A stretch of DNA of 56,234 bases, counting the filler, from Malassezia furfur (taxonomy: Eukaryota): NCBI GenBank assembly GCA_052055015.1. It is 2 parts of 2 records of this genome, joined end to end, with 100 filler letters (N's around TTAATTAATTAA, not from the genome) between each part and the next. Parts side by side here need not be neighbours in the genome. Positions count along the whole stretch, not along the records: positions 28,215 to 56,234 come from JBQJIT010000113.1; 1 more part is not named here. One strand, 5' to 3'. The notes under the pieces were generated by a model. That model saw nothing but the letters and a program-made list of their open reading frames with translations, had not been told where the DNA came from and made no database searches. This document shows positions 1 through 56,234 of this stretch, one piece after another (within the stretch, counting starts at the first letter, position 1; each line of letters opens with the position of its first letter). The position numbers were made by a program, and so were the translations under genes.

Positions 1-2135
1 GCCGCCGCGCGCGCCGCGTCAGGCGCCTCGCCACGCGCCTCGTCGGCCGCGCGCAGCGCCAGTACCTTCTTCTCCAGCGTAAACAAATGATGGTCTTCGC
101 TGTGCGGCGTCAGCAGACGCACGGCCTCGGCGAGCCGCAGCAGGTACTCGTCGTTGCGCCCGCTCGGCCCTTGGCACGTATAGATGCGCTCGGCGAGCTG
201 GTCGAGCGGCTCAGCACCCACAAACGCTTCGTTGTCGGGCAGGCCGACGTACACCAGCGCCTCGGGAATCAGCACCTCGGGCTGCTCCGAGTCGGTGTCC
301 TCGACGTCCGCGGCGATGCCGAGGATCGGCGCAGTCATCGCCGTGTACCCATTCTTTTCGCGGTGGTCCAGGTAGGCACGCACCTCGTCTGCATGCGCCG
401 CATCAATCGTATAGCTGATGCCCCACACAATGTCGCCCTCGGGCGCCTCGTCCGCATCGGGCAGCTGCTTCCAGTCTTCCGACTTGACCAGCGTCACCAC
501 GCGTCCGGGACGCTCGGGCGTGCCGCGGTGATCGACCGAGTGCTGTGCAAAGCGCCGCGCGAACCCTTGGATGTAGCCAGGCGTGTACCCAATCGCGTGC
601 GGCGGCGGCTTAAAGATCAGCGAGCCGTAGCCAAACACGTCAAACGACCCGGCGGGGCGCTCGGGGAACTGGGGGAGCGCCGCAAGGTGCGGCAGCTTCT
701 CGACGAGCGCAGCATGCATGCGGTCGACCGGCGATGCCTTTGGCGCCGCGCGTGGCGGCGGTCCGTCCTGCTGCTCGAGCGCCGCACGCATCTTCTTCTC
801 CTGCTTCTTCTTCTTCTTGTCCTTTTTGGGCGCGTCGGCGGGCGCCACATCGACGGGCGCATCATCGACCGACAGCCCCTGGGTATCCTCCGCAAGATCG
901 TCGCCGAGCAGCTCGTCCTCGGCGAGCATCTCGCGCTTGAGCCGCTGCACCTCCTTCTTGTGCTTCTTGCTCCGCTCGTGGTTCTCCCACGCGGCACGCG
1001 ATTGGAAGCGCTTGTTGCACGCAACACAGTCAAACGCTTCCTCGTCCTCGTCACCCTCGGAGGCGCTTGCGTCCTCGTCGGCACTCGACACATGCGCATC
1101 GTCGCTGTCGTACGACTCGCCACTCGTAAAGTCGGACGCCCAGTCGTCCTCGGGCTCATTGGCCATCTGCCAGCTCTGCGCCTGGAACGACGCGGCCTGC
1201 TTCCGCTTCTCTTCCTGGCGCTTGGCCGCCTCGGCCTTGCGCCGCTTCTCGGCCTCGGCCGTGGCCGCGGCGCTGGTCGCCTCCGATTGCGCCGCTTGGT
1301 ACGCCTTGTACCGAGGATCGCGGCGGCGGATAAACACGGCAAGCGAGCGGATCGCCTCGTTGTACTCGCGCCGTGCGGCGTCGCGCGCGCGCTTGTTGTC
1401 CTTCTCCATGAGCCGCTTGACACGCCGGTCCTGGGCATCGCGCACGTCAAACTTGTCCTTCCACGCAAAACTCTTGCGGCTCGAAAAGTTCATCCAGAAT
1501 TGGTAGAAGGAGCGCACGTCGCGCCGCCCATCCGTCGCAATGTATGGCGTGTTGGGGTGCCCGAATCCGACGTACCAGTACGCGTCGTCGCGATCGGGGT
1601 CCGCAAAGTCGTTCTCGTGCACCTCGCCAGGATACGGCGCCGCAACACGGTCCTCCTCGGCAATCAGCGCAAACAGACGGCGGTACGTGCCAAAGAACGA
1701 CGAGTCAGTGTCGCTCAAGTCCTTGGCGATCGACGGCGAGTAGAAACGCAGCAGGTGCGCGACACCGACGCCGGGCGCCAGAGACGACGCCTTCGGCGCC
1801 GCACCGCCGCTGCGGAAGAACCGAAACTTGGCATCGACGTCTTCCTCAGCATCCTCCTCGGTGCCTTGCATCAACCGGTCGCGGTTTTGGTCGTACCACG
1901 CACGCTCCGTCTCATCAGAGAGCACCTCGTACGCCTCCTGCAGCTTGGTAAACTTCTTGTTCGCCTCGGCCTCCTTGCCGGGGTTCTTGTCGGGGTGATA
2001 CCGAAGCGCGAGCCGGCGGTACGACTTGCGGATCCCTTCCACCGGCTCATTCTGGTCTACCTCGAGCAGCTCATAGTAGTCCACAAATACGTCGGCGTCC
2101 GCCGCCGCCGCCTCGCTCGACTGCCGCGCACCCAT
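1..2135 (-). CDS. JJJ1: Jjj1/DNAJC21-type J-domain co-chaperone with C2H2 zinc finger, fused in frame to a ChaC glutathione-specific gamma-glutamylcyclotransferase domain (3' end runs off the window)
   Basis: Manual translation of the minus strand from ATG 2135: DYYELLEV...IRKSYRRLALRYHPDKNPG...LQEAYEVLSDETERAWYD (J domain, HPD); FDCVACNKRFQSRAAWENHERSKKH (zinc finger, ~1040-960); then in the same frame FDVFGYGSLIFKPP...DHRGTPERPGRVVTL...YLDHREKNGY...GPSGRNDEYL (ChaC, ~645-60). Absent from the ORF track, consistent with no stop before the window edge. Confidence 0.9.
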   Translation of the reverse strand, partial: MGARQSSEAAAADADVFVDYYELLEVDQNEPVEGIRKSYRRLALRYHPDKNPGKEAEANKKFTKLQEAYEVLSDETERAWYDQNRDRLMQGTEEDAEEDVDAKFRFFRSGGAAPKASSLAPGVGVAHLLRFYSPSIAKDLSDTDSSFFGTYRRLFALIAEEDRVAAPYPGEVHENDFADPDRDDAYWYVGFGHPNTPYIATDGRRDVRSFYQFWMNFSSRKSFAWKDKFDVRDAQDRRVKRLMEKDNKRARDAARREYNEAIRSLAVFIRRRDPRYKAYQAAQSEATSAAATAEAEKRRKAEAAKRQEEKRKQAASFQAQSWQMANEPEDDWASDFTSGESYDSDDAHVSSADEDASASEGDEDEEAFDCVACNKRFQSRAAWENHERSKKHKKEVQRLKREMLAEDELLGDDLAEDTQGLSVDDAPVDVAPADAPKKDKKKKKQEKKMRAALEQQDGPPPRAAPKASPVDRMHAALVEKLPHLAALPQFPERPAGSFDVFGYGSLIFKPPPHAIGYTPGYIQGFARRFAQHSVDHRGTPERPGRVVTLVKSEDWKQLPDADEAPEGDIVWGISYTIDAAHADEVRAYLDHREKNGYTAMTAPILGIAADVEDTDSEQPEVLIPEALVYVGLPDNEAFVGAEPLDQLAERIYTCQGPSGRNDEYLLRLAEAVRLLTPHSEDHHLFTLEKKVLALRAADEARGEAPDAARAA

Positions 2136-2188
2136 GAAGGAAGCCTCCACGCGCCCTGCCCAAATTTCGTCCCTTTTTCTCCACATTC

Positions 2189-3400
2189 ATGACACCTCAG
2201 CAACGCGAAGCCCAGCGAACACTGCGTGTGGCGTACGAAGCACGGTTACCGCCCAATGCACGGCGATTCCCTTGGCCGGACCGCGTCGGACTGATCACCG
2301 CACAAGAGGGGCTGGACAAAGTACTCTTTGACCAAGCGCGGATCTTCCGCGCGAACGATGAATATGAACGTGCGTTCCTCAAGCACCTCGTCACTCGCAC
2401 GGAGCATGCCATTTCTGATGCGACGCCCGACGAGGAGCGCGCCATCCCGATACCACGGCAGGACTGGGCGGTAAACGAGGGAATTCTCGAGCGCTATGTC
2501 GAGCTGGTCTCGCTCCCTACGGCGGAAGATGCCCCTGGGGGACTCGTCGGTGCACCGGTGCCCCAGCCCATGTATCTGCGCCACTTTTTCCCTTGTGACG
2601 ATGGCGAAGACGACCCGGTGCTGGGACCATCAGCAAGCATCACACTCCACGAGGAGGGCGTGGCCATCTCGCAGGGGACCACCGGCCTGAAAACATGGGA
2701 GGCCAGCTACCGACTCGCCGCCTACCTCGTCGCCGAGCAGACTTCTTGGCGGTCACAGGCGCAAAGCGTCGTGGAGTTGGGAAGCGGCGCGGGGTTCCTG
2801 GGCATGGTGTGTGCGCGCCTCTTGCGCGGAACGTCGTCGCGGATCCTCTTGACCGATATCGCTGGCAACGTGTTGGAACGCTTGCAGGAGACGGCACATC
2901 TTAGTACGTATCTTGAGACTGACCAAGACAACGTGCAGGGAGGCGTGTTCACGGCGCCGCTAGACTGGGCCGAAGCGTACTACCGCCGGACCAAGGAGAC
3001 CTCCCTTTTGCGCAACGCCAACGCCACGCGCGTGTTGGCAGCCGATGTGGTCTACGACCCGGAGCTGATCGTGCCGTTCGTCGATGCTTTGCGCACGGCG
3101 CTGACTGGCTCGGACGATGATTCGCGGTACCCCACCGACCCGGAATGGGACGAAAACATCCCTTACGCCCTTGTCGCAAGCACTGTACGCAACCCGGCGA
3201 CGTACGAGGCGTTCTTAGACCGGCTCACCGCCGAAAAACTGCGCTGGAAGAAGGTCGAGATACCCACGCCGGTCTGGCCCGGCTCCGACGAGACGACAGC
3301 GCCCTTGCCGCTTTTCCCATCCACGCACGATCCTGAACTGGAAGGCTCGGTGGCTCTCCTACATGTACAGCTACAGCCACGCTCACCCGTGGAATTTTAG
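2189..3400 (+). CDS. EFM3: SAM-dependent protein-lysine methyltransferase, EFM3/FAM86 (eEF2-KMT) type
   Basis: ISQGTTGLKTWEAS, VVELGSGAGFLG, AADVVYDP, ASTVRNPATY motifs; probable in-frame 24-nt intron 2904-2927 (gtacgt...ctgaccaag). Confidence 0.85.
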   Translation: MTPQQREAQRTLRVAYEARLPPNARRFPWPDRVGLITAQEGLDKVLFDQARIFRANDEYERAFLKHLVTRTEHAISDATPDEERAIPIPRQDWAVNEGILERYVELVSLPTAEDAPGGLVGAPVPQPMYLRHFFPCDDGEDDPVLGPSASITLHEEGVAISQGTTGLKTWEASYRLAAYLVAEQTSWRSQAQSVVELGSGAGFLGMVCARLLRGTSSRILLTDIAGNVLERLQETAHLSTYLETDQDNVQGGVFTAPLDWAEAYYRRTKETSLLRNANATRVLAADVVYDPELIVPFVDALRTALTGSDDDSRYPTDPEWDENIPYALVASTVRNPATYEAFLDRLTAEKLRWKKVEIPTPVWPGSDETTAPLPLFPSTHDPELEGSVALLHVQLQPRSPVEF

Positions 3401-4295
3401 ACAGACCCAATACTGCTCGCGGCTCTGCGCACGACTCGCGTCCATTTTTTCGGAGCGCACAGACTGGAAGTGTTTGGCCAGCACTTCGCGCCGGAATTCC
3501 TCGGCCTCAGCACTCATAAAGTACTTGCACACAAACGCTGAGGGTAGCGCATCCAGGGGCGTCGACCGCGTCACCCGCACGTCGGCATCCGGCGTCGGGC
3601 GCAGCACCGCGCGACAAAAGTCCTGGGTCAGGTGCCAAGACGTACAAACGCCGCCATGCACAGGTCCAACGAGGCCTGCGAATCGCGAATCGGGTTACCC
3701 GAGGTGTTTGCTGCGTGAGCATCGCTAGACCTACCCATCATATCACTCAGCACCACATCCACACCGCCGGACCGATCGTCCCCGCCGCACTGGGCCGCGA
3801 TCCTCGCCTGTAGTTCCTCTCGGATGGCTGGTTGCGTAAAATCCCCTTGCATATACGTTGCTTCCGGCACCGATGCTTGTAGCGGCAAGAGATCCAGGGC
3901 AAACAAATGCGCATCGGGGCAAAGGGACCGCACGGCCTGGCACCAGCCACCCGGGGCTGCGCCCAGGTCCACTACCGTGCGTCCGGGGCGAAATAGGGGG
4001 TATTTTTGCGCAAGCTGAAGGAGCTTGTACGCCGAGCGCGACACAAAATCCGCCCCGTCTTGGTTGCGCTTCCGTACGTACTTTCGTCAGACAAACTTGT
4101 GCCTTACCTGGTCACGCCGCTGTCGGTCGAGATCTTTTGCGTAAGAAACTGGCACCTACATTTTGCGGACGAGCCACCTCGCCGATTCGACACAGAGCGC
4201 GTGATCACATTGGGTGCCTTTCTACTTAGACATGTCTCGTATCTTGTTAACGCCACACGATAAAGGTCGGCGCCACGGCTCCGACAAACGGGCAT
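3383..4295 (-). CDS. MRM2: RrmJ/FtsJ-family mitochondrial rRNA 2'-O-methyltransferase
   Basis: Spliced model with introns 4134-4159, 4081-4107, 3711-3734, 3623-3645 gives GSSAKYLDRQRRDQYV...SRSAYKL...VVDLGAAPGGW...VVLSDMMANTSG...VCKYF...ASRAQSREQYWV; start codon less certain. Confidence 0.88.
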
Positions 4296-4742
4296 GTCCT
4301 GTTGGTTGCACTGCAATTCCTGGGGCTTCCCCACACCTCACGGCCGGACTGGAGACGTGTCACCACTCGTCAGATTTGTGGACCGCTTTATTCCGCTTGT
4401 TCATTGGTGGCCGAGATCAGCCGATTGTGGAGACAAATACCGGCATGAATCGATGAGAATGCATTAAATTGCGCTTTGCAGCAGACCAAAGTTCCACATT
4501 GGACGTGCAGGGTCTATTGTGCAGGAATTCGCATTCACGCACAGCAACTTTCTGCAGCTGAGAGATGCAACCCCGGCCAATTTGTAGCACTTCCCCACAC
4601 GCGTTATTTTCCCTGCATGACGCGCAGTCGCGGGGGAGTTCAGTAGCCGAGAGGTGGTGGGGCGCCGAAGCCGGTAGACATTCCTATAAGAGAGCAACAC
4701 CTCTTCTTCACACACTACCCCCTCCTCCTTCCCTACCCCACC

Positions 4743-6665
4743 ATGTCGGAGACCCCTGAGAAGAAATTTTACGACGACCCTACTTTCTACAAGTCTGTCC
4801 AGGCCGATGGCCGTGAAAAGTACAAGCGCGCTCAGAATGAAGTCCTCTTCAACACGCGCGAAGCTGTCATGGAGGAGGCCGGTGAGGATGACCAGGCGCT
4901 CGAGCACTCCGTGAACGTGCGCTTGGCGAATCCTCTACTGGGCTTGTCCTACGAACAGATCCAACGGGATGTGGACGACTTTGTCTCCTCCCACGGACTG
5001 GAGGAATACCGCGACGTCTTCTTCAAGGGTGCTCTGTGTGCCCAAGCACAGGCTACGGGCAACTATGATTCCATTACTGTCCTCACAGACGATGACCGCG
5101 AGGCGTTGCGCGATGAGAAGGAGCACCGCTGGAAGCAGCCATTCACGCTCTACTGGCTGGCCTGCTGCTGCAGTGTTGCGGCCGCCGTGCAGGGTGCAGA
5201 CGAGAGTGTCATCAATGGTGCTCTGCTCTTTTTCCCGCAACAGTTTGGGATTGGCTCGGACTCGGACAAGGACCAGTGGCTTCGCGGCCTGGTCGCGGCT
5301 GCGCCGTACATTGCCTGCGCCTTTGTCGGGTGCTGGCTGACGCAGCCGCTCAACGCGCTGTTTGGTCGTCGCGGTACTATTTTCCTTACTTCGTTCCTGA
5401 GCTTTGCGTCGTGCATTTGGCAGGGCGTGACGAACAGCTGGTGGCACATGTTTATTGCTCGTCTGGTCCTGGGTATTGGCATTGGCCCCAAGTCGGCTAC
5501 CGTCCCCATGTACTCTGCCGAGTGCACCCCGCCGCTGATTCGTGGTGCCCTGACGATGCAGTGGCAGACGTGGACTGCGTTTGGTATTATGCTTGGATAC
5601 GCTGCCGACCTCGTCCTGTACCACGTCGGAGACACTACGCACATTACGGGGTTGAACTGGCGCCTTATGATGGGCAGTGCCGCGATTCCCGCCTTGTTTG
5701 TGATGGTCCAAGTCTTTTTCTGCCCCGAATCCCCGCGTTGGCTCATGAAGAAGGGCAAGTACCAACAGGCACTGCAGTCCTTCCTGCGCCTGCGCAACAG
5801 CTCGCTGCTGGCCGCGCGTGACATGTACTTTGCCCACCGCCTGTTGATCGAGGAGGAGAAGGTTCGCCGCTCCCAGGGTCCGTTCCCCTTCCTCGAGCTG
5901 TTCACGGTGCCCCGCAACCTGCGTGCGACGATCGGTGCTACGATTGTCATGTTTGGCCAGCAGTTCTGCGGTGTGAACGTCATTGCGTACTACTCGAGCA
6001 ACATTATCCAGAAGGTGGCCAACACGACCGAGATCAACGCACTCCTGGGCAGCTGGGGCTTTGGTATGATCAACTTCTTGTTTGCCATCCCTGCTTGGTA
6101 CACCATCGACACGTTCGGCCGGCGTAACCTGCTCCTCGTCACGCTGCCGTTCATGGCGCTCTTCCTCCTCATCACTGGCTTTTCGTTCTGGATTCCCGAT
6201 TCCCAGTCGGATGCACAGCTCGGCGTGGTGCTGATGGGAATTATGGTGTATGCGTGCTTTTACTCGCCCGGATTTGGTCCAGTGCCGTTTACGTACTGTG
6301 CGGAGGCATTCCCTCTGTACATTCGTGAGATCGGTATGACCTATGCGACTGTGGTGCTGTGGTTCTTCAACTCGGTGCTCGCCATTACCTGGTTCCGCAT
6401 GGAGGAGGTCTTCAAGCCACAGGGCGCGTTCGGCTGGTACGCCGCATGGTGTATGATTCTTTTCCTGCTTATCTTCTTCCTTCTTCCAGAGACCAAGGCA
6501 TTGACTCTGGAGGAGCTCGACATTGTGTTCAGCGTCCCGACGACGAAGCACGCGGCCTACCAGTTCCGCCAGATCCCCTACTACTTCAAGCGCCACTTCC
6601 TTTTCCAGAAGAACGTGAAGAAGGAGCAGCTGTATACTATCGACAACAGCATCAGCAAGGCATAA
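4743..6665 (+). CDS. MFS sugar-porter family transporter (polyol/myo-inositol-like)
   Basis: Intronless 640 aa; FGRRG, PMYSAECTPPLIRGAL, PESPRWL, QQFCGVNVIAYYS, DTFGRRNLLL, PETKALTLEELD motifs; many hydrophobic segments. Confidence 0.93.
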   Translation: MSETPEKKFYDDPTFYKSVQADGREKYKRAQNEVLFNTREAVMEEAGEDDQALEHSVNVRLANPLLGLSYEQIQRDVDDFVSSHGLEEYRDVFFKGALCAQAQATGNYDSITVLTDDDREALRDEKEHRWKQPFTLYWLACCCSVAAAVQGADESVINGALLFFPQQFGIGSDSDKDQWLRGLVAAAPYIACAFVGCWLTQPLNALFGRRGTIFLTSFLSFASCIWQGVTNSWWHMFIARLVLGIGIGPKSATVPMYSAECTPPLIRGALTMQWQTWTAFGIMLGYAADLVLYHVGDTTHITGLNWRLMMGSAAIPALFVMVQVFFCPESPRWLMKKGKYQQALQSFLRLRNSSLLAARDMYFAHRLLIEEEKVRRSQGPFPFLELFTVPRNLRATIGATIVMFGQQFCGVNVIAYYSSNIIQKVANTTEINALLGSWGFGMINFLFAIPAWYTIDTFGRRNLLLVTLPFMALFLLITGFSFWIPDSQSDAQLGVVLMGIMVYACFYSPGFGPVPFTYCAEAFPLYIREIGMTYATVVLWFFNSVLAITWFRMEEVFKPQGAFGWYAAWCMILFLLIFFLLPETKALTLEELDIVFSVPTTKHAAYQFRQIPYYFKRHFLFQKNVKKEQLYTIDNSISKA

Positions 6666-6801
6666 TTTCCCCCGTCTCCATCACTCCATGCACAGCAAAA
6701 AAAAGACGCGCACAGGCGCCGCCGCCATGGGTGCGGCGTTCTCCACGGGTTAATAATTTATACATAGGGATAATAATAGGGAATGTGGAGTCACATGCAC
6801 C

Positions 6802-7914
6802 ATGTGTGGCCGCTTTGCGAACGGACTCGCCTACGACGAATTCCGACGCTCGGTTGCGTCGGCGCTGCCACCCGACTCGTTCAAGGGGAACGACGACCCG
6901 GATGACTATCATCCATCGTACAATGTTGCACCGGGCACGCGCTATCCAATCGTCCGTGCCGAGGGCACATCGCTTGTGATCGAGGCAATGCGGTGGGGCA
7001 TCCCGTTGAATAAGCTCGGATCGTCGGGACAGGGCGAACCCGCGGCAGGGCACCGTGTCATCAATTCGCGCTCAGATACCCTAATGAACACCAAGTCTAC
7101 GTGGCACAAACTGCTCGCGACGCGGCGCTGCGTCGTATTTTGCCAAGGGTTCTACGAATGGCAAAAGGTGCGGATCCCCGGCGAGAAGGACCATTTCCGG
7201 CGAATCCCCCATTTTGTCGGCATGCACGACCCAGGAAAAGGGCGCATCGATGCAAATGGCCATGAACGGCGGCTCATGCCCATGGCTGGGCTGTGGACCG
7301 ACATTGCGGGGGAGGACGAGCACATGTTCACCATCGTTACGACGCAGTCGAACAAGCAGCTCGATTTTTTGCACGACCGCATGCCACTTATCCTCCCGGA
7401 TATCGAAGCCATTCTTTTGTGGCTCGGGTTTGGGAAAGAGGAGCCCAATATTGAGGCTCTCGCACGCCTCCTCCGACCCTACGATGGCACGCTGGATTGC
7501 TACCCTGTGCCTCCCGAGGTCGGCAAGGTAGGCGTCTCGCGTCCGAACCTAATCTTGCCTGTATCAAACCGAAAAGATGGCATTGCGTCCATGTTTGCCT
7601 CTGTTCAGGCCAAGAACGAGCGTGCATCCTCCGACATCAAACGTGAGCCAGCAGAGGCCGACGAGGTGCCATCGCTCGAGGAGCGCTGGAAGGGCAAGTC
7701 GGAGCACGACGAGGTGTTGCCTGCCAAGGAAGAGCACAGGTCCCCAACCCACACCGAGCGCCTCCCGGCGACAAGTACAACACCGAAACGAGAAGGCAAG
7801 GCGGTACACAGCGCTGTGCGACTCAGTCCATCGCCATCGCCCAAGCGGCGCAAAACCGACAGCACACGGCCCCCAAACACACCGAGTCTCGATTCTTTCT
7901 GGAAAACTAGCTGA
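6802..7914 (+). CDS. SRAP/HMCES (DUF159) abasic-site-protecting protein
   Basis: N-terminal MCGRF (catalytic Cys2), SYNVAP, MRWG, INSRSD, RRCVV..GFYEWQ, HDRMPLIL; low-complexity C-tail. Confidence 0.93.
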   Translation: MCGRFANGLAYDEFRRSVASALPPDSFKGNDDPDDYHPSYNVAPGTRYPIVRAEGTSLVIEAMRWGIPLNKLGSSGQGEPAAGHRVINSRSDTLMNTKSTWHKLLATRRCVVFCQGFYEWQKVRIPGEKDHFRRIPHFVGMHDPGKGRIDANGHERRLMPMAGLWTDIAGEDEHMFTIVTTQSNKQLDFLHDRMPLILPDIEAILLWLGFGKEEPNIEALARLLRPYDGTLDCYPVPPEVGKVGVSRPNLILPVSNRKDGIASMFASVQAKNERASSDIKREPAEADEVPSLEERWKGKSEHDEVLPAKEEHRSPTHTERLPATSTTPKREGKAVHSAVRLSPSPSPKRRKTDSTRPPNTPSLDSFWKTS

Positions 7915-7916
7915 TC

Positions 7917-9665
7917 CTACTTCGAAGTTGTGTTATAGAGCGGACGCGGTGCCTTCATACTGTACACCTTGCTTTCGCCGCTGCCCTTGGCGCGCTCGAC
8001 ATGCAGGTCGAACACAAGTTCGCCCGATGTGGGGTCGACATACGCAGAGCTCCAGTTGCGAGCGCCGATAATGTACTTGTTGTGCTGCTTCTCGTCGTTC
8101 AAGTCATACTTGAACAGCGGTAGCATCTTTTCGCGCGTGTTGGCGTAGAACAAGCTGCGGTGCTTCTTCCGCGCGAGTCGGTTGACAATGGTGATGATCG
8201 CCGGCGGCGGCGGCGCATTCACGATGGCACTCGTGATTACCGCAAGCATGTAGCGGTGGTCACGCTCCGGGTGCATGCTGAGCGCCGTGTAGAGCAGGCC
8301 ACAGCCGCCTGCGTGCACATCACCGCTAATAAAGGTGATGCGGAAGCGGCGCTTCAGCGCAATCTCCTGCATGCGCTCAATGAGCCAATTGCGCTCGCGC
8401 TTGTGGTGCGCCGCACACCAGTGGTCATTCAGGTCGTCGAGCAGCTCGACCTGGCCATTGAAGTTGTTGGTGAACGCGGGGAGCAGCATCTTGGCCAATT
8501 TCGCCACCGGGTTCCACCGGCTGCCGAGCATCTTCTCGAGCAGCACCATGCGGGGGTAGCACAGCGGCACACCAAGCTGAATGATGACATGTTCCACCGA
8601 GTCGGGCAGCGTGCGCAGCGCCGCAAAGCACCGCTCGTACGTGTCGCGTGCACACACCTGCTTGAGCTTGCGCTGCGCGCGACAGTCGATGAGCAGCATG
8701 GCCTGCTTCGGACCCATGTAGATTAGCAGCGAGTGCGTCGGGTACGGGATGAACGCGCCAGGGCCGCCGATGATCAGCGACCGGAAAATGGACGGGTTGG
8801 GGTTGGACGTGTCCGAGTTGCTGATGTTGTCCACGGCATCGTTCATAAACTGCTGGAACAGCAGATAGAAGAAGAAGCCGCGGCTGCCGATCCGGTTGAA
8901 CACGGGCGACTTCATGAGGTCATCGGGGTACGTGCCGAAGCCATCAATCAAGTCGTGGTCGTCTAGCATGTTGACCATGGGAATCCGCGCAGCGGCCTCG
9001 GCAAACTTGCCGCTGCCGAACCACTTGACGTAGTTGAAGAAGAGGAAGCGGTCGATCGCAATGGCAATCGCGTCCGAGACGGGCGTCAAATTCGGCTTGC
9101 TGTTGTCCGAGTTGAGCACGGTCTTGAGCTCCTCTTCCTGCGCAATCTTGTCGTTGTAAATCTGGTCACCACCGCCCATGCAGATGTGGTAGGGCTTCTG
9201 CGCGTGGTTCGCCAGCACATCCCTCCAGAGCGGGTCTGCGCCATTCCACTCGCTCTGGTCGATGCTGCTGCTGAACCCGTTGCACGAGTGGCCTACCCAA
9301 CGGAAGTTTTCCGTGCGCGACGGGACGTGGAACTCGATCGCGTCCGATACGCCGGGCACTTGGTATACGACGACCTGTGGCTGTTCCTGCAGCAGGATCT
9401 CAAGCTTGAAGCGCCAAAAGTAGTGCACATTCGACGACTCGTCGTGGTACTGCCAGATTTCGGCTGCCTGGCTCTGCATGGTCGGGCCGCTCGGCGTCGA
9501 CTGACCGCCTTGTACCAGCGTCGGTGTGTACTGCAGCACCGGCGGCTCGATCTTGGCACCGGGCTCGCTCGCTGTCACAACGAGGGCAAATGCATGGTAC
9601 ACTCCTTGCTTGTCGACCGTATCGTAGCGCAACAGGGGTCCCACTTCGCGCTTCCCCACCGACAT
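7917..9665 (-). CDS. PhoD-like metallophosphatase (fungal, no signal peptide)
   Basis: GPLLRY, HSCNGFS, GGGDQIYND, DDHDLIDGFGTY, ELLDDLNDHW, ISGDVH motifs. Start placed at MSVGKREVGPLLRY (9665); the ORF-track extension to 9830 overlaps the GH55 gene. Confidence 0.88.
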   Translation of the reverse strand: MSVGKREVGPLLRYDTVDKQGVYHAFALVVTASEPGAKIEPPVLQYTPTLVQGGQSTPSGPTMQSQAAEIWQYHDESSNVHYFWRFKLEILLQEQPQVVVYQVPGVSDAIEFHVPSRTENFRWVGHSCNGFSSSIDQSEWNGADPLWRDVLANHAQKPYHICMGGGDQIYNDKIAQEEELKTVLNSDNSKPNLTPVSDAIAIAIDRFLFFNYVKWFGSGKFAEAAARIPMVNMLDDHDLIDGFGTYPDDLMKSPVFNRIGSRGFFFYLLFQQFMNDAVDNISNSDTSNPNPSIFRSLIIGGPGAFIPYPTHSLLIYMGPKQAMLLIDCRAQRKLKQVCARDTYERCFAALRTLPDSVEHVIIQLGVPLCYPRMVLLEKMLGSRWNPVAKLAKMLLPAFTNNFNGQVELLDDLNDHWCAAHHKRERNWLIERMQEIALKRRFRITFISGDVHAGGCGLLYTALSMHPERDHRYMLAVITSAIVNAPPPPAIITIVNRLARKKHRSLFYANTREKMLPLFKYDLNDEKQHNKYIIGARNWSSAYVDPTSGELVFDLHVERAKGSGESKVYSMKAPRPLYNTTSK

Positions 9666-9744
9666 GCTGGGCTGGAAATCAAACAACAAGGGCTTGGCGC
9701 GCCCCACATTTGTCATCAAGTCAGCTGCACAACGCACCTCCACC

Positions 9745-12158
9745 ATGACAGGCTCTTGGCAGGCGTCGGTGCGTGACCAGGGTGTGGTACGTGCGCACAC
9801 TGACACAGGCGCCCTACCATCCGGATCCACACTACCGCGTGTTTCGCAATGTACGTGAGTTTGGCGCTATAGGCGGCGGCATAAAGGACGACACGGATGC
9901 GATCAACCGCGCCATCGCGGACGGCGCGCGGTGCGGTGCGGGGGCGGACAGCTGTACCACGGCACCGGCCCTGGTGTATATCCCGCCCGGCACCTACCGC
10001 TTGTCCAGACCGATTGTATCGTTTTACAATACACATATTCTTGGCGACGCAGCTGCGCGCCCCGTGCTCAAGGCGCTCCCGCACTTTGAAGGGATCGCGA
10101 TGATCGACGAGAATCCCTACCATCCGGGGGGGAAGAACTGGTACATTCCCCAGAACAACTTTTTCCGCTCAGTGGCGAACCTCGTGCTGGACCTCACTGA
10201 CATGCCACCGTCGTCTGGCACCGGCATTCACCACCAGGTCAGCCAGTCCACCGGACTCACCAACGTGCACTTTGAAATGGTGCGCGGCGCTGAGTCGAGG
10301 CAGCAGGGCATATTTATGGAGAATGCCAGCGGAGGGTTCATGTCCGACCTGTCGTTTTCGGGCGGGCGGTATGGCGCATGGCTCGGCAACCAGCAGTTCA
10401 CCGTACGGAACGCGCGCTTCGCTCACTGCCACACGGCCATCTGCCAGTATTGGAACTGGGCATGGACATACATGGACATCCACGTCGAGGACTGCCAGAT
10501 TGCGATGGAGATGCACGGCATGCACCCCGACCGGCAGGGCGTCGGTGCGCTCCTCCTCTTTGACTGGTACATCCACAACACGCCTGTCGGCGTCTGGCTC
10601 GAAGACGCCCAGACGGGGCACCTCACACTCGACCACGTCCGTGTACGAAATGTACCAGCGATTGTACAAGACAGTCACGGGTCGACCCTTCTTGCCCCGC
10701 CGGATGGTAGCACGGACTATTCGGTGCCGCTCTGGATCAAGGCGCCGGCTCCATCTGACGCAGCGCCTTTGCCAGGCATGGAGCGCCGCGGCTCGCTGTT
10801 TGTGGGAACGCCCACAGTCCGTCCGCATCGGCCGTCGTGCCTAGTGGATGCGCAGGGAAGATGGTTCGGCCGCGAAAAGCCCCAATGTACGCTGCATACT
10901 GACGCAGTCCCAGACGCCAGCAACCGCGACATAGTCAGCGTGCGCGATTTTGGCGCGACAGGCGACGGAGCCACGGACGATCACGCAACATTGCAATCTG
11001 CACTCGATGCAGGCGTTGGAAAAATTGTATATGGTACGCAAGGAGTCTAACACCCAGTGCCCTACGGTATCTACGTCGTCCAAGATACACTGCACGTCCC
11101 AATAGGCTCGCGGATCGTCGGCGAGGCCCAGCCGGTGATTTTGGGAAGTGGTGCGCAGTTCAACGATGCACGCCATCCTCGCCCCGTCGTCCGCGTCGGG
11201 CACCCGGGTGACGTGGGTGAACTGGTCGTATGCGACCTGATTTTTAGTACGCGGGGGCCGACCGAAGGCGCCATCGTCGTCGAATGGAACGTGCGCGAAT
11301 CACATCAGGGTGCCGTCGCCATGTTTGATGCCCACATCCGCATCGGCGGCACGACAGGTACCAACCTGGAAACCGACACCTGCGAAAAACACAAGCAGCT
11401 AGATGCGTTGCCCCGCGCCAGCTTCCTCAACCTGCATGTGACACCCAAAGCAAGCGGCTATTTCCAAAATGTGTGGATTTGGACGGCAGACCAGTACGTT
11501 GGAAGACTCACACAGTGCGTTGGACAAAGATGCGCCCGTGCAGATCAACGTACTCAGCGCGCGTGGGGTGTTGATTGAAGCTGACCAAGGGCCGGTTTGG
11601 ATGTACGGCACAGCCAGCGAGCATGAGCTCCTGTACCAATATTCCCTCATCGGTGCCAGGAATGTGTTGCTGGCCATGATCCAAACCGAGTCGCCTTACT
11701 TCCAAGGGCGTTCGTTTGCGCCGGCATCGCTGAACGCCAGTCCGCATCCGTCCTTCCCTGATCCTGACTGTGCACGACACTACGAATGTGCCGCCAACGT
11801 GCCACTGAAGCCGTACGTGACCTCGCAAGAGGACCGTGCATTGGGGCTGCACTTGGAGCGCTGTCACTCCATTTTTGTGCTCGGCGCAGGTCTATACTCC
11901 TTTTTTGATTCGTATGCACAAGATACGCTGGCGGCCCATGCCTGCCAGCGCCGTATTTGCGTCATTGACGACGAAAAGCCAGGAACATCAAGCGATATCT
12001 GGCTCTTTCACATCGCTACGGTCGGCACCGAGGTAATTTTGACCATGGATGGGCAGGATGTGGTGCCTGAAGACACTTACCGGGAAGGATTCTGCAGCAC
12101 GCTGACCTTGGCTGCGCTCCACCCTCATGGTCAGACTGAGGGCGTCTTTCTACTGTAG
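9745..12158 (+). CDS. GH55 exo-beta-1,3-glucanase, apparently lacking a signal peptide
   Basis: Introns 9787-9808, 10887-10907, 11034-11057, 11494-11515 join three ORF-track pieces: MTGSWQASVRDQGV|APYHPDPHYRVFRNVREFGA..DDTDAIN..PGTY..QNNFFRSV..GIFMEN..NQQFT..WTADH..GTASEH..MIQTESPYFQ. Confidence 0.9.
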
Positions 12159-12331
12159 AATGCCCAAAAGCTGTTTAAAACATGCTTTTATAGCAGTTCG
12201 ATCGTTTAGACTTCTTTGCATATTGTCTACCAACATTCACGAATTCAGACGTAAAGGCAAGTGGATACTTTCTCGCGAATTTTGCTCAGGAGGAAATTTC
12301 AGCATCTCCCTTGCCTAAATGAGCGTTGTAA

Positions 12332-13030
12332 TTAGTGTTGAACCTGCGTAAAGACCTTTTTCACACAAGGAAGGTCCATGGTTTTCTGGACATACTTGGC
12401 GAGATTCGGGTAGTTGTTGAGCTCGATCCCGAGCTTCTCGCCAAACTTGGGTAGAATTCCTAGCCACGGAATTGCCGAGAAGTCGGCAACGGTCGGGTGG
12501 TCAAGGGCAATCCAGGCATTGTCTGCGCCGTGTTTGGCTGCCTGCTGCTTGAGCTGTTCTTCAAATACGCCCAGAACGCGGTTGGTCTCGTCGCGGAAAC
12601 GGTTCACAACGTTGGCGGGCGCATCCTCATTGTACTTGCTGTTCCAGTACACTTTGGAGAAGAAGAGATTTCCCTGCACCGGGCTATGTCCGGTAGCCTG
12701 GAAAAAGAGCCACTGGTTCACAATAGCCTGTTCTTCTACCGTCTTTCCGACGTATTGTAAGGTGGGGTCGTATTTGTGACCGAGGTACTGCAGGATTGCG
12801 CCCGATTCCCAAACAGTAAAGTCGTTGTTCTGGTGGTCCACAAGCGTGGGCGTGCGTCCGTTCAGGTTGAGCTTCAAGTAGTCTTCGCCCTTGACTCCCT
12901 TTTCCTTGTCGGTCGAGTTCATCGTGACCGTCTTCAAGGTATACTTCAGTCCGAGCTGTTCGAGGAAGAAGCCCACCTTCATTGGGTTGGGGCCCCAAGT
13001 CTTATCCAGTGCATACAGAGTGAAGCTCAT
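12332..13030 (-). CDS. Glutathione S-transferase, Ure2p-like class (copy 1)
   Basis: GPNPMKV, NGRTPTLVDH, VWESGAILQYL, QWLFFQ..GHSPVQGN, TVADFS. Confidence 0.93.
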   Translation of the reverse strand: MSFTLYALDKTWGPNPMKVGFFLEQLGLKYTLKTVTMNSTDKEKGVKGEDYLKLNLNGRTPTLVDHQNNDFTVWESGAILQYLGHKYDPTLQYVGKTVEEQAIVNQWLFFQATGHSPVQGNLFFSKVYWNSKYNEDAPANVVNRFRDETNRVLGVFEEQLKQQAAKHGADNAWIALDHPTVADFSAIPWLGILPKFGEKLGIELNNYPNLAKYVQKTMDLPCVKKVFTQVQH

Positions 13031-13408
13031 CTTGTGCTAGTCGTAGAGTATGCGTCTCGATGGGAGTGCGAGGATACCCGTTAAATAGGTGGCTTGACCG
13101 CCACTAAACTAATTTAGGTCGCCCTAACTCCGATGCGGGGAATATTCCATCGGGTCGTGCTCGGACATAAAGATGCGCGCTTATCGTGCTGATGAACGCG
13201 ATTGGGGAGAATGTACATAGCAGCGTTAAGGCGGCTCGACAACATTCCATTTGTCGGTTATCTGGGTCACATAGTGCTCGCGATCGTCCCAACAATTTCC
13301 AAACGGAAATTAACTCATCATCGATCTCGAGGCATTTTTGCGGTGGTGTTGGCCACGAAGATCATTTTACTATTGGTTGGTCATCACTAAAATAGAAGAT
13401 TTTATCGT

Positions 13409-14116
13409 TCAGAGGTAGGCCAAGTTGAGCTTCTCAAGCACCTTGGTCACGGATGGGAGGGCAAGGTACATCTTGACATACGTGAAGACGTGCGGGTATT
13501 GCGTCAGGTCGATCCCGAGTTTGTCACCAAACTTGGCCAAGCTGCCCAGCCACGGCATGGCAGAGAAGTCGGCGACCGTAGGGTGATCAAACACGAGCCA
13601 TGCCTTTGATCCGCCAAACTTTTCAGTCTGTTTCTTGAGCTGCGCCTCGTAGACACCGAGAACGCGGTTGGTCTCGTCCCGGAAGCGGCTCACCACATTC
13701 TCGGGCGCTTCCTCGTGGTACTTGCCCTGCCAGTACATCTTGGAGAAGTGCAGATTGCCTTGCACCGGGCTATGCCCCGTGCATTGGAAGAACAGCCATT
13801 GGTCGACGACCGCCTGTTCCTCAATCGTGTTGCCAACGTACTGACCGCTGGGGTCGTACTTCCGGCCGAGGTACTGAAGGATGGCACTTGATTCCCATAC
13901 AGTGAAGTCGTTGTTCTTGTGGTCAATGAGCGTCGGTGTGCGTCCGTTGGGACAGATCTTGAGGTAGTCTTCGCCCTTGACACCCTTCTCCTTGTCGGTC
14001 GAGTTCATCTCGAGGGTCTTGACCTCGTATTCGAGGCCAAGCTGCTCAAGGAAGAAGGCAACCTTGATGGGGTTAGGGCCCCAAATGCCGTCCAAAGCGT
14101 AGAGTGTGAAGTGCAT
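13409..14116 (-). CDS. Glutathione S-transferase, Ure2p-like class (copy 2, tandem paralog)
   Basis: Same motifs as copy 1; first ATG at 14116 (MHFTLYALDG) aligns with MSFTLYALDK of copy 1. Confidence 0.93.
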   Translation of the reverse strand: MHFTLYALDGIWGPNPIKVAFFLEQLGLEYEVKTLEMNSTDKEKGVKGEDYLKICPNGRTPTLIDHKNNDFTVWESSAILQYLGRKYDPSGQYVGNTIEEQAVVDQWLFFQCTGHSPVQGNLHFSKMYWQGKYHEEAPENVVSRFRDETNRVLGVYEAQLKKQTEKFGGSKAWLVFDHPTVADFSAMPWLGSLAKFGDKLGIDLTQYPHVFTYVKMYLALPSVTKVLEKLNLAYL

Positions 14117-14566
14117 GCTTTCTGGGTGGTGCAAACTGCCTCAGGTCGTGGGCTTAAGTATCTGTTGGCTCGACCGCGGTCCGGGCGAGTGTCACGCTGT
14201 CTCGACCGAAAATTAAGCCCGCCAGAGAGCGAATTACGCCATCTCGGACATAAGGGCTTAGTCATCCTTTGCTTCGTTTTGGCGGGTTCGTGTGCCAGGG
14301 CACTCGTGTGGGTCTGTGCACGATGGGGCAGCTGGGGTCGCTGAGAGTGGGGCGGGACCATGGTAGCCAGGTCGGTTCCTAAAAGGTATTGGGATCACGG
14401 TGTATCTTTTCTTCCATAAAACTATAGACGGTGTCTCGTATCCCTGCGCGACTCCTAGGACGTTGTGACCCTTGTCCAGAAGGCACACGCGATAGATGTT
14501 GTTGGGGGGTTGGCTCCTACGCATTATCCTTATATGCGCTAGATATACATGAAGCTACGAGGAGGT

Positions 14567-15281
14567 TCATTCCGGTTCAGGTACTAGAATTCCAATCATT
14601 GCGGGCCCAATCACTGCGTCGATGTTTACCCAGGAATGCGTGAGAACTGCGTTAGAAGTGGCATACACACAGAAAAGCCGTGTGCCATCACGTCCGGCGA
14701 TGCGCATCAGTGTCTCCTGTCCGCCAGGATGGAAACGCAAGTAGGGAGTCATATTGTACACTTTGCCCTCCAGGGCTGTCCATGCGTCCGACCGAGAACT
14801 GTGCCGTTTCAACTCAGACGGCGTGACACGGAGGAAAGAGGTAACGCCACCCTGGGTAAGCGGTAACACATACACGTAGATCCGTTGAGTTTTTGATGCG
14901 TGCCCAGTCGAGTGGACTGCAGCCTGGCTCGAGTGCCACCTTTTTCCGGCCCGGATTGTTGAGACGTGCAGACGATGTCACGGTGGGTGGCTGAAGACCG
15001 CCCGCCGGACGACGCAGGGAGTTTATGGGCGGACCGAGTTTTGGCGCAGCGAGTTTCTGTTCGCGTGACGGCGCTGTGTGCAGCGGCGTTAAGTCCGCAC
15101 GCGGCGCCGCTTGGCGTTGTGCGCTGTGGGGCGCCGGAAATGCAGGCGGCGTATCGTCGGGGAGGTCGACGCGTGGTGGTGGCATACCCCCATCATTTGT
15201 CGTGCCCTCATCCTCTGTAACTTGGGGCAAATCTTGAACTGAGAGGTGTTGTAACGCGTCCGCTGTCGCGTCGCGGTCCAT
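14567..15281 (-). CDS. Cytochrome b5 heme-binding domain protein (Irc21 / CYB5R4 N-terminal-like)
   Basis: RKKVALEPGCSPLDWA, then DAWTALEGKVYNMTPYLRFHPGG...GRDGT...HSWVN; introns 14852-14873 and 14647-14670. Confidence 0.85.
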
Positions 15282-15381
15282 TCGCGGCGTTTGCAGGCTG
15301 GCTGGCGCCAAGACGGACGTGTGGAGATGACCCACGTGCGATCTCCAGAAGATCTTTTCTTCTCTACCCTGCACTACTACC

Positions 15382-16370
15382 ATGACGACTACACCGTTTC
15401 GTTACATGAAATCCAAGACGGCGGCGCTGATCAGCTTCCCGTTCAGCGGTGGCCAGCCGCGCAAGGGTGTTGAGCTTGGTCCTGAGGCGCTCCTCAAGGC
15501 TGAGCTGCCCAAGCAGCTCGAGAGCCTTGGCTGGAAGGCCGATCTGAACCAGTCGATCGACTGGAAGATGGTCAACGACATGCTCCAGGACGACCCGGAC
15601 ATTGGCACGCTCAAGAACCCGCGCTCTGTGTCGAAGGCGAGCGAGCTCCTCGCCGATGCGGTCGAGAAGAGCGCGCGTGCCGGCGAGCTGCCGCTCGTTC
15701 TGGGCGGTGACCACAGCCTGGGCACCGGCTCGATGATCGGTCTGAACCGCGTGTACCCCGACGTCGCGACGATCTGGGTGGATGCGCATGCGGACATCAA
15801 CACGGCCAAGACGACGCCGTCGGGCAACCTGCACGGCTGCCCCGTGTCGTTTGCGCTCGGCCTCGAGGGTTCGTACGTGGAGCCGTTCAAGAGCTGGCTG
15901 CCGAACCCGCCGATCGCGAGCCCCAACCGCCTGGTGTTTATTGGTCTGCGTGACGTCGATGAGGGCGAGCGCAAGATCCTCAAGGAGCACAACATCAAGG
16001 TGTTCTCGATGCACCACATCGACAAGTACGGCATCGGCAAGGTCGTCGAGATGGCTCTCGACCACGTCAACAATGGCACGAGCCGCCGCGACCGCCCTAT
16101 CCACCTGTCCTTTGACGTGGACGCGATGGACCCGAGTGTCGCGCCGAGCACCGGCACGCCGGTCCGGGGTGGTCTTACATTCCGCGAGGGCCACTACATC
16201 TGCGAGGCGATCCACGAGACGGGCTCCGTCGTGGGCATGGACCGTACGTATTTCTTACTCACGCAGTCGTCGAGGTCAACCCTCTGCTCGAGACCGAGGC
16301 CGCCGCGCAGACCATTGCGGTGGGCTGCTCGCTGATCCGCTCGACGCTCGGCGAATCGCTGCTGGACTAA
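15382..16370 (+). CDS. CAR1: Arginase
   Basis: GGDHS, WVDAHADINT, SGNLHGCP, SFDVDAMDP, TGTPVRGGLTFREG; 23-nt intron 16244-16266 restores MDLVEVNP and a stop at 16368-16370. Confidence 0.95.
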
Positions 16371-16387
16371 ACTTGGGTATATATAGA

Positions 16388-17077
16388 CTAACTGGAAGGG
16401 CGCTCGTTCCGCACCGCGCCCTGGGCGACAGCGTGCATCGAGACGCCGGGCGGGGCGACTTCTGTCTTGAGCACCCGCCGCGCCTTGGCCTTGGGCTTGG
16501 GCGCTTTGGTGTTCTCGGTGAGGTAGAACTGCCGCAGAATCAAAATAGCTTCTTCGCGAAGGTAGCCGCCGTCGGATCGGTACGGCGGGCTGAGGGGTAG
16601 ATACGGCGTCGATTGGATGGGCAGCACAGTGCCGTTCCCACCAAAGCGCTCGTTTCCTGCGCCAAACACCACACGCCCAATACCAATCTGGCGCAGCGCC
16701 GAGGCGCACATCAGGCACGGCTCGATGGTGACGTAGAGCGTCGTGCGGAGCAGCGGGTTGTCGCCCGGCGGCCCTTCGTGTGGTTTGCGGCCGAACTCTG
16801 GGTTTTTCGGAGGCTGCTGCGATAGGATGTAGTCAATTGCCTCGAGCTCGGCGTGTCGCGTCGCCTGCGTGAGTGGAGCACGTACGTTGAGCAACTCGTT
16901 GGTACGGTTGCGACCGCGCGCGATGACGCGGCCATCCTGCACAAACACGCAGCCGACCGGCACTTCCTCATGGTCCATTGCCTCCTGTGCCATGTCGAGG
17001 GCCATGCGCATGTACCGCACGTCCTCCTCGGACTGGTCCTGCGGCGCGACGTAGGTTGCGCAGCCGACCGTCGCCAT
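16388..17077 (-). CDS. TAD2: tRNA-specific adenosine-34 deaminase catalytic subunit
   Basis: EVPVGCVFV, ATRHAE, LYVTIEPCLMCA, VFGAGNERFGGNG; in-frame 21-nt intron 16865-16885. Confidence 0.92.
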   Translation of the reverse strand: MATVGCATYVAPQDQSEEDVRYMRMALDMAQEAMDHEEVPVGCVFVQDGRVIARGRNRTNELLNVRAPLTQATRHAELEAIDYILSQQPPKNPEFGRKPHEGPPGDNPLLRTTLYVTIEPCLMCASALRQIGIGRVVFGAGNERFGGNGTVLPIQSTPYLPLSPPYRSDGGYLREEAILILRQFYLTENTKAPKPKAKARRVLKTEVAPPGVSMHAVAQGAVRNERPSS

Positions 17078-17124
17078 CGTTGACCTCCACACCCTCCGCG
17101 CCGCCTTTTTTTTTTTGAGCCGCG

Positions 17125-19445
17125 ATGAACGCCTCCATCACAGGCGCATGGGCGAAGCAACGGACGCAGATCTCCCTCAATTCACCAACACCGACGCCGC
17201 CGCCGGGCTCCGCAGCTGCCGCGGCCGCGGCGCGTGCCAAGGCCGGTGATACCGCCGACGCCGAGGCAGGGCCTTCGCGCTCCGAGAAGCCGTCGAAGCG
17301 CAAGTCGCGCACGTCGCGCACCGATGCAAGCAAGCGGGGGCGCACGGCGCGAAGCAACGCGCGCGTCGCGGAGGAGTTTGAGGCGCCAACGACGCGCCTG
17401 CGTGATATCGGCGGTGCATCGGCCGCGATCGAAAAGGCGCTCGAGCTGATTGCGATGCCGCTGTGCCACCCGGAAATCTACCTGCATACCGGCGTGACGC
17501 CGCCGCGCGGCGTGCTCTTCCACGGCCCACCAGGGTGCGGCAAGACGATGATGGCTGGGGCACTGGCAGGTGTACGTTACACCACTGACCACAGGAGCTG
17601 GGCGTCCCCTTTTTGTCGGTGAGCGCACCATCGATCGTGTCCGGCACGTCGGGCGAGTCGGAAAAGTCGCTGCGCGACACGTTTGAGGAGGCCAAGAAGA
17701 TTGCGCCGTGCATTCTATTCATTGACGAGATCGATGCCATCACGCCGAAGCGCGAGACGGCGCAGCGCGAGATGGAGCGGCGCATCGTCGCCCAGCTGCT
17801 CACCTGTATGGATGGCCTCGACTGGGAAAAGAGCACCGACGGGCGGCCGGTCATGGTGCTGGGCGCGACGAACCGGCCCGACTCGCTCGACCCCGCACTG
17901 CGCCGCGCGGGGCGCTTTGACCACGAGATTGCGATGGGCGTGCCCAATGAGCAGGGGCGCGAGCAGATTCTGCAGGTGCTCTGCTCCAAGCTGCGCGTCG
18001 CTGGCGACTTTGACCTGCGCTACCTCGCGAAACGCACACCGGGCTACGTCGGCGCGGACCTCACTTCGCTCACGGCCGCCGCGGGGATCATTGCAGTGAA
18101 GCGCATCTTCCAGGATCTGGCGAATGCCGACACGGCGATGCAGTGCGACGCAGACGAGGGCGACAAGGCGCCGGAAAGCGCGGCTGCGGACGGCGCCACC
18201 GAGGCGCCCGTAGACGGCGCCGCCGAGACGCCCGCCGCCGACCCAGCCTCGGTCGTGGACGGCACAGCGTCGCCGGCGGCCGCCGCCGACGGCGCCGAGG
18301 GCGCTGCGCCGGTGGACGTCCGCGAGGCGTTTGCGGCGCCCACCAAGGCGGTCATCGCGAGCGCCGACTTCTTCGAGGCGCTGCCCGAGAGCGTGCGGCA
18401 CTCGTCGATCGCCGCGTTCCTCGAGCGCTTCCCCGACCCGCTGCCCGAGGCGGAGCTGGCGCGCCTCGCGATCACGAACCAAGACTTTCTCGACGCCCTG
18501 GCGACGGTGCAGCCCTCGTCGAAGCGCGAGGGCTTTGCGACGGTGCCGGGCGTGACGTGGGAGGACATCGGCGCACTGCACCAGATCCGCGAGGAGCTGA
18601 GCATGGCCGTCGTGCAGCCGATCCGCCGGCCGGAGCTGTTCGAGGCGCTCGGCGTGCACGCGAGCTCGGGCGTGCTGCTGTGGGGCCCGCCGGGGTGCGG
18701 CAAGACGCTGCTGGCCAAGGCGGTCGCGAACGAGAGCCGCGCCAACTTTATCAGCGTCAAGGGCCCCGAGCTGCTGAACAAGTATGTGGGCGAGAGCGAG
18801 AAGGCGGTGCGCCAGGTGTTTGCGCGCGCACGCGCCTCGTCGCCGTGCGTCATCTTCTTCGACGAGCTCGATGCGCTCGTGCCGCGGCGTGACGACTCGC
18901 TGTCCGAGTCGTCGGCGCGCGTCGTCAACACGCTGCTCACCGAGCTCGACGGGCTCGAGGCGCGTGTGCAGACCTATGTGATCGCCGCGACGAACCGGCC
19001 GGACATGATCGACCCGGCGATGTGCCGCCCCGGGCGCCTCGACAAGCTGCTGTACGTCGACCTGCCCACCGCCGCCGAGCGCCTCGACATCCTGCGCACG
19101 CTCACGAAGAAGACGCCGCTCGCGGTGGTGCCGGATGAGCACACGGGCCACGCCCCCGTGCAGCTCGACGCGATCGCGCATGACGTGCGCGCCGAGGGGT
19201 ACAGCGGTGCGGACCTGGCGGCGCTCGTGCGCGAGGCGGCGGTGACGGCGCTGCGCGAGACGATCGTGTCGCCGATGCAGTACGGCGACGACGTGCCGGT
19301 GCCCACGGTGCGCCCGTGCATCTTCCAGCACCACTTCCTCGCGGCGTTCGACCGCGTGCTGCCGAGTGTGAGCCGCGAGCAGCGGCGCAAGTACGAGGCG
19401 CTGCGCGGCCGCCTCGCGGCGGGCGGCGCCGTGCGGGGGACATAG
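17125..19445 (+). CDS. RIX7: Type II AAA-ATPase for 60S ribosome biogenesis (Rix7/NVL)
   Basis: Two GPPGCGKT Walker A motifs, AQREMERRIVAQLL, VQPSSKREGFATVP, ESRANFISVKGPELLNKYVGESE; 23-nt intron 17572-17594 joins two ORFs (ALAG|ELGVPF). Confidence 0.93.
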
Positions 19446-19500
19446 ATCGGGCGACCTAGTAGGATGCCGCCAACACGCACGTAGCCCGCCGCCGACCACC

Positions 19501-20061
19501 ATGCCGGCGTACCACTCGACGTACAACGACGAGCCGAACGTGCGGCAGCTTGCCTCGATCTCGGTGCTCCCGCTGCACACGCGCAGCCGCGGGCCTGCGC
19601 CGCCGCCTGGTACGTGGCGTGCTGACCCAGTCGACCCATCGCGGCCCGACATTGTCGACGAGGCGATCGACCTGTTCCGGGCCAACTCGCTCTTCCGCAA
19701 CTTTGAGATCAAGGGCGGCGCGGACCGCCTGCTGATCTACCTGATCCTGTTCATCTCGGACTGCCTCACGCGCATCGCCGCGTCGAACCCGACGTGGACG
19801 AAGCACGAGGCGCTCAAGCAGCTCTCGTCGCACGCCGTCGACCACTTTGCGCTGCCCGGCGACGCCAACTTCCCCCTCAGCTCGCTGTACGCGGCGCCCG
19901 CGAGCCGCGCCGACGCCGACGCCCTGCGCCAGTACATCACGCAGGTGCGCCAGGAGCTCGTCGTGCGCCTCGTCGAAAAGGTGTACGGCAGCAGCGACAC
20001 ACCGTCGCGCTGGTGGCTCGCATTCACCAAGCGCAAGTTTATGGGGAAGAGCTTGTCGTGA
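19501..20061 (+). CDS. ARC18: Arp2/3 complex 21-kDa subunit (ARPC3)
   Basis: MPAYHS, RGPAP, DIVDEAIDLFRANSLFRNFEIKGGADRLLIY, WWLAFTKRKFMGKSL; in-frame 21-nt intron 19610-19630. Confidence 0.95.
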   Translation: MPAYHSTYNDEPNVRQLASISVLPLHTRSRGPAPPPGTWRADPVDPSRPDIVDEAIDLFRANSLFRNFEIKGGADRLLIYLILFISDCLTRIAASNPTWTKHEALKQLSSHAVDHFALPGDANFPLSSLYAAPASRADADALRQYITQVRQELVVRLVEKVYGSSDTPSRWWLAFTKRKFMGKSLS

Positions 20062-20064
20062 TAT

Positions 20065-21448
20065 CTACGAGGCGGCCGCAGGCTCGGGCGCCGCGGCAGG
20101 CGCGTCGTCCGCGGCAGGCGCGCCGCCGGCCACGTCGGCAAGCGCATTCGGCACGCGGTTTTGCACATTGCTGGCTGCAAGGTCAGGTCCTCCTCTTGCG
20201 TACATACTCTGGATCGTCGTAATCAGCGTCTGAATACTCTTTTGCCACTGCGACAGGCGCTCCTCCAGCGCAGTCCACTGCGGCTTGTCAAAGGTGCGGT
20301 GCGTCGAGCGGTACACCCGGAACGACTGCTTCACCTGCGACAGCTTGCCGGACACGAGACCCGCGCGGATCACGTCAATGACCCACGCTTCGACCTCGTC
20401 GAGGCTCACGTCCAGCACCGCCGCCATGTCCGCGTACGACACCTCTGCCGAGACGCTCCGCGCGCACAGCGTCGCGAGGTCCAACAGGCGCATCTTGCGG
20501 CTGAGCGCCTCGGCGTCGAGCGACAGGCGCGCAAGCTCCGCGCCATGCGCGCCGCGCCACTTTTCCAGGTCGGCGTGCGTGCCGCCCACAAACACCTTGA
20601 GCAGCGCGAAGACGGGCGTGCCGTCCAGCTCCGCGGTGATCGGCACACGCAGCAGCTCGTCCATCTCAAACAGCTTCGGCAGGCGCAGCACATCGGCAAT
20701 GATGCGCTCCGCGGCCGCTTTCCGCTCGTCGGCGGACAGCGCCGTCTCCTGCGAGACGTAACGCAGGTGCAGCAGCGAGCATTGGTACGCCTTGGCCACC
20801 CACTCGGGGCCACAGTCGGGGCCCTGCAGCGCATCGGCCACGCGGGCCAGGCACGCGCTCTTCTCCGACGCAGGCACCTCCCACTGCGCAAGCCACGTCG
20901 GGAGCCACACCAGCGCCGTCTCGAGGAAGTCCATGTCGCCGTTCACCGACACCAGCGACAGCAGCGCCGAGAAGATGGTCAGGCGCTCGGGCGACGTCGC
21001 GGGCAGCACGTTGAACAGGTTCGCCAGGATACGGTACTTGACCACGCTGCGCTCCGCCGCCGCCTGCGCGCTCGTGTCCGCGACACTCTGCACGAGGTGC
21101 GACAGGAGCGACGCGCGTTCCTCGCCGTCAAAGTGCTGCACCACCAGCGTCATCAGTAGATTAAACAGGCCCTCGACCTCTGCGTCAGCCACCAACCCAC
21201 GCACCGCGATCCGTGCCCTCGGTGACGCCGGGCGTCGCCTGCACGAGCTTCGTCAGGACGGCGCGCGCCTGCGCCGCACCGTCCGCGGCCTCGGCGGCCT
21301 CGTCGGCGGCCGCAGCCTCCTTGATCAGCGCATCCGACCACTCGGCGCGCTGCGACTCGGGGTACGACCGCGAGAGTAGCAGCGTGAGCTCCTCCGTATA
21401 GTCACGGAGCGTGCCGTCGTTCAGCACCGACACCAGATCCGCACTCAT
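20065..21448 (-). CDS. Translation initiation factor eIF3 subunit M (PCI domain)
   Basis: EVEGLFNLL, RKMRLLDLATL, EVEAWVIDVIRAGLVSGKLSQ, STHRTF..QW..LEERL..W; introns 21180-21204 and 20175-20207. Confidence 0.9.
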
Positions 21449-21522
21449 CGTCGACACGAACGTTGGGTCTCCTTCTGCGCCTTTTTCTTCACGTGGCACC
21501 CGCACGTGATACTCCGCCCGCG

Positions 21523-21939
21523 ATGGCGTCCCTGTGGATCATTAACAAGGCCGGCGGCCTCGTGTTCCAGTCGGAACACTTTGCGTACCCACACCGCGCG
21601 AACGGCGAGCCGGAGCTCTCGTCCAATGACTATCTGATCCTCGCGGGCACGCTCCACGGCATCCACGCGATCGCCTCGCGCATCGTCCCGGCACCGGGCA
21701 AACACTCCCAGGGCCTCGAGGTCCTCGAGGCCGAAAACCTGCTCATCCACATCAAAATGACCCAGACAGGCACCAAGCTCGTCCTCCTCACCCATACAAC
21801 GCACCCGAACCCGGCCGCGGTGCTCGACCGCGCCTACCGCCTCTACGTCGACCACGTCATGAAAGACCCGTTCTACATCGCCGAAATGCCCATCCGCATC
21901 GACGCGTTCGACCGCGAGGTCGCTGCGCTGCTCCAGTAG
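21523..21939 (+). CDS. TRS23: TRAPP complex subunit (sybindin family)
   Basis: LWIINKAGGL, LSSNDYLILAGTLHGIHAI, TGTKLV, YVDHVMKDPFY..EMPIR...FD. Confidence 0.93.
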   Translation: MASLWIINKAGGLVFQSEHFAYPHRANGEPELSSNDYLILAGTLHGIHAIASRIVPAPGKHSQGLEVLEAENLLIHIKMTQTGTKLVLLTHTTHPNPAAVLDRAYRLYVDHVMKDPFYIAEMPIRIDAFDREVAALLQ

Positions 21940-21948
21940 CCGATACCC

Positions 21949-22361
21949 TTAGTCGCGCAGCAATGTACATTTTTTGAGGATGCGCACCAGCGCCTCGGGC
22001 TTGCGGTTCGGCGCTATGGCCAGGCACGTCGGCACATGCTCAGGCTCCTCGATCCACAGGTGGTACGGCGGCACCTCGCCGGCACCTGCCGCGTCCAGCT
22101 GCGCAGCCAGCGCCTCTAGACTCGTGTTCTTCGGCGTCTGCAGCACAATCTTGTGCATCGAACCCAGGTGCTCGGGCGCAACGTATGCCTGCGTATCCGC
22201 CCGGTCCGCAGTGCGCGCCAGCACCGCCGTCGCAGCATGGGCCGCCTGCGCCATCATGGGGCCCATAGTCCACCCGTGCTCCTGGCATCAGTACCACCAC
22301 CTACCTTGATCAGCGCACGGTCCACGATGAGCTGCATCACCAGCGGCGTCACCGACGTCAT
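21949..22361 (-). CDS. PTH2-family putative peptidyl-tRNA hydrolase (PTRHD1-like)
   Basis: LVMQLIVDRAL|..WTMGPMMAQAAHAATA, MHKIVLQ, HLWIEEPE..PTCLAIAPN; 23-nt intron 22282-22304. Confidence 0.85.
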
Positions 22362-22419
22362 GGTGTGGAGGGCAGTCCACGCCCCGCAAGTGCTCACAAC
22401 ACACTCCGCATCTACATAG

Positions 22420-24036
22420 CTACGGTGCGCGCTTGGTACGTGCGCGTGTACTCCGGCGAAGCTCTGGCGCATCGTCTCCTGACGCGCGTGCAGGACGCGG
22501 AAGCAGGGACGTCTGCGACGCCGTACGGCCCCGCGGCGCGCCTGCACGCGCGCTCGATCGCGGCGCGTCCGGTTCGGTGCGCACCGTCGTCGTGACACGC
22601 TTCGCCGAACCCACGCTGGAGGTATGCGTCTCGCGCAGGCGCCGCTTTGGCGCAGGCGCCGGTGCATCCTCGGGTACATGCTTCGCCGTAGCGCGGCGGC
22701 CACGCGCGCTTGCGGACGAGGGGGTATCTTGTGCCTCGGCAGGCTGCTCCGCATCGCGCGGCGCGCGCTTGGCGGCCGAATCGTTCATAGCTGACCGGGG
22801 AGCGCGGCGTGCACGCTTAGCCGCCGGCGATGGTGTCGGCTGCGGCGCACGCTTCGTGGGCCGAGACGCACGCTCAGTCAGCATGCGCATGAGTGCCGAC
22901 TCGGCGCTCTCCGAGGCAGGCACGGCGTCCTCGTCTTTGGGCACAGGCTCCGGTGTGTGCGGCGCATCGTCCGAGTTTTCTGTAGTAGGCGGCGTGCGCC
23001 CTGCCATACGCACTGTGGGCTGGTCTGCCAAGGGCACGCCTTGGGAGCGCCGCAGCATCGCGTTCGGTGAAGTGGTTTTGACGTCCGGCGACGTGCTCGG
23101 CTCGTCCTTGACTGTAGGGTGAGTCGCAGGACGACCCGGGCTCTCTTTGGGTACTTTGGCCGCTCGGAGTGCGTCTGCTGCATGGGCCGCCGTCGACGTC
23201 GAGATGAGCCCAGGCGTATCCTCCTCCTTCTTGAGCGCTGCACCCGCGCGAGGACTCTGCGCGGCACGAGGCGTACGCGGCGTACGCGGCGACCGTGAGG
23301 ATGTTTGTTGTGGCCGTACCGACGGCGTCGATGGGGACGCCTTGCGGGGCGTGGCCCGCTTGCCTTCGCGCCAGGCAAAGCGGCCAGGAATAATCGGCGT
23401 AGAGAGACTCGTGGGCACCCAAGGACCCTGGGAGAGCTCCTGGGCGGTCTCCTCCATGGCATCCATCGGACCAGCCCGGCTCAGGTTGCCGAGCGCGCGC
23501 AGGCGCCTCGGAATTCCCTGCGTAACGGCGCGCCGAAGCGGCGCAACCAGGCGGCCCAGCACAAACCCCAAGAATAGGACAAGTCCGTGTGCCCAAAGCG
23601 TTGCGCGGTCAATTGCGCCTTCGTACCGCGCAATCACTGGTCGCAAAATCCGCTGGAATACGAGCGATGGCGCCTGGATCAGCATACCACGTACCGTCGA
23701 CCGGTTGGCCAGCATCCACAGGAGCCAGACGGTCTGCAGCGTGCCGCAGAACGGCACAAACCATGCAAGCACACTGTCCACCAGCGGGCGCACGCATAGG
23801 TAGACAAACCACACGCCGAGCGCACGTACGGCCTCGGCGACGCGGGTACGCCGGCGCGGCGTGCCGACACGGCGTACGGCGCCTGTGTCAGTATGCACCG
23901 TCGTTTGCCCCCAATCGCGCGGCGCACGGTGCGCGGCGCGCCGCGGCGTCTGTGCATGCATCAGCGCATGGTGCAGATCGAGTATGCACAGCAGCGACAC
24001 GGCCGACTCAAGTACAAAGTTGAGCAGCGCCGGCAT
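22420..24036 (-). CDS. TB2/DP1/HVA22 (REEP-like) membrane protein with long basic Pro/Ser-rich tail
   Basis: Hydrophobic N-terminal half with W..Y...VDSVLAWFVPF..LLWML..LVFQRILRPVIARYEGAID pattern; in-frame 21-nt intron 23674-23694. The ORF-track start at 24792 is an antisense shadow. Confidence 0.6.
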   Translation of the reverse strand: MPALLNFVLESAVSLLCILDLHHALMHAQTPRRAAHRAPRDWGQTTVHTDTGAVRRVGTPRRRTRVAEAVRALGVWFVYLCVRPLVDSVLAWFVPFCGTLQTVWLLWMLANRSTVRGMLIQAPSLVFQRILRPVIARYEGAIDRATLWAHGLVLFLGFVLGRLVAPLRRAVTQGIPRRLRALGNLSRAGPMDAMEETAQELSQGPWVPTSLSTPIIPGRFAWREGKRATPRKASPSTPSVRPQQTSSRSPRTPRTPRAAQSPRAGAALKKEEDTPGLISTSTAAHAADALRAAKVPKESPGRPATHPTVKDEPSTSPDVKTTSPNAMLRRSQGVPLADQPTVRMAGRTPPTTENSDDAPHTPEPVPKDEDAVPASESAESALMRMLTERASRPTKRAPQPTPSPAAKRARRAPRSAMNDSAAKRAPRDAEQPAEAQDTPSSASARGRRATAKHVPEDAPAPAPKRRLRETHTSSVGSAKRVTTTVRTEPDAPRSSARAGAPRGRTASQTSLLPRPARASGDDAPELRRSTRARTKRAP

Positions 24037-24112
24037 CCACGCAGCTACGCCGCGAAGAAGCGGTGGAGGGAGCACTGCGGGGGAGGGCAGCACGAAGCTT
24101 CCTCCACTCACC

Positions 24113-25288
24113 ATGTTTGTGCGCGCTGCACCGTGTGCCGTGCGCCGTGCGCGCATCTGGACGCCGCCTGTCCGTGCACTCGCTACCGCATCGCGGCCCA
24201 AGGTGCTGCTTCTCGACGAGATCCAGCTCGCGACCAAGGACCTGGACCGCCTCGCACAGACGGCCGACGTTCTCGTACGTTTCCCCCCCTTTGGCTCACG
24301 CAGCGCAATGATACGCAGTCGCGCGACGAGTTCCTCGAGGCCGTGGCGCCGGGCGGCAAGTACGCCGACATCCGTGGGCTGTACCGCCACTTCGGCGGCG
24401 CCCGCAGCGTGCGCATCACTGGCCGCTTTGACGAGGAGCTCGTGGATAAGCTCCCGGCGTCGCTCAAGTTTATTGTGCACAACGGCGCAGGCTACGACCA
24501 GCGTACGTGCTCGAGCTAATCCAGTCGACATCCCCGCACTTACGGCCAAGGGCATCCAGGCGGCCAACGTGCCGACGGTCGTCAACGAGGCAAGTGCCGA
24601 TACGGCCCTCTTCCTTCTGATCGGTGCGATGCGCCGCTTCCCCCTCGCCATGGCGCACCTGCGTGCGGGCTCGTTTAACCAGCAGTTCCCCTTCCGGACC
24701 GCGTCGGACCCGGAGGGCAAGGTGCTGGGGATTGTCGGTGCCGGCGGCATCGGCCAGGCGCTCGCCAAGAAGGCGGCGAACGCGCTCGGCATGCAGGTGA
24801 TCTACCACAACCGCCGCCAGCTCAGCAATGAGCAGGAGATGGCGGGCATGCCATCGGGCACGCGCATGAACTACTGTGCGTCGCTCGACGAGCTGCTGGC
24901 CAAGAGCGACGCCGTGAGCCTCAACTGCCCCCTTACACCCGAGACACGGCACCTGATCAGCGACGCGCAGTTTGCCAAGATGAAGCGCACGGCGGTGCTG
25001 ATCAACACGGCGCGGGGGCCCGTCGTCGACGAGGAGGCGCTCGTGCGTGCACTCCAGCAGGAGACCATCGCTGGCGCGGGCCTCGATGTGTACGAGCATG
25101 AGCCCAAGGTGGGCGAGGCGCTGCGTGCGCTCGGCGAGACGCGCGCGCTGCTGCTGCCGCACGTCGGCACGCTCAGCCTGCAGACGCAGACGGCGATGGA
25201 GGCCGCATGCATCGACAATCTACTGCATGGCCTTGCCACGGGCAAGCTGCGGTACACGGTGCGTGAGCAAGAGGGAGTCGCATTCTAA
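24113..25288 (+). CDS. D-isomer-specific 2-hydroxyacid dehydrogenase (glyoxylate-reductase-like), with putative mitochondrial presequence
   Basis: HNGAGYDQ, GKVLGIVGAGGIG, NCPLTPETRHLI, LINTARGPVVDE, GLDVYEHEP, LPHVGT; introns 24275-24303 and 24503-24524; Arg/Ala-rich N-terminus. Confidence 0.9.
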   Translation: MFVRAAPCAVRRARIWTPPVRALATASRPKVLLLDEIQLATKDLDRLAQTADVLVRFPPFGSRSAMIRSRATSSSRPWRRAASTPTSVGCTATSAAPAACASLAALTRSSWISSRRRSSLLCTTAQATTSVRARANPVDIPALTAKGIQAANVPTVVNEASADTALFLLIGAMRRFPLAMAHLRAGSFNQQFPFRTASDPEGKVLGIVGAGGIGQALAKKAANALGMQVIYHNRRQLSNEQEMAGMPSGTRMNYCASLDELLAKSDAVSLNCPLTPETRHLISDAQFAKMKRTAVLINTARGPVVDEEALVRALQQETIAGAGLDVYEHEPKVGEALRALGETRALLLPHVGTLSLQTQTAMEAACIDNLLHGLATGKLRYTVREQEGVAF

Positions 25289-25293
25289 GTAGG

Positions 25294-25683
25294 CTACCGT
25301 ACACCAAAGAAGTGGCGTACCCGCTCGGTCCACGACGGGGCGACCGACTGGCCGCGTGCGACGCGGCCCATGGCCTCGACGAGCTGGGAGTAGTAGGTGG
25401 GCGTCGAAGCGGGGTGCAGCACATTGCGTGGCGTGGGGTACTGGGTGAGACGGGACCGACGTACTTCGCGCAGGCTCTCGCTGCTGCGGATGCGCTCAAG
25501 TGCTGCGAGCGACTTGCGCAGCTCGGCGAGGCTCGCCTTGGCCTGCGATGCGCTCGGCATCTCGGCCTCGGTGGCGCGCCGGATGGCCTCGCCAAAGTCG
25601 AGGTTCGGCCGCAGCGGGTCCTTGGGCCACGTCTGCGCGAGCTTGAGCAGCGCCCTGCGCACGTCCTGCGCGGCGCCCGACAT
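25294..25683 (-). CDS. Cbp6/UQCC2-like complex III assembly factor
   Basis: WPKDPLRP..F, ALERIRS, YP...LHPASTPTYYSQLV..SWTER; in-frame 24-nt intron 25441-25464. Confidence 0.7.
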   Translation of the reverse strand: MSGAAQDVRRALLKLAQTWPKDPLRPNLDFGEAIRRATEAEMPSASQAKASLAELRKSLAALERIRSSESLREVRRSRLTQYPTPRNVLHPASTPTYYSQLVEAMGRVARGQSVAPSWTERVRHFFGVR

Positions 25684-25714
25684 GGTTGGGAACAAAAGGC
25701 CACGTGGCTACGTC

Positions 25715-27208
25715 CTACGGGGCACCGCTCGGCGGCGCGTCGGGCTGCGGTGGAGGCGTGGCGCCAAACATGCGCGAAACGCCCTCCCAGGCGTTGAGCT
25801 TCATCTCACGCAGCTGCTTCTCCTGCTCCTCCTGCATCTGCTTGCGCAGCTTCTCTCCGTTCTCCTGCCAGAACTTTTGGTCCTCGAGGTAGCCCTGGTG
25901 GAAGCGCGCGCGCTCCAGCTCCACAAACGTGGGCGGCGGCTCGTTCGTCATCGGCTGGCCGCTCGCGATGCCGCCAAACATGGACGACAGGCCGCCCAGG
26001 CGCTGCTTCTTGGCATGCCACTCCTCTTCGTGGCGCTGCTTGATGAGCTGCTCGTTCTTGGCGTGCTCGGTGGGGATGTGCTTCCCTTCGTACGCCTTGA
26101 GCGTGTTGCGCACATCCTCCACGCCGTAGATGCCGATCGCGTCCAGGAAGGGGATGAGGCCCACGAGCTCCCGGTCGCCCTTCTCGCCCTGCCACGGCTT
26201 GAGCAAGATCGCGTTCTCGGGCTGCATCGAGACGTGCTCGGGGTTGGTGTCGAGCAGGATGACCTTGCGCGGGTCACGGTTCAGGTAGGTGATGTCCTTG
26301 ATCAGCTTGCCGTCCTTCTGCAGGCAGCTCTCGCGGAAGAGCTGGTAGGCAATGTACCGGCGGTCAGGGTCGAGCTTCTCGATGATCTTCTCCACAACGT
26401 AGAAGGGTTGCGTCGTGAAGATCACAATCTCGTACCACTGCGACAAATAGCCAAGGAAGTAGTCCAGGCCAGGGCGCTTCGCCGTGCGCCACCCGGCGTC
26501 CGTGCTCCAGTGCGACGCCACCAGCAGCTGGTCCAGGTCCAGCACCAGCGTGTACGGCCGCGAGTAGGGGAACGGCAGGGGGTCCGGCAGCAGCTTGTCC
26601 CACACAGGCTTGGTCAGGTTGTCGCGCAGCGCCTGGTAGCGCAGCTTGATGCGGCCCAGGAACGAGTGCACGTCCTCCTTGTCGTGGAACATGTCGTGCT
26701 CGCGCTCGTCCAAGTCGCGGCCCATCATCCACACGCCGTAGGCGCCGAGCAGCGCCGTGCCCACGAGCATCATGCGCATCATGAAGCTGCGGTTCTTCTC
26801 GATCGACGAGCTGCCCTGCGAGCGCGCCTTGGCGTTGGTGCGCTTGCGCGTGCCGTCCTCCGTCGAGTCGTCCGCGGGCGCTTCGAGCGCCTCGCGGTCG
26901 AGGATCGAGGTGGTATCAATGTCGAGCGGGATGCCGCCCTTGGGCGGGGGCATCGGCGCCTCGGCGCGCGCGCCAGCCTCCTTCGCCGACGCCTCGGCGC
27001 TGGATGCGTCCGCGGCCGCCTTGGCGTCGGACGCCGCAGCGCCCGTGCCCTGTGCGCCGTCGTCCGGCGGTGGCGGGCCTTTGCGCGACGTGCGCAGCGT
27101 GCGCAGCGTGTACGGTGTCATCGTCCGAGGCATGTGCAGCACGGCACACGGCGCGGGGCGCGCCACGGCCGCGCTCCGCAGCGAGCGAGCCACGAGTCCA
27201 ACGAGCAT
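25715..27208 (-). CDS. TIM50: Mitochondrial import inner-membrane translocase subunit
   Basis: Presequence plus TM segment, then KLLPDPLPFPYSRPYTLVLDLDQLLV..GWRTAKRPGLDYFL, LNRDPRKVI, QPENAI. Confidence 0.94.
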   Translation of the reverse strand: MLVGLVARSLRSAAVARPAPCAVLHMPRTMTPYTLRTLRTSRKGPPPPDDGAQGTGAAASDAKAAADASSAEASAKEAGARAEAPMPPPKGGIPLDIDTTSILDREALEAPADDSTEDGTRKRTNAKARSQGSSSIEKNRSFMMRMMLVGTALLGAYGVWMMGRDLDEREHDMFHDKEDVHSFLGRIKLRYQALRDNLTKPVWDKLLPDPLPFPYSRPYTLVLDLDQLLVASHWSTDAGWRTAKRPGLDYFLGYLSQWYEIVIFTTQPFYVVEKIIEKLDPDRRYIAYQLFRESCLQKDGKLIKDITYLNRDPRKVILLDTNPEHVSMQPENAILLKPWQGEKGDRELVGLIPFLDAIGIYGVEDVRNTLKAYEGKHIPTEHAKNEQLIKQRHEEEWHAKKQRLGGLSSMFGGIASGQPMTNEPPPTFVELERARFHQGYLEDQKFWQENGEKLRKQMQEEQEKQLREMKLNAWEGVSRMFGATPPPQPDAPPSGAP

Positions 27209-27304
27209 CTGCAGGCCAAAACGAAGAAGCGCCGCCGGCCGCGGTCCAGGTTTAGTCAGCGGCGCGGCCAGGCGTGCGCCGTGCGCACTGCGTCGAAGCG
27301 CGCG

Positions 27305-28114
27305 ATGCCGGACGCGGCGCCCAGCGCACAGGAGCTCACACATGTTGCGCCCTCGTTTGGCGAGCCGGGTGCGGCGTACGTGTACCAGCCCAAGGCACTG
27401 GGTGCACGGTATCCCCAGCCAGAGGCGCCGCGCTTGTCGATCGTCCTGCCCGAGGCGCCCCTGTACATGCTCTTTGCGCACCGCGTCTGGCGCGCGGGCA
27501 TGCTGCTTGCCGACGCGATCTACGCGGGCGCCGTGGATGTGCGCAATGCCAACGTGCTTGAGCTCGGCGCGGGGACCGGCCTACCGGCGCTCACGGCGGC
27601 CGTGTGCGGCGGCGCGCGCTTCGTCGTAGCTACCGACTACGACGACGACTCGATCCTCGCGGCGCTGCGCGCCAACGTCAAGCGCACGCTCGCGGACCAC
27701 ACCGAGCATGCGCCGATCGTCGTCGCGGCACACACATGGGGGCACCGCATGGACGACATCAGCGACCTGCTGTCGGCCCGTGCTCCGGTGCTCTTCGATG
27801 CCATCCTGCTCGCCGACTGTGTCTGGGAGCGGTTCTCGCACGACGCACTGGTCAAGTCGATTACGGCCCTGCTTGCACGCACGCCGTCCGCGCGCGTATA
27901 CATGGTTGCGGGCTTGCACACGGGCCGCGCGACGCTTGTGCACTTCTTTCGTAGGATGCTCGCGGCGGGGCTCGTGCTGGTGCCGGTGCCGGGCGACTGG
28001 CCCGCGGAGAATGCGCCGGCGCAAGGCGAGGCCGATGACGAGTACGTGGTCGGCCGGCAGCACATTCTCGAGCTCGAGGTGGCCGGCGGCGACGCGGGCG
28101 ATGCGTCCGCAGCC
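27305..28114 (+). CDS. SAM-dependent protein methyltransferase, NNT1/EFM7-like (3' end truncated by the gap)
   Basis: LFAHRVWRAGMLLAD, VLELGAGTGLP, VVATDY, HTWG, FDAILLADC, AGLHTGR. Confidence 0.8.
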
Positions 28115-28214
28115 NNNNNNNNNNNNNNNNNNNNNNNNNNNNNNNNNNNNNNNNNNNNTTAATTAATTAANNNNNNNNNNNNNNNNNNNNNNNNNNNNNN
28201 NNNNNNNNNNNNNN
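28115..28214. other. Artificial contig-joining linker / assembly gap
   Basis: 44 N + TTAATTAATTAA (stop codons in all six frames) + 44 N = exactly 100 nt. Confidence 0.97.
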
Positions 28215-29013
28215 CGGCGCGCTCGCGCTTGTTGATTTTTTGGAACATGTGCATACGCGCGACCTCGCGCGCCGACACGGAACGCATAAGTGTTGCACGC
28301 TTTGGGTTGCGCGGCGGCGTGCTCTCTTCCTGCGTCGTCTCGGCGGCCGTCTCGGGCTCGGACGCCGCCGACTCGAGCGAGACGTCCGCGGACACCGACT
28401 CGTCGCCCGGCGCGGCGGAACGCGCCTCGTTCACGCTCCGAATGAACGCAAACATGTCGTTGTAGGGCATCGGTGTCGTAGCTCCGAGCAGTTTTTGCAT
28501 GGTATACGCGCGGGCCACGCGCGACGTCGCACTCGCCGATGCCGAGCGCGACAGCCCCGACTTTTTGCGCTCCTGCAGAATCTTGCGGCGGAGCTGGTCG
28601 AGCGAAGGGAGCGCTGGGCCCTCGTCCGCGTGCGGTGTCGTGAGCTGATCGAGGGACTGTGCACGCGGCACGTCCCCCGACGTCGATGGCGACAGCCACG
28701 GCGTGCTCCGCGGCTCTGACACGTCCGAGTCGTGCGCTCCAGCACCATCGAGCACAAGCGGCGGCACAAGGCCCGCGGTTGGCGTGGGCGATACGGTGTT
28801 CGGCACCGCCTCCGCGGGGCGCACGCGGATACGCCGTGGCGATACGCGCCGAATTTCGCGCTGCGACGCTGCGCGACGCAGTTTCGCAATCGCGTCGAGG
28901 CGCACGTGCGATGGCGAGGTATCGGCCTGCGGACCATCTTCCTGCCCATGTGAGTCGCGCCGGAGTGCACCAAGAGGCGCACGCGGCGGTCCACCGGCGT
29001 CCGGCGCGTCCAT
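28215..29013 (-). CDS. Hypothetical Ser/Pro/Arg-rich protein (3' end truncated by the gap)
   Basis: Open frame from MDAPDAGG with motif-like blocks RLDAIAKLRRAASQRE, LPSLDQLR, LSRSASA..ARAYTMQKLLG; divergent from the Ubc2-like gene. Confidence 0.65.
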
Positions 29014-29197
29014 ACCGTGCGGCGCGACACAAGGCGTTCGGCCTGCGAGCTCGGTGCGCGGCGCAGCGCTTTGCTGAGGTAAGCGGTGGCCGCCGCCCAG
29101 ACGTGCAGCGCCGCGTGCCAAGACACGCGCGCCCCCCACCGCCGCGGCCGCTGCCCAAGTGGAGGCAAGGCCATTGCACGCTTCCCTGACGACGGCG

Positions 29198-31203
29198 ATG
29201 GAGCGGCCACCGCTCGATGTGCGGGTGTGGTCGCCGTCGCTCGTGCTCGAGTGGCTGCAGCAGCTTGAACTGGAACAGTATGCTCCCCAGTTTCTCGGTA
29301 CGCCCCTGCTGTGCGCTGACCGCGGCAGAAAACGACATCGACGGCGAGGCGCTCGTGCTCCTCGACGACGCATCGCTACGCGACCTCGGTGTGACGTCGA
29401 TCGGGCATCGGATGACGCTCCTGTCGGAAATCTTCCAGCTGAAACAGACCCATGGGATCCAGATCGAGCCCGGCGATTGGGTGCCCCAAAGTACGCCGTC
29501 TGCGCCTTGGCGCGGCTCACACAGACTACGAGGGTGTGCCCGACGACGTGCCGGACATTGCGACACTCTTGCGTGAGCGTGGTACGTGGTGCATGCGTCG
29601 CACACACACTCACACAGATGACCGGATCGCTGCGCTCGAGGCGCGCGTCGCGCAGCTCAGCGCGAGTCTGCTGCGCCTGCGCGAAGATGTGGTCGGCCTA
29701 GCGCGCGCCGCCGACAAGCCCGACGCGGTGCAACAGAGCGCGCTGCTGGACATGCCGCTTGGACCACCGACGAGCCGCACGTTGCTCGCGACGCCCAGCG
29801 TATCGCGTTCACCCAAGCCGCTCACACCCAGCACCGAGAGCGCTGCATTGTCGTCGCGCCCCGTGACGCGTGGACGCGGCTTTGTCGACACGCCGACGCG
29901 CCGCCTGGATACCTCCGAAACCCAAAACTCATTGATGCTGCGCCTCAACACCGCAACGACGTCCGTGGCCCACTACGTCGGCAGCCTGGCGCCGATCAGC
30001 GACGCGGTGGGGCACATGCTCCAGGCGTCCGGCGCCGATGTCCCGACGCTGCCAAGCGACGAGTCGGTCACGATCGACGACACGACACAGACGCTGCTTC
30101 TGCTCGCCTTGCGCAAGTACCACGTCCAGGACGACTGGCACAACTTTGCGCTCTTCGTGCACTCCGGCACGACAGAGCGATGCCTGACCTACGAAGAAAA
30201 ACCCCTACTCATCCTACACAAGCTGCGCGACGCAGGCAACGAGCCGTGGTTCATTGTGCGCCATCTGCGCGACGTCGAGCCACCGATCGCCCTTGCAGAG
30301 AAAAAGCTCAAGGTGCGCCGCCGCGACGCGGGGCGCCACACAAAAAACCCGGCGATGTGGATGCGCGCCGCACCGCTAGACCCCGGCGAGGCCCACAAGG
30401 ACGAGCGCGCATTCGGCGTGAGTCAGTGGGCGCAGCACGCGCCGATGCATGCCATGGAGGCGGAGCGCGCGCTCCAGAGCGCTCGCGCCATGGGCCCCGC
30501 GGCGGGCGTGCTCCAGGACGTTTCGCAGCCCCGCACCTACGCGCTCGCCATCTATCCGTACGAGTCGGAGCGCGAAGACGAGTTCGACGTGCGAGCTGGC
30601 GACGCATTCATCGTGCTCGCCAAGGCAAAGGGATGGTGGGCACTGCGCCGCGACTCGCTTGCCGATGGACGCGGCGACGTCTACGTCCCTGACGCCCTGA
30701 GCGACGCGCGCCGCCTCGAGGTCTGGACTGGTTGGGTGCCCGCCGGGTGCCTGCTCGAAACCTCGCGGCCGATAGCCGACCTACTGTTTGCACAGGCGAC
30801 CGGCAACATCTCGGCGGCATCCACCCCGGTCCACAGCACAGCTGCCATGAAGGCCGCTCAGACGCGCTCGCTCCGCTACGAGCTCATTCACGCCCCGCTG
30901 CCGCTCGCCATCGTGCTCTCGGCCGGTACACACGGCACACTCCTCGCGCAATTCGACGCACCGGACGGCACATTGAGCCTGCCAGCGGGTGAGCTGCTGC
31001 GCGTGTTTAAGCGGTACAACCACTGGTCGTACTGCATCGTCGACGGCCCCTCCCAGAGCCGGGGGTGGGTGCCCAGCTGGTGTACGTCCTTCTCATCGCC
31101 TCACACAGACATCTCGCGGAAACCAGGAGCTCGCGAGCCACGCACACTCAGTGCGGGCGAAGTCACGGCGCGCCACACGGCACCCGCCGCGCGCCTTCCT
31201 TAG
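29198..31203 (+). CDS. Ste50/Ubc2-type MAPK adaptor (SAM + Ras-association + two SH3 domains)
   Basis: SAM: WSPSLVLEWL..ENDIDGEAL..LRDLGVTSIGHR; RA: ALRKYHVQDDW..ERCLTYEEKPL; SH3: ALAIYPYESEREDEFDV..GWVPAGCLLE; second SH3: LLRVFKRYNHWSYC..RGWVPSWYI. Introns 29298-29328, 29491-29524, 29582-29617, 31082-31108. Confidence 0.9.
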
Positions 31204-31258
31204 CCTGTCTTTCCATAGACACGGACGCCGCGCCACGGCGTCCGACCTCCACATCCCC

Positions 31259-32777
31259 ATGCTGCGTCGGTGCCTGCTGCTGGGCGCGGCGACTGCCGCG
31301 CTCGTGTACGCCCACGGCGGGCATTCCTCGGTCAATATCGAGGAGGAGAAAAAGAAGCCGGTCAGTTCTGTGCTCTGGACACACATTGCACTGGAGGCGC
31401 TCGCATGGCTCGTGCTGTTTCCGCTCGGCATGGTGCTTGGCCTGGTCCGGCACAAGCTACACGTACCTGTGTCGGGCGCCGCCGTCGCCCTGTCACTCAT
31501 TGGCTACGTACTCGGTGGACACCACAAAGGGCGCCAATTCCCGCATACAGTGCATGGCACCATGGCCAAGCTGCTCTTCCTCACGCTGCTCACGCAAGCA
31601 ACGTGCGGCATCTACCTCAAACTGCACCTCACCTGGAAACCCGAAGCCTACGTGCGGCCCGTCGTGCTCCGCATCCACGGAATCCTCGGACGCGCATTTC
31701 CAGTGCTTGGATGGACGCAGATGGTGTTTGGTGTCGCAACGCTCCAATCGTGGTGCCGCGGTGGCCACCTTGGCCAGTGCCTCGCGCATTACATTATGGG
31801 CTCGGCGTTCGCCGGATACTCGGTCATCCTGCTCATCATGCTCAAGTGCGCCGTCGAGTGGCTCCGTAGGCGGGGGTTCTCGGAAGAGTATCTTGACAGC
31901 TGGGTCATCCTGCTCTGGGGCATTGTCAATACATTCACCGAGCACCACGGCGGGCCATGGACCCACAAAGATCTGCAGCACACCCTTATGGGCGTCCTAT
32001 GGTGGGCTGGCGGCGCGGTTGGCGTATGGCTTAGTCGCAAGGGCAAACGCAGCATCTTTCCGGCGATCATCATCTCACTCACGGGCTGGGCCATGAGCGG
32101 CCATGCGCAGGCACTCGTACGTTGGCGTCTACGACTGACCCTAGATGATCTCGACCATGGTCCACAGCCTGTTTGGGTACGCATTGATGGCTGCCGGTGT
32201 ATGCCGCATCATCGAGATATGCTTCGTGCTCCACGACCGGCCCACGGGCGAAGAGGAGCGGTCGGCAGAGGATGGTGGATGGTTCAAAATCCACGCATTC
32301 CAATACCTGTACGTGGACCCATGCTGACTGACAAAGACCCCCATTCCTGCTCACCACATCGGGCATCCTGTTCATGAGCGCCACCGACGAGGAGCTGCGA
32401 TGGGCAGATGCCAAGGGTGTCGACCATGTTACCTGGGGCATGATTGATTTCTCAATTGCCTTGCTCCTCTTCTTGTGGATCAAGTATGTCATCCGTACTT
32501 ACTCAGCGTATTGATCGACACATACGTTGGCTACGGTGGCCGCTACGGTCTGGCTAACGCACCGCAATCGGTCGAAACGCCTGGGCCCAGCGCACCGCAT
32601 GCGGGGTGGAGCTATGCCCGCCTCCAACCGACCGGGACAGCGCCACCTACATCCGCGGAGGAGTCTATCCAGCTTGATACCTATCGCGTGCCTTCTTCTT
32701 CAACACCAAAACTCGCAGAAAATCACGTCCTCTTCGACGACGAGGACCCGTTTGATGACAAGGAACTCGCCGCGTAA
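31259..32777 (+). CDS. YTP1: YTP1-family polytopic membrane protein
   Basis: Signal peptide; LWTHI..LFPLGMVLG, HLGQCLAHYIMGSAF, GIVNTFTEH..W..KDLQHT..W; introns 32117-32144, 32309-32336, 32484-32506. Confidence 0.87.
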
Positions 32778-32882
32778 ATAGCCGCCGCACCCTTGAAAGC
32801 ACCGATTTACTCCACATGGGCACATTTTTGGCACTGTGGCGGAGAATCCGAAGATTTGCCGCGTGGCGCTTTCAATCCTTCC

Positions 32883-33488
32883 ATGTCGTGGGTGCACAGT
32901 GCGCGCAACGCCGGCCGCAGAGCCACCGCCTCATTTCCGAACGCCAGCCGTGCAGGGAACTCGCTGCGCCGTTTCGCTGTGCCGGTCGGCACCGCCATCG
33001 CTGGCTCGGCCTTGGCTCTCGCCCAGTCGCCACTCCTGCTCGAGTCGTCTGAGCCGAAGAAGTACAACTACGAGGATCGCATGAAGCCACGCGCGGCGCC
33101 CGTCATTAAGCGGCGCGTTGTGGTGGAGGAGGTCGTTGACGATGCCGAGGACCTTCCGCTCGGCGAAGAGACTGCCATGAGCCTCGACGAAGAAGAACAG
33201 GAATCCGCTTTTGACGAACGCACGGGCGAGATCAACTGGGACTGCCCATGCCTGGGCGGTATGGCACACGGGCCGTGCGGTGAGGAATTCAAAAAGGCGT
33301 TCAGCTGCTTCATTTTCTCCGAGCAGGAGCCCAAGGGTATCGAGTGTGTGGACCTGTTCAAGGATATGCAAGACTGCTTCCGCAAGCACCCGGAGGTCTA
33401 CGCAGAGGAGATCGAGGCGGACAATGCCGCAGATGCAGAAGCACAGTCCATTGCAGAGGAGGCACCGTCGGCAACGGCCTCAGCGTAA
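32883..33488 (+). CDS. MIA40: Mitochondrial intermembrane-space oxidoreductase
   Basis: [29 protein letters not shown]...[14 protein letters not shown] (CPC plus twin CX9C). Confidence 0.95.
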
Positions 33489-33519
33489 TTTTCTGTGGTA
33501 GTTCACACCCAATGCATTG

Positions 33520-34674
33520 CTAGACAGCTACAGGCCATACATGGGTCTCACAATCCCATGAACTGCTCGCAATCACCCCACGCTCAAATAGAGACCATGC
33601 AAGACCCACAACGAACTCTTTGTGCATTGGATAAATCATCCGTGGCGATCGCAAAAGGGGCACTCCAGCCGCGGGGGGTACATCGTCCACGTTCCAAATT
33701 CGGACGCTCATGTCGTAGCCGGCGCTCCCGAGTATATTTGGCTGATGCGTCGACCACGCTATACTGCGCACGGCATACTGATGCCCAACAAGTACAGCAC
33801 TCTCGGTGAGGGGCGCACTGGGAATTTTCTCAGGCGTGCTGCTCATTGCACGGCCATCCCAAACCTTCACGGCACGGTCCGTGCTCCCAGTCGCCAACGT
33901 CATGGGTCGGTATTTATTCCAGTCAAGGGACAGTACTTCTCCTCCCACAGACATTGTCGATACGGGTCGTGCGTAGCCTGTGCCGCCACCTCCGGCGCGT
34001 AAATCAAAAATCGCCGCAGACCCGTCGCCGGATGCCGTTGCTAGGACTGAAGGGTTATGCGGAGACCATGCGCACTTGTAGACGCAGTTTCCATGCGCCT
34101 GAATAGTTTGGATCGAGCGCGGAAGATCAGGATTCCACTGGCGGTAAGATGCTTCCTTGTATGACACGCACCACTTTCACCGTGCCATCCCAGCTGCTGC
34201 TTGCGAAAAGCTCCTTTTGAATGTTGTTCCAGTCCAACGAAAAGATCTCACGCGAATGCTCAGCCCAATTACGTATGGGATGATCCTAAAGGTGTCAGAA
34301 TAATGTCCGTTCAGCGTACATTCAAAGTAATATCCCATAATTTGATGCTTCCGTCGCCGCACGCACTAGCAATCTGATTCTCATGCATCTCCGACCAGGC
34401 CACATCGTACATGCCATCTTGGGTATCGAAACTGTTACGTCAGATACGATATGTAACGTACACTTTTGGCGCAGGCGTCGTCATGTTGAAGATGAACAAA
34501 CGGCCATTGCCCACCAAGCCATACTGTGGTCAGCTTACTGCAGGAAGTACGCACATTGGCCGCACCAGCGACAGCAAATTTGTCCGGAAAAAATGGAGAC
34601 CACGCTACATTATATCCCGCATATCCTGCTGTTGGAAAACGCCTCGCAGGCGGTGTAGGTCCTGCCGATTGCAT
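33520..34674 (-). CDS. PEX7: Peroxisomal PTS2 receptor (WD40)
   Basis: GYNVAWSPFF..A..N|YGLVGNGRL, FDTQDGMYDVAWSE.HENQ, SSSWDGTVK, DWNKYRP, GHQYAVR, HKEFVVG; introns 34524-34554, 34432-34461, 34286-34319, 34138-34171. Confidence 0.93.
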
Positions 34675-35154
34675 TTCAGAATATCGTACCAAACAAAAAG
34701 TGTCAATGCAGCAAACTAGATCCCCGCACTTTATAGCAACGGATGGAATAAAGAAGGAGTCATGCAACTCTAATTAAGTTTCATGGCTTCCTAGTGCAAC
34801 GGCTATAATACAGAAACTTCGTGCGGCTCGGAAGAGCAAGGACTGGCCATCGCGTCCACGGTATCGTTCCGGGTTCTAATCCTGCGTTTGACAGTTACTA
34901 AATTACAGTTTATGATTGGAAGACTGTCTGCGCCTGGCGCGCAATTGAAAGTGCAAAGTAAGGCAGACTTGATTGTGCTTGGAGACTCGCACGGGCGAGA
35001 TGCGATTGGCTGGGCTTGGTCATGCAGACGTTGTCGAATTGGGACTTCCATTTGACTTGCGTCCACGGACTGCACGAAGTGGGAACCAATTTTTTGTAGG
35101 CCTAGAGGGCTTGTGTTACATTCCTATAGGCTAAAGCGGGGTTCATGCCTTAAC

Positions 35155-35177
35155 TGTATCTCACCGGGTGAGATACA
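35155..35177. repeat. Near-perfect 23-bp palindrome (TGTATCTCACC-G-GGTGAGATACA)
   Basis: 11-bp arms are exact reverse complements around a 1-nt spacer; lies in the PEX7-PHO84 intergenic region. Confidence 0.9.
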
Positions 35178-35460
35178 TTGACGATACCCATGTCTTCGGC
35201 CGCAACGACGTAAATTGGCGCCGAAATGTAAAACTACAATTAAATTCTCCCTGTCTGCCCCCAGATGCTAGTCGCTACGCCGGGCAAAGTCAATCCGGTA
35301 CCTGGTCTCTACTTTGCCGATGCTAAAACTTGCCGGTAGCGCTTTGCGTAGTCGCGCCAAGCACGAATGGCGACGATTCTTCTCGTCACGCTTGCGCATC
35401 TGTCCAATGAAACCCTTTTTTGTTGCGTTTAGTAAGGGAATTCCCTATTCGTGATTCTCG

Positions 35461-35669
35461 CACGTTGTTCGCGCTGAGTCATCTGCTGACCGCCGCGAGA
35501 TTGCGTTTTGAATTTTGGGCCACTAATAAGCGGAATTTACCACACGTGTGGGTATCCGTCCAATCCCACGCAACGATGTAGTTCATTTTGTTATGTACAA
35601 AAAAAGTATGCTAGCCTGGTTGACCGTGCGCAAAATAGCAGCGTCCAAATGGACCAGCTCGCCAACGTG
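35461..35669. promoter_or_regulatory. Candidate Pho4-type bHLH sites upstream of the phosphate transporter
   Basis: CACGTT 35461-35466, CACGTG 35543-35548, AACGTG 35664-35669; also TGAGTCA 35475-35481. Confidence 0.45.
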
Positions 35670-35899
35670 CGCATCTCGCTCCAGCCTGGTAGGCTCCTGG
35701 CAAGGTGTGCTAACACAATTTTTTTAGACGCATCGGCAGATGCAGAGGTCAACTGCAAGGATGAACAGAGTTTGCTCAACTCCGCAGTTTGGCTCGTCCA
35801 GCCCCGGAACAAGTACTAATAGGGCCAACCTTCTCTGGGACGCTCCCCACCGACTCTCCCTTCTTCCAGTTTGAAAGGGCTCGCACCATCCTGGTGAAA

Positions 35900-37996
35900 A
35901 TGTCGGGCAGCAACGATTACGCTTCGCAATACATCCATCATAGCGATGAGCCCTTGGGCTTACGCCAGGCGCAGGCTGTTGACGCTGGCTACCCTGCTGC
36001 GACGGAGCACATTTCTTCGGAGCCGTCAAATGGCAACAACTCGGATTCCACTCGTTACGGCCCCGCACAGGGTGTTGATGGCCTGAAGGGTAGCGAAGTG
36101 ATGGACAACTCGGCCATGTCGCCTGAGGCCGAGCGCGCCTTCCAGGATGTTCTCTTTCCCCCGGACATTTATACGTCGGACGGCACGTACTGGGCCGATC
36201 TGCCTTTCGGTGAGAAGATGGCCTTTTGCAACAAGCAGTCGAACATGGAGGCCCGTCGTGAGCTCGGTATTATCGGCTCGATGATGAAGAAGGACCCAAT
36301 TAGCCCGATCAAGGCCTACTTTAGTACCTACGTGCTGAATGGTCTGGGTATGTTCGTCGAGGGTTACACCCTTTTCTCCGTCGGTAACATCAAGCCTCTA
36401 CTGCAAAGCACCTGGCCCGCATGCTGGAAGAACCACGTTGAGTGCGACAAGAACTGGATCTCCGCGATTGACTACCTGGAGATTATCGGTATCATTGTTG
36501 GTCAGATCCTTGTCGGTATCGAGGGTGACTGGGTTGGTCGTCGTTTTGGTATGGTCCAGGATGCGGTTATTATGACGCTCGGATCGGTGATGCTTACGGC
36601 CATGTGGGGTGTTAACCACAATGGCTGGGTTATCTGCTACGCTTGGTCGCTGTTCATCTACGGTATTGGTGTTGGTGGTGAATACCCTATGACCTCGACA
36701 CGTGCGATGGAGGGCTCGGGTGACCGCTATGCGGCCTCGACGGGTGACCGTATGCACCGTGGTCGCAACGTGCTGTTGGCTTTCTTGATGCAGGGCTGGG
36801 GCCAGTTCTTCAACCAGGTGATCCTGATTCTTCTGCTGCTTGTCTTCCACAACAGCTTGCGTCCTCCGTTCTCGAAGACGGCCGTGCAGTGGACCTTCCG
36901 TGTCTCGTTTGCCTTCATTGCCGTGGTGACGCTCTTCCTTGTGTACTACCGTTACTACAAGATTTCCTACACGGAGCAGTCGCTTCGTGACGCCAAGGAG
37001 CGCCTCAACACGTCTGGTTATGACGCCAAGTCGCTGAAGCTTGCCATCCAGCACTACTGGGGTCGCCTGTTCGCTTCGTGCTTCGGCTGGTTCGCTAACG
37101 ACTTCTTCTTCTACGGCAACAAGATCTTCTCGAACGTGTTCATCAAGCTCATTACGGGTAACACGGGCAGTCTCCAGACGACCTGGCTGTACAACCTGAT
37201 CAACATTGGTGTCCAGCTTCCCGGTTACTACCTTGCTGCGATCCTTGTTGACAACAAGATGTACGGCCGCAAGAACATGCAGGCAGTTGGTTTCCTTTGC
37301 ACGTTCGCCCTCTTCTGTGGTGCCGAGTTTGGCTATGACGCGCTCACGACCAAGGGCTCTGGCCACCTCAAGGCGTTCCAGTTCATCTTCTTCTTCTCCT
37401 CGTTCTGGAACCAGTTTGGCTACAACTCGACGACTTTCCTTGTTGCTGCCGAGATGTTCCCCGCCTCGATTCGTGCCTCGTGCCACGGTTTTGGTGCCGC
37501 GTGGGGTAAGCTCGGTGCTCTGTGCCCGACCATCATTTACAACTACGTGACGGACAACCACACCAAGTTCCACATTGTGACTTGGTTTGGTCTTGCCGGT
37601 CTGATCACGACCCTTGTTTTCCTTCCGGACACGACCGGTCTCGACCTGCGTGAGCAGGAGCGCTACTGGGAGTATGTCATGAACGGTCGCGTGGAGGACT
37701 ACCACGGCGTGGCCATCCACCCTCGCCACCTCTCGCTGTACGAGCGTGTGGTGTTGAAGCGCAACCGCTACTACAACCCTGCGCTCGACCGCCAGCAGAA
37801 GACGCAAGAGTTCCGCCAGATCTACCACTCGTCGCTGCACAACTACGAGACCAACCAAAAGGATCTCACGACGCAGCAGCAGGAGTTCCTCAACAGCGAG
37901 TTTGGTACGAAGTACGTCAAGGACATTTCCAAGGGCCGTGACAACGGAAACCAGATCTTCGCCTCGAAGCTGGAGTCGGTGGAAAAGAACCTCTAA
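35900..37996 (+). CDS. PHO84: High-affinity inorganic phosphate:H+ symporter (MFS, Pho84-like, long N-terminus)
   Basis: YWADLP, GMFVEGYTLFSVGN, GIGVGGEYPMT, AFLMQGWGQ, WFANDFFFYGN, NSTTFLVAAEMFP..R..HG; intronless. Confidence 0.9.
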   Translation: MSGSNDYASQYIHHSDEPLGLRQAQAVDAGYPAATEHISSEPSNGNNSDSTRYGPAQGVDGLKGSEVMDNSAMSPEAERAFQDVLFPPDIYTSDGTYWADLPFGEKMAFCNKQSNMEARRELGIIGSMMKKDPISPIKAYFSTYVLNGLGMFVEGYTLFSVGNIKPLLQSTWPACWKNHVECDKNWISAIDYLEIIGIIVGQILVGIEGDWVGRRFGMVQDAVIMTLGSVMLTAMWGVNHNGWVICYAWSLFIYGIGVGGEYPMTSTRAMEGSGDRYAASTGDRMHRGRNVLLAFLMQGWGQFFNQVILILLLLVFHNSLRPPFSKTAVQWTFRVSFAFIAVVTLFLVYYRYYKISYTEQSLRDAKERLNTSGYDAKSLKLAIQHYWGRLFASCFGWFANDFFFYGNKIFSNVFIKLITGNTGSLQTTWLYNLINIGVQLPGYYLAAILVDNKMYGRKNMQAVGFLCTFALFCGAEFGYDALTTKGSGHLKAFQFIFFFSSFWNQFGYNSTTFLVAAEMFPASIRASCHGFGAAWGKLGALCPTIIYNYVTDNHTKFHIVTWFGLAGLITTLVFLPDTTGLDLREQERYWEYVMNGRVEDYHGVAIHPRHLSLYERVVLKRNRYYNPALDRQQKTQEFRQIYHSSLHNYETNQKDLTTQQQEFLNSEFGTKYVKDISKGRDNGNQIFASKLESVEKNL

Positions 37997-38353
37997 TTGT
38001 GTCTCCTCGTTTTGACATCGGGGTTCATGTTATGTTGTGACGCCTCCGAGATGCCTTCAGCGGTTTCGTGGGGCGTCCATTCAGGATATACGGAGGAAAC
38101 GAACAGGTTCGTTTTCTATATAATGGGGTACATGTAATAGCAAGTCTTGATCTTCATCTGATTTGATTGTGAAGCGCTGAGAGTATGTCCCAACACTTGC
38201 GCAAGTATAGGCTGGGCGGGAATGAGATTGTGGGGGCAACTGCACTTTGTGCCCAGCCTGAGTCGGACCGGAACCTACAGGCATGCCACGTGCGCCGATA
38301 TCGGATCCGGGTCATGTGGGCGCATGGAGTAAAAGTGGATCCTTGCAACCACG

Positions 38354-39487
38354 ATGCGCTTCACCTCCGCTTTGATGAACGCCGGACGCGCCGTGCGCAT
38401 CGGCATGATCCCTGCGGACGGGATTGGCCGTGAGGTACTTCCTGTGGCCGAGCGCGTGATGACCGCTGCGCCTGGTGCACCCAAGTTTGACTTTGTGCAC
38501 CTCGACGCTGGCTTCGAGCTGTTCCAAGTGACTGGTACGTCGCTGCCGCAGGAGACCATCGACACACTTAAGAACTCGTGCGATGGCGCACTGTTTGGTA
38601 GTGTCTCATCTCCGTCGCACAAGGTCGAGGGTTACTCTAGCCCGATCGTACGCCTGCGTAAGGAGCTCAACCTGTACGCCAACATCCGCCCGGTGAGCGG
38701 TCCCGTGGTCACGGACCTGCCGTCCCAGTACCAGAAGCATGTGGACATGGTGACGATCCGTGAGAACACCGAATGTCTCTACATCAAGCAGGAGACTCAG
38801 GAGGACTCGCCGAACGGCAAAATCGCCCGTGCGACGCGCCAGATTACGGAGCATGCCTCGTCGCGCATTGGTCGCAAGGCATTTGAAGTGGCGCTGGTGC
38901 GTAAGGCTATGCGTGAGCAGGAGGGTAAGAAGACGCCGACCAAGGTCACGATCTGTCACAAGTCGAACGTGCTCTCGGTGACCGACGGTCTCTTCCGTAC
39001 GTCGGTGCGCAGCGTGTTTGAGGCGGACGAGAAGAAGAACGGCGGTCCTGGTCGCTACGAGGGCATTGAACTTGACGAACAGCTTGTGGACTCGATGGTG
39101 TATCGTATGTACCGCGAGCCGAACGTGTTTGATGTGATTGTTGCGCCAAACCTGTACGGCGACATCATCAGCGATGGCGCTGCGGCGCTCGTCGGCTCGC
39201 TGGGCCTGGTGGCCAGTGTGAATGCGAGTGACACCTTCTTCATGGGCGAGCCCGTGCATGGCTCGGCGCCCGACATTGTGGGCGAGAACCGCGCGAACCC
39301 GATCGCTGCGATTCGCTCGGCGGCGCTGATGCTCGAGTACATGGGCTACACCGACCCGGCAATGGCCATGTACAAGGCGGTGGACCGTGTGCTGCTCCAG
39401 GGCAAGACGCTGACCCCCGATCTGCCTGGCGGTAAGGCGACCACGGCTGAGGTCGAGGAAGCAGTGCTTCGCGAACTGCTTAGGTAG
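38354..39487 (+). CDS. LYS12: Homoisocitrate dehydrogenase
   Basis: IGMIPADGIGREV, GALFGSVSSP..KVEGYSSPIV.LRK, RENTECLY, HKSNVLSVTDGLFR, APNLYGDIISD, EPVHGSAPDI. Confidence 0.94.
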   Translation: MRFTSALMNAGRAVRIGMIPADGIGREVLPVAERVMTAAPGAPKFDFVHLDAGFELFQVTGTSLPQETIDTLKNSCDGALFGSVSSPSHKVEGYSSPIVRLRKELNLYANIRPVSGPVVTDLPSQYQKHVDMVTIRENTECLYIKQETQEDSPNGKIARATRQITEHASSRIGRKAFEVALVRKAMREQEGKKTPTKVTICHKSNVLSVTDGLFRTSVRSVFEADEKKNGGPGRYEGIELDEQLVDSMVYRMYREPNVFDVIVAPNLYGDIISDGAAALVGSLGLVASVNASDTFFMGEPVHGSAPDIVGENRANPIAAIRSAALMLEYMGYTDPAMAMYKAVDRVLLQGKTLTPDLPGGKATTAEVEEAVLRELLR

Positions 39488-41345
39488 ATTCTATAGTACA
39501 AGACGCTTGCGTTCGCGCGTCACGCTTGGCGAGCTCAATTTTTGCGCGAACATGGCGCAATCCGAAGGAGTGTGGATCATTGCACAGACGCAGCCACGGC
39601 TGTCCACCAACCTCGGTGCGCTCCAGCCAGCCCGGCGCGATCGACATAAGCATAGCGACCGACGCTTCGCTCTCGGTCCGACTGAGGGCGACCTTGGCTG
39701 AGTTTTCCAACGAGACCAACACATCGACCAATGGTAGTACACGCGACGTCCGCCCATGGCGCGACTGTGCGGGCACATTGGAGGAGACAAACAGCAGATA
39801 GATGGCCTCAGCCATCTCGCTTAGACGCGACAGCATCGAGCGTTCGTGTAGCGTTGGTGCCGCGGATTTTGGTTTCTGCCCATGTCGAGCGGCGTGCATC
39901 GCCTGCTCCTTGGCTCGAATGCGCTCCTCGAGCGACAACTTGGCCGTCGCAGAAGGCACGGGCGCCGGCTCAGCTGCACGCATGTCCCGCGGCACAATCG
40001 GAGCGGCCGGGACAGCAACACGCAGCGTCGGCAGCTTGGCCTCGGCCATAGGCGGCACCGAATCCAGGGCGAAGTCGGGATGCCACGCCGCCAGCTTGGG
40101 CGCTTTTCGCTTGCGCTGTGCACTCTGCGGCGGCGTTGTCGGTAACTCGCGAGCACCGCGGCCCGCTAGAGGCGAGGTCGGCGGCGAGTTCGGAGGCTCG
40201 TGCCGAATGCGCTGCGCGTGCGTCCCGCCCGACCGCGTCGCTGTCGGCGTGAGCAGGCCGTTGGATGTGCGGTAGCCCGTAGGGAGCTTGGGCGTGCTTG
40301 GCGTGTCCGCAGAAGCCAAGGGGGTATCCTGTAAAAACGGCTGTTGTGCAAGCCATCGGTCGTGCGACATGGCCACGAAATGACACAGACGGCGGTGAAA
40401 TTCGGCTCGCCGTTCGTCAACGCCGTTGTTCCACATTGCAAGGTAGCTCATCTCTTCACGTGTCGAGGGCGACGAGGGTGCGCGCAAGCGGTTCGGTGAT
40501 CGCCGCCGTGGGCTTGCCGTATTGCCCGGTGACCCGAACGTCACAGTCGGCGACACGACAGTTTTGGGCTCGTAGAGCTGCATTTCGATCCCGATACCGT
40601 AGTCAAAGATGCGCTTGTGGGTGTGTAAGTCGATGGTGCGTGCACGCGATACGACAAAACCCATGCCGCCCGCTTCCATGGGCGGAGGCGCCGGGGACGA
40701 CGGCATAGGGGTATCAGACCCAGGCGCATGCGACCAAACCCACACGAGTCGTTTGAAGTCAGCCATGGTAAACGTGCGCCGCAGTGTGCGTTCCACCATT
40801 GGCCGTAGGGTATGAAAGTGGATCACGTTGGCGATCCGCAAGCGCCGTGCAAGGCCATCATCGTGTGCCTCGGCGGCCGGGGCTCCCGATGTCGCCATAT
40901 GTACAAGGATGCTTTGTTCCACGGCGACATGCACGTCAAGGAGGAATTGTAAATGTTGTGGAAGTGGAAGTGCATCGTCAAACTCGTAGTGCGTCTCGCT
41001 GCGCATTTCCTTCGCAACGAAGCGTTCTCGGTCTAGTTCTTCCTCGGAGTGGAACTTGGGCAAGTTCGATTTCCGTGGAGACGCCCGTTCCACGAGCCGC
41101 GCTGTACTTCCCCCCAGCTCGAGCTTGACCGGCGGCCCAAGAGCGTCGGTGAACGGAACGGCACGCCGCTTGGCATGGCTGCGTGAGTCGTTGCGCACGT
41201 ACGATTCGCGCACTGACTTGGGCGTGAGGAAGAGCTCCTCGTCACTGTCTTCACGTCTACGTACTAGCGGGCCTCTATCCTCGTCCAACGCAGGGTTGAC
41301 TCTCGTCCCTGCGTCGCGACCCGCTAGCAGTGCCCACTCGGTCAT
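39480..41345 (-). CDS. CDT1: Replication licensing factor Cdt1-like
   Basis: LPLPQHLQFLLDVH.AVE, LRPMVERTLRR.F...FKRLVWVW, WHPDFALDSVP, SLEERIRAKE, LS..E...L..IAPGW; start uncertain. Confidence 0.75.
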   Translation of the reverse strand: MTEWALLAGRDAGTRVNPALDEDRGPLVRRREDSDEELFLTPKSVRESYVRNDSRSHAKRRAVPFTDALGPPVKLELGGSTARLVERASPRKSNLPKFHSEEELDRERFVAKEMRSETHYEFDDALPLPQHLQFLLDVHVAVEQSILVHMATSGAPAAEAHDDGLARRLRIANVIHFHTLRPMVERTLRRTFTMADFKRLVWVWSHAPGSDTPMPSSPAPPPMEAGGMGFVVSRARTIDLHTHKRIFDYGIGIEMQLYEPKTVVSPTVTFGSPGNTASPRRRSPNRLRAPSSPSTREEMSYLAMWNNGVDERRAEFHRRLCHFVAMSHDRWLAQQPFLQDTPLASADTPSTPKLPTGYRTSNGLLTPTATRSGGTHAQRIRHEPPNSPPTSPLAGRGARELPTTPPQSAQRKRKAPKLAAWHPDFALDSVPPMAEAKLPTLRVAVPAAPIVPRDMRAAEPAPVPSATAKLSLEERIRAKEQAMHAARHGQKPKSAAPTLHERSMLSRLSEMAEAIYLLFVSSNVPAQSRHGRTSRVLPLVDVLVSLENSAKVALSRTESEASVAMLMSIAPGWLERTEVGGQPWLRLCNDPHSFGLRHVRAKIELAKRDARTQASCTIEST

Positions 41346-41423
41346 CGTGGTCGCAACTGCACGGCCGGCCCCGGCGAGCTGCAAGGATGCGCCGCGTAAA
41401 TGAGTGTGCATCGGCCGAGAGGA

Positions 41424-43666
41424 TCAGGGGTCGTCGAGGGGCAGGGACAGCGCGGTTCTGGGTCAGCAAGACACACACCTCCACTGCATTGCGCTCGCGG
41501 CGCTAGGCGCACTCAGTAGGCACGCCGTGTTGTTTGTGTATAGGCCCAGCACGTGTTTTTGGGGGTCGTCCACCATGGCAGGATAGACGTGAACGCCACA
41601 CAGATAGACGTTTAAAATCACATCGCAGCCCCCAGGTTTTATACGCGCAATCAGGAAAGGGCTGTGTTAACAAAGGATCGTACGGGCGCAGTTCGAACCA
41701 GGCGTGCAGCCAGGAATTGCTCAATGCATCGCGCTGAATATCCAGCCATCCTTCGACTAAGCAGCGGTCTAGTGTGACCAGCTGTGACTCGGCCGTGTAA
41801 GTAAACGTGCCGGCATTCTCAAGTACACAAGTCCAATGCGCACGGAGCTGTGTGAGCCGATACACTTACCATGGCATAGGCACTCGTTCGTTTTTGCCAA
41901 AACGCCACGAGCGGGTGCAGGTTGGTGCAGGATGCAGGTGGCAGATTCAGGTGCAAAAGCCGCTCTCGTGTTCGGCACACGTTCACAGCATGCATATCTC
42001 TCCGCCATGCCGCCATATAATCAGCGACCAAGGTCAGACCGCGTGGCAAGGGCGTCGTACCCGTATCACCTGGAACCTGCACGGTCCGTGTATCCACGCG
42101 CCACAGATCCTTGGCGCTCACAATGCGCCCGGGAGACAGTGACAAGCTAAAAAACGCATGATGTGCATCTCGCGGAAGGCGTTGCACCTTGTCCCAGAAT
42201 ACATCTTCGACGTTGGGTACTTGCTGCCGTGGTGCAGTCGCCTCCTGAATGCGGAAATGAAGGGGTATCGAGAGAATCAGAGGTTGAGAGTCTTTGATTT
42301 CCACTTCGACATGCAGCACGAGACGGAGGCTGTGCCGCGGCGGGGTAGCTTGCTGCAGAAGCTCCTGGGTCGGGCGCCACAGCGCGAGAACCTCGGCATT
42401 TTGCGACTGGACGCAGCGCTGAAGGGTGCAGTAGTCCGGTTCAGACCGGATTACGGTCCCCAGCCCATCATAGAGCTGTACATCCCCGACTTGTATGCGC
42501 CGGATCCCTTGCCAGGGCAACTCCGCATTCGAATCCGAGTCGAGCGCAACGGCGAGGCATTTGATGCTTGTGTCGTCAATGAGAAAGTAGGGCGTACGGG
42601 CCGATGACTGCTTTACAACCAGCGGTACGCCATTACGGTTCAAGCTAAGCATATGCACCTCGGCACGGACACCGTGGACTGAGCGCAGTCGTCGTTTCCG
42701 CTCGTGGATGCGCGCCTGGCTCGACGGGGGAGTGATGCCCAAAATGGACACTAGGTCCTTACTCGGGAGCCGGAACTGCGACTCTTTCTGCTCGTCTCGT
42801 GCGGCCATCCGGTCAAGGAAGGCGGTTGTGGGGTATGCGAATACGTGAATGGCGGCTGAGCCAAATTGCCAGTGCGCATGCGAACGGTCGGAGCATGGCA
42901 CACGAAGAGTTGCTTGCATCCGCACGTCAGAGCACGGCTGCACTTCCAAAAGGATGGGACGTGTCGCATATGTCTCTGCATTCGGATCGTAAGCCCCTGC
43001 CAATGAATCCAGACGCAACTGAAGGTGCAGCTCGCTAACGTCGTCCACCGTGAGGCCTGTCAGCTCGTCCAAAGTCACACGGCATATGACCCCGTCTTCG
43101 TACGGGCATACATAGGCGATGCCCACGCGGCAGTAGGCCAGGATGCTAAAATCCAGCGACTGAACCGGCATGCGCCACATACGCTGGGTCTGTTGTGCTA
43201 ACGGGAATAGTGGCAAGCGCACAGTTCCAATATGCGAAAACCGTGTTAGATCATTGCCAAACAGTTGGGTATAGATGTCGGTGTGGTGGGCCACCGATGG
43301 TCCCAGCTTGCCAGACCACAGTTTATGCAACGCGCCGACTTGCTCCGTAAGTTTTTCCGTGTCCCAATACAGTATACGGCGCGCCTTACGATGGACGACG
43401 CGCACGAGAGTTTTGGGCACCATTCCAAAGTAGGGATCACTGTGTGATTCGCCTGCCACGCCCCCATGCACCGAGCTTGCTACGTTGCAAGGAAACGGGC
43501 GCTGGATAGCACTTTGGAACTCGACGTGGGCCTCCAGCAAGTTACTGAGCACGTTTGCCTCACGTACCAGGGCCGCGTTGGCCAGCACGGTCTCGGCAGT
43601 ACCTAGCAACGTGATGTCTGCCCATGCCCGCGCCCAGATACTCGCATCGCGACGCTCCAAGGCCAT
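41424..43666 (-). CDS. Diverged kinesin-3 (Unc104/Kin3/KIF1) C-terminal tail protein with PH domain and no motor domain
   Basis: AETVLANAALVREANVLS..VEFQ..I, ILYW..KL, FSHIG..LPL.PL, DLWRVDT....VPG...PRGLTLVADY, then a PH-like block (GWL..NSW..WFELRPPFL..LGLYTNN..LL.A.S...QW) after introns 41848-41869, 41662-41683, 41458-41478. Homology recognised from memory of Unc104/Kin3 tails. Confidence 0.72.
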
Positions 43667-43698
43667 AGACCGTGCTGGCTAGGATCGGATGATCGGGG

Positions 43699-45382
43699 CT
43701 ATGATTTCTCCACACTTTTGGCCTGGGCCTGCTGGACCTGGCCCTGGGCGGAGGTTTCGGCCTCTGGCAGCGCCCGCGCCTCCAGCTCCTCTGTTTCAGG
43801 GAGATTGGCACTGCCCACCGTACGACGCATCTTGCTCTTTGACCATTCATCCACGACACGTTGTAGTTCTTCGTCCTCCCGTTTTTGTTCCTCAAGATCT
43901 AGTTGTCGGAGCTCTTCCTCGATTTTTTCGAGATACCCTTCTTCGTGGGCGCGTTGCACCGGGTTTTCCGGTCGAATAATACCGTCCTTTCCGAGTACCG
44001 ACATCATTTCATAGAACTGCTCGGCGGTCATATCGTCATCGACCGCGTGCATCTTGGTTATGAATTGCTCTTCGTCCTCGTCGTCGATTTCCGCCGGGTT
44101 TCTGCGTTCCTGCATCTCGCGTTCGATCTTCATTTGCTCGCCAATGGTATAAAGGACACCAGCAGATGCGTCAATGCCAAACCGGTTCAGCATGACGCGA
44201 GCTGTGTGAGAGAAGAAACGTACCGTTTTTGTCGCCCATGAGGAACATGGCATTCCCGATCGTGAAGGCCAGAAGGGGGTATTGGTCCGAGGTGAGCATC
44301 TTGGCTAAATGTGGAAGCTTGGGCTTCGTCGGGGGGCGGTCCGGCTTGTCCGTTTCCGCGCGTTCGAAGAAGTACTCCTCCATGATTTCGCGAAGTACGT
44401 TGCTGTGCTCCGACAGGTTCGCAATCAACAGCCAAAGCGGCGAAAGGGCCGACTCAACGGTCATGTCGTAATTGAGTTTGACATCGTTCTGGGAGCCAGT
44501 ATCCGGGTCGACAAACCTCTCGAGCGAGCGCGCGGCGATACTGCAAACCTTTTTGGCGAGTTCAGTAATCCGTACGTAGCGCCCACGGTCGGGTGGCCGA
44601 CAGACGCACATTAGCGATGCCGCATATTGTATGGCGACATCGCCAAGAAAATCGTCCATGACTTTCGCGGCCATAAGGGTGCGGTACGCAAGGAGGTAGA
44701 GTTCTTCCGGACCAGGTTCCTCGGGGTCCATGGCGCTCATTGCCGCACCCAAGGCTATGCTGAGCTCATTTGAAACATTCCACGAATCCTGTGGCGTGTC
44801 TTCCGGGGGTAACAGCCTCCCAATGGCCTTGATCATGATGCGCAGGTTTTTTCGTCGCTCGACCGGCGAGATTGTCGGGACATAGAATGGGCGCGAAAAC
44901 GAGACATTGGCCAAACGAACCGCGCACGACACCGAGTGCAGGGAATCTTTGCTCTCCTTGAGCGCATCAAATACCTCGGACTGGTCAAGGAAGCGGACCA
45001 GCGCACGCATCGTCGACTCGTCCATCTCGTTGGCAAGCTCCTTGTTGTGGACCACGATGTTGTTCATTGCGCGCAGCGCGTACTCCGCCACCTCTGGCTC
45101 TTCTGCATACGGCTTCATCACAGATACATCAGCCATGCGCTTCATCATTGGCGCTGTGACGATCGGCGAGTCGGGCGTCGCATCGCGGCTCAGTCGATGG
45201 ACGGCGCGCACAACTAAACGACGAAGATCCACGTCTTGGATGTCGCCCATGATGTCCTCGGCCAGTTGCTTCGACACCTCTTCGCGCTCCGGTACATTGA
45301 AGTTGTCTTCTGCCAACAGTGACGACAGCGCCGCACGACGCTGCGCCGGGTCGCCCTGGACCTTCGCGTACGTCTTCCACAT
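43699..45382 (-). CDS. RIC8: Ric8/synembryn-like G-alpha GEF/chaperone (diverged)
   Basis: ALRAMNN, LSPL, DRP..KP.L..L.KML, G...SAG.L, DDMTAEQ; 22-nt intron 44202-44223 joins the two ORF-track pieces. Confidence 0.7.
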
Positions 45383-45428
45383 GGCAGTACGAGACACCTC
45401 CACACCCGCGCGCGCTCGGACATGATCG

Positions 45429-48400
45429 ATGGGGGCCACGGATGATCGATGGGTGCCTCCGAGGCAGGCGCAGTGTGCATTCGCACACGCCACTCTCGGC
45501 AACGTGCATCGTATTGAGTGGCGCAAGCTTGCAGCCAAAGATGGCACTAGCGGGGCGATTGACCAGCTCGCACGGGCGGCGCAGCACATGCAGAAGCAAG
45601 CGGCAGCCGCGCGTACCTTTTGCTCGGCGACCAGTGCACCCGCACAGGTGCTTCAGCTGCTTCAGTATGCCTCATTGTATCATCTTGAGTCAAGCGCGGA
45701 AGAGCAAGTGTTGTGGCTTTTTCAGTTGCCCGATGGGCCGTCGATTGTGCCGGACGCGGCCTTGGAGGGACTGGAAGGTATGTGTGCCGCCTGACGCAGT
45801 GCATGAGGCGGGTGAGTATGTCATGCAAAGTGCTACTCAAACCCCCACGTCGGCGCATATGCGCTTCCTTGAGGCAGTGCAGGCGGCCGTCGCCGACGCC
45901 TACGTCGACAGCACCGATCACGCCGTTCGGTGCAGCTCCGGCGTCTTTTTACCCCACGACGCGACGCTCGTGCAGTTCCGCGCTCATACCACCCAGACGA
46001 ACCTCGTGGTGCGCATGGCCATCGAGGCGATGCCTTGGCAGCCGCTTGCGATGGAATACGAGGCGGGCGATACGCCCGTCGCACGGCCAGAAGAAAAGCC
46101 GGTCGTGCTGCTTCCGTCTCTGGCACCCGCGACGTTTCTGGGTGCAGTGCCATACACTTCTACGCCATCAACTACGCGGCTGTCGGACGCACTCAAAGGT
46201 TCCTTGTGTCAGACACGCGCAGATGCCACGGCACTATGTCGAGTACGCGTGCTGGTCCATGCGCCGCCGAGCGCGCTTCCGACCGACGCACTCGACATGG
46301 GTCTCGATTTAGGGCACAGTACGATCTCAGTGACGCTGTCATGGCCCGCGGCTTTGTGTCTGCAGCGTATACCGAGCGCTGCGACGAGCGAAGCCCTTGC
46401 TCCGCTGCGCGAGCAAAGTGTTACGGCATTACTGGAGGCCGCCCGCGCGCCGCCCGCACCGCAATCACCGCCACGCGTACCGCTGCTACCGGATGTACAG
46501 GTGCACGGCCCGGGCGCACCGCTCACCACCAACGAGCTTGATGACGACGTGTTCCAAGGGATTGGGCAGCTGACCGAGGACGACTTTCGCTTCTTTGATG
46601 GCCCAAGCGAGGCACAGACCCCGCACGATGTACCACTCATCCAGGGCCCGGGCACACCCGAGGCGACGGCGCGCGCTGACATCGAGCTCAAGTCAGCATC
46701 CGAGCTCGACGCAGAGCTTCCGTCGGCATCTGAACCAGATGCCGAGGTGGTCACGGCGCCTCTGTCGCAGGGCGCCCCCAGTCCGCCGCCCGTCACAGCG
46801 CTCGCACCACCGCCGCTCCCCGTGCTCAAGTCGTCGAGCCCCGTGTATACCCCCAGCGCGTGGTCGCCCGAGCGCAGCGTGCGCCTCGCGGACAAGTATG
46901 ACGTACACGGCAAATTTTACACACCCACCGCGCTGCGTGACCGCAAGCGCGCCCACTCGTTTGAGGCAGACGAGCGGCGCACCGCAATGCGCCTTTCGCC
47001 GCGTACCTCGACACCACAGAGCACGGTGCTGAGCTCACCCTCGACGCACGTCTCGCCCTCGGACTCGTCTGCTTCGTCGGACGACGAGCCCGATATACCG
47101 CTGACCATGCGCGCTGCACTGCTCTACCGGCTACATACGAGTGCATGGGCGCCGCCGCCCACACCGCCTACGTACGATGCCGCGCCGGCGTCCGAGCTGG
47201 CGCGCCTCGCCTCGGCGGCGCTCGGCCACGTCCACGCGCCGGCCGCGCATGCGGCGCTCCCAGCGTGGGACGCGCTGACTACCCCCTGTGCCGCCGTGCG
47301 TCTCGCCACGCCGCGCCTGCTCGTTGGATGCCAACGCGCGGTTGTCGAAGTGGACGCGAACGCCTTAGACGCCTGGCCAACGCTCGGGCTCGAGCCGGTG
47401 GATGGCCCCAAGCGCATGCATGTCGCCGCCGTGCTCGTCGGCGACGTTGATGCGGCGGCAGTACGCGAGTGGCTCGTGGGGCTGCAGCGCACCTATGCGC
47501 GCCTGCGCATGGGTAAATTGTCGCCGTGCGACGTGTTTGTCTTGCGCAACACTCAGCTCGAGCACACCACGGGGCAGCCCGCGGCACTCGTCGACGCTTT
47601 CCAGGCGGCGTCACCCGCCGACGCACGCGCCGTGCTCGTCGTGTACGCGCCGGACGCAGAGCGTGCCGCCGAACAAACGTACGAAATGTGGTACCGCGCA
47701 CATTCCGTCCTGCCGGTGCCGCGCGCGGCAGTGCAGCCGGCCGCGACGCAACACCCTGCGTACCTCGCGCAACAGGTGCACGCGCTCTACAACGCGGCCG
47801 CACGCGCACACAGCCAGATGCGGCCCACTGCCGCGCTGGCGCCGTCGCACTATGACCCGTGCCGCTACCTGCGGCCGCGATGTGCGCTGCGCCTCGACGC
47901 GTGCGACGGGCCGCACGAGGTGCTGCAGCACGGCGCGGTACTACACCTCGCGTACGAGGTGCGCCCTCGCGCACATGGTGCGTGTGTGCGGGTCGTCGGC
48001 ATCGACGACCGCGCGCAGCGCTCCTTCCTGCACACCTGGCCGGCGACCGAAGCAGAGGCCGACATAGCCCGGGTGTGGGACACAGCATGCTCCGAGATGC
48101 ACGCTGCCGTCGGCGTCGCATGGCACGTCATCGTGAGCCGCGCAGGGCCGATGCCGCCGGGTGAGGTGCGTGCGTGGGCGGCGCTCGACGCGTCTGGTGC
48201 ACTCCGCCGCGGCCAAGGCGCGCTCGACGTGGTCATCGTGTGTGTCGAGCTCGGTGCGCCGCTACTACCATGCGCCGCATTGTACGGTGCATCGCAGGCG
48301 GTGCTCGCCGGCGAGCGCATGGCCATTCTGCAAGACCCGCTCGTTCTCGCGCAGCACACCGCCTATGTCTGCGGCCGCGACGGCGCCGACGCCTGGTCCG

Positions 48401-48573
48401 TGCACCTCGTGCATGTGCTGGCGGCGCACCCCGCGCGACCGGTGGTGTTCGAGGCGTACATGGTCGACGTTGTTATTCACCTCGCCGCGATGCAGCACAT
48501 CACGACGATGCGATGGCCAGCGTCGCGCGCAACGTCGCTGCCATGGCACTTGGCCATTCTAATGTGTTCCTAA
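45429..48573 (+). CDS. MED13: Mediator kinase-module subunit Med13 (compact)
   Basis: VLWLF, PVVLLPSLAPATF, SWPAALC, LTEDDFRFFD, DKY..GKF, LLVG..V..AL..W..LGLEP..GPK, terminal LPWHL; 22-nt intron 45778-45799. Confidence 0.8.
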
Positions 48574-48654
48574 GGGACGCGGTCTGGATGCACACGTGTA
48601 TATAAACTGGGGGAGGGAAAGGGGTGCCCATACAATTCATCTACATCTCACTGT

Positions 48655-50553
48655 CTAGGAGGCCGTGGGGAACAGGTTGAACAGGCCAGCAGCTTCCGAC
48701 ATGCCCTGCGTGTGGTGACCGCCGTTCGAGTAGGTCTGCGTGCGCACATACTCGAGATCCTTCGAGCTGCCCTGAGACACAACCTTGGCGTGCGACGGAC
48801 GCGAAGCGGCGCTGGACGAGCTGTGCTTACCGGTCGAAGTGTGGTGGCCCTTGTTCTTGCGGTTACGGCAGCGGCGCATCGACTTGGTAGTCGTCGTGTT
48901 GCCGCTGTCGCTGCTGCTCAGCGAGCGCTTGCGCGCCGCCGGGTCGCTGCCCAGCGTCGGGGCCGCCGCATCCGTCGCCGTCGAGGCGCTAGTATCGTCC
49001 GTGCTCGCACTGTCCGTGCTGGTCGCGGCGCTGTCGCTCGCACTGTCCGTCGCCGCAGCCGACGAGCTGGGCGCGGCCGACGAGCTGGCGTCGGCCATGT
49101 CCGTGGTAGCCGAGGGCGCCGCCGACGACGACACCGACGAGCTGGCCGAGGTCGCGTCCGACGAGGCATCCGTGCCCGAGGCCGAGGCGCTGCTGCTCTT
49201 GTGGTGCTTGTGGTGCTTCTTGGAGCTGGCCGAAGCACTCGAGGTCGGCGCAGCCGAGCCCGAGGACGACGCCGAGCCGCTCTTGTGGTGCTTGTGGTGC
49301 TTCTTGGCACTGCTCGTCGCCGCCGGCGTGCTCATCGAGCTGGCGTGGTGCTTGTGGTGCTTAGACGAGGTGGCAGCCACCGTCGCCGCCGCCTGGCCAC
49401 GGTGGTGGCCCGTCGACGAGGTGCTGTCCATGTCCGTGCCCGGCACCGAGGTCGAGTAGGTGCCCATCGACTGGATCAGGCGCGACACAGAGGCAGCCTG
49501 CGCGGCATCCAGGCTCATCGTCTGCGTCTGCTGTTGCAGCGAGCTCGCCATGCGCTGGCGGTTCAGGTTGGCAAGCTCCGCAGACGACGGCACCTGGATG
49601 TTGCCGTTCATGTACTGGTTGCCGTTGTTGTTGCTGCTGCTGCTGCCCGTCATCTGCTGCAGCTGCGCCAGCGCCGAGCCCAGCTCGTCAGCCTGCTGCT
49701 CCGTCGAGCTCGAGTCGGTCGTCGACGTCTGCGAGTTGCGGTTCTCGTTCAGGTACGCGTTGAGCGCCGCATTCTGGTCCGAGTTGGAGCTCGTGCCTGA
49801 CAGCGAACGCTTCTCCGAGCCCGAGGTCGAGTTCTGCGGCACAGCTGCGCCGTTCAGAATCGCTTCACGGCCGTGGCGCGTGCCACCGTTGCTCGACGAG
49901 GGGATGCGGCTGCCAAGAATCGTGCTGCTGGACGCGCTGGGCGTAGCCGCACTGCCATGCGCCGAGCCCGAACGCGACGCGTTGTGGTGGGCCGCGCTGC
50001 GGTGCGCCGAGCCGTGGTGGGACGTAGCGCTCTGGCTCGGCGTCGCGCTCTGGGCGTAGGCACTCAGCAGACTCTGCAGCTCGTCGTCCGACATGCTGCC
50101 CTGGCTCGACGCGCCACGGTTCGAAGCGCCGCGGGTCGAAGAGCTCTGGCTCGAGGCACCCTGGCTCATCAGACCGTTGAGGCCCGAGCCCTGGAGCAGC
50201 GAGTCATCGCTCGAGGCACCCTGGTTCGACGACACCTGGCCGGAGGAGCCCTGCTGCACGTTGGCCTGGCGACCAGTCGAGCCGAGACCCAGCACGTCCT
50301 GGGCCGCGGCCGTGGACTGCGCAGCCGGGTTCGCGTACGAGTAGGCATGGCCGTTGTAAATCACCGCATAGCCCACCGGATGCGAAGTCGAACCCGTCGA
50401 CTCGCTCGAGGAGCTGTGGTGGTGATGGTGTTTGTGGTGACTCTTCGACGACGTGGCCTGCACGTTCGCGCTGTCACGCGCCTGGATGGGAGCGGCGTTC
50501 GTAGAGAGCGCCGCGAGGGAGAGGGCAAGCACAATGGCGGTAGAGAACTTCAT
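48655..50553 (-). CDS. Secreted Ser/Ala/His-rich low-complexity protein with dibasic (Kex2-type) sites
   Basis: Signal peptide MKFSTAIVLALSLAALSTNAAP; EKR|SLS and RKR|SLS; repeated (K)KHHKHH; intronless. Confidence 0.85.
   Translation of the reverse strand: MKFSTAIVLALSLAALSTNAAPIQARDSANVQATSSKSHHKHHHHHSSSSESTGSTSHPVGYAVIYNGHAYSYANPAAQSTAAAQDVLGLGSTGRQANVQQGSSGQVSSNQGASSDDSLLQGSGLNGLMSQGASSQSSSTRGASNRGASSQGSMSDDELQSLLSAYAQSATPSQSATSHHGSAHRSAAHHNASRSGSAHGSAATPSASSSTILGSRIPSSSNGGTRHGREAILNGAAVPQNSTSGSEKRSLSGTSSNSDQNAALNAYLNENRNSQTSTTDSSSTEQQADELGSALAQLQQMTGSSSSNNNGNQYMNGNIQVPSSAELANLNRQRMASSLQQQTQTMSLDAAQAASVSRLIQSMGTYSTSVPGTDMDSTSSTGHHRGQAAATVAATSSKHHKHHASSMSTPAATSSAKKHHKHHKSGSASSSGSAAPTSSASASSKKHHKHHKSSSASASGTDASSDATSASSSVSSSAAPSATTDMADASSSAAPSSSAAATDSASDSAATSTDSASTDDTSASTATDAAAPTLGSDPAARKRSLSSSDSGNTTTTKSMRRCRNRKNKGHHTSTGKHSSSSAASRPSHAKVVSQGSSKDLEYVRTQTYSNGGHHTQGMSEAAGLFNLFPTAS
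49195..49362 (-). repeat. Three copies of a coding repeat for (K)KHHKHH
   Basis: + strand gtggtgcttgtggtgctt at ~49201, ~49285 and ~49345. Confidence 0.85.
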
Positions 50554-50888
50554 GGAGACAGGGTGTGTGGGGAAAGAGGTAGTAGATGAGAATACACAGT
50601 CACCAGTACTGTGTGTTTGAGAGCGGGCAAAGGATTTAGCCAAACCAGTTGGCTGGGAGGAGGAGCAGCAGAAAGGGAGCGCGCGGGAGAGGGCAGGAGG
50701 TGCAGAACGTTGGCAGGGTTGTTCACCTCTTTTTATGCATGGACCACGAAATCGGTGCGCGACCTACGTCGGTTCCACGCTAGATTCTACACCAACATCT
50801 ATGCCTCGTTCGTGTCACGGATTGGCTCCATCGGGAAATCTCCACATGGCCCCAGCCTTGGCGTACTGTACAATCTAGGGAGGCGCGG

Positions 50889-52252
50889 TCAATAGAGTAA
50901 GCGAATCAGCCACGAGGTCCACAGCCCCATCAGGAAACGCTCGAGATTGTACACTGCCGGTTAGCCAACGTCGCAGCGCCACACGTACGTAGAGAAAGAA
51001 CGGGGAAAACGCCGTCAATCATTTCGCGCATACTCCACGAATCCTCGTGTCGCACAATCCGCCCAGCCTCGTTAAACTCAAGGCGGCTCAGAAGACGCAG
51101 CTCGATCGAAAAGAGCGAGCGGAGTGTCCGCCGCGGCGAGATGAGGTTTACTAGAAGCACCCAGATCGAGTTGCGCCCGAGGCCCTGGGCAGACCAATGT
51201 GGGATGCCGGCATCGAGCGGCATGGCAGGGCGCGTGTCAATCGGCATCGGCGTTGACACCGAGTCGTGACTCGCGCTCACCGGCAGCCCCGAGGTGTCGA
51301 GCTGTTCCGGCTCCGAGCCCCGCGGCATCGGCCCAAACTCGCTGTCGGCCACCCCGTCCGCGTTCGATGGCGGTGCTGGCGACGCGAGGCTCTGCTGCGC
51401 CGAGAATGGCTCGGCATTCGCCTCGGGAACGCCGGGTGTCCGGGGCCGCGAGCTCCACCGACTGCTGCTCGAGTTGGTACGCTGCATGAACGGCGTAGCG
51501 GGCGTTGCGGGGCTCATAGCAAAGCCGTACCCCGACCGGGAGCGGTGAAAGCCGCTGCCGTCGGCGGTAGTCGGGGTCGCGTAGTTTGCAAACGGGTGTG
51601 GGGTAACCGAGCCATGGCTCATGGGGGCACCGGGCGTCGTGGCCGACGACACGCCGTTGTAGTCTTTGTGTGCGCCAAATAGCATAGGGAAGAAGGTAAT
51701 TGTGATGGTATGGTCGATGATCCCTGCGCGTGTCCCGTCAAATTCAAAGTCGGAGCAGATCACGTCGCGGAGCTCGGAACGGATGTCGATGCCCGGGCAA
51801 GCGAAAGCGAGCACGAACTGGTCGATGATGCGCCGTCGGCCATGTACAGAGACAAGCGGGCTGTCAAATACAGCGTCGCCATCGTAGTAGCGCCAGACCG
51901 TTTCGCGGATTTCCTCGACGCTGCGCTTGGCGCCGTACAGCGACGCATGGAGGGTGAGGATGATGTCGGTGAGCGTGCTGGGGGACGGGGGTGCGCCGGT
52001 CTCAAAGTCACTCATGTCCTCCACGGCAGAGCCTTGGAGGTTGTTCAGCGCAATGTTCATCGGCTGCGGCGTATTCCCGTTGGGCGGGATGGACACCTTG
52101 GGCTCCACGGCGGGGGCCGACTGGATGGCGCTCGAGCGCCTGCGCAGCAGCCCACCGCCGGATGGGCGTGGTGTTGAGCTGGGAAAGTAGCCGTCGTTGG
52201 TCATTTGCTTTGCATGACTCCAGCTAGGGGAGCGCGAATGGTGGCTCGCCAT
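50889..52252 (-). CDS. Conserved hypothetical protein with a split SnoaL/NTF2-like fold
   Basis: [19 protein letters not shown] and, after a Pro/Ser-rich insert, [19 protein letters not shown]; 35-nt intron 50954-50988 gives a stop at 50889. Confidence 0.7.
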
Positions 52253-52374
52253 GTCTTGCTCTACCCCACGGGCTGACCGAATCCGGGAACCGGTATGGTC
52301 GCGGCGAGGCGGCGAGTGCTTACGTCACACTTCATAAAGGAGCGCGGACCACCCGGGCTACGCCACGACCGACC

Positions 52375-55300
52375 ATGACCGCGCAAGATTCGATCGACGA
52401 GTCGCTGTACAGCCGGCAGCTGTATGTGCTGGGTCATGATGCGATGAAGCAGATGTCATCGAGCAGCGTGCTCATTGTGGGCGTGCAGGGCCTCGGTGCC
52501 GAAATCGGTACGTTGCGCCGCCACACACTGACGCAGCCAAAAATACGGCGCTGGCAGGCGTCAAGAGTGTCACGCTGTACGACCCCGCGCCCGTTGAGGT
52601 GGCCGACCTGAGTACGCAGTTCTTCCTGCGTGCCGAGGACGTGGGAAAGCCCGGTGTGACGCGTGCTTCGGCGACGGCCACGCGCCTCGCCGAGATCAAT
52701 ACCTACGTGCCTGTCAAGGCGCTCGAGGTGCCTGAGCTTACGCGTGAGGTGCTGTCGCAGTTCCAGGTGGTGGTGCTGTGCAACCAACTGCTCACGGAGC
52801 AGCTGCGTGTAAATGACTTGACGCACAACACTGCGACGCACTTCCTGGCCGCGTCGATCCACGGCCTGTTTGGCAGTGTGTTTGCCGACTTTGGGCGCGA
52901 CTTTGTGTGCAAGGACACGACTGGCGAGCAGGCTCTGTCCGGTATGGTGGTGTCGGTCGAAAAGGACGGGGAAGGCCTCGTCACGACGCTCGACGAAACG
53001 CGCCACGGCCTCGAGGATGGTGACTACGTCACCTTCTCCGAGGTCGAGGGCATGACGGAGCTGAACGACATCGAGCCGCGCCGCGTCACGGTCAAGGGCC
53101 CGTACACCTTCACGATCGGCGACACGTCGTCGTTCGGCGACTACAAGCGCGGCGGCCTGTTCAAGCAGGTCAAGCAGCCGGTCACGTTGCAGTTTGCGTC
53201 GCTGCGCGAGAGCCGTGCAGCACCCGAGTGCCTCGTGTCCGACTTTGCCAAGATGGACCGGCCGCCGCTGCTGCACGTCGCGTTCGAGGCGCTGTCGCAG
53301 TTTGCCGAGGCGGCGCAGCGCCTGCCTCGTGCGCGCAACGACGAGGATGCCGCGGCGGTGCTAGAGCGTGCGCAGGCGCTGGCGACCGAGCGCAAGGTGC
53401 TGCCTGAGGACGAGGCGGGCCAGAAGCTCTTTACGACGCTCGTCAAGGAGTTGGCGTATCAGGCGGTGGGCAACGTATCGCCGATGGTGGCGTTCATCGG
53501 CGGGTTTGTCGCGCAAGAGGTGCTCAAGGCGTGCAGTGGCAAATTCCACCCCCTGATGCAGTACATGTACGTCGACTGCCTCGAGGCGCTCCCCGCCAAC
53601 ATTGCGACGCTGCCCGCGAGTGAGTTTGCGCCGCAGGGCACGCGCTATGATGGGCAGACGGCCGTGTTTGGTACGTCGTTCCAGCAGCGCATCGCCAATG
53701 CACGCCAGTTCTTGGTGGGCTCTGGCGCGATTGGCTGTGAGATGCTCAAGAACTGGAGCATGATGGGCCTCGGCAGCGGCCCCGAGGGCCAGATCTACGT
53801 CACGGACAACGACACCATCGAGAAGAGCAACCTTAACCGCCAGTTCCTCTTCCGGCAGCAGGACGTGGGCCATTTCAAGGCGGACACGGCGGCCGCGGCA
53901 GTCGCCGAGATGAACCCGGATCTGAAGGGCAAGATCCAGAGCTTCCAGAACCGCGTGGGCCCCGAGACGGAGGACGTGTACGGCGATGCGTTCTTTGAAC
54001 GGCTCGACGGTGTGACCAACGCGCTCGACAATGTCAACGCGCGCCAGTACATGGACCGCCGCTGCGTGTACTACCAGAAGCCGCTGCTCGAGTCGGGCAC
54101 GCTCGGGACCAAGGCCAACACCCAGGTGGTGGTGCCGAACCTGACCGAGTCCTACTCCTCGTCGCAGGACCCGCCGGAGAAGTCGATTCCGGTGTGCACG
54201 CTGAAAAACTTCCCGAACCAGATCGAGCACACGATCCAGTGGGCGCGCGAGCAGTTCGACGAGCTCTTCCTGAAGCCCGCCGAGAATGTCAACCTGTACC
54301 TGACGCAGCCCGACTTTGTCGCCTCGCTGGGGACGAGCGACGCGGGCACCAAGCAGCAGCTTGAGCAGATCAAGGAGTTCCTGGTCGACGCGCGCCCGCA
54401 GACGTTTGATGCGTGCATTGCGTGGGCGCGCCTCAAGTTTGAGGAGAACTACGTCAACATGATCAAGCAGCTTCTGTACAACCTGCCCGCCGACGCCGTC
54501 ACCTCGACGGGCCAGCCGTTCTGGAGCGGCCCGAAGCGCGCCCCGACCCCGCTCGCTTTTGACGCGAGCAACCCGTTGCACATGGACTACGTCGTGGCCG
54601 CTGCCAACCTGCACGCCGCCAACTACGGCCTGAAGGGCTCGGCGGACCCGGAGGTGTACCGCCGCGTGCTGGAGCAGGTGTCGGTGCCCGCCTTCACGCC
54701 CAAGTCGGCCAAGGTGCAGATCAACGACAACGACCCGGCGCCCGCGGCGAGCAACGCCGCGGAGGACGAGGCAAGCGTCGAGGAGCTTGCGGCGAGCCTC
54801 CCTGCGCCCAGCTCGCTGTCGGGCTACCGCCTGCAGCCGATCGAGATGGAGAAGGACGATGACACCAACTTCCACATGGCGTTCATCACTGCGGCGTCCA
54901 ACCTGCGTGCGGAGAACTACTCGATCCAGCCCGTGGACCAGTACACCACCAAGGGCATTGCCGGCAAGATCATTCCCGCGATCGCCACTACGACGGCGCT
55001 CGCCACGGGCCTGGTCAACATCGAGCTGTACAAGCTGCTCGACGGCAAGACGGACATTGAGAAGTACTCCAACGCATTTGTGAACCTCGCGCTGCCGTTC
55101 ATTGCGTTCAGCGAGCCGATCGCCGCGCCGCGCCACAAGTACAACGACACCGAGTGGACGCTCTGGTCGCGCTTCGACATCGAGGGCGACGTGACCCTTC
55201 GCACGTTCCTCGACTACTTCCGCGAGAAGAAGCTCGACGTGACGATGGTGTCGAGCGGCGTTTCGATGCTCTACTCCGACTTTATGCCGCCCAAGAAGAA

Positions 55301-55460
55301 AGAGGAGCGCCTCGACATGCGCATGAGCGAGCTCGTGCAGACCGTGTCGAAGAAGCCCATCCCGGCACACGTCAAGAACCTCATCGTCGAGATCATGGCC
55401 GACGACGCGAGCGGCGAAGACGTCGAGGTGCCCTACGTCAACGTGCGCATCCGCCCATAG
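52375..55460 (+). CDS. UBA1: Ubiquitin-activating enzyme E1
   Basis: [66 protein letters not shown]; 29-nt intron 52508-52536. Confidence 0.97.
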
Positions 55461-55463
55461 ACT

Positions 55464-56234
55464 CTATGCCAGTTTTTGCGCCTCGTGCAGCACATCGATG
55501 CCCATCGTGAGCGCCTGCTGCCGCAACGACGCCAGCCGCGCATCGTCGCCGCGGCGCGTCGTGGCATGTGCCGCATTTTCGGCGACGTACGCACGGCACG
55601 CCGCAAGCATCGCCGAAGTGCGCATGCGCGCCACCACCGCCGCGCGCGCCGCACCGGCGGGGCGCGTATTCGCGTACTGCACCAGGTTCGCCGCCATCAC
55701 CATCGCACGCAGCGCCAGCTGGTGCGCATCCACCAGCGGCAGCGTGCACTCGGGCATCAGCAGGCGGCTCAGCACCGCGTCCGTCGACGGCAACAGCAGC
55801 CGCGCGCATGCCGCGGGCGACGACGTGAGCGTCGCAAGCGTGCCCGACGCCGCGAGCGCCAGCGCCACCGCCGTCGCATCCGGCGCCGCGCCCGCCAGGT
55901 CACTGAGCGACACGAGCAGCTGCAGACGCCCTCGCGCCGTGTGCAGCCGCAGGGCAACGGCGCCCGCCTCGTCGCGGCGCACCGGCTCCTCGCTGAACTC
56001 GTCGCCCTCGGCGACGGGGGCCGCACCGTGTGCGGCATCCTCGGCATCGCCGGACCACTCAGCAAACGTCGCCTCGTCCTGTACCACGTTGCACAGCAGC
56101 TCAATCAGCGCACGGCGCACCATCGGCTCATCGTGCTGCAGAAAGAGTGGGACAATGGCACGCGCAACCGTGCTGTGCTCCGCATCGCGCGGCGCCGCCG
56201 GCGGTGCGGCGTCCGTCTCCATCACCACTTCGCG
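55464..56234 (-). CDS. She4/UNC-45 myosin chaperone, C-terminal part (5' end outside the window)
   Basis: VRRALIELLCN, RLQLLVSLSD, LAASGTLATLT, L..RA...AN armadillo-like UCS C-terminus. Confidence 0.7.
   Translation of the reverse strand, partial: REVVMETDAAPPAAPRDAEHSTVARAIVPLFLQHDEPMVRRALIELLCNVVQDEATFAEWSGDAEDAAHGAAPVAEGDEFSEEPVRRDEAGAVALRLHTARGRLQLLVSLSDLAGAAPDATAVALALAASGTLATLTSSPAACARLLLPSTDAVLSRLLMPECTLPLVDAHQLALRAMVMAANLVQYANTRPAGAARAAVVARMRTSAMLAACRAYVAENAAHATTRRGDDARLASLRQQALTMGIDVLHEAQKLA

What the first reader, a model, noticed from the sequence alone, without database searches (positions are those of the whole stretch)
1..2135. Jjj1/DNAJC21 J-protein fused in frame to a complete ChaC glutathione-degrading enzyme
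Seen: one uninterrupted minus-strand frame runs from the J domain (HPD) through a C2H2 finger and a Lys-rich linker (KKDKKKKKQEKK) into a ChaC domain with intact FGYGSL, DHRGTP and YLDHREKNGY (catalytic Glu) motifs, and continues past the window. Established: in yeast and animals Jjj1 (60S maturation co-chaperone) and ChaC/Gcg1 are separate genes. Inference: GSH breakdown could be tethered to pre-60S particles or Hsp70. Because the ORF continues after ChaC, ChaC may be inserted ahead of Jjj1's usual second zinc finger. An in-frame Met at 719 (MHAALVEK) may be a relic ChaC start or an alternative start. I cannot say whether this architecture is already catalogued.
Basis: partly seen in the sequence, partly recalled or inferred. 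Interest (0 to 1): 0.8.

Follow-up and report, generated by a model that had tools for sequence, protein, structure and literature searches.

The report
ChaC enzyme nested inside Jjj1 co-chaperone
In this Malassezia-like yeast, as in smut fungi and their relatives, the glutathione-degrading enzyme ChaC is built into the middle of the ribosome-assembly co-chaperone Jjj1 as one gene; this is real and conserved, but nobody appears to have studied it.

Summary
Window 3..2135 (minus strand) is one open frame. It carries a J domain, a zuotin-homology domain, a C2H2 finger, a Lys-rich patch and a complete ChaC domain (Pfam E 2.7e-53).

A public protein that matches all 711 window-encoded residues is 780 aa long. 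It ends, 69 residues beyond the window, with Jjj1's second C2H2 finger. ChaC is therefore inserted inside Jjj1's charged region, between the two fingers, and is not appended.

Of 108 homologue clusters, 73 carry ChaC. Every named one belongs to Ustilaginomycotina (Malassezia, Ustilago, Sporisorium, Tilletia, Microstromatales and others). Jjj1 of Agaricomycotina, Pucciniomycotina and a chytrid lacks ChaC, and Agaricomycotina have stand-alone ChaC proteins.

ChaC and the two zinc fingers are the best-conserved parts (ChaC: 68 of 207 columns invariant in 49 proteins), and the catalytic Glu is kept in all 73.

The M. sympodialis group has an extra ChaC(+finger 2) paralogue that was copied from the fused gene.

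The Met at 719 is not conserved. A Met at 791-789 is conserved in 37 of 49.

The architecture sits in sequence databases under automatic names. Seven literature searches found no description of it. Whether it couples glutathione breakdown to ribosomes is untested. No RNA data or genome were available.

The parts
3..2135 (-). Coding sequence of the Jjj1-ChaC protein, residues 1-711 of 780. The last 69 residues (linker, second Lys/Arg patch, second C2H2 finger) lie beyond window base 1.
   Evidence: Open frame. 100% identity to P0002 residues 1-711 as one block. P0002 sequence.
1890..2081 (-). J domain (residues 19-82) with the HPD motif; H47, P48 and D49 are invariant
   Evidence: Pfam PF00226, E 3.6e-24. 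14 of 64 columns invariant in 49 fused proteins. pLDDT about 90.
1305..1526 (-). Zuotin-homology domain, Pfam core at residues 204-277. The helical region of the model spans about 125-316.
   Evidence: PF21884, E 3.5e-13. Helices H147-164 and H237-316 in the model.
1044..1169 (-). Acidic linker predicted to be disordered (residues 323-364)
   Evidence: pLDDT below 50. 1 of 46 columns invariant.
957..1034 (-). First C2H2 zinc finger of Jjj1 (residues 368-393; CVACNKRFQSRAAWENHERSKKH)
   Evidence: PF12171 and PF12874. Motif at residue 370. 9 of 27 columns invariant.
792..827 (-). First Lys-rich patch (residues 437-448, KKDKKKKKQEKK), the left edge of the insertion site
   Evidence: K437, K438, K441 and K444 are K in 48 of 49 proteins, and K440 in 49 of 49. 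The patch aligns with the K-rich patch of unfused Jjj1.
789..791 (-). Conserved in-frame Met449, directly after the Lys-rich patch. It is a candidate internal start or a relic start of the inserted gene (inference).
   Evidence: Met in 37 of 49 fused proteins. Absent at this place in the 3 unfused Jjj1. The start of the M. sympodialis paralogue P0112 aligns with it.
717..719 (-).
   Evidence: Commonest residues in this column are R 9, E 6, S 5 and K 5 of 49.
60..638 (-). ChaC (glutathione-specific gamma-glutamylcyclotransferase) domain, residues 500-692
   Evidence: PF04752, E 2.7e-53. Human ChaC2 6ky1/6ky0/6k95 E about 5e-37 and yeast 5hwi E 5e-33. 68 of 207 columns invariant. Ten-residue pLDDT block means mostly 63-94, with the 531-540 block at 47 (loop 533-543).
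357..359 (-). Codon of the presumed catalytic Glu593 (in HREKNGY)
   Evidence: Aligns with the Glu/Gln position that differs between chains 6ky0 and 6ky1. R592 to Y597 are invariant in 49 proteins. The REK-type motif is found in 72 of 73 ChaC-bearing clusters, and the 73rd (P0063) has NHREKNGY with the Glu kept.

Best explanation
This is one gene for one bifunctional protein. It is the Jjj1/DNAJC21 orthologue, the Hsp70 co-chaperone of late 60S ribosomal subunit maturation. A complete and apparently active ChaC glutathione-degrading domain was inserted into its Lys/Arg-rich region between the two C2H2 fingers.

Shown here:
- The frame is continuous.
- The domain order is J, ZHD, finger 1, K patch, ChaC, K/R patch, finger 2.
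- The same insertion site is used across three classes of Ustilaginomycotina.
- The ChaC domains form one clade.
- The ChaC active-site motifs and both Jjj1 fingers are under strong conservation.

Inferred:
- The insertion happened once, in an ancestor of Ustilaginomycotina, by relocation of the lineage's ordinary basidiomycete ChaC gene.
- In most of these fungi it is the only ChaC.
- The site was permissive. In yeast the charged, finger-flanked C-terminal module is dispensable for Jjj1's growth and 60S function, although it mediates ribosome/polysome and Rei1 binding.
- The enzyme still converts glutathione to 5-oxoproline and Cys-Gly while flexibly tethered by disordered linkers to a ribosome-associated, Hsp70-recruiting scaffold.

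Whether that tether has a regulatory meaning, or only gives co-expression, is open.
For: - Continuous frame and domains. One search shows 100% identity over 711 aa in one block.
- The second finger follows ChaC in the full 780-aa protein.
- 73 of 108 homologue clusters carry ChaC. By motif order, 49 are J-Z-ChaC-Z and 6 are Z-ChaC-Z with the N-terminus cut off.
- Every named ChaC-bearing hit is from Ustilaginomycotina. The lineages of Violaceomyces, Jaminaea, Tilletiaria and Acaromyces were checked; the rest are placed from my own knowledge.
- None of the named hits without ChaC is from that subphylum.
- Aligned with unfused Jjj1 of Schizophyllum, a Microbotryomycete and a chytrid, ChaC is a clean block between the two basic patches.
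- Invariant columns in 49 proteins: ChaC 68 of 207, J 14 of 64, finger 1 9 of 27, finger 2 9 of 27, linkers 1 of 100 and 0 of 43.
- PDB sequence matches to ChaC2 and yeast Gcg1, with both Glu positions kept.
- Tree: all 31 Ustilaginomycotina ChaC rows form one clade (99/94), separate from 9 stand-alone Agaricomycotina rows.
- No stand-alone Ustilaginales ChaC appears among the best 120 short proteins for either ChaC query.
- AF2 model: folded J, ZHD, finger 1, ChaC and finger 2, joined by stretches with pLDDT below 50; pTM 0.39.
- Yeast domain data come from passages read in PMC2854368.
Against: - There is no transcript, peptide or enzyme evidence. A single polypeptide is therefore inferred only from conservation of the open frame.
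- 'Sole ChaC' rests on the best 120 of more than 5000 hits in two searches. A divergent second ChaC could rank lower, and the Acaromyces entry (P0114, partial, 214 aa) is unresolved.
- 12 of the 73 ChaC-bearing clusters have J and finger 1 but no detectable second finger. Some are truncated or altered gene models. Tilletia (P0059-61, P0063) seems truly to lack it, so finger 2 is not universally kept.
- Moniliellomycetes and Peribolosporomycetes did not appear among the named hits.
- The tree has no outgroup beyond Agaricomycotina and is rooted at its midpoint.
Confidence: 0.85

Rival explanations
1. One open frame, two products. The conserved internal Met449, or a proteolytic cut in the disordered linker, gives a free ChaC-finger 2 protein and a shortened Jjj1, so the two activities are not physically coupled in the cell.
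For: - Met449 is Met in 37 of 49 fused proteins and lies exactly where the alignment with unfused Jjj1 breaks.
- The stand-alone paralogue P0112 of M. sympodialis starts at the aligned position, and P0110 and P0111 start within a residue or so.
- The segment around residues 418-463 has pLDDT below 50 apart from one helix.
- Yeast Jjj1 lacking the C-terminal charged domain or finger 2 is functional (PMC2854368, passages).
Against: - Frame continuity across the junction is kept in all 55 clusters that have ChaC followed by finger 2. That would not be needed for two separate products.
- 12 of 49 lack the Met.
- The paralogue's start may simply be the first ATG left after a partial duplication.
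- There are no transcript data either way.
Confidence: 0.12
2. Assembly or annotation artefact: two neighbouring genes that happen to lie in one frame, or a sequencing error that removed a stop codon.
For: - The window is 60-69% GC here, so long spurious open frames are common. The antisense strand is open for 729 codons.
- Most database entries are automatic gene models.
Against: - Jjj1 sequence lies on both sides of ChaC: finger 1 before it and finger 2 after it. Read-through of two adjacent genes cannot produce that.
- The same order occurs in 49+6 clusters from many independently sequenced species.
- The window's own protein cluster has 12 member sequences on 28 contigs.
Confidence: 0.01
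3. The ChaC domain has lost catalysis and serves only as a structural or binding module of Jjj1.
For: None directly. Inserted enzyme domains are sometimes co-opted as scaffolds (general knowledge). The M. sympodialis group acquired a separate ChaC copy, which could hint that the fused one does not cover the enzymatic need.
Against: - The YGS motif region (G502, G504, S505), DHRGT (D535-T539) and REKNGY (R592-Y597) are invariant in 49 proteins.
- The Glu is kept in 73 of 73.
- In species that have the paralogue, the fused copy has very short branches: 0 to 0.055, against 0.037 to 0.40 for the paralogues.
- No stand-alone ChaC was seen in the other lineages.
Confidence: 0.02

Closest known systems
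Jjj1 (S. cerevisiae) / DNAJC21 (human): cytosolic J-protein of late pre-60S maturation
   Same: - N-terminal J domain with HPD, a zuotin-homology domain, and two C2H2 fingers flanking a Lys/Arg-rich region (architecture as described in PMC2854368).
- The best hits without ChaC are Jjj1-type proteins of other basidiomycetes, at 34-43% identity.
- Atlas neighbours are named JJJ1 homolog and DNAJC21.
   Different: - A roughly 260-residue block (Met449 to about residue 713), containing a full ChaC enzyme, interrupts the charged region.
- The N-terminus reads MGxxxS in the basidiomycete forms.
- No functional data exist for this form.
ChaC family: yeast Gcg1 (PDB 5hwi), human ChaC2 (6k95) and ChaC1
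   Same: - Full-length Pfam ChaC match.
- E about 5e-37 to ChaC2 and 5e-33 to Gcg1 over the whole domain, with both Glu positions conserved.
- 51-61% identity to stand-alone basidiomycete ChaC proteins.
   Different: It is not a free protein of 200-240 aa but is embedded in a J-protein. In Malassezia it carries a conserved N-terminal helix with the LPHL motif.
Zuotin (Zuo1/DNAJC2), the other ribosome-anchored J-protein with a ZHD
   Same: J domain, ZHD and a charged ribosome-binding region (PMC2854368). A Zuo1-type protein (P0109) was the weakest hit.
   Different: Zuotin has no C2H2 fingers of this type and no ChaC. The window protein is clearly on the Jjj1 side.
Stand-alone ChaC(+finger 2) paralogues of the M. 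sympodialis group (P0112 'similar to GCG1', P0110, P0111, P0072, P0073)
   Same: - 71-74% identical to the window's ChaC part.
- They share the LPHL helix and, in P0111, an intact finger 2.
- They nest inside the Malassezia fused clade.
   Different: - They lack J, ZHD and finger 1.
- Finger 2 has decayed in P0112 and P0110.
- The P0072 and P0073 gene models run on into an alpha/beta-hydrolase-like part.
- There is no such copy in this 56-kb window.

Membership tests
ChaC / glutathione-specific gamma-glutamylcyclotransferase (PF04752) | Full-length match to the family profile above the curated cut-off | tested here: met
   181.1 bits against a cut-off of 21, profile positions 3-174 of 176
ChaC / glutathione-specific gamma-glutamylcyclotransferase (PF04752) | N-terminal YGSL-type motif and catalytic Glu (their roles are recalled from the literature, not taken from a call) | tested here: met
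   FGYGSL at residue 501 and HREKNGY with E593. E593 aligns with the position that differs between PDB chains 6ky0 and 6ky1. Invariant in 49 proteins.
ChaC / glutathione-specific gamma-glutamylcyclotransferase (PF04752) | Sequence relationship to solved ChaC structures | tested here: met
   6ky1, 6ky0 and 6k95 at E about 5e-37; 5hwi and 5hwk at E about 5e-33. No fold search was run.
ChaC / glutathione-specific gamma-glutamylcyclotransferase (PF04752) | Cleaves glutathione to 5-oxoproline and Cys-Gly | not testable with these tools
   Needs an enzyme assay
Jjj1 / DNAJC21 | J domain with HPD | tested here: met
   PF00226, E 3.6e-24. HPD invariant.
Jjj1 / DNAJC21 | Zuotin-homology domain | tested here: met
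   PF21884, 50.5 bits against a cut-off of 25.1
Jjj1 / DNAJC21 | Two C2H2 fingers flanking a Lys/Arg-rich region | tested here: met
   Fingers at residues 370 and 746 of P0002, basic patches at 437-448 and about 727-734. The second finger lies outside the window and is known only from the database protein. The region is interrupted by ChaC.
Jjj1 / DNAJC21 | Orthology: the only Jjj1-type gene in the genome | tested here: inconclusive
   No named Ustilaginomycotina Jjj1 without ChaC among 108 hits, but no genome was available to search.
Jjj1 / DNAJC21 | Binds 60S or pre-60S particles and, with Hsp70 and Rei1, releases Arx1 | not testable with these tools
   Known for yeast (PMC2854368). Untested for this protein.

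The most novel reading that the evidence does not exclude
Across a whole fungal subphylum, cytosolic glutathione degradation is carried out on the ribosome. The only ChaC enzyme is held on 60S subunits and polysomes by Jjj1's basic/zinc-finger module, next to a J domain that recruits Hsp70. Glutathione turnover (cysteine release, local redox state) would then be set by ribosome biogenesis or translation load. A conserved internal Met may add a free ChaC-finger isoform as a second level of control.
Probability: 0.2. Interest if true: 0.7.

Novelty: new variant of a known kind. Interest (0 to 1): 0.45.

Why it matters
Both halves are well-known families, and the fused sequences are already in the databases under automatic names ('ChaC-domain-containing protein', 'related to JJJ1', 'glutathione-specific gamma-glutamylcyclotransferase'). 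This is not a new kind of protein.

The arrangement itself is what is worth noting. An enzyme is nested inside the ribosome-binding module of a ribosome-assembly co-chaperone. It has been kept at the same site across Malasseziomycetes, Ustilaginomycetes and Exobasidiomycetes, and it appears to be the lineage's only ChaC.

Stable fusions of this kind are classic hints of a functional link. Here the link would be between glutathione turnover and ribosome biogenesis or Hsp70. No such link is established in yeast or animals, apart from the stress-induced expression of mammalian CHAC1 (recalled).

It is directly testable in tractable organisms such as U. maydis and Malassezia. It also matters for annotation: these genes are named after only one of their two halves, and in M. 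sympodialis the label 'GCG1-like' sits on a secondary copy.

Tried and rejected
- Own genome: not held. I could not look for a second ChaC or Jjj1 in this organism.
Transcript structure remains unknown.
- Earlier findings of this scan: nothing for this sequence.
- Literature for the fusion: ChaC+Jjj1 (13 papers), ChaC+Ustilago (45 papers, 15 listed), gamma-glutamylcyclotransferase+Malassezia (2 papers), ChaC/DnaJ/Ustilaginomycotina (15 of 139 listed), 'ChaC domain'/'J domain'/'gene fusion' (15 of 39 listed), 'related to JJJ1' (0 papers), DNAJC21+ChaC (12 of 45 listed). Judged from titles and abstract openings only, none is about this protein. Many 'chac' matches seem to be other words or names. 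Supplementary tables were not searched.
- Met at 719 as a relic start: rejected because it is not conserved.
- Second ChaC copy, or the hydrolase-like tail of P0072, inside the window: none.
- Artefact, read-through of two genes, and dead-enzyme readings: rejected (see rival explanations).
- No complex prediction or fold search was run. The report claims no protein-protein contact, and the sequence matches to solved ChaC structures were already decisive.
Full report
**1. The observation**

The minus strand of window 3..2135 is a single stop-free frame of 711 codons starting at MGARQSS and running off the window edge. Pfam finds four domains, all above the curated thresholds:
- DnaJ at residues 19-82;
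- the zuotin-homology domain at 204-277;
- a JAZ/zf-met type C2H2 finger at 368-393;
- a full-length ChaC domain at 500-692 (E 2.7e-53, profile positions 3-174 of 176).

The region is 60-69% GC and the antisense strand is also open for 729 codons. An open frame alone would therefore mean little here; the domain matches and the homologues carry the argument.

**2. What lies beyond the window**

A database protein, P0002, is 100% identical to all 711 window-encoded residues and is 780 aa long. Its cluster has 12 member sequences on 28 contigs. The extra 69 residues are an Ala/Pro-rich linker, a second basic patch (KPKRRSKK) and a second C2H2 finger, CNVCHAGFPSRSKLFAHVREAGH.

This finger is the counterpart of the C-terminal finger of ordinary Jjj1 proteins, for example CNVCGEAFPSKTKLFAHIESSGH in Schizophyllum. 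ChaC is therefore not appended to Jjj1 but inserted into it.

Aligned with unfused Jjj1 from an agaricomycete, a microbotryomycete and a chytrid, the ChaC block is a clean insertion. It lies between the first Lys-rich patch and the second basic patch plus finger 2.

**3. Distribution**

The search with the whole protein returned 108 clusters.
- 73 carry the ChaC family, and 61 of these also carry DnaJ. The other 12 are N-terminally cut models or the paralogues described in section 5.
- By motif order: 49 are J, finger, ChaC, finger; 6 are the same without the J domain; 11 plus P0063 are J, finger, ChaC without a detectable second finger; 4 are finger, ChaC; 2 are ChaC only.
- The 12 without finger 2 include truncated or odd gene models (P0023, P0030, P0035, P0054). 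They also include four Tilletia clusters that end in a basic tail instead.

Named sources of the fused form are eight Malassezia species plus Ustilago, Sporisorium, Pseudozyma, Kalmanozyma, Melanopsichium, Testicularia, Thecaphora, Violaceomyces, Tilletiaria, Tilletia, Jaminaea, Parajaminaea, Microstroma and Sympodiomycopsis. These fall in Malasseziomycetes, Ustilaginomycetes and Exobasidiomycetes. Four lineages were checked and the class list; the rest are placed from my own knowledge.

The 35 hits without ChaC that carry a name are from Pucciniomycotina (for one of them), Agaricomycotina, a chytrid and an ascomycete. The ESM Atlas holds a 338-member cluster of this architecture, with Basidiomycota as the commonest phylum.

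**4. Origin of the ChaC part**

With the window's ChaC part as query, the closest proteins of ordinary ChaC size are a few Malassezia entries. After those come about 110 stand-alone ChaC proteins of Agaricomycotina at 51-61% identity. The same picture appears with the Ustilago ChaC part against all proteins under 505 aa.

No stand-alone ChaC from Ustilaginales, Microstromatales or Tilletiales is among the best 120 in either search. The exceptions are fragments of the fused gene (P0070, P0113, P0216) and a partial Acaromyces model (P0114).

I chose 40 rows for a maximum-likelihood tree: 25 fused, 5 paralogues, Acaromyces and 9 Agaricomycotina. It has no more distant outgroup and is rooted at its midpoint. 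It puts all 31 Ustilaginomycotina ChaC domains in one clade (99/94) against the agaricomycete ones.

Together with the shared insertion site, this points to one insertion of the lineage's own ChaC gene in an early ustilaginomycotine. That step is inference. So is 'sole ChaC', since only the top of two long hit lists could be inspected.

**5. A secondary escape**

M. sympodialis (P0112, annotated 'similar to S. cerevisiae GCG1', 294 aa), M. equina (P0072), M. caprae (P0073) and two unnamed relatives (P0110, P0111) have an extra ChaC gene.
- It nests inside the equina/caprae/nana branch of the fused Malassezia clade.
- It shares the Malassezia-specific LPHL helix ahead of ChaC.
- It still carries finger 2, intact in P0111 and decayed in P0112 and P0110.

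It is therefore a partial duplicate of the fused gene's 3' part, not an ancestral free ChaC. The fused copies in those species keep very short branches (0-0.055), so they remain constrained. The window holds no such copy.

**6. Is each part functional?**

In 49 full-architecture proteins the fraction of invariant columns is as follows:

| Region | Invariant columns |
|---|---|
| ChaC | 68 of 207 |
| Finger 1 | 9 of 27 |
| Finger 2 | 9 of 27 |
| J domain | 14 of 64 |
| ZHD region | 32 of 201 |
| Linker 394-493 | 1 of 100 |
| Linker 701-743 | 0 of 43 |

The ChaC motifs around G502/G504/S505, D535-T539 and R592-Y597 never vary. The Glu of HREKNGY is present in all 73 ChaC-bearing clusters.

That Glu, and the one in ADEV, align with the two positions that distinguish PDB chains 6ky0 and 6ky1 of human ChaC2. 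I recall these as the E74Q and E83Q active-site mutants; that label is from memory.

The AlphaFold2 model has mean pLDDT 72.9 and pTM 0.39. It shows separately folded J, ZHD, finger 1, ChaC (495-700) and finger 2 units. These are joined by low-confidence stretches at 323-364, 418-438, 454-463 and 714-741, giving a beads-on-a-string protein.

**7. Where the insert sits in functional terms**

Passages read in Albanese et al. [quoted passage not shown] - Deleting the charged domain, or finger 2, still rescues growth, 60S/40S balance and polysome profiles.

The ChaC insert thus lies in the part of Jjj1 that tolerates change yet holds the protein on ribosomes. That explains why the insertion could be tolerated. 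It also makes ribosome tethering of ChaC a reasonable but untested idea.

**8. Internal starts**

Residue 449 (window 791-789), immediately after the Lys-rich patch, is Met in 37 of 49 fused proteins. It has no counterpart in the three unfused Jjj1. It also aligns with the annotated start of the M. sympodialis paralogue.

It could be the relic start of the inserted gene or a working internal start. It could equally be a neutral feature, and the paralogue's start may simply be the first ATG left after duplication.

**9. Verdict**

This is a real, ancient and conserved domain insertion that makes a bifunctional Jjj1-ChaC protein. It is catalogued under automatic names but apparently undescribed: seven searches, judged from listings only. 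Mechanistic coupling between glutathione degradation and ribosome maturation or Hsp70 is the interesting open reading, which I put at about 0.2. Transcript and genome checks could not be run.

Noticed in passing
window 2189-3400 (+): A divergent neighbour ORF of 403 aa with a Methyltransf_16 lysine-methyltransferase domain (E 8e-15). Its first ATG lies only 53 bp from the Jjj1-ChaC start codon at 2135, so the two genes would share a very short bidirectional promoter region, unless a later ATG is the true start.
   Followed up: partly
window 2118-2135 (-), residues 1-6: The protein starts MGARQS. Gly2 and Ser6 are at least 90% conserved among the 12 aligned Jjj1 proteins of basidiomycetes, fused or not; only the chytrid differs. 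This matches the MGxxxS pattern of N-myristoylation signals (pattern recalled from memory). Yeast Jjj1 is not known to be myristoylated.
   Followed up: no
P0072 (M. equina) and P0073 (M. caprae), not in the window: The gene models of the ChaC paralogue run on into a roughly 400-aa part with a weak alpha/beta-hydrolase match (PF00561, E 1.7e-4, below the cut-off). This may be a second fusion or a merged gene model. P0111 from a close relative ends instead with an intact finger 2.
   Followed up: partly
P0059-P0061, P0063 (Tilletia), not in the window: The Tilletia proteins have J, finger 1 and ChaC but end in a Lys-rich tail without the second finger. This suggests loss of finger 2 in that lineage or a missed last exon.
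   Followed up: no
window 3-2192 (+): The antisense strand of the gene is open for 729 codons. This is a by-product of high GC and codon bias and has no family signal. It is a reminder that ORF length alone is uninformative in this genome.
   Followed up: no
P0002 residues 469-485 (window 681-731, -): A short helix with the motif LPHLxxLP just ahead of ChaC is modelled with pLDDT near 88. It is shared by fused and paralogous Malassezia ChaC but not by the Ustilago or Tilletiaria forms. It appears to be a genus-specific N-terminal extension of the enzyme domain.
   Followed up: no

Follow-up and report, generated by a model that had tools for sequence, protein, structure and literature searches.

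GT-AG introns with a hard lower limit have been described in Stentor coeruleus (15–16 nt), mikrocytids (16–17 nt), and chlorarachniophyte nucleomorphs (18–21 nt), where lengths are near-fixed (PMC9505925, PMC10245619). Stentor introns are AU-rich, with a weak branch consensus, a 10–11 nt loop, and a 5-nt tail past the branch A (PMC9505925). Myxobolid myxozoans and Dicyema have median lengths of 22–27 nt, a missing or very short pyrimidine tract, signals cut to GTa and AG, and reportedly conserved U2AF1/U2AF2 (PMC13644364, a 2026 paper in which the name Malassezia does not occur). Yarrowia lipolytica, Trichomonas, and Giardia have no pyrimidine tract and keep the branch at a set distance from the AG, so that the branch site is fused to the 3′ splice site (PMC2483917, PMC12316389); in Y. 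lipolytica, 2 nt lie from branch motif to AG. How a multi-megadalton spliceosome handles introns well under the donor-to-branch distance of ~50 nt required in human extracts (PMC6692369) is an open question. The systems in which it has been asked so far, namely ciliates, mikrocytids, nucleomorphs, and myxozoans, mostly lack easy genetics.

Short introns are already on record for Malassezia. M. sympodialis has 5350 introns with a mean of 30 nt, 99% of them supported by RNA-seq (PMC5389616), and M. restricta introns have a median of 30 and a mean of 37 nt (PMC9241646). Annotators had already reduced the minimum intron to 10–20 nt (PMC5389616, PMC9241646, PMC6473144, PMC7426719). The accessible parts of these sources contain no analysis of the lower limit, branch geometry, or splicing factors, although Figure S8 of PMC5389616 may show the floor. 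Thus, the shortness that an earlier note had reported for M. furfur is less new than it seemed, while the 21-nt floor, its 16 + 5 composition, and the U2AF65 change described below were not found in the accessible literature.

Compared with its congeners, which share the compact genome, the M. furfur introns are shorter (median 24, mean 27 nt). They share the hard limit of Stentor, mikrocytids, and nucleomorphs and the 5-nt tail of Stentor and Y. lipolytica, but combine a higher floor with a tail beyond 80 nt, 56% GC, and strong donor and branch motifs. Their median is close to that of myxobolids and Dicyema, whose signals are reduced and whose U2AF is conserved, whereas Malassezia U2AF65 appears degenerate in RNP1. 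Y. lipolytica has few introns, which are long (median 204 nt) and carry a rigid ACTAAC, and Trichomonas has 63 (PMC2483917, PMC12316389); Malassezia, in contrast, joins a fused 3′ end and a looser CTNAC to a minimal 5′ part at ~0.64 introns per kb.

Results

Forty-one ultra-short introns in the window

The window, a 56,234-nt stretch of M. furfur DNA joined from two contigs, contains 41 GT-AG introns of 21–36 nt between positions 2904 and 52536, rebuilt by manual gene models (Table 1). The median is 24 nt, the mode 22 nt (8 introns), and 24 of the 41 measure 21–24 nt. The earlier note had listed 40 introns, 23 of them of 21–24 nt, with the same range, mode, and median; the additional one is the 22-mer at 41683–41662. 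Its claim that removal restores frame or conserved motifs is borne out, as retention causes a frame shift or an in-frame stop in 29/41, which are required for the modelled frame, and homology is in register at 12 junctions. The remaining 12 keep the frame and contain no stop; for five of these, the motif is the sole support. The TAD2 21-mer, in which the branch A had been placed at position 16, was located at 16885–16865 (minus strand) with that geometry. The intron at 45778–45799 is not strictly required, because the reading frame that follows it is open on its 5′ side as well. A strict donor–branch–AG scan of the window gave 27 matches of 20–24 nt, nested duplicates counted; the expectation from 30 Markov shuffles was 3.6. 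The sequence thus confirms the segments as introns, and we infer splicing at the listed junctions, with support at the level of the genus from RNA-seq in M. sympodialis (PMC5389616).

Table 1. Introns of the window.
Position	Strand	Length (nt)	Gene	Evidence at the junction
2904..2927	+	24	Lysine methyltransferase (Methyltransf_16)	In frame without stop; exactly these 8 residues absent from NCBI M. furfur and M. psittaci proteins
3623..3645	-	23	FtsJ/MRM2-like	Frame restored; FtsJ profile both sides
3711..3734	-	24	FtsJ/MRM2-like	In frame without stop; motif; FtsJ match stops at exon end
4081..4107	-	27	FtsJ/MRM2-like	In-frame stop
4134..4159	-	26	FtsJ/MRM2-like	Frame restored
9787..9808	+	22	Beta-1,3-glucanase	Frame restored
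10887..10907	+	21	Beta-1,3-glucanase	In frame without stop; total of 7 gap positions here vs PDB 5m5z
11034..11057	+	24	Beta-1,3-glucanase	In-frame stop
11494..11515	+	22	Beta-1,3-glucanase	Frame restored
14647..14670	-	24	Cytochrome b5 domain	Donor GTGTGT; nested 20-mer 14666–14647 rejected (wrong frame)
14852..14873	-	22	Cytochrome b5 domain	Frame restored
16244..16266	+	23	Arginase	Arginase profile ends at exon end, 251 of 280
16865..16885	-	21	TAD2	In frame without stop; exact 7-residue gap vs PDB 7bv5, 3dh1, 7nz7
17572..17594	+	23	AAA ATPase	Frame restored; AAA profile 1–19 stops at exon end
19610..19630	+	21	ARPC3	In frame without stop; 8–9 residue gap here vs PDB 3dwl, 1k8k
20175..20207	-	33 (nested donor: 29)	eIF3m-like	Motif alone
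21180..21204	-	25	eIF3m-like	Frame restored
22282..22304	-	23	PTH2 family	Frame restored
23674..23694	-	21	No Pfam match	In frame without stop; motif alone
24275..24303	+	29	2-hydroxyacid dehydrogenase	Frame restored
24503..24524	+	22	2-hydroxyacid dehydrogenase	Pfam profile 74 to 76 over junction
25441..25464	-	24	CBP6/UQCC2	In frame without stop; profile in register over junction
29298..29328	+	31	SAM-RA-SH3	SAM profile in register over junction
29491..29524	+	34	SAM-RA-SH3	Frame restored
29582..29617	+	36	SAM-RA-SH3	In frame without stop; motif alone
31082..31108	+	27	SAM-RA-SH3	In frame without stop; motif; SH3_2 match stops at exon end
32117..32144	+	28	YTP1	Ytp1 profile 173 to 175 over junction
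32309..32336	+	28	YTP1	Frame restored
32484..32506	+	23	YTP1	Frame restored
34138..34171	-	34	PEX7	Spliced model without insertion vs 9/10 homologs; 11-residue insertion here in the tenth
34286..34319	-	34	PEX7	Spliced model collinear, 10 homologs
34432..34461	-	30	PEX7	In-frame stop
34524..34554	-	31	PEX7	Spliced model collinear, 10 homologs
41179..41202	-	24	CDT1	In frame without stop; motif alone
41458..41478	-	21	Unknown function (one gene with the next two)	In-frame stop
41662..41683	-	22	Same gene	Frame restored
41848..41869	-	22	Same gene	Frame restored
44202..44223	-	22	Ric8-like	Frame restored
45778..45799	+	22	MED13-like	Predictor and motif
50954..50988	-	35	No Pfam match; near 3′ end of gene	Predictor and motif alone
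52508..52536	+	29	UBA1	Frame restored; ThiF profile 1–35 stops at exon end

Several candidates were rejected: 122–100 (minus strand) is coding within a ChaC domain, 42597–42567 lies inside an open 619-codon frame, and low-scoring long predictor calls fell in low-GC genes of the window. A 45-mer at 23927–23883 is a doubtful intron outside the 41.

Strong signals and a floor of 16 + 5 nt

Among 383 predicted introns, donors are mainly GTACGT (194), GTATGT (57), GTGCGT (38), and GTAGGT (29), branch motifs CTGAC (131), CTCAC (97), CTAAC (57), and CTTAC (28), and 3′ ends CAG (344), TAG (31), and AAG (8). The donor is of type GTAYGT with +5 G in 99% and +6 T nearly invariant; the branch consensus reads CTNAY, the branch nucleotide being assigned from the motif. 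The donor, branch, and AG motifs of the earlier note hold on this set, as does the absence of a polypyrimidine tract, but no fewer than 4 nt (N-Y-A-G), instead of 3, follow the branch AC. With this donor consensus, a U2-complementary branch motif, and restored frames all present, the introns are predicted to be U2-type.

Prediction with a flat length prior over 854 kb yielded 547 introns, homeologous duplicates included. Typical lengths are 21–26 nt, and 465 introns are at most 30 nt long; none has 20 nt, 64 have 21 nt, and 90 have 22 nt, which supports the proposed hard floor at ~21 nt. As in ultra-short-intron genomes, most introns fall below 30 nt and the lower limit is sharp; the introns are not confined to one or two lengths as fixed-length tiny introns are, but range from 21 to more than 80 nt. 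The floor resolves into two parts. The branch A is at position 16 in 84 introns and at position 15 in none, and at least 5 nt separate it from the intron end. All 64 introns of 21 nt are 16 + 5. A limit on total length alone would predict ~24 introns in which A sits at 15 and the tail is longer, and their absence argues for two separate limits. The same pattern appears in 198 kb held out from training. A motif count independent of annotation gave 0 at A = 15 and 74 at A = 16 with ~1 expected, and the excess at A = 16–17 is ~60-fold over shuffles. When the branch A was shifted in silico to positions 12–15, 78–79 of 79 introns were still recovered.

Six of the 547 calls are below 21 nt: two proved false, three are low-scoring, and one is a 17-nt candidate with a clean motif, probably in a 5′ UTR. 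Of nine sub-floor motif matches read in context, one is ambiguous, and each of the other eight either nests under a donor further upstream, is coding, or is not conserved in the homeolog. Position +7 is mildly G-biased (201/547). Lengths are a multiple of three in 185/517 short introns, and the bias against in-frame stopless introns is weak (stop in 65/185 versus 90/332, p = 0.058).

Homeologous introns change length, with few gaps in the flanking exons

The genome is that of a hybrid Malassezia of the furfur group with homeologous copies. Since DNA searches with the window returned paralogs only, the homeologs were compared on other contigs. GT/GC..AG is kept in 121/121 intron pairs. The length difference is not a multiple of three in 28/121, and a flanking exon carries a gap in 1/121. 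In equal-length pairs, donor +5 is kept in 84/84 and the branch A and branch −2 T each in 83/84, with a spacer identity of 0.64. Four pairs shrink to exactly A = 16, and in two pairs an AG just 3 nt past the branch A is skipped. Two false intron calls also retained GT..AG between homeologs.

Splicing factors

The inventory covered U2, U6, U2AF65, U2AF35, and SF1, all of which were found, as well as U1 and RED. U2 GUAGUA and the U6 ACAGAGA box are intact, U2AF35 is conserved, and SF1 is conserved with its SPSP motif. U2AF65 differs: at RNP1 position 5 of RRM1, Phe occurs in 0/7 named or own Malassezia sequences versus 98/102 lower-ranked matches, and RNP1 position 3 of RRM2 is aromatic in 1/7 versus 101/102. 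Such RNP1 aromatics are RNA-binding residues of RRMs. U2AF65 thus appears degenerate across Malassezia and not in relatives; judged from these motifs, a loss of RNA binding would fit, and it would agree with the missing pyrimidine tract. The structurally adapted spliceosome suggested in the earlier note, along with such an inventory, is supported at the 3′ end only, by U2AF65, while U2, U6, SF1, and U2AF35 look ordinary and no change was found that explains the 16-nt donor-to-branch spacing.

Rfam RF00003 and three patterns gave nothing credible for U1 snRNA in this assembly of 1856 contigs, with 41/173 candidates scored. Thirteen loci were rescanned and 50/61 matches of the last pattern read; most pattern matches were antisense donors, and one is presumably the 18S rRNA 5′ end. 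The RED_N profile had no match in a search without positive control, and no U1-70K-like protein was among 26 translated RRM matches. The genome also encodes proteins that, judged by their sequences, are SF3B4-, SF3B6-, Cus2-, and Nam8/Pub1-like.

Discussion

We consider it probable that these are ordinary U2-type introns pushed by genome compaction to the minimum that the Malassezia spliceosome tolerates, with two independent rulers. At the 3′ side, the branch A is followed by C-N-Y-A-G, at least 5 nt; SF1 on the branch motif would adjoin U2AF35 on the YAG, leaving a pyrimidine tract no space. With no tract to read, U2AF65 would have let the RNA-binding aromatics of its two RRMs decay, and it probably only bridges SF1 and U2AF35, an arrangement we deduce from the motifs. 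At the 5′ side, the branch A would have to lie at position 16 or beyond, giving a lariat loop no smaller than 16 nt. Three elements would make up this loop: the 6-nt donor (GTAYGT), recognized by U6 through its unchanged ACAGAGA box; a free stretch of ~5 nt; and the short helix with U2 (R-C-T-N-A-C). Spacer deletions would build up until the loop reaches 16 nt and then be selected against, leaving the cliff at 21. This limit would be steric and set in spliceosome activation, at a third of the donor-to-branch requirement of human B complexes, estimated as ~50–52 nt (PMC6692369). Sixteen is not a universal limit, because the Stentor branch lies at position 10–11 (PMC9505925).

That the segments are not introns at all is very improbable, whether they are taken as short insertions in coding sequence, as frameshifts due to errors in a fragmented assembly, or as lesions of pseudogenes resembling GT-AG. 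The in-frame stopless introns, five of them backed by motif alone, the two false calls with conserved ends, and NCBI models of other Malassezia (P0004, P0245, P0255) that treat such segments as coding would suit this reading, but it leaves unaccounted for the exact 7-residue TAD2 gap, Pfam profiles continuous over frame-breaking junctions, frameshifting length changes confined to the intron in 28/121 homeolog pairs, the motif excess over shuffles, and the M. sympodialis RNA-seq (PMC5389616). Distinctly unlikely, too, is a floor on real introns that is non-steric, reflecting recognition-sequence needs or mutation–selection balance, in which accuracy requires some bases of spacer besides the signals; shorter introns would then splice, as they do in Stentor, mikrocytids, and nucleomorphs (PMC9505925, PMC10245619), and the +7 G bias would be in line with it. 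Against this, the spacer has no consensus and diverges fast, and the drop from 84 to 0 in a single step contrasts with the tail that a soft balance would leave.

A deeper remodelling appears unlikely as well, though less so: the U1 snRNP would be lost or unrecognisable, Smu1/RED lost, and the donor read by U6, with the 16-nt floor as the ruler of an altered pathway that at no stage fixes donor and branch site at the canonical B-complex spacing. The presumed SF3B4-, SF3B6-, Cus2-, and Nam8/Pub1-like proteins speak against it. The unmatched U1, RED_N, and U1-70K searches and the nearly invariant donor +5 G and +6 T favor it, and C. merolae is a precedent for U1 loss, but SF1 SPSP is absent there and present here (PMC10158995); moreover, the U1 search scored a fraction of its candidates in a fragmented assembly, and U1 proteins were covered via RRM matches only, RED without a control. 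To a similar degree we doubt a wholly remodelled machine, with U2AF65 not reading RNA, RED gone, and U1 lost or unrecognisable, that removes thousands of introns by a U6-read donor and an SF1–U2AF35 clamp 16 nt apart; were it real, Malassezia would be the first fungus amenable to genetics in which such a spliceosome operates.

Under the preferred reading of two rulers, the one-nucleotide cliff at branch position 16 is a precise, testable ruler, and U2AF65 decay would be a clear example of a factor changing in concert with its signal. As the earlier note pointed out, Malassezia is culturable; targeted gene replacement and CRISPR exist (PMC7426719), making this skin yeast a tractable fungus for the question of minimum intron size. 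For annotation of Malassezia genomes, the minimum intron should be set to 21 nt or less, as several public models retain these introns as coding.

Short introns in the window

Gene-by-gene curation, aided by a small self-trained intron predictor and six-frame views, reproduces the 40 ultra-short introns listed in the earlier note, whose observation is confirmed, and adds a 22-mer. The resulting 41 GT-AG introns in 22 genes measure 21-36 nt (median 24, mode 22), with 24 of them at 21-24 nt. The TAD2 segment quoted there was located as well (table). A strict motif scan of the window returns 27 matches of 20-24 nt, nested duplicates counted, versus 3.6 from shuffled sequence. Retention causes a frame shift or a stop for 29 of the 41 introns; the other 12 would keep the frame open.

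Structure chains, NCBI proteins, and Pfam profiles give direct homology support at 12 window junctions. Read-through of TAD2 produces an exact 7-residue insertion relative to three solved Tad2/ADAT2 chains, read-through of ARPC3 produces an insertion of 8-9 residues at the intron, and the alignment of the glucanase with 5m5z has 7 gap positions attributable to its 21-mer. NCBI proteins of M. furfur and M. psittaci already lack the 24-mer at 2904, and PEX7 with four introns removed yields a protein collinear with ten homologs. The 2-hydroxyacid dehydrogenase, the SAM domain, CBP6, and YTP1 have junctions over which the Pfam profile stays in register. Five in-frame cases are based mainly on the motif (33 nt in eIF3m, the 21-mer at 23674, the 36- and 27-mers of SAM-RA-SH3, and 24 nt in CDT1), and the MED13 and 50954 introns on the predictor. 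NCBI models from other Malassezia (protein records P0004, P0245, and P0255) carry insertions of 8-11 residues at two window-intron sites, the fourth intron of PEX7 and a methyltransferase intron; these insertions are probably short introns missed by annotation.

A length floor set by two spacings

With a flat prior on intron length (10-60 nt) and the branch A permitted from position 6, the predictor was run over 656 kb including the window and then over 198 kb held out. Calls scoring above 1 were counted (n=547, homeologous duplicates included; median 24 nt, mean 26.8 nt). None is 20 nt long, 64 are 21 nt, and 90 are 22 nt; 307 fall between 21 and 24 nt, and 465 do not exceed 30 nt. Whatever the tail, the branch A lies at position 16 in 84 introns and at 15 in none, although about 24 would be expected to have it at 15 if total length alone were limited. 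Of 383 predicted introns, 245 have a tail of 5 nt from the branch A to the intron end and none has a tail of 3 or 4 nt; an AG located 3 nt past the branch A is passed over in two homeolog pairs. All 64 predicted 21-mers are 16+5. An annotation-free motif count likewise finds 0 cases with A at 15 and 74 with A at 16, where about 1 is expected. As 78-79 of 79 introns were still recovered after their spacers had been cut in silico to place A at 12-15, the cliff is not explained by a failure of the predictor to detect shorter introns. The hard floor at 21 nt proposed earlier is real, and the predictor, the motif count, and the homeologs draw it more sharply than originally put, as 16+5.

Six calls are shorter than 21 nt. 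Two are false, three score weakly, and one is a clean 17-nt donor-branch-AG motif with the branch A at 12, upstream of a signal-peptide gene; this motif may genuinely break the floor or may instead belong to the 3' end of a longer intron in the UTR. Lengths that are multiples of three are not depleted among predicted introns of up to 40 nt (185 of 517), and in-frame stops are in weak excess within this class (p = 0.058).

Homeologous introns

The closest named protein matches are from Malassezia, with M. furfur at 88% for the first window gene. The 13.7-Mb assembly (1856 contigs) includes homeologous contigs of 85-92% identity; doubled M. furfur assemblies are already described in excerpts of PMC4634964. 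DNA searches returned no homeologs of the window itself, and the evolutionary comparison covers five homeologous pairs of other contigs with 121 alignable introns. GT/GC..AG is retained in all 121. Lengths are unequal in 32, in 28 of these by non-multiples of three; the flanking exons are 91% identical, with a gap in one of 121. Where the two copies have the same length, the spacer is only 64% retained, against 99-100% for donor +5, branch -2, and the branch A. Four pairs have shortened to exactly A=16, and apart from two false calls no pair falls below 16.

Splice signals and machinery

The bases from the branch AC to the YAG are not U-rich (T at 69 of 583 in predicted introns), and branch -5 has no preferred base. 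At donor +4, 371 of 547 predicted introns have C, which can pair neither with the U6 ACAGAGA box, itself unchanged, nor with a standard U1 end, and no compensating change was seen. U2 snRNA retains GUAGUA, and U6 retains ACAGAGA and the AGC triad. In U6, the region of the internal stem-loop carries one additional base, and a short hairpin of self-complementary sequence precedes the terminal U run. The two U6 copies, at homeologous loci, are identical across the 105-nt Rfam match. An Rfam model and sequence patterns, with 41 of 173 candidates scored, found no credible U1 snRNA in this fragmented assembly.

SF1 is conserved in its ULM, SPSP, and KH-QUA2 elements, as is U2AF35 (E 7e-80 versus the 23-kDa U2AF subunit of PDB 4yh8). 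The genome holds two copies of U2AF65, whose RNP1 motifs appear decayed as judged from sequence. RNP1 aromatics of U2AF65 stack on uridines. Phe at RRM1 RNP1 position 5 occurs in none of seven Malassezia proteins (named or our own) versus 98 of 102 lower-ranked matches, which are mostly from other fungi and include one Malassezia-like protein; an aromatic at RRM2 RNP1 position 3 occurs in one of seven versus 101 of 102. The ULM tryptophan is retained in all seven. The structurally adapted spliceosome suggested by the earlier note is supported for the 3' end, by U2AF65; U2, U6, SF1, and U2AF35 appear conserved. A RED_N profile search of the genome, run without a positive control, gave no match to RED. 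The genome also encodes RRM proteins similar to SF3B4, SF3B6, Cus2, Y14, and Nam8/Pub1.

Relation to known introns and proposed mechanism

Published tables already list short Malassezia introns, and shorter ones exist in other lineages. M. sympodialis has 5350 curated introns with a mean of 30 nt and 99% RNA-seq support (PMC5389616, in part), the median in M. restricta is 30 (PMC9241646, in part; PMC6473144), and a review describes "very short introns" in the genus (PMC7426719, in part). Introns of shorter or similar size occur in Stentor (PMC9505925, in part), mikrocytids and nucleomorphs (PMC10245619, in part), myxozoans (PMC13644364), and Trichomonas (PMC12316389, in part), and a fused branch-AG end has been described in Yarrowia (PMC2483917, in part). 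The portions available of PMC8476143, PMC3560662, PMC10158995, and PMC5209728 say nothing about snRNAs or intron size in Malassezia. We found no literature on the floor, branch geometry, or U2AF of Malassezia in a search whose coverage excludes subscription journals. With its one-base cliff, its strong signals, and the decay of U2AF65 throughout the genus, this tractable fungus opens the question of the minimal intron to direct testing.

These introns are best explained by splicing in the canonical two steps, with both spacings at their minimum. On the 3' side, C-T-N-A-C-N-Y-A-G would be bound by SF1 and U2AF35 next to each other, and U2AF65 would have no more than a bridging role. On the 5' side, the 16-nt loop would be taken up by the 6-nt donor, a short U2 helix, and about 5 free bases. 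Among the factors inspected (U2, U6, SF1, U2AF35, and U2AF65), none was found that shows how activation tolerates such short spacing. For human B complexes, about 52 nt are estimated as needed, and splicing is lost when the spacing is 46 nt (PMC6692369, in part); consequently, in this genome the helices must be shorter during activation, or U2 more loosely tethered. Since Stentor branches lie at 10-11 (PMC9505925, in part), the value of 16 is specific to this lineage.

Coordinates of introns, snRNA loci, and further features of the window
Feature	Location	Strand	Remarks
Curated introns	window 2904 to 52536		first to last
TAD2 intron	window 16885-16865	-	segment quoted in the earlier note
Added 22-mer	window 41683-41662		
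17-nt motif	L030:8843-8859	-	locus on contig C2
U6 snRNA copies	L062:1501-1605; L063	- (L062)	loci on contigs C243 and C820
DnaJ/ChaC frame	window 1-2135	-	single frame, open over 711 codons or more; predicted DnaJ/zuotin-like/zinc-finger protein with an apparent fusion to a ChaC domain
Tandem paralogs	window 12286-14116	-	two intron-poor genes in a low-GC patch (52%), which we take to be glutathione S-transferases from their appearance
45-nt segment	window 23883-23927	-	possible in-frame intron in a gene without Pfam match; read-through gives a plausible protein
Artificial linker	window 28115-28214		two 44-N runs flanking a 12-base stop-rich sequence; joins contig C112 to another
Donor-/branch-like motifs	window 35600-35825	+	several, preceding a long frame that resembles a transporter; may represent upstream ORFs or introns in the 5' UTR
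DUF3694 gene	window 41427-43666	-	725 residues, three short introns; sole match DUF3694

What the first reader, a model, noticed from the sequence alone, without database searches (positions are those of the whole stretch)
41424..43666. Motorless kinesin-3: only the Unc104/Kin3 tail and PH domain remain
Seen: an intact ~725-codon spliced frame whose motifs follow the order of the kinesin-3 post-FHA stalk, DUF3694-like region and C-terminal PH domain. It has no P-loop, switch motifs or FHA domain, and RIC8 ends 32 bp upstream, leaving no room for a motor exon. Established: Kin3 drives early-endosome transport in Ustilago, where dynein heavy chain is split into two genes. Inference: a split kinesin whose motor half is encoded elsewhere, a motorless cargo adaptor/regulator, or a decaying relic. 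The open frame and retained introns argue for function.
Basis: partly seen in the sequence, partly recalled or inferred. Interest (0 to 1): 0.72.

Follow-up and report, generated by a model that had tools for sequence, protein, structure and literature searches.

The report
Motorless kinesin-3 tail kept in Malassezia
Malassezia skin yeasts keep an intact, strongly conserved gene for only the cargo-binding back half of the vesicle motor kinesin-3, with no matching motor half found, which suggests this tail does a job of its own without moving anything.

Summary
A four-exon gene (43666-41424, minus strand, 725 aa) matches the C-terminal half of fungal kinesin-3 (HHalign probability 100, E 2e-70; Pfam DUF3694; best fold match KLP-6; C-terminal PH). 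It has no motor, neck or FHA, and RIC8 ends 32 bp upstream. It is neither a misassembly nor a relic. The second subgenome carries an intact copy (dN/dS 0.081 at dS 0.79, like its neighbours). The same motorless gene, starting at the same helix in the same RIC8-tail-CDT1 block, occurs in five named Malassezia species and four metagenome lineages, which form one clade. The split-kinesin idea found no support. None of 22 motor matches in this genome is kinesin-3, and no neck-FHA piece was found, though the assembly is fragmented and other species were only partly searched. Best reading: the ancestor lost the motor half as long-range endosome transport decayed (Hook not found). The tail stayed as a motor-independent scaffold on endosomal or vacuolar membranes; Arl8 and FHIP remain as candidate partners. 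That function is inferred, and the PH lipid-binding residues are largely lost. My literature searches found no description; databases fuse the gene to its neighbours.

The parts
41424..43666 (-). Motorless kinesin-3 tail gene, four exons, 725 aa (MBS - C2/MATH - DUF3694 - helical linker - PH)
41870..43666 (-). Exon 1, 599 codons
43487..43639 (-). aa 10-60: N-terminal MBS helices, the best-conserved block among tail-only proteins; its start aligns to the KIF1A calmodulin-binding helix
43304..43411 (-). aa 86-121: equivalent of KIF1A CC3 (the Arl8/MADD-binding segment); W101 invariant, but the segment is less conserved than in full-length Kin3
42797..43246 (-). aa 141-290: beta-sandwich, by position the domain called MATH in KLP-6 and RPGRIP1N-C2 in KIF13B (boundaries approximate)
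42239..42622 (-). aa 349-476: DUF3694 (PF12473)
41987..42166 (-). aa 501-560: conserved post-DUF3694 block (LW..T.....G.......RG..L)
41848..41869 (-). Intron 1, 22 nt
   Evidence: same position in second copy
41662..41683 (-). Intron 2, 22 nt, inside the PH domain
41458..41478 (-). Intron 3, 21 nt (22 nt in second copy)
41447..41760 (-). PH domain, about aa 629-718, over exons 2-4; keeps 1 of 6 basic positions typical of full-length Kin3
43667..43698 (.). 32-bp gap between the RIC8 stop and the tail ATG (31 bp in the second copy, about 20 bp in L041); no room for motor exons and no conserved frame
43699..45382 (-). RIC8 (synembryn), upstream neighbour, 553 aa, one 22-nt intron at 44223-44202
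39480..41411 (-). CDT1, downstream neighbour (start at 41411 or the next ATG, 66 nt further)

Best explanation
Shown: this is the C-terminal half of the fungal Kin3/Unc104 orthologue, intact and under purifying selection, in a locus that has carried no motor exons since before the sampled Malassezia lineages diverged. Strongly indicated: the motor-neck-FHA-CC2 half was lost rather than moved. Inferred: the loss went with the decay of long-range endosome transport in these yeasts. The half that stayed is the half that binds cargo, so the protein most likely still docks on endosomal or vacuolar membranes through protein partners of the old cargo module (candidates: Arl8-GTP, the FHIP/Rab5 platform, calmodulin). 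It would act there as a stationary scaffold or tether, not as a motor. Docking probably depends on proteins more than on phosphoinositides, because the PH fold is kept while its basic residues are mostly gone. My odds: about 0.85 for 'motor lost, tail functional' and 0.5 for the full statement with the membrane-scaffold role.
For: Homology: a 13-sequence tail-only profile matches positions 788-1584 of a 1597-position full-length Kin3 profile (probability 100, E 2e-70). KLP-6 is the best Foldseek match for both models (E 1e-12; E 1.9e-8). Selection: dN/dS 0.081 against 0.088 for CDT1 and 0.102 for RIC8 exon 1, and 0.058-0.109 in all five segments. Spread: tail-only forms in clusters named M. 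japonica, M. vespertilionis, M. pachydermatis, M. nana and Malassezia sp. CBS 17886. In 14 metagenome loci, RIC8 lies upstream in 11, CDT1 downstream in 12, a Kin3 N-half in 0, and the exon 1 match has no stop in any; the misses are loci whose contigs end too soon. The 14 tail-only rows form one clade (support 100). Motor absence: the ten motor pieces tested score 0.42-0.98 bits per column on a kinesin-3 motor profile, against 1.48-1.81 for 10 of 10 held-out kinesin-3 motors; 0 of 6 signature motifs occur in 16 motor loci. Context: Hook not found (Pfam Hook in 1 of 26 Malassezia genomes); M. globosa lacks Rrm4 and Upa2; FHIP and Arl8 are each present in two copies. [quoted passage not shown] Both segments are retained.
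Against: No expression, localisation or binding data. The CC3-equivalent segment is less conserved among tail-only proteins (33%) than among full-length Kin3 (48%), and so is DUF3694 (25% against 41%), which does not favour a kept Arl8 surface. The PH domain keeps 1 of 6 basic positions in the window and 0-3 in other tail-only forms, against 4-6 in 11 of 11 full-length proteins, so lipid docking may be lost. The calmodulin-type helix is basic in most lineages but not in the window's protein. Branches to and within the clade are roughly two to four times longer than those of its sister rows, so the function may have changed. All partner links come from animal KIF1A; I found no Arl8-Kin3 study in fungi (3 listings). 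The Hook searches had no working positive control. The assembly has 1856 contigs, and 3 of 8 kinesin types were seen in only one copy.
Confidence: 0.5

Rival explanations
1. Adaptor or regulator for a different motor: the orphan tail links its cargo to kinesin-1 or dynein, or its MBS domain damps another kinesin in trans as it damps its own motor in KLP-6.
For: Kinesin-1 is intact here. Dynein heavy chain domain PF08385 is listed in 26 of 26 Malassezia genomes and FHIP is kept. The MBS N-terminal helices are the best-conserved block. In KLP-6 the MBS packs on switch I/II of the motor. A non-motor KIF1C stalk fragment activates dynein through HOOK3 (abstract).
Against: Hook, through which the KIF1C fragment works, was not found. 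The FHA and CC2 that hold MBS against the motor in KLP-6 are absent from this protein.
Confidence: 0.2
2. Split kinesin-3: a motor-neck-FHA half is encoded elsewhere and reassembles with this tail, as the two dynein heavy chain halves do in Ustilaginomycotina.
For: Split dynein is documented in this subphylum. The break falls cleanly at a domain border. The assembly is fragmented. Published motor-domain counts for haploid Malassezia assemblies run from 7 to 12 against 11 for U. maydis, which leaves room for a ninth type beyond the eight seen here.
Against: All 22 of 22 motor candidates were scored and belong to other families. PF16183 gave 0 hits. Three kinesin-3 queries found no neck, FHA or CC2 match; the one faint pair (E about 0.1) was a RING coiled-coil protein. 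Both subgenome copies would have to be missing: about 4% if misses are independent at 3 of 16 (my estimate). No hit named Malassezia was among the best 120 of 760 short neck-FHA proteins.
Confidence: 0.1
3. The reading frame is not a gene of its own but part of a RIC8-tail or tail-CDT1 fusion protein, as several database models show.
For: NCBI models fuse it: M. japonica 1781 aa (RIC8 + tail + CDT1), M. vespertilionis 1262 aa, and CDT1-named models of 1225 aa in M. pachydermatis and 1824 aa in M. nana. The gaps to both neighbours are tiny, and here CDT1's frame continues right after the tail's TGA.
Against: The upstream gap is 32, 31 and about 20 nt in three loci, so the frame is not kept. The fused models use different junctions. 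All 13 aligned tails begin with their own Met near the same helix. Malassezia sp. CBS 17886 is annotated as a separate 775-aa gene. False merging of neighbouring genes is a reported problem in Malassezia annotation.
Confidence: 0.05
4. A decaying relic of a lost motor with no current function.
For: Fast evolution against full-length Kin3 (about 22% identity), long branches and loss of PH basic residues.
Against: dN/dS 0.081 at dS 0.79, with 268 third-position against 28 second-position differences; 0 of 2000 neutral simulations stay open. No stops in 14 of 14 loci. Confident folded models (mean pLDDT 77.5 and 78.8).
Confidence: 0.03

Closest known systems
Fungal kinesin-3 Kin3/Unc104 (U. maydis Kin3 type; full-length proteins P0026, P0027, P0057)
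   Same: Whole C-terminal half in the same order, MBS to PH; the clade attaches beside the P0026 group, which I take to be Ustilaginomycotina (unnamed records).
   Different: Lacks about 800 N-terminal residues (motor, neck, CC1, FHA, CC2); about 22% identity; PH basic residues mostly lost.
C. elegans KLP-6 (PDB 7WRG), MBS-MATH tandem
   Same: Best structural match for both models.
   Different: KLP-6 is a motor whose MBS locks its own head and it ends after MATH; this protein has no head and adds DUF3694 and PH.
KIF1A/KIF1B-beta tail (calmodulin helix, CC3, PH)
   Same: aa 5-121 align to the KIF1 segment holding the calmodulin site and CC3 (probability 95, E 4e-8).
   Different: Motorless tails are laboratory constructs there; here the form is a natural gene kept across a genus.
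Split dynein heavy chain of Ustilaginomycotina (Dyn1/Dyn2)
   Same: A motor gene of the same subphylum broken into parts.
   Different: Both dynein halves are kept and needed; no second half was found here.
Complete loss of kinesin-3 and Hook in Saccharomycotina and S. pombe
   Same: Yeast lineages losing long-range endosome transport.
   Different: Those are reported to lack kinesin-3; Malassezia kept the tail under selection.
Non-motile kinesin relatives Vik1/Cik1, Smy1, KIF7/Costal-2 (recalled, not tested)
   Same: Kinesin-derived proteins that work without walking.
   Different: They keep a motor-like domain; this protein has none and comes from kinesin-3.

Membership tests
Kinesin-3 (Kin3/Unc104/KIF1A) motor | N-terminal KIF1A-like motor domain with P-loop and switches | tested here: not met
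   No PF00225 hit or motif in the protein or in 41401-46000; RIC8 fills the upstream space.
Kinesin-3 (Kin3/Unc104/KIF1A) motor | Neck coil, CC1 and FHA after the motor | tested here: not met
   The alignment starts at profile position 788, past these domains; no PF16183 or FHA hit.
Kinesin-3 (Kin3/Unc104/KIF1A) motor | MBS stalk and C2/MATH domain | tested here: met
Kinesin-3 (Kin3/Unc104/KIF1A) motor | DUF3694 | tested here: met
   E 5.5e-8, 33.5 bits against a cut-off of 27
Kinesin-3 (Kin3/Unc104/KIF1A) motor | C-terminal PH fold | tested here: met
   Shown on the orthologue P0019; the window's PH aligns to it.
Kinesin-3 (Kin3/Unc104/KIF1A) motor | Basic phosphoinositide site in the PH domain | tested here: not met
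   1 of 6 basic positions against 4-6 in 11 of 11 full-length proteins; positions chosen from my alignment, binding not measured.
Kin3 orthologue by descent | Nests among fungal Kin3 tails as one lineage | tested here: met
   One clade of 14 rows, support 100, beside the P0026 group (FastTree, SH-like support, midpoint root).
Kin3 orthologue by descent | Same neighbours as full-length kin3 in an outgroup genome | not testable with these tools
   No outgroup fungal genome could be searched.
Split motor (Dyn1/Dyn2 type) | Complementary half encoded elsewhere in the genome | tested here: inconclusive
   Not found by any search, but the assembly has 1856 contigs and other species were only partly covered.
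Arl8 effector | Binds Arl8-GTP through the CC3 segment | not tested
   Arl8 is present and the segment is retained but relaxed; binding was not modelled.
Pseudogene | Stops, frameshifts or dN/dS near 1 | tested here: not met

The most novel reading that the evidence does not exclude
A whole fungal genus deleted the motor half of its only kinesin-3 and turned the cargo half into a free-standing endolysosomal protein (an Arl8 or FHIP partner, or a trans regulator of kinesin-1 or dynein). That would expose an ancestral, motor-independent function of the KIF1A/UNC-104 tail that full-length motors hide.
Probability: 0.4. Interest if true: 0.8.

Novelty: new variant of a known kind. Interest (0 to 1): 0.66.

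Why it matters
Yeast lineages that gave up long-range endosome transport are reported to have lost kinesin-3 and Hook outright. Malassezia kept the tail under selection as strong as on CDT1, so the tail must do something that needs no motor of its own. The roles of the MBS, C2/MATH and DUF3694 domains in KIF1A-type motors are poorly separated from motility, and this gene is a natural separation. Transformation tools exist for M. furfur and M. sympodialis (search listing), so a deletion and a tag can test it directly. The finding also corrects annotations that fuse the gene to CDT1 or RIC8.

Tried and rejected
Misassembly: rejected; one contig, a second genomic copy and 14 independent loci agree. 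RIC8 or CDT1 fusion: disfavoured. A faint neck-region hit on C304/C1715 is a coiled-coil RING protein, BRE1-like by recall. The PH hit on C618 is followed by a CRIB-like motif, PAK-like by recall. The search for longer relatives with the tail-only alignment returned nothing; it missed even the known fused models, so it is uninformative. The P0311 search of the genome also missed the tail gene it should have touched, so it is a weak negative. PDB sequence search with the tail profile gave one chance hit. Searches returned nothing because my thresholds were too strict; L002 was redone, L011 was not. The first tree held a mis-trimmed row, P0071, dropped. The CDT1 and RIC8 exon 2 queries were in the wrong frame; CDT1 was redone. 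The profile comparison was partly circular and was replaced. Complex prediction of aa 1-300 with the kinesin-1 motor gave no verdict (0.22 against a mark of 0.34, controls not run). Arl8 binding could not be modelled because the only Arl8 genes in hand are interrupted by introns. FHA hits were not classified one by one; a neck-to-CC2 profile scored none of them below E 1.8. Four look-ups of earlier scan notes gave nothing relevant. The ESM Atlas pointed to KIF1B/DUF3694 clusters only.

Full report
Verdict. The gene is real, intact and motorless, and it is the C-terminal half of the fungal kinesin-3 Kin3/Unc104. The same form is shared across Malassezia. No motor half was found. What the tail does is inferred, not shown.

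The gene. On the minus strand, exon 1 runs from the ATG at 43666 to 41870. Three introns of 22, 22 and 21 nt follow, and the TGA ends at 41424, giving 725 aa. RIC8 stops 32 bp upstream and CDT1 starts just downstream. No P-loop or switch motif lies in the protein or in six frames of 41401-46000 (motifs recalled). The genome has 13.7 Mb in 1856 contigs and two copies of most genes examined. The nearest named relative is M. japonica at 46-47% identity. I read it as a two-subgenome Malassezia hybrid, a state reported for M. furfur (PMC4634964, passages). That is an inference.

Identity. Pfam finds DUF3694 at aa 349-476 (E 5.5e-8). A four-sequence profile found 165 representative proteins, of which 150 were listed. 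I scanned 30 of them; all 14 longer than 1480 aa carry a kinesin motor, PF16183 and DUF3694. A profile of 13 tail-only sequences aligns to positions 788-1584 of a 1597-position profile of 13 full-length fungal Kin3 proteins (probability 100, E 2e-70). AlphaFold models of exon 1 (pLDDT 78.8) and of the orthologue P0019 (77.5) both match KLP-6 best (E 1e-12 and 1.9e-8). The P0019 C-terminus matches PH domains (Z 15.1, rmsd 2.3 A, 105 residues). By the KLP-6 and KIF13B papers (PMC9314371, PMC5290278, passages) the order is MBS, C2/MATH, DUF3694, helices, PH. About 800 residues are missing: motor, neck, CC1, FHA and CC2.

Not a relic. The copy on contig C104 has the same introns, length and neighbours and is 88% identical. 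dN/dS is 0.081 (95% CI 0.061-0.105) at dS 0.79, against 0.088 for CDT1 and 0.102 for RIC8 exon 1; five segments range from 0.058 to 0.109. Differences fall 74, 28 and 268 on codon positions 1, 2 and 3, and 0 of 2000 neutral simulations kept an open frame at each of three distances.

Not a misassembly, and old. Tail-only proteins occur in clusters named M. japonica, M. vespertilionis, M. pachydermatis, M. nana and Malassezia sp. CBS 17886, plus seven unnamed ones. All 13 aligned start with Met at or near the first MBS helix. A metagenome scan confirmed 14 of 177 candidate stretches, which fall into four lineages. RIC8 lies upstream in 11 of 14, CDT1 downstream in 12 of 14, a Kin3 N-half in 0 of 14, and no exon 1 match holds a stop. 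The misses are contigs that end too soon. In a 33-row tree the 14 tail-only rows form one clade (support 100) beside the P0026 group, on long branches (one mis-trimmed row dropped). The two deepest rows, P0022 and P0023, are unnamed and have no locus, so calling them Malassezia is inference.

Why it was missed. Several NCBI models fuse the tail to CDT1 or RIC8. The genus-wide Pfam table of PMC4634964 (rows of supplementary file 12; files 13-18 not searched) lists PF12423 in 0 of 26 Malassezia genomes and PF12473 in 2 of 26. It also lists a 'Malassezia-specific' cluster_68 with PF12473 in 13 of 26; I suspect this is the gene but did not verify it.

Is there a motor half? PF00225 gave 22 matches, with 22 of 22 candidates scored, which I group into 13 gene copies of eight types. 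PF16796 added no new locus. Best PDB hits are kinesin-1, CENP-E, kinesin-8 and KIF20A for four loci, and kinesin-5/KIF4 for a fifth. The rest I assigned from recalled motifs. Ten motor pieces score 0.42-0.98 bits per column on a kinesin-3 motor profile, against 1.48-1.81 for 10 of 10 held-out kinesin-3 motors, and 0 of 6 signature motifs occur in 16 loci. PF16183 gave no hit. Three kinesin-3 queries found nothing in the neck, FHA or CC2 region apart from one faint pair that proved to be a RING coiled-coil protein; one search is weak because it missed the tail gene too. Among short neck-FHA proteins, none of the best 120 of 760 is named Malassezia; I read 17, which look like fragments of ordinary Kin3, and 640 were not shown. 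Limits: the assembly is fragmented, three of eight kinesin types appear once, and published motor counts (7-12 per haploid assembly) cannot exclude a ninth type. I put the split model at 0.1.

Context. [quoted passage not shown] Here Hook was not found (no positive control), and the published table has it in 1 of 26 genomes. M. globosa lacks Rrm4 and Upa2 (10.1101/455378, passages). FHIP is present twice, as is Arl8. Arl8 is tied to lysosomes and vacuoles and has been lost at least 14 times elsewhere (PMC8358228, passages). FhipA reaches endosomes without HookA (PMC4091831, search listing).

How it most likely works. [quoted passage not shown] The Malassezia protein begins at that calmodulin helix and keeps the CC3 segment. 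It has lost everything needed for movement and dimerisation and kept everything linked to cargo. I therefore favour a stationary scaffold or tether on endosomal or vacuolar membranes (0.5). Three results cut against the details. CC3 is relaxed (33% identity among tails against 48% among full-length proteins) and so is DUF3694 (25% against 41%), while aa 10-60 and 501-560 hold level (48% against 44%, 43% against 41%); those two blocks may simply be structural core. The PH domain keeps 1 of 6 basic positions against 4-6 in 11 of 11 full-length proteins (the last two positions are unreliable for five tail-only rows that are unspliced or cut short). The calmodulin-type helix is not basic in this species. 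An adaptor or trans regulator for kinesin-1 or dynein is the main rival (0.2), with precedents in KLP-6 autoinhibition and in dynein activation by a non-motor KIF1C fragment (PMC11996680, abstract). Fusion (0.05) and relic (0.03) are unlikely; about 0.12 is left for a role unrelated to traffic.

Novelty. Six full-text searches (Malassezia with kinesin-3, kinesin or Kin3; motorless kinesin-3 terms twice; Arl8 with Ustilago) showed no description of this gene. I saw listings for most hits and passages for a few; one search listed 20 of 132 papers and one search listed 25 of 27. The library lacks most subscription journals, including a 2019 survey of endosomal transport components in fungi that I recall and could not read. 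bioRxiv supplements were closed. It is not a kinesin-3 motor by definition, but it is a kinesin-3 derivative by descent: a new variant of a known kind. No RNA or protein evidence was available.

Noticed in passing
window 41416-41393 (minus strand); L035:8034, L038:8028, L041:4854: A conserved element of about 24 nt lies just after the tail's stop and upstream of CDT1 in distant lineages. It ends in a CGCG-type core resembling an MCB cell-cycle box (recalled), so it is probably CDT1's promoter.
   Followed up: partly
whole window: Very short introns: 23 matches to a 21-25-nt GT...branch...AG pattern, several of them needed to keep reading frames. M. sympodialis averages 30 nt. No shuffled control was run.
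   Followed up: partly
window 45382-43699: A divergent RIC8 is present (Pfam E 4.3e-5, below the curated cut-off; dN/dS 0.10), although the published table lists PF10165 as missing from all 26 Malassezia genomes.
   Followed up: partly
P0003, P0018, P0186, P0197: NCBI models of four Malassezia species appear to fuse this gene with CDT1 and/or RIC8; probably annotation errors. Sequences were read for P0003 and P0018 only.
   Followed up: partly
G000:C127 and C169 (L049, L050): FHIP is kept in two copies although Hook was not found; an FHIP working without Hook would be unusual. FTS was not searched.
   Followed up: no
G000:C277 and C137 (L080, L084): An Arl8 orthologue with an insertion of about 25 residues after the strand that follows switch II, present in both copies.
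   Followed up: partly
window 43667-43698; L041 about 20 nt: The gap from the RIC8 stop to the tail ATG is too short for a promoter, so the promoter must lie inside RIC8 or the transcript is shared.
   Followed up: no
window 48655-50553 (minus strand): A 632-aa frame with a signal-peptide-like start and Ser/Thr/His-rich repeats, likely a secreted or cell-wall protein.
   Followed up: no
window 28115-28214: Scaffold gap (two N runs around a 12-nt TTAA repeat spacer) joining contig C112 to the next; far from the finding.
   Followed up: yes
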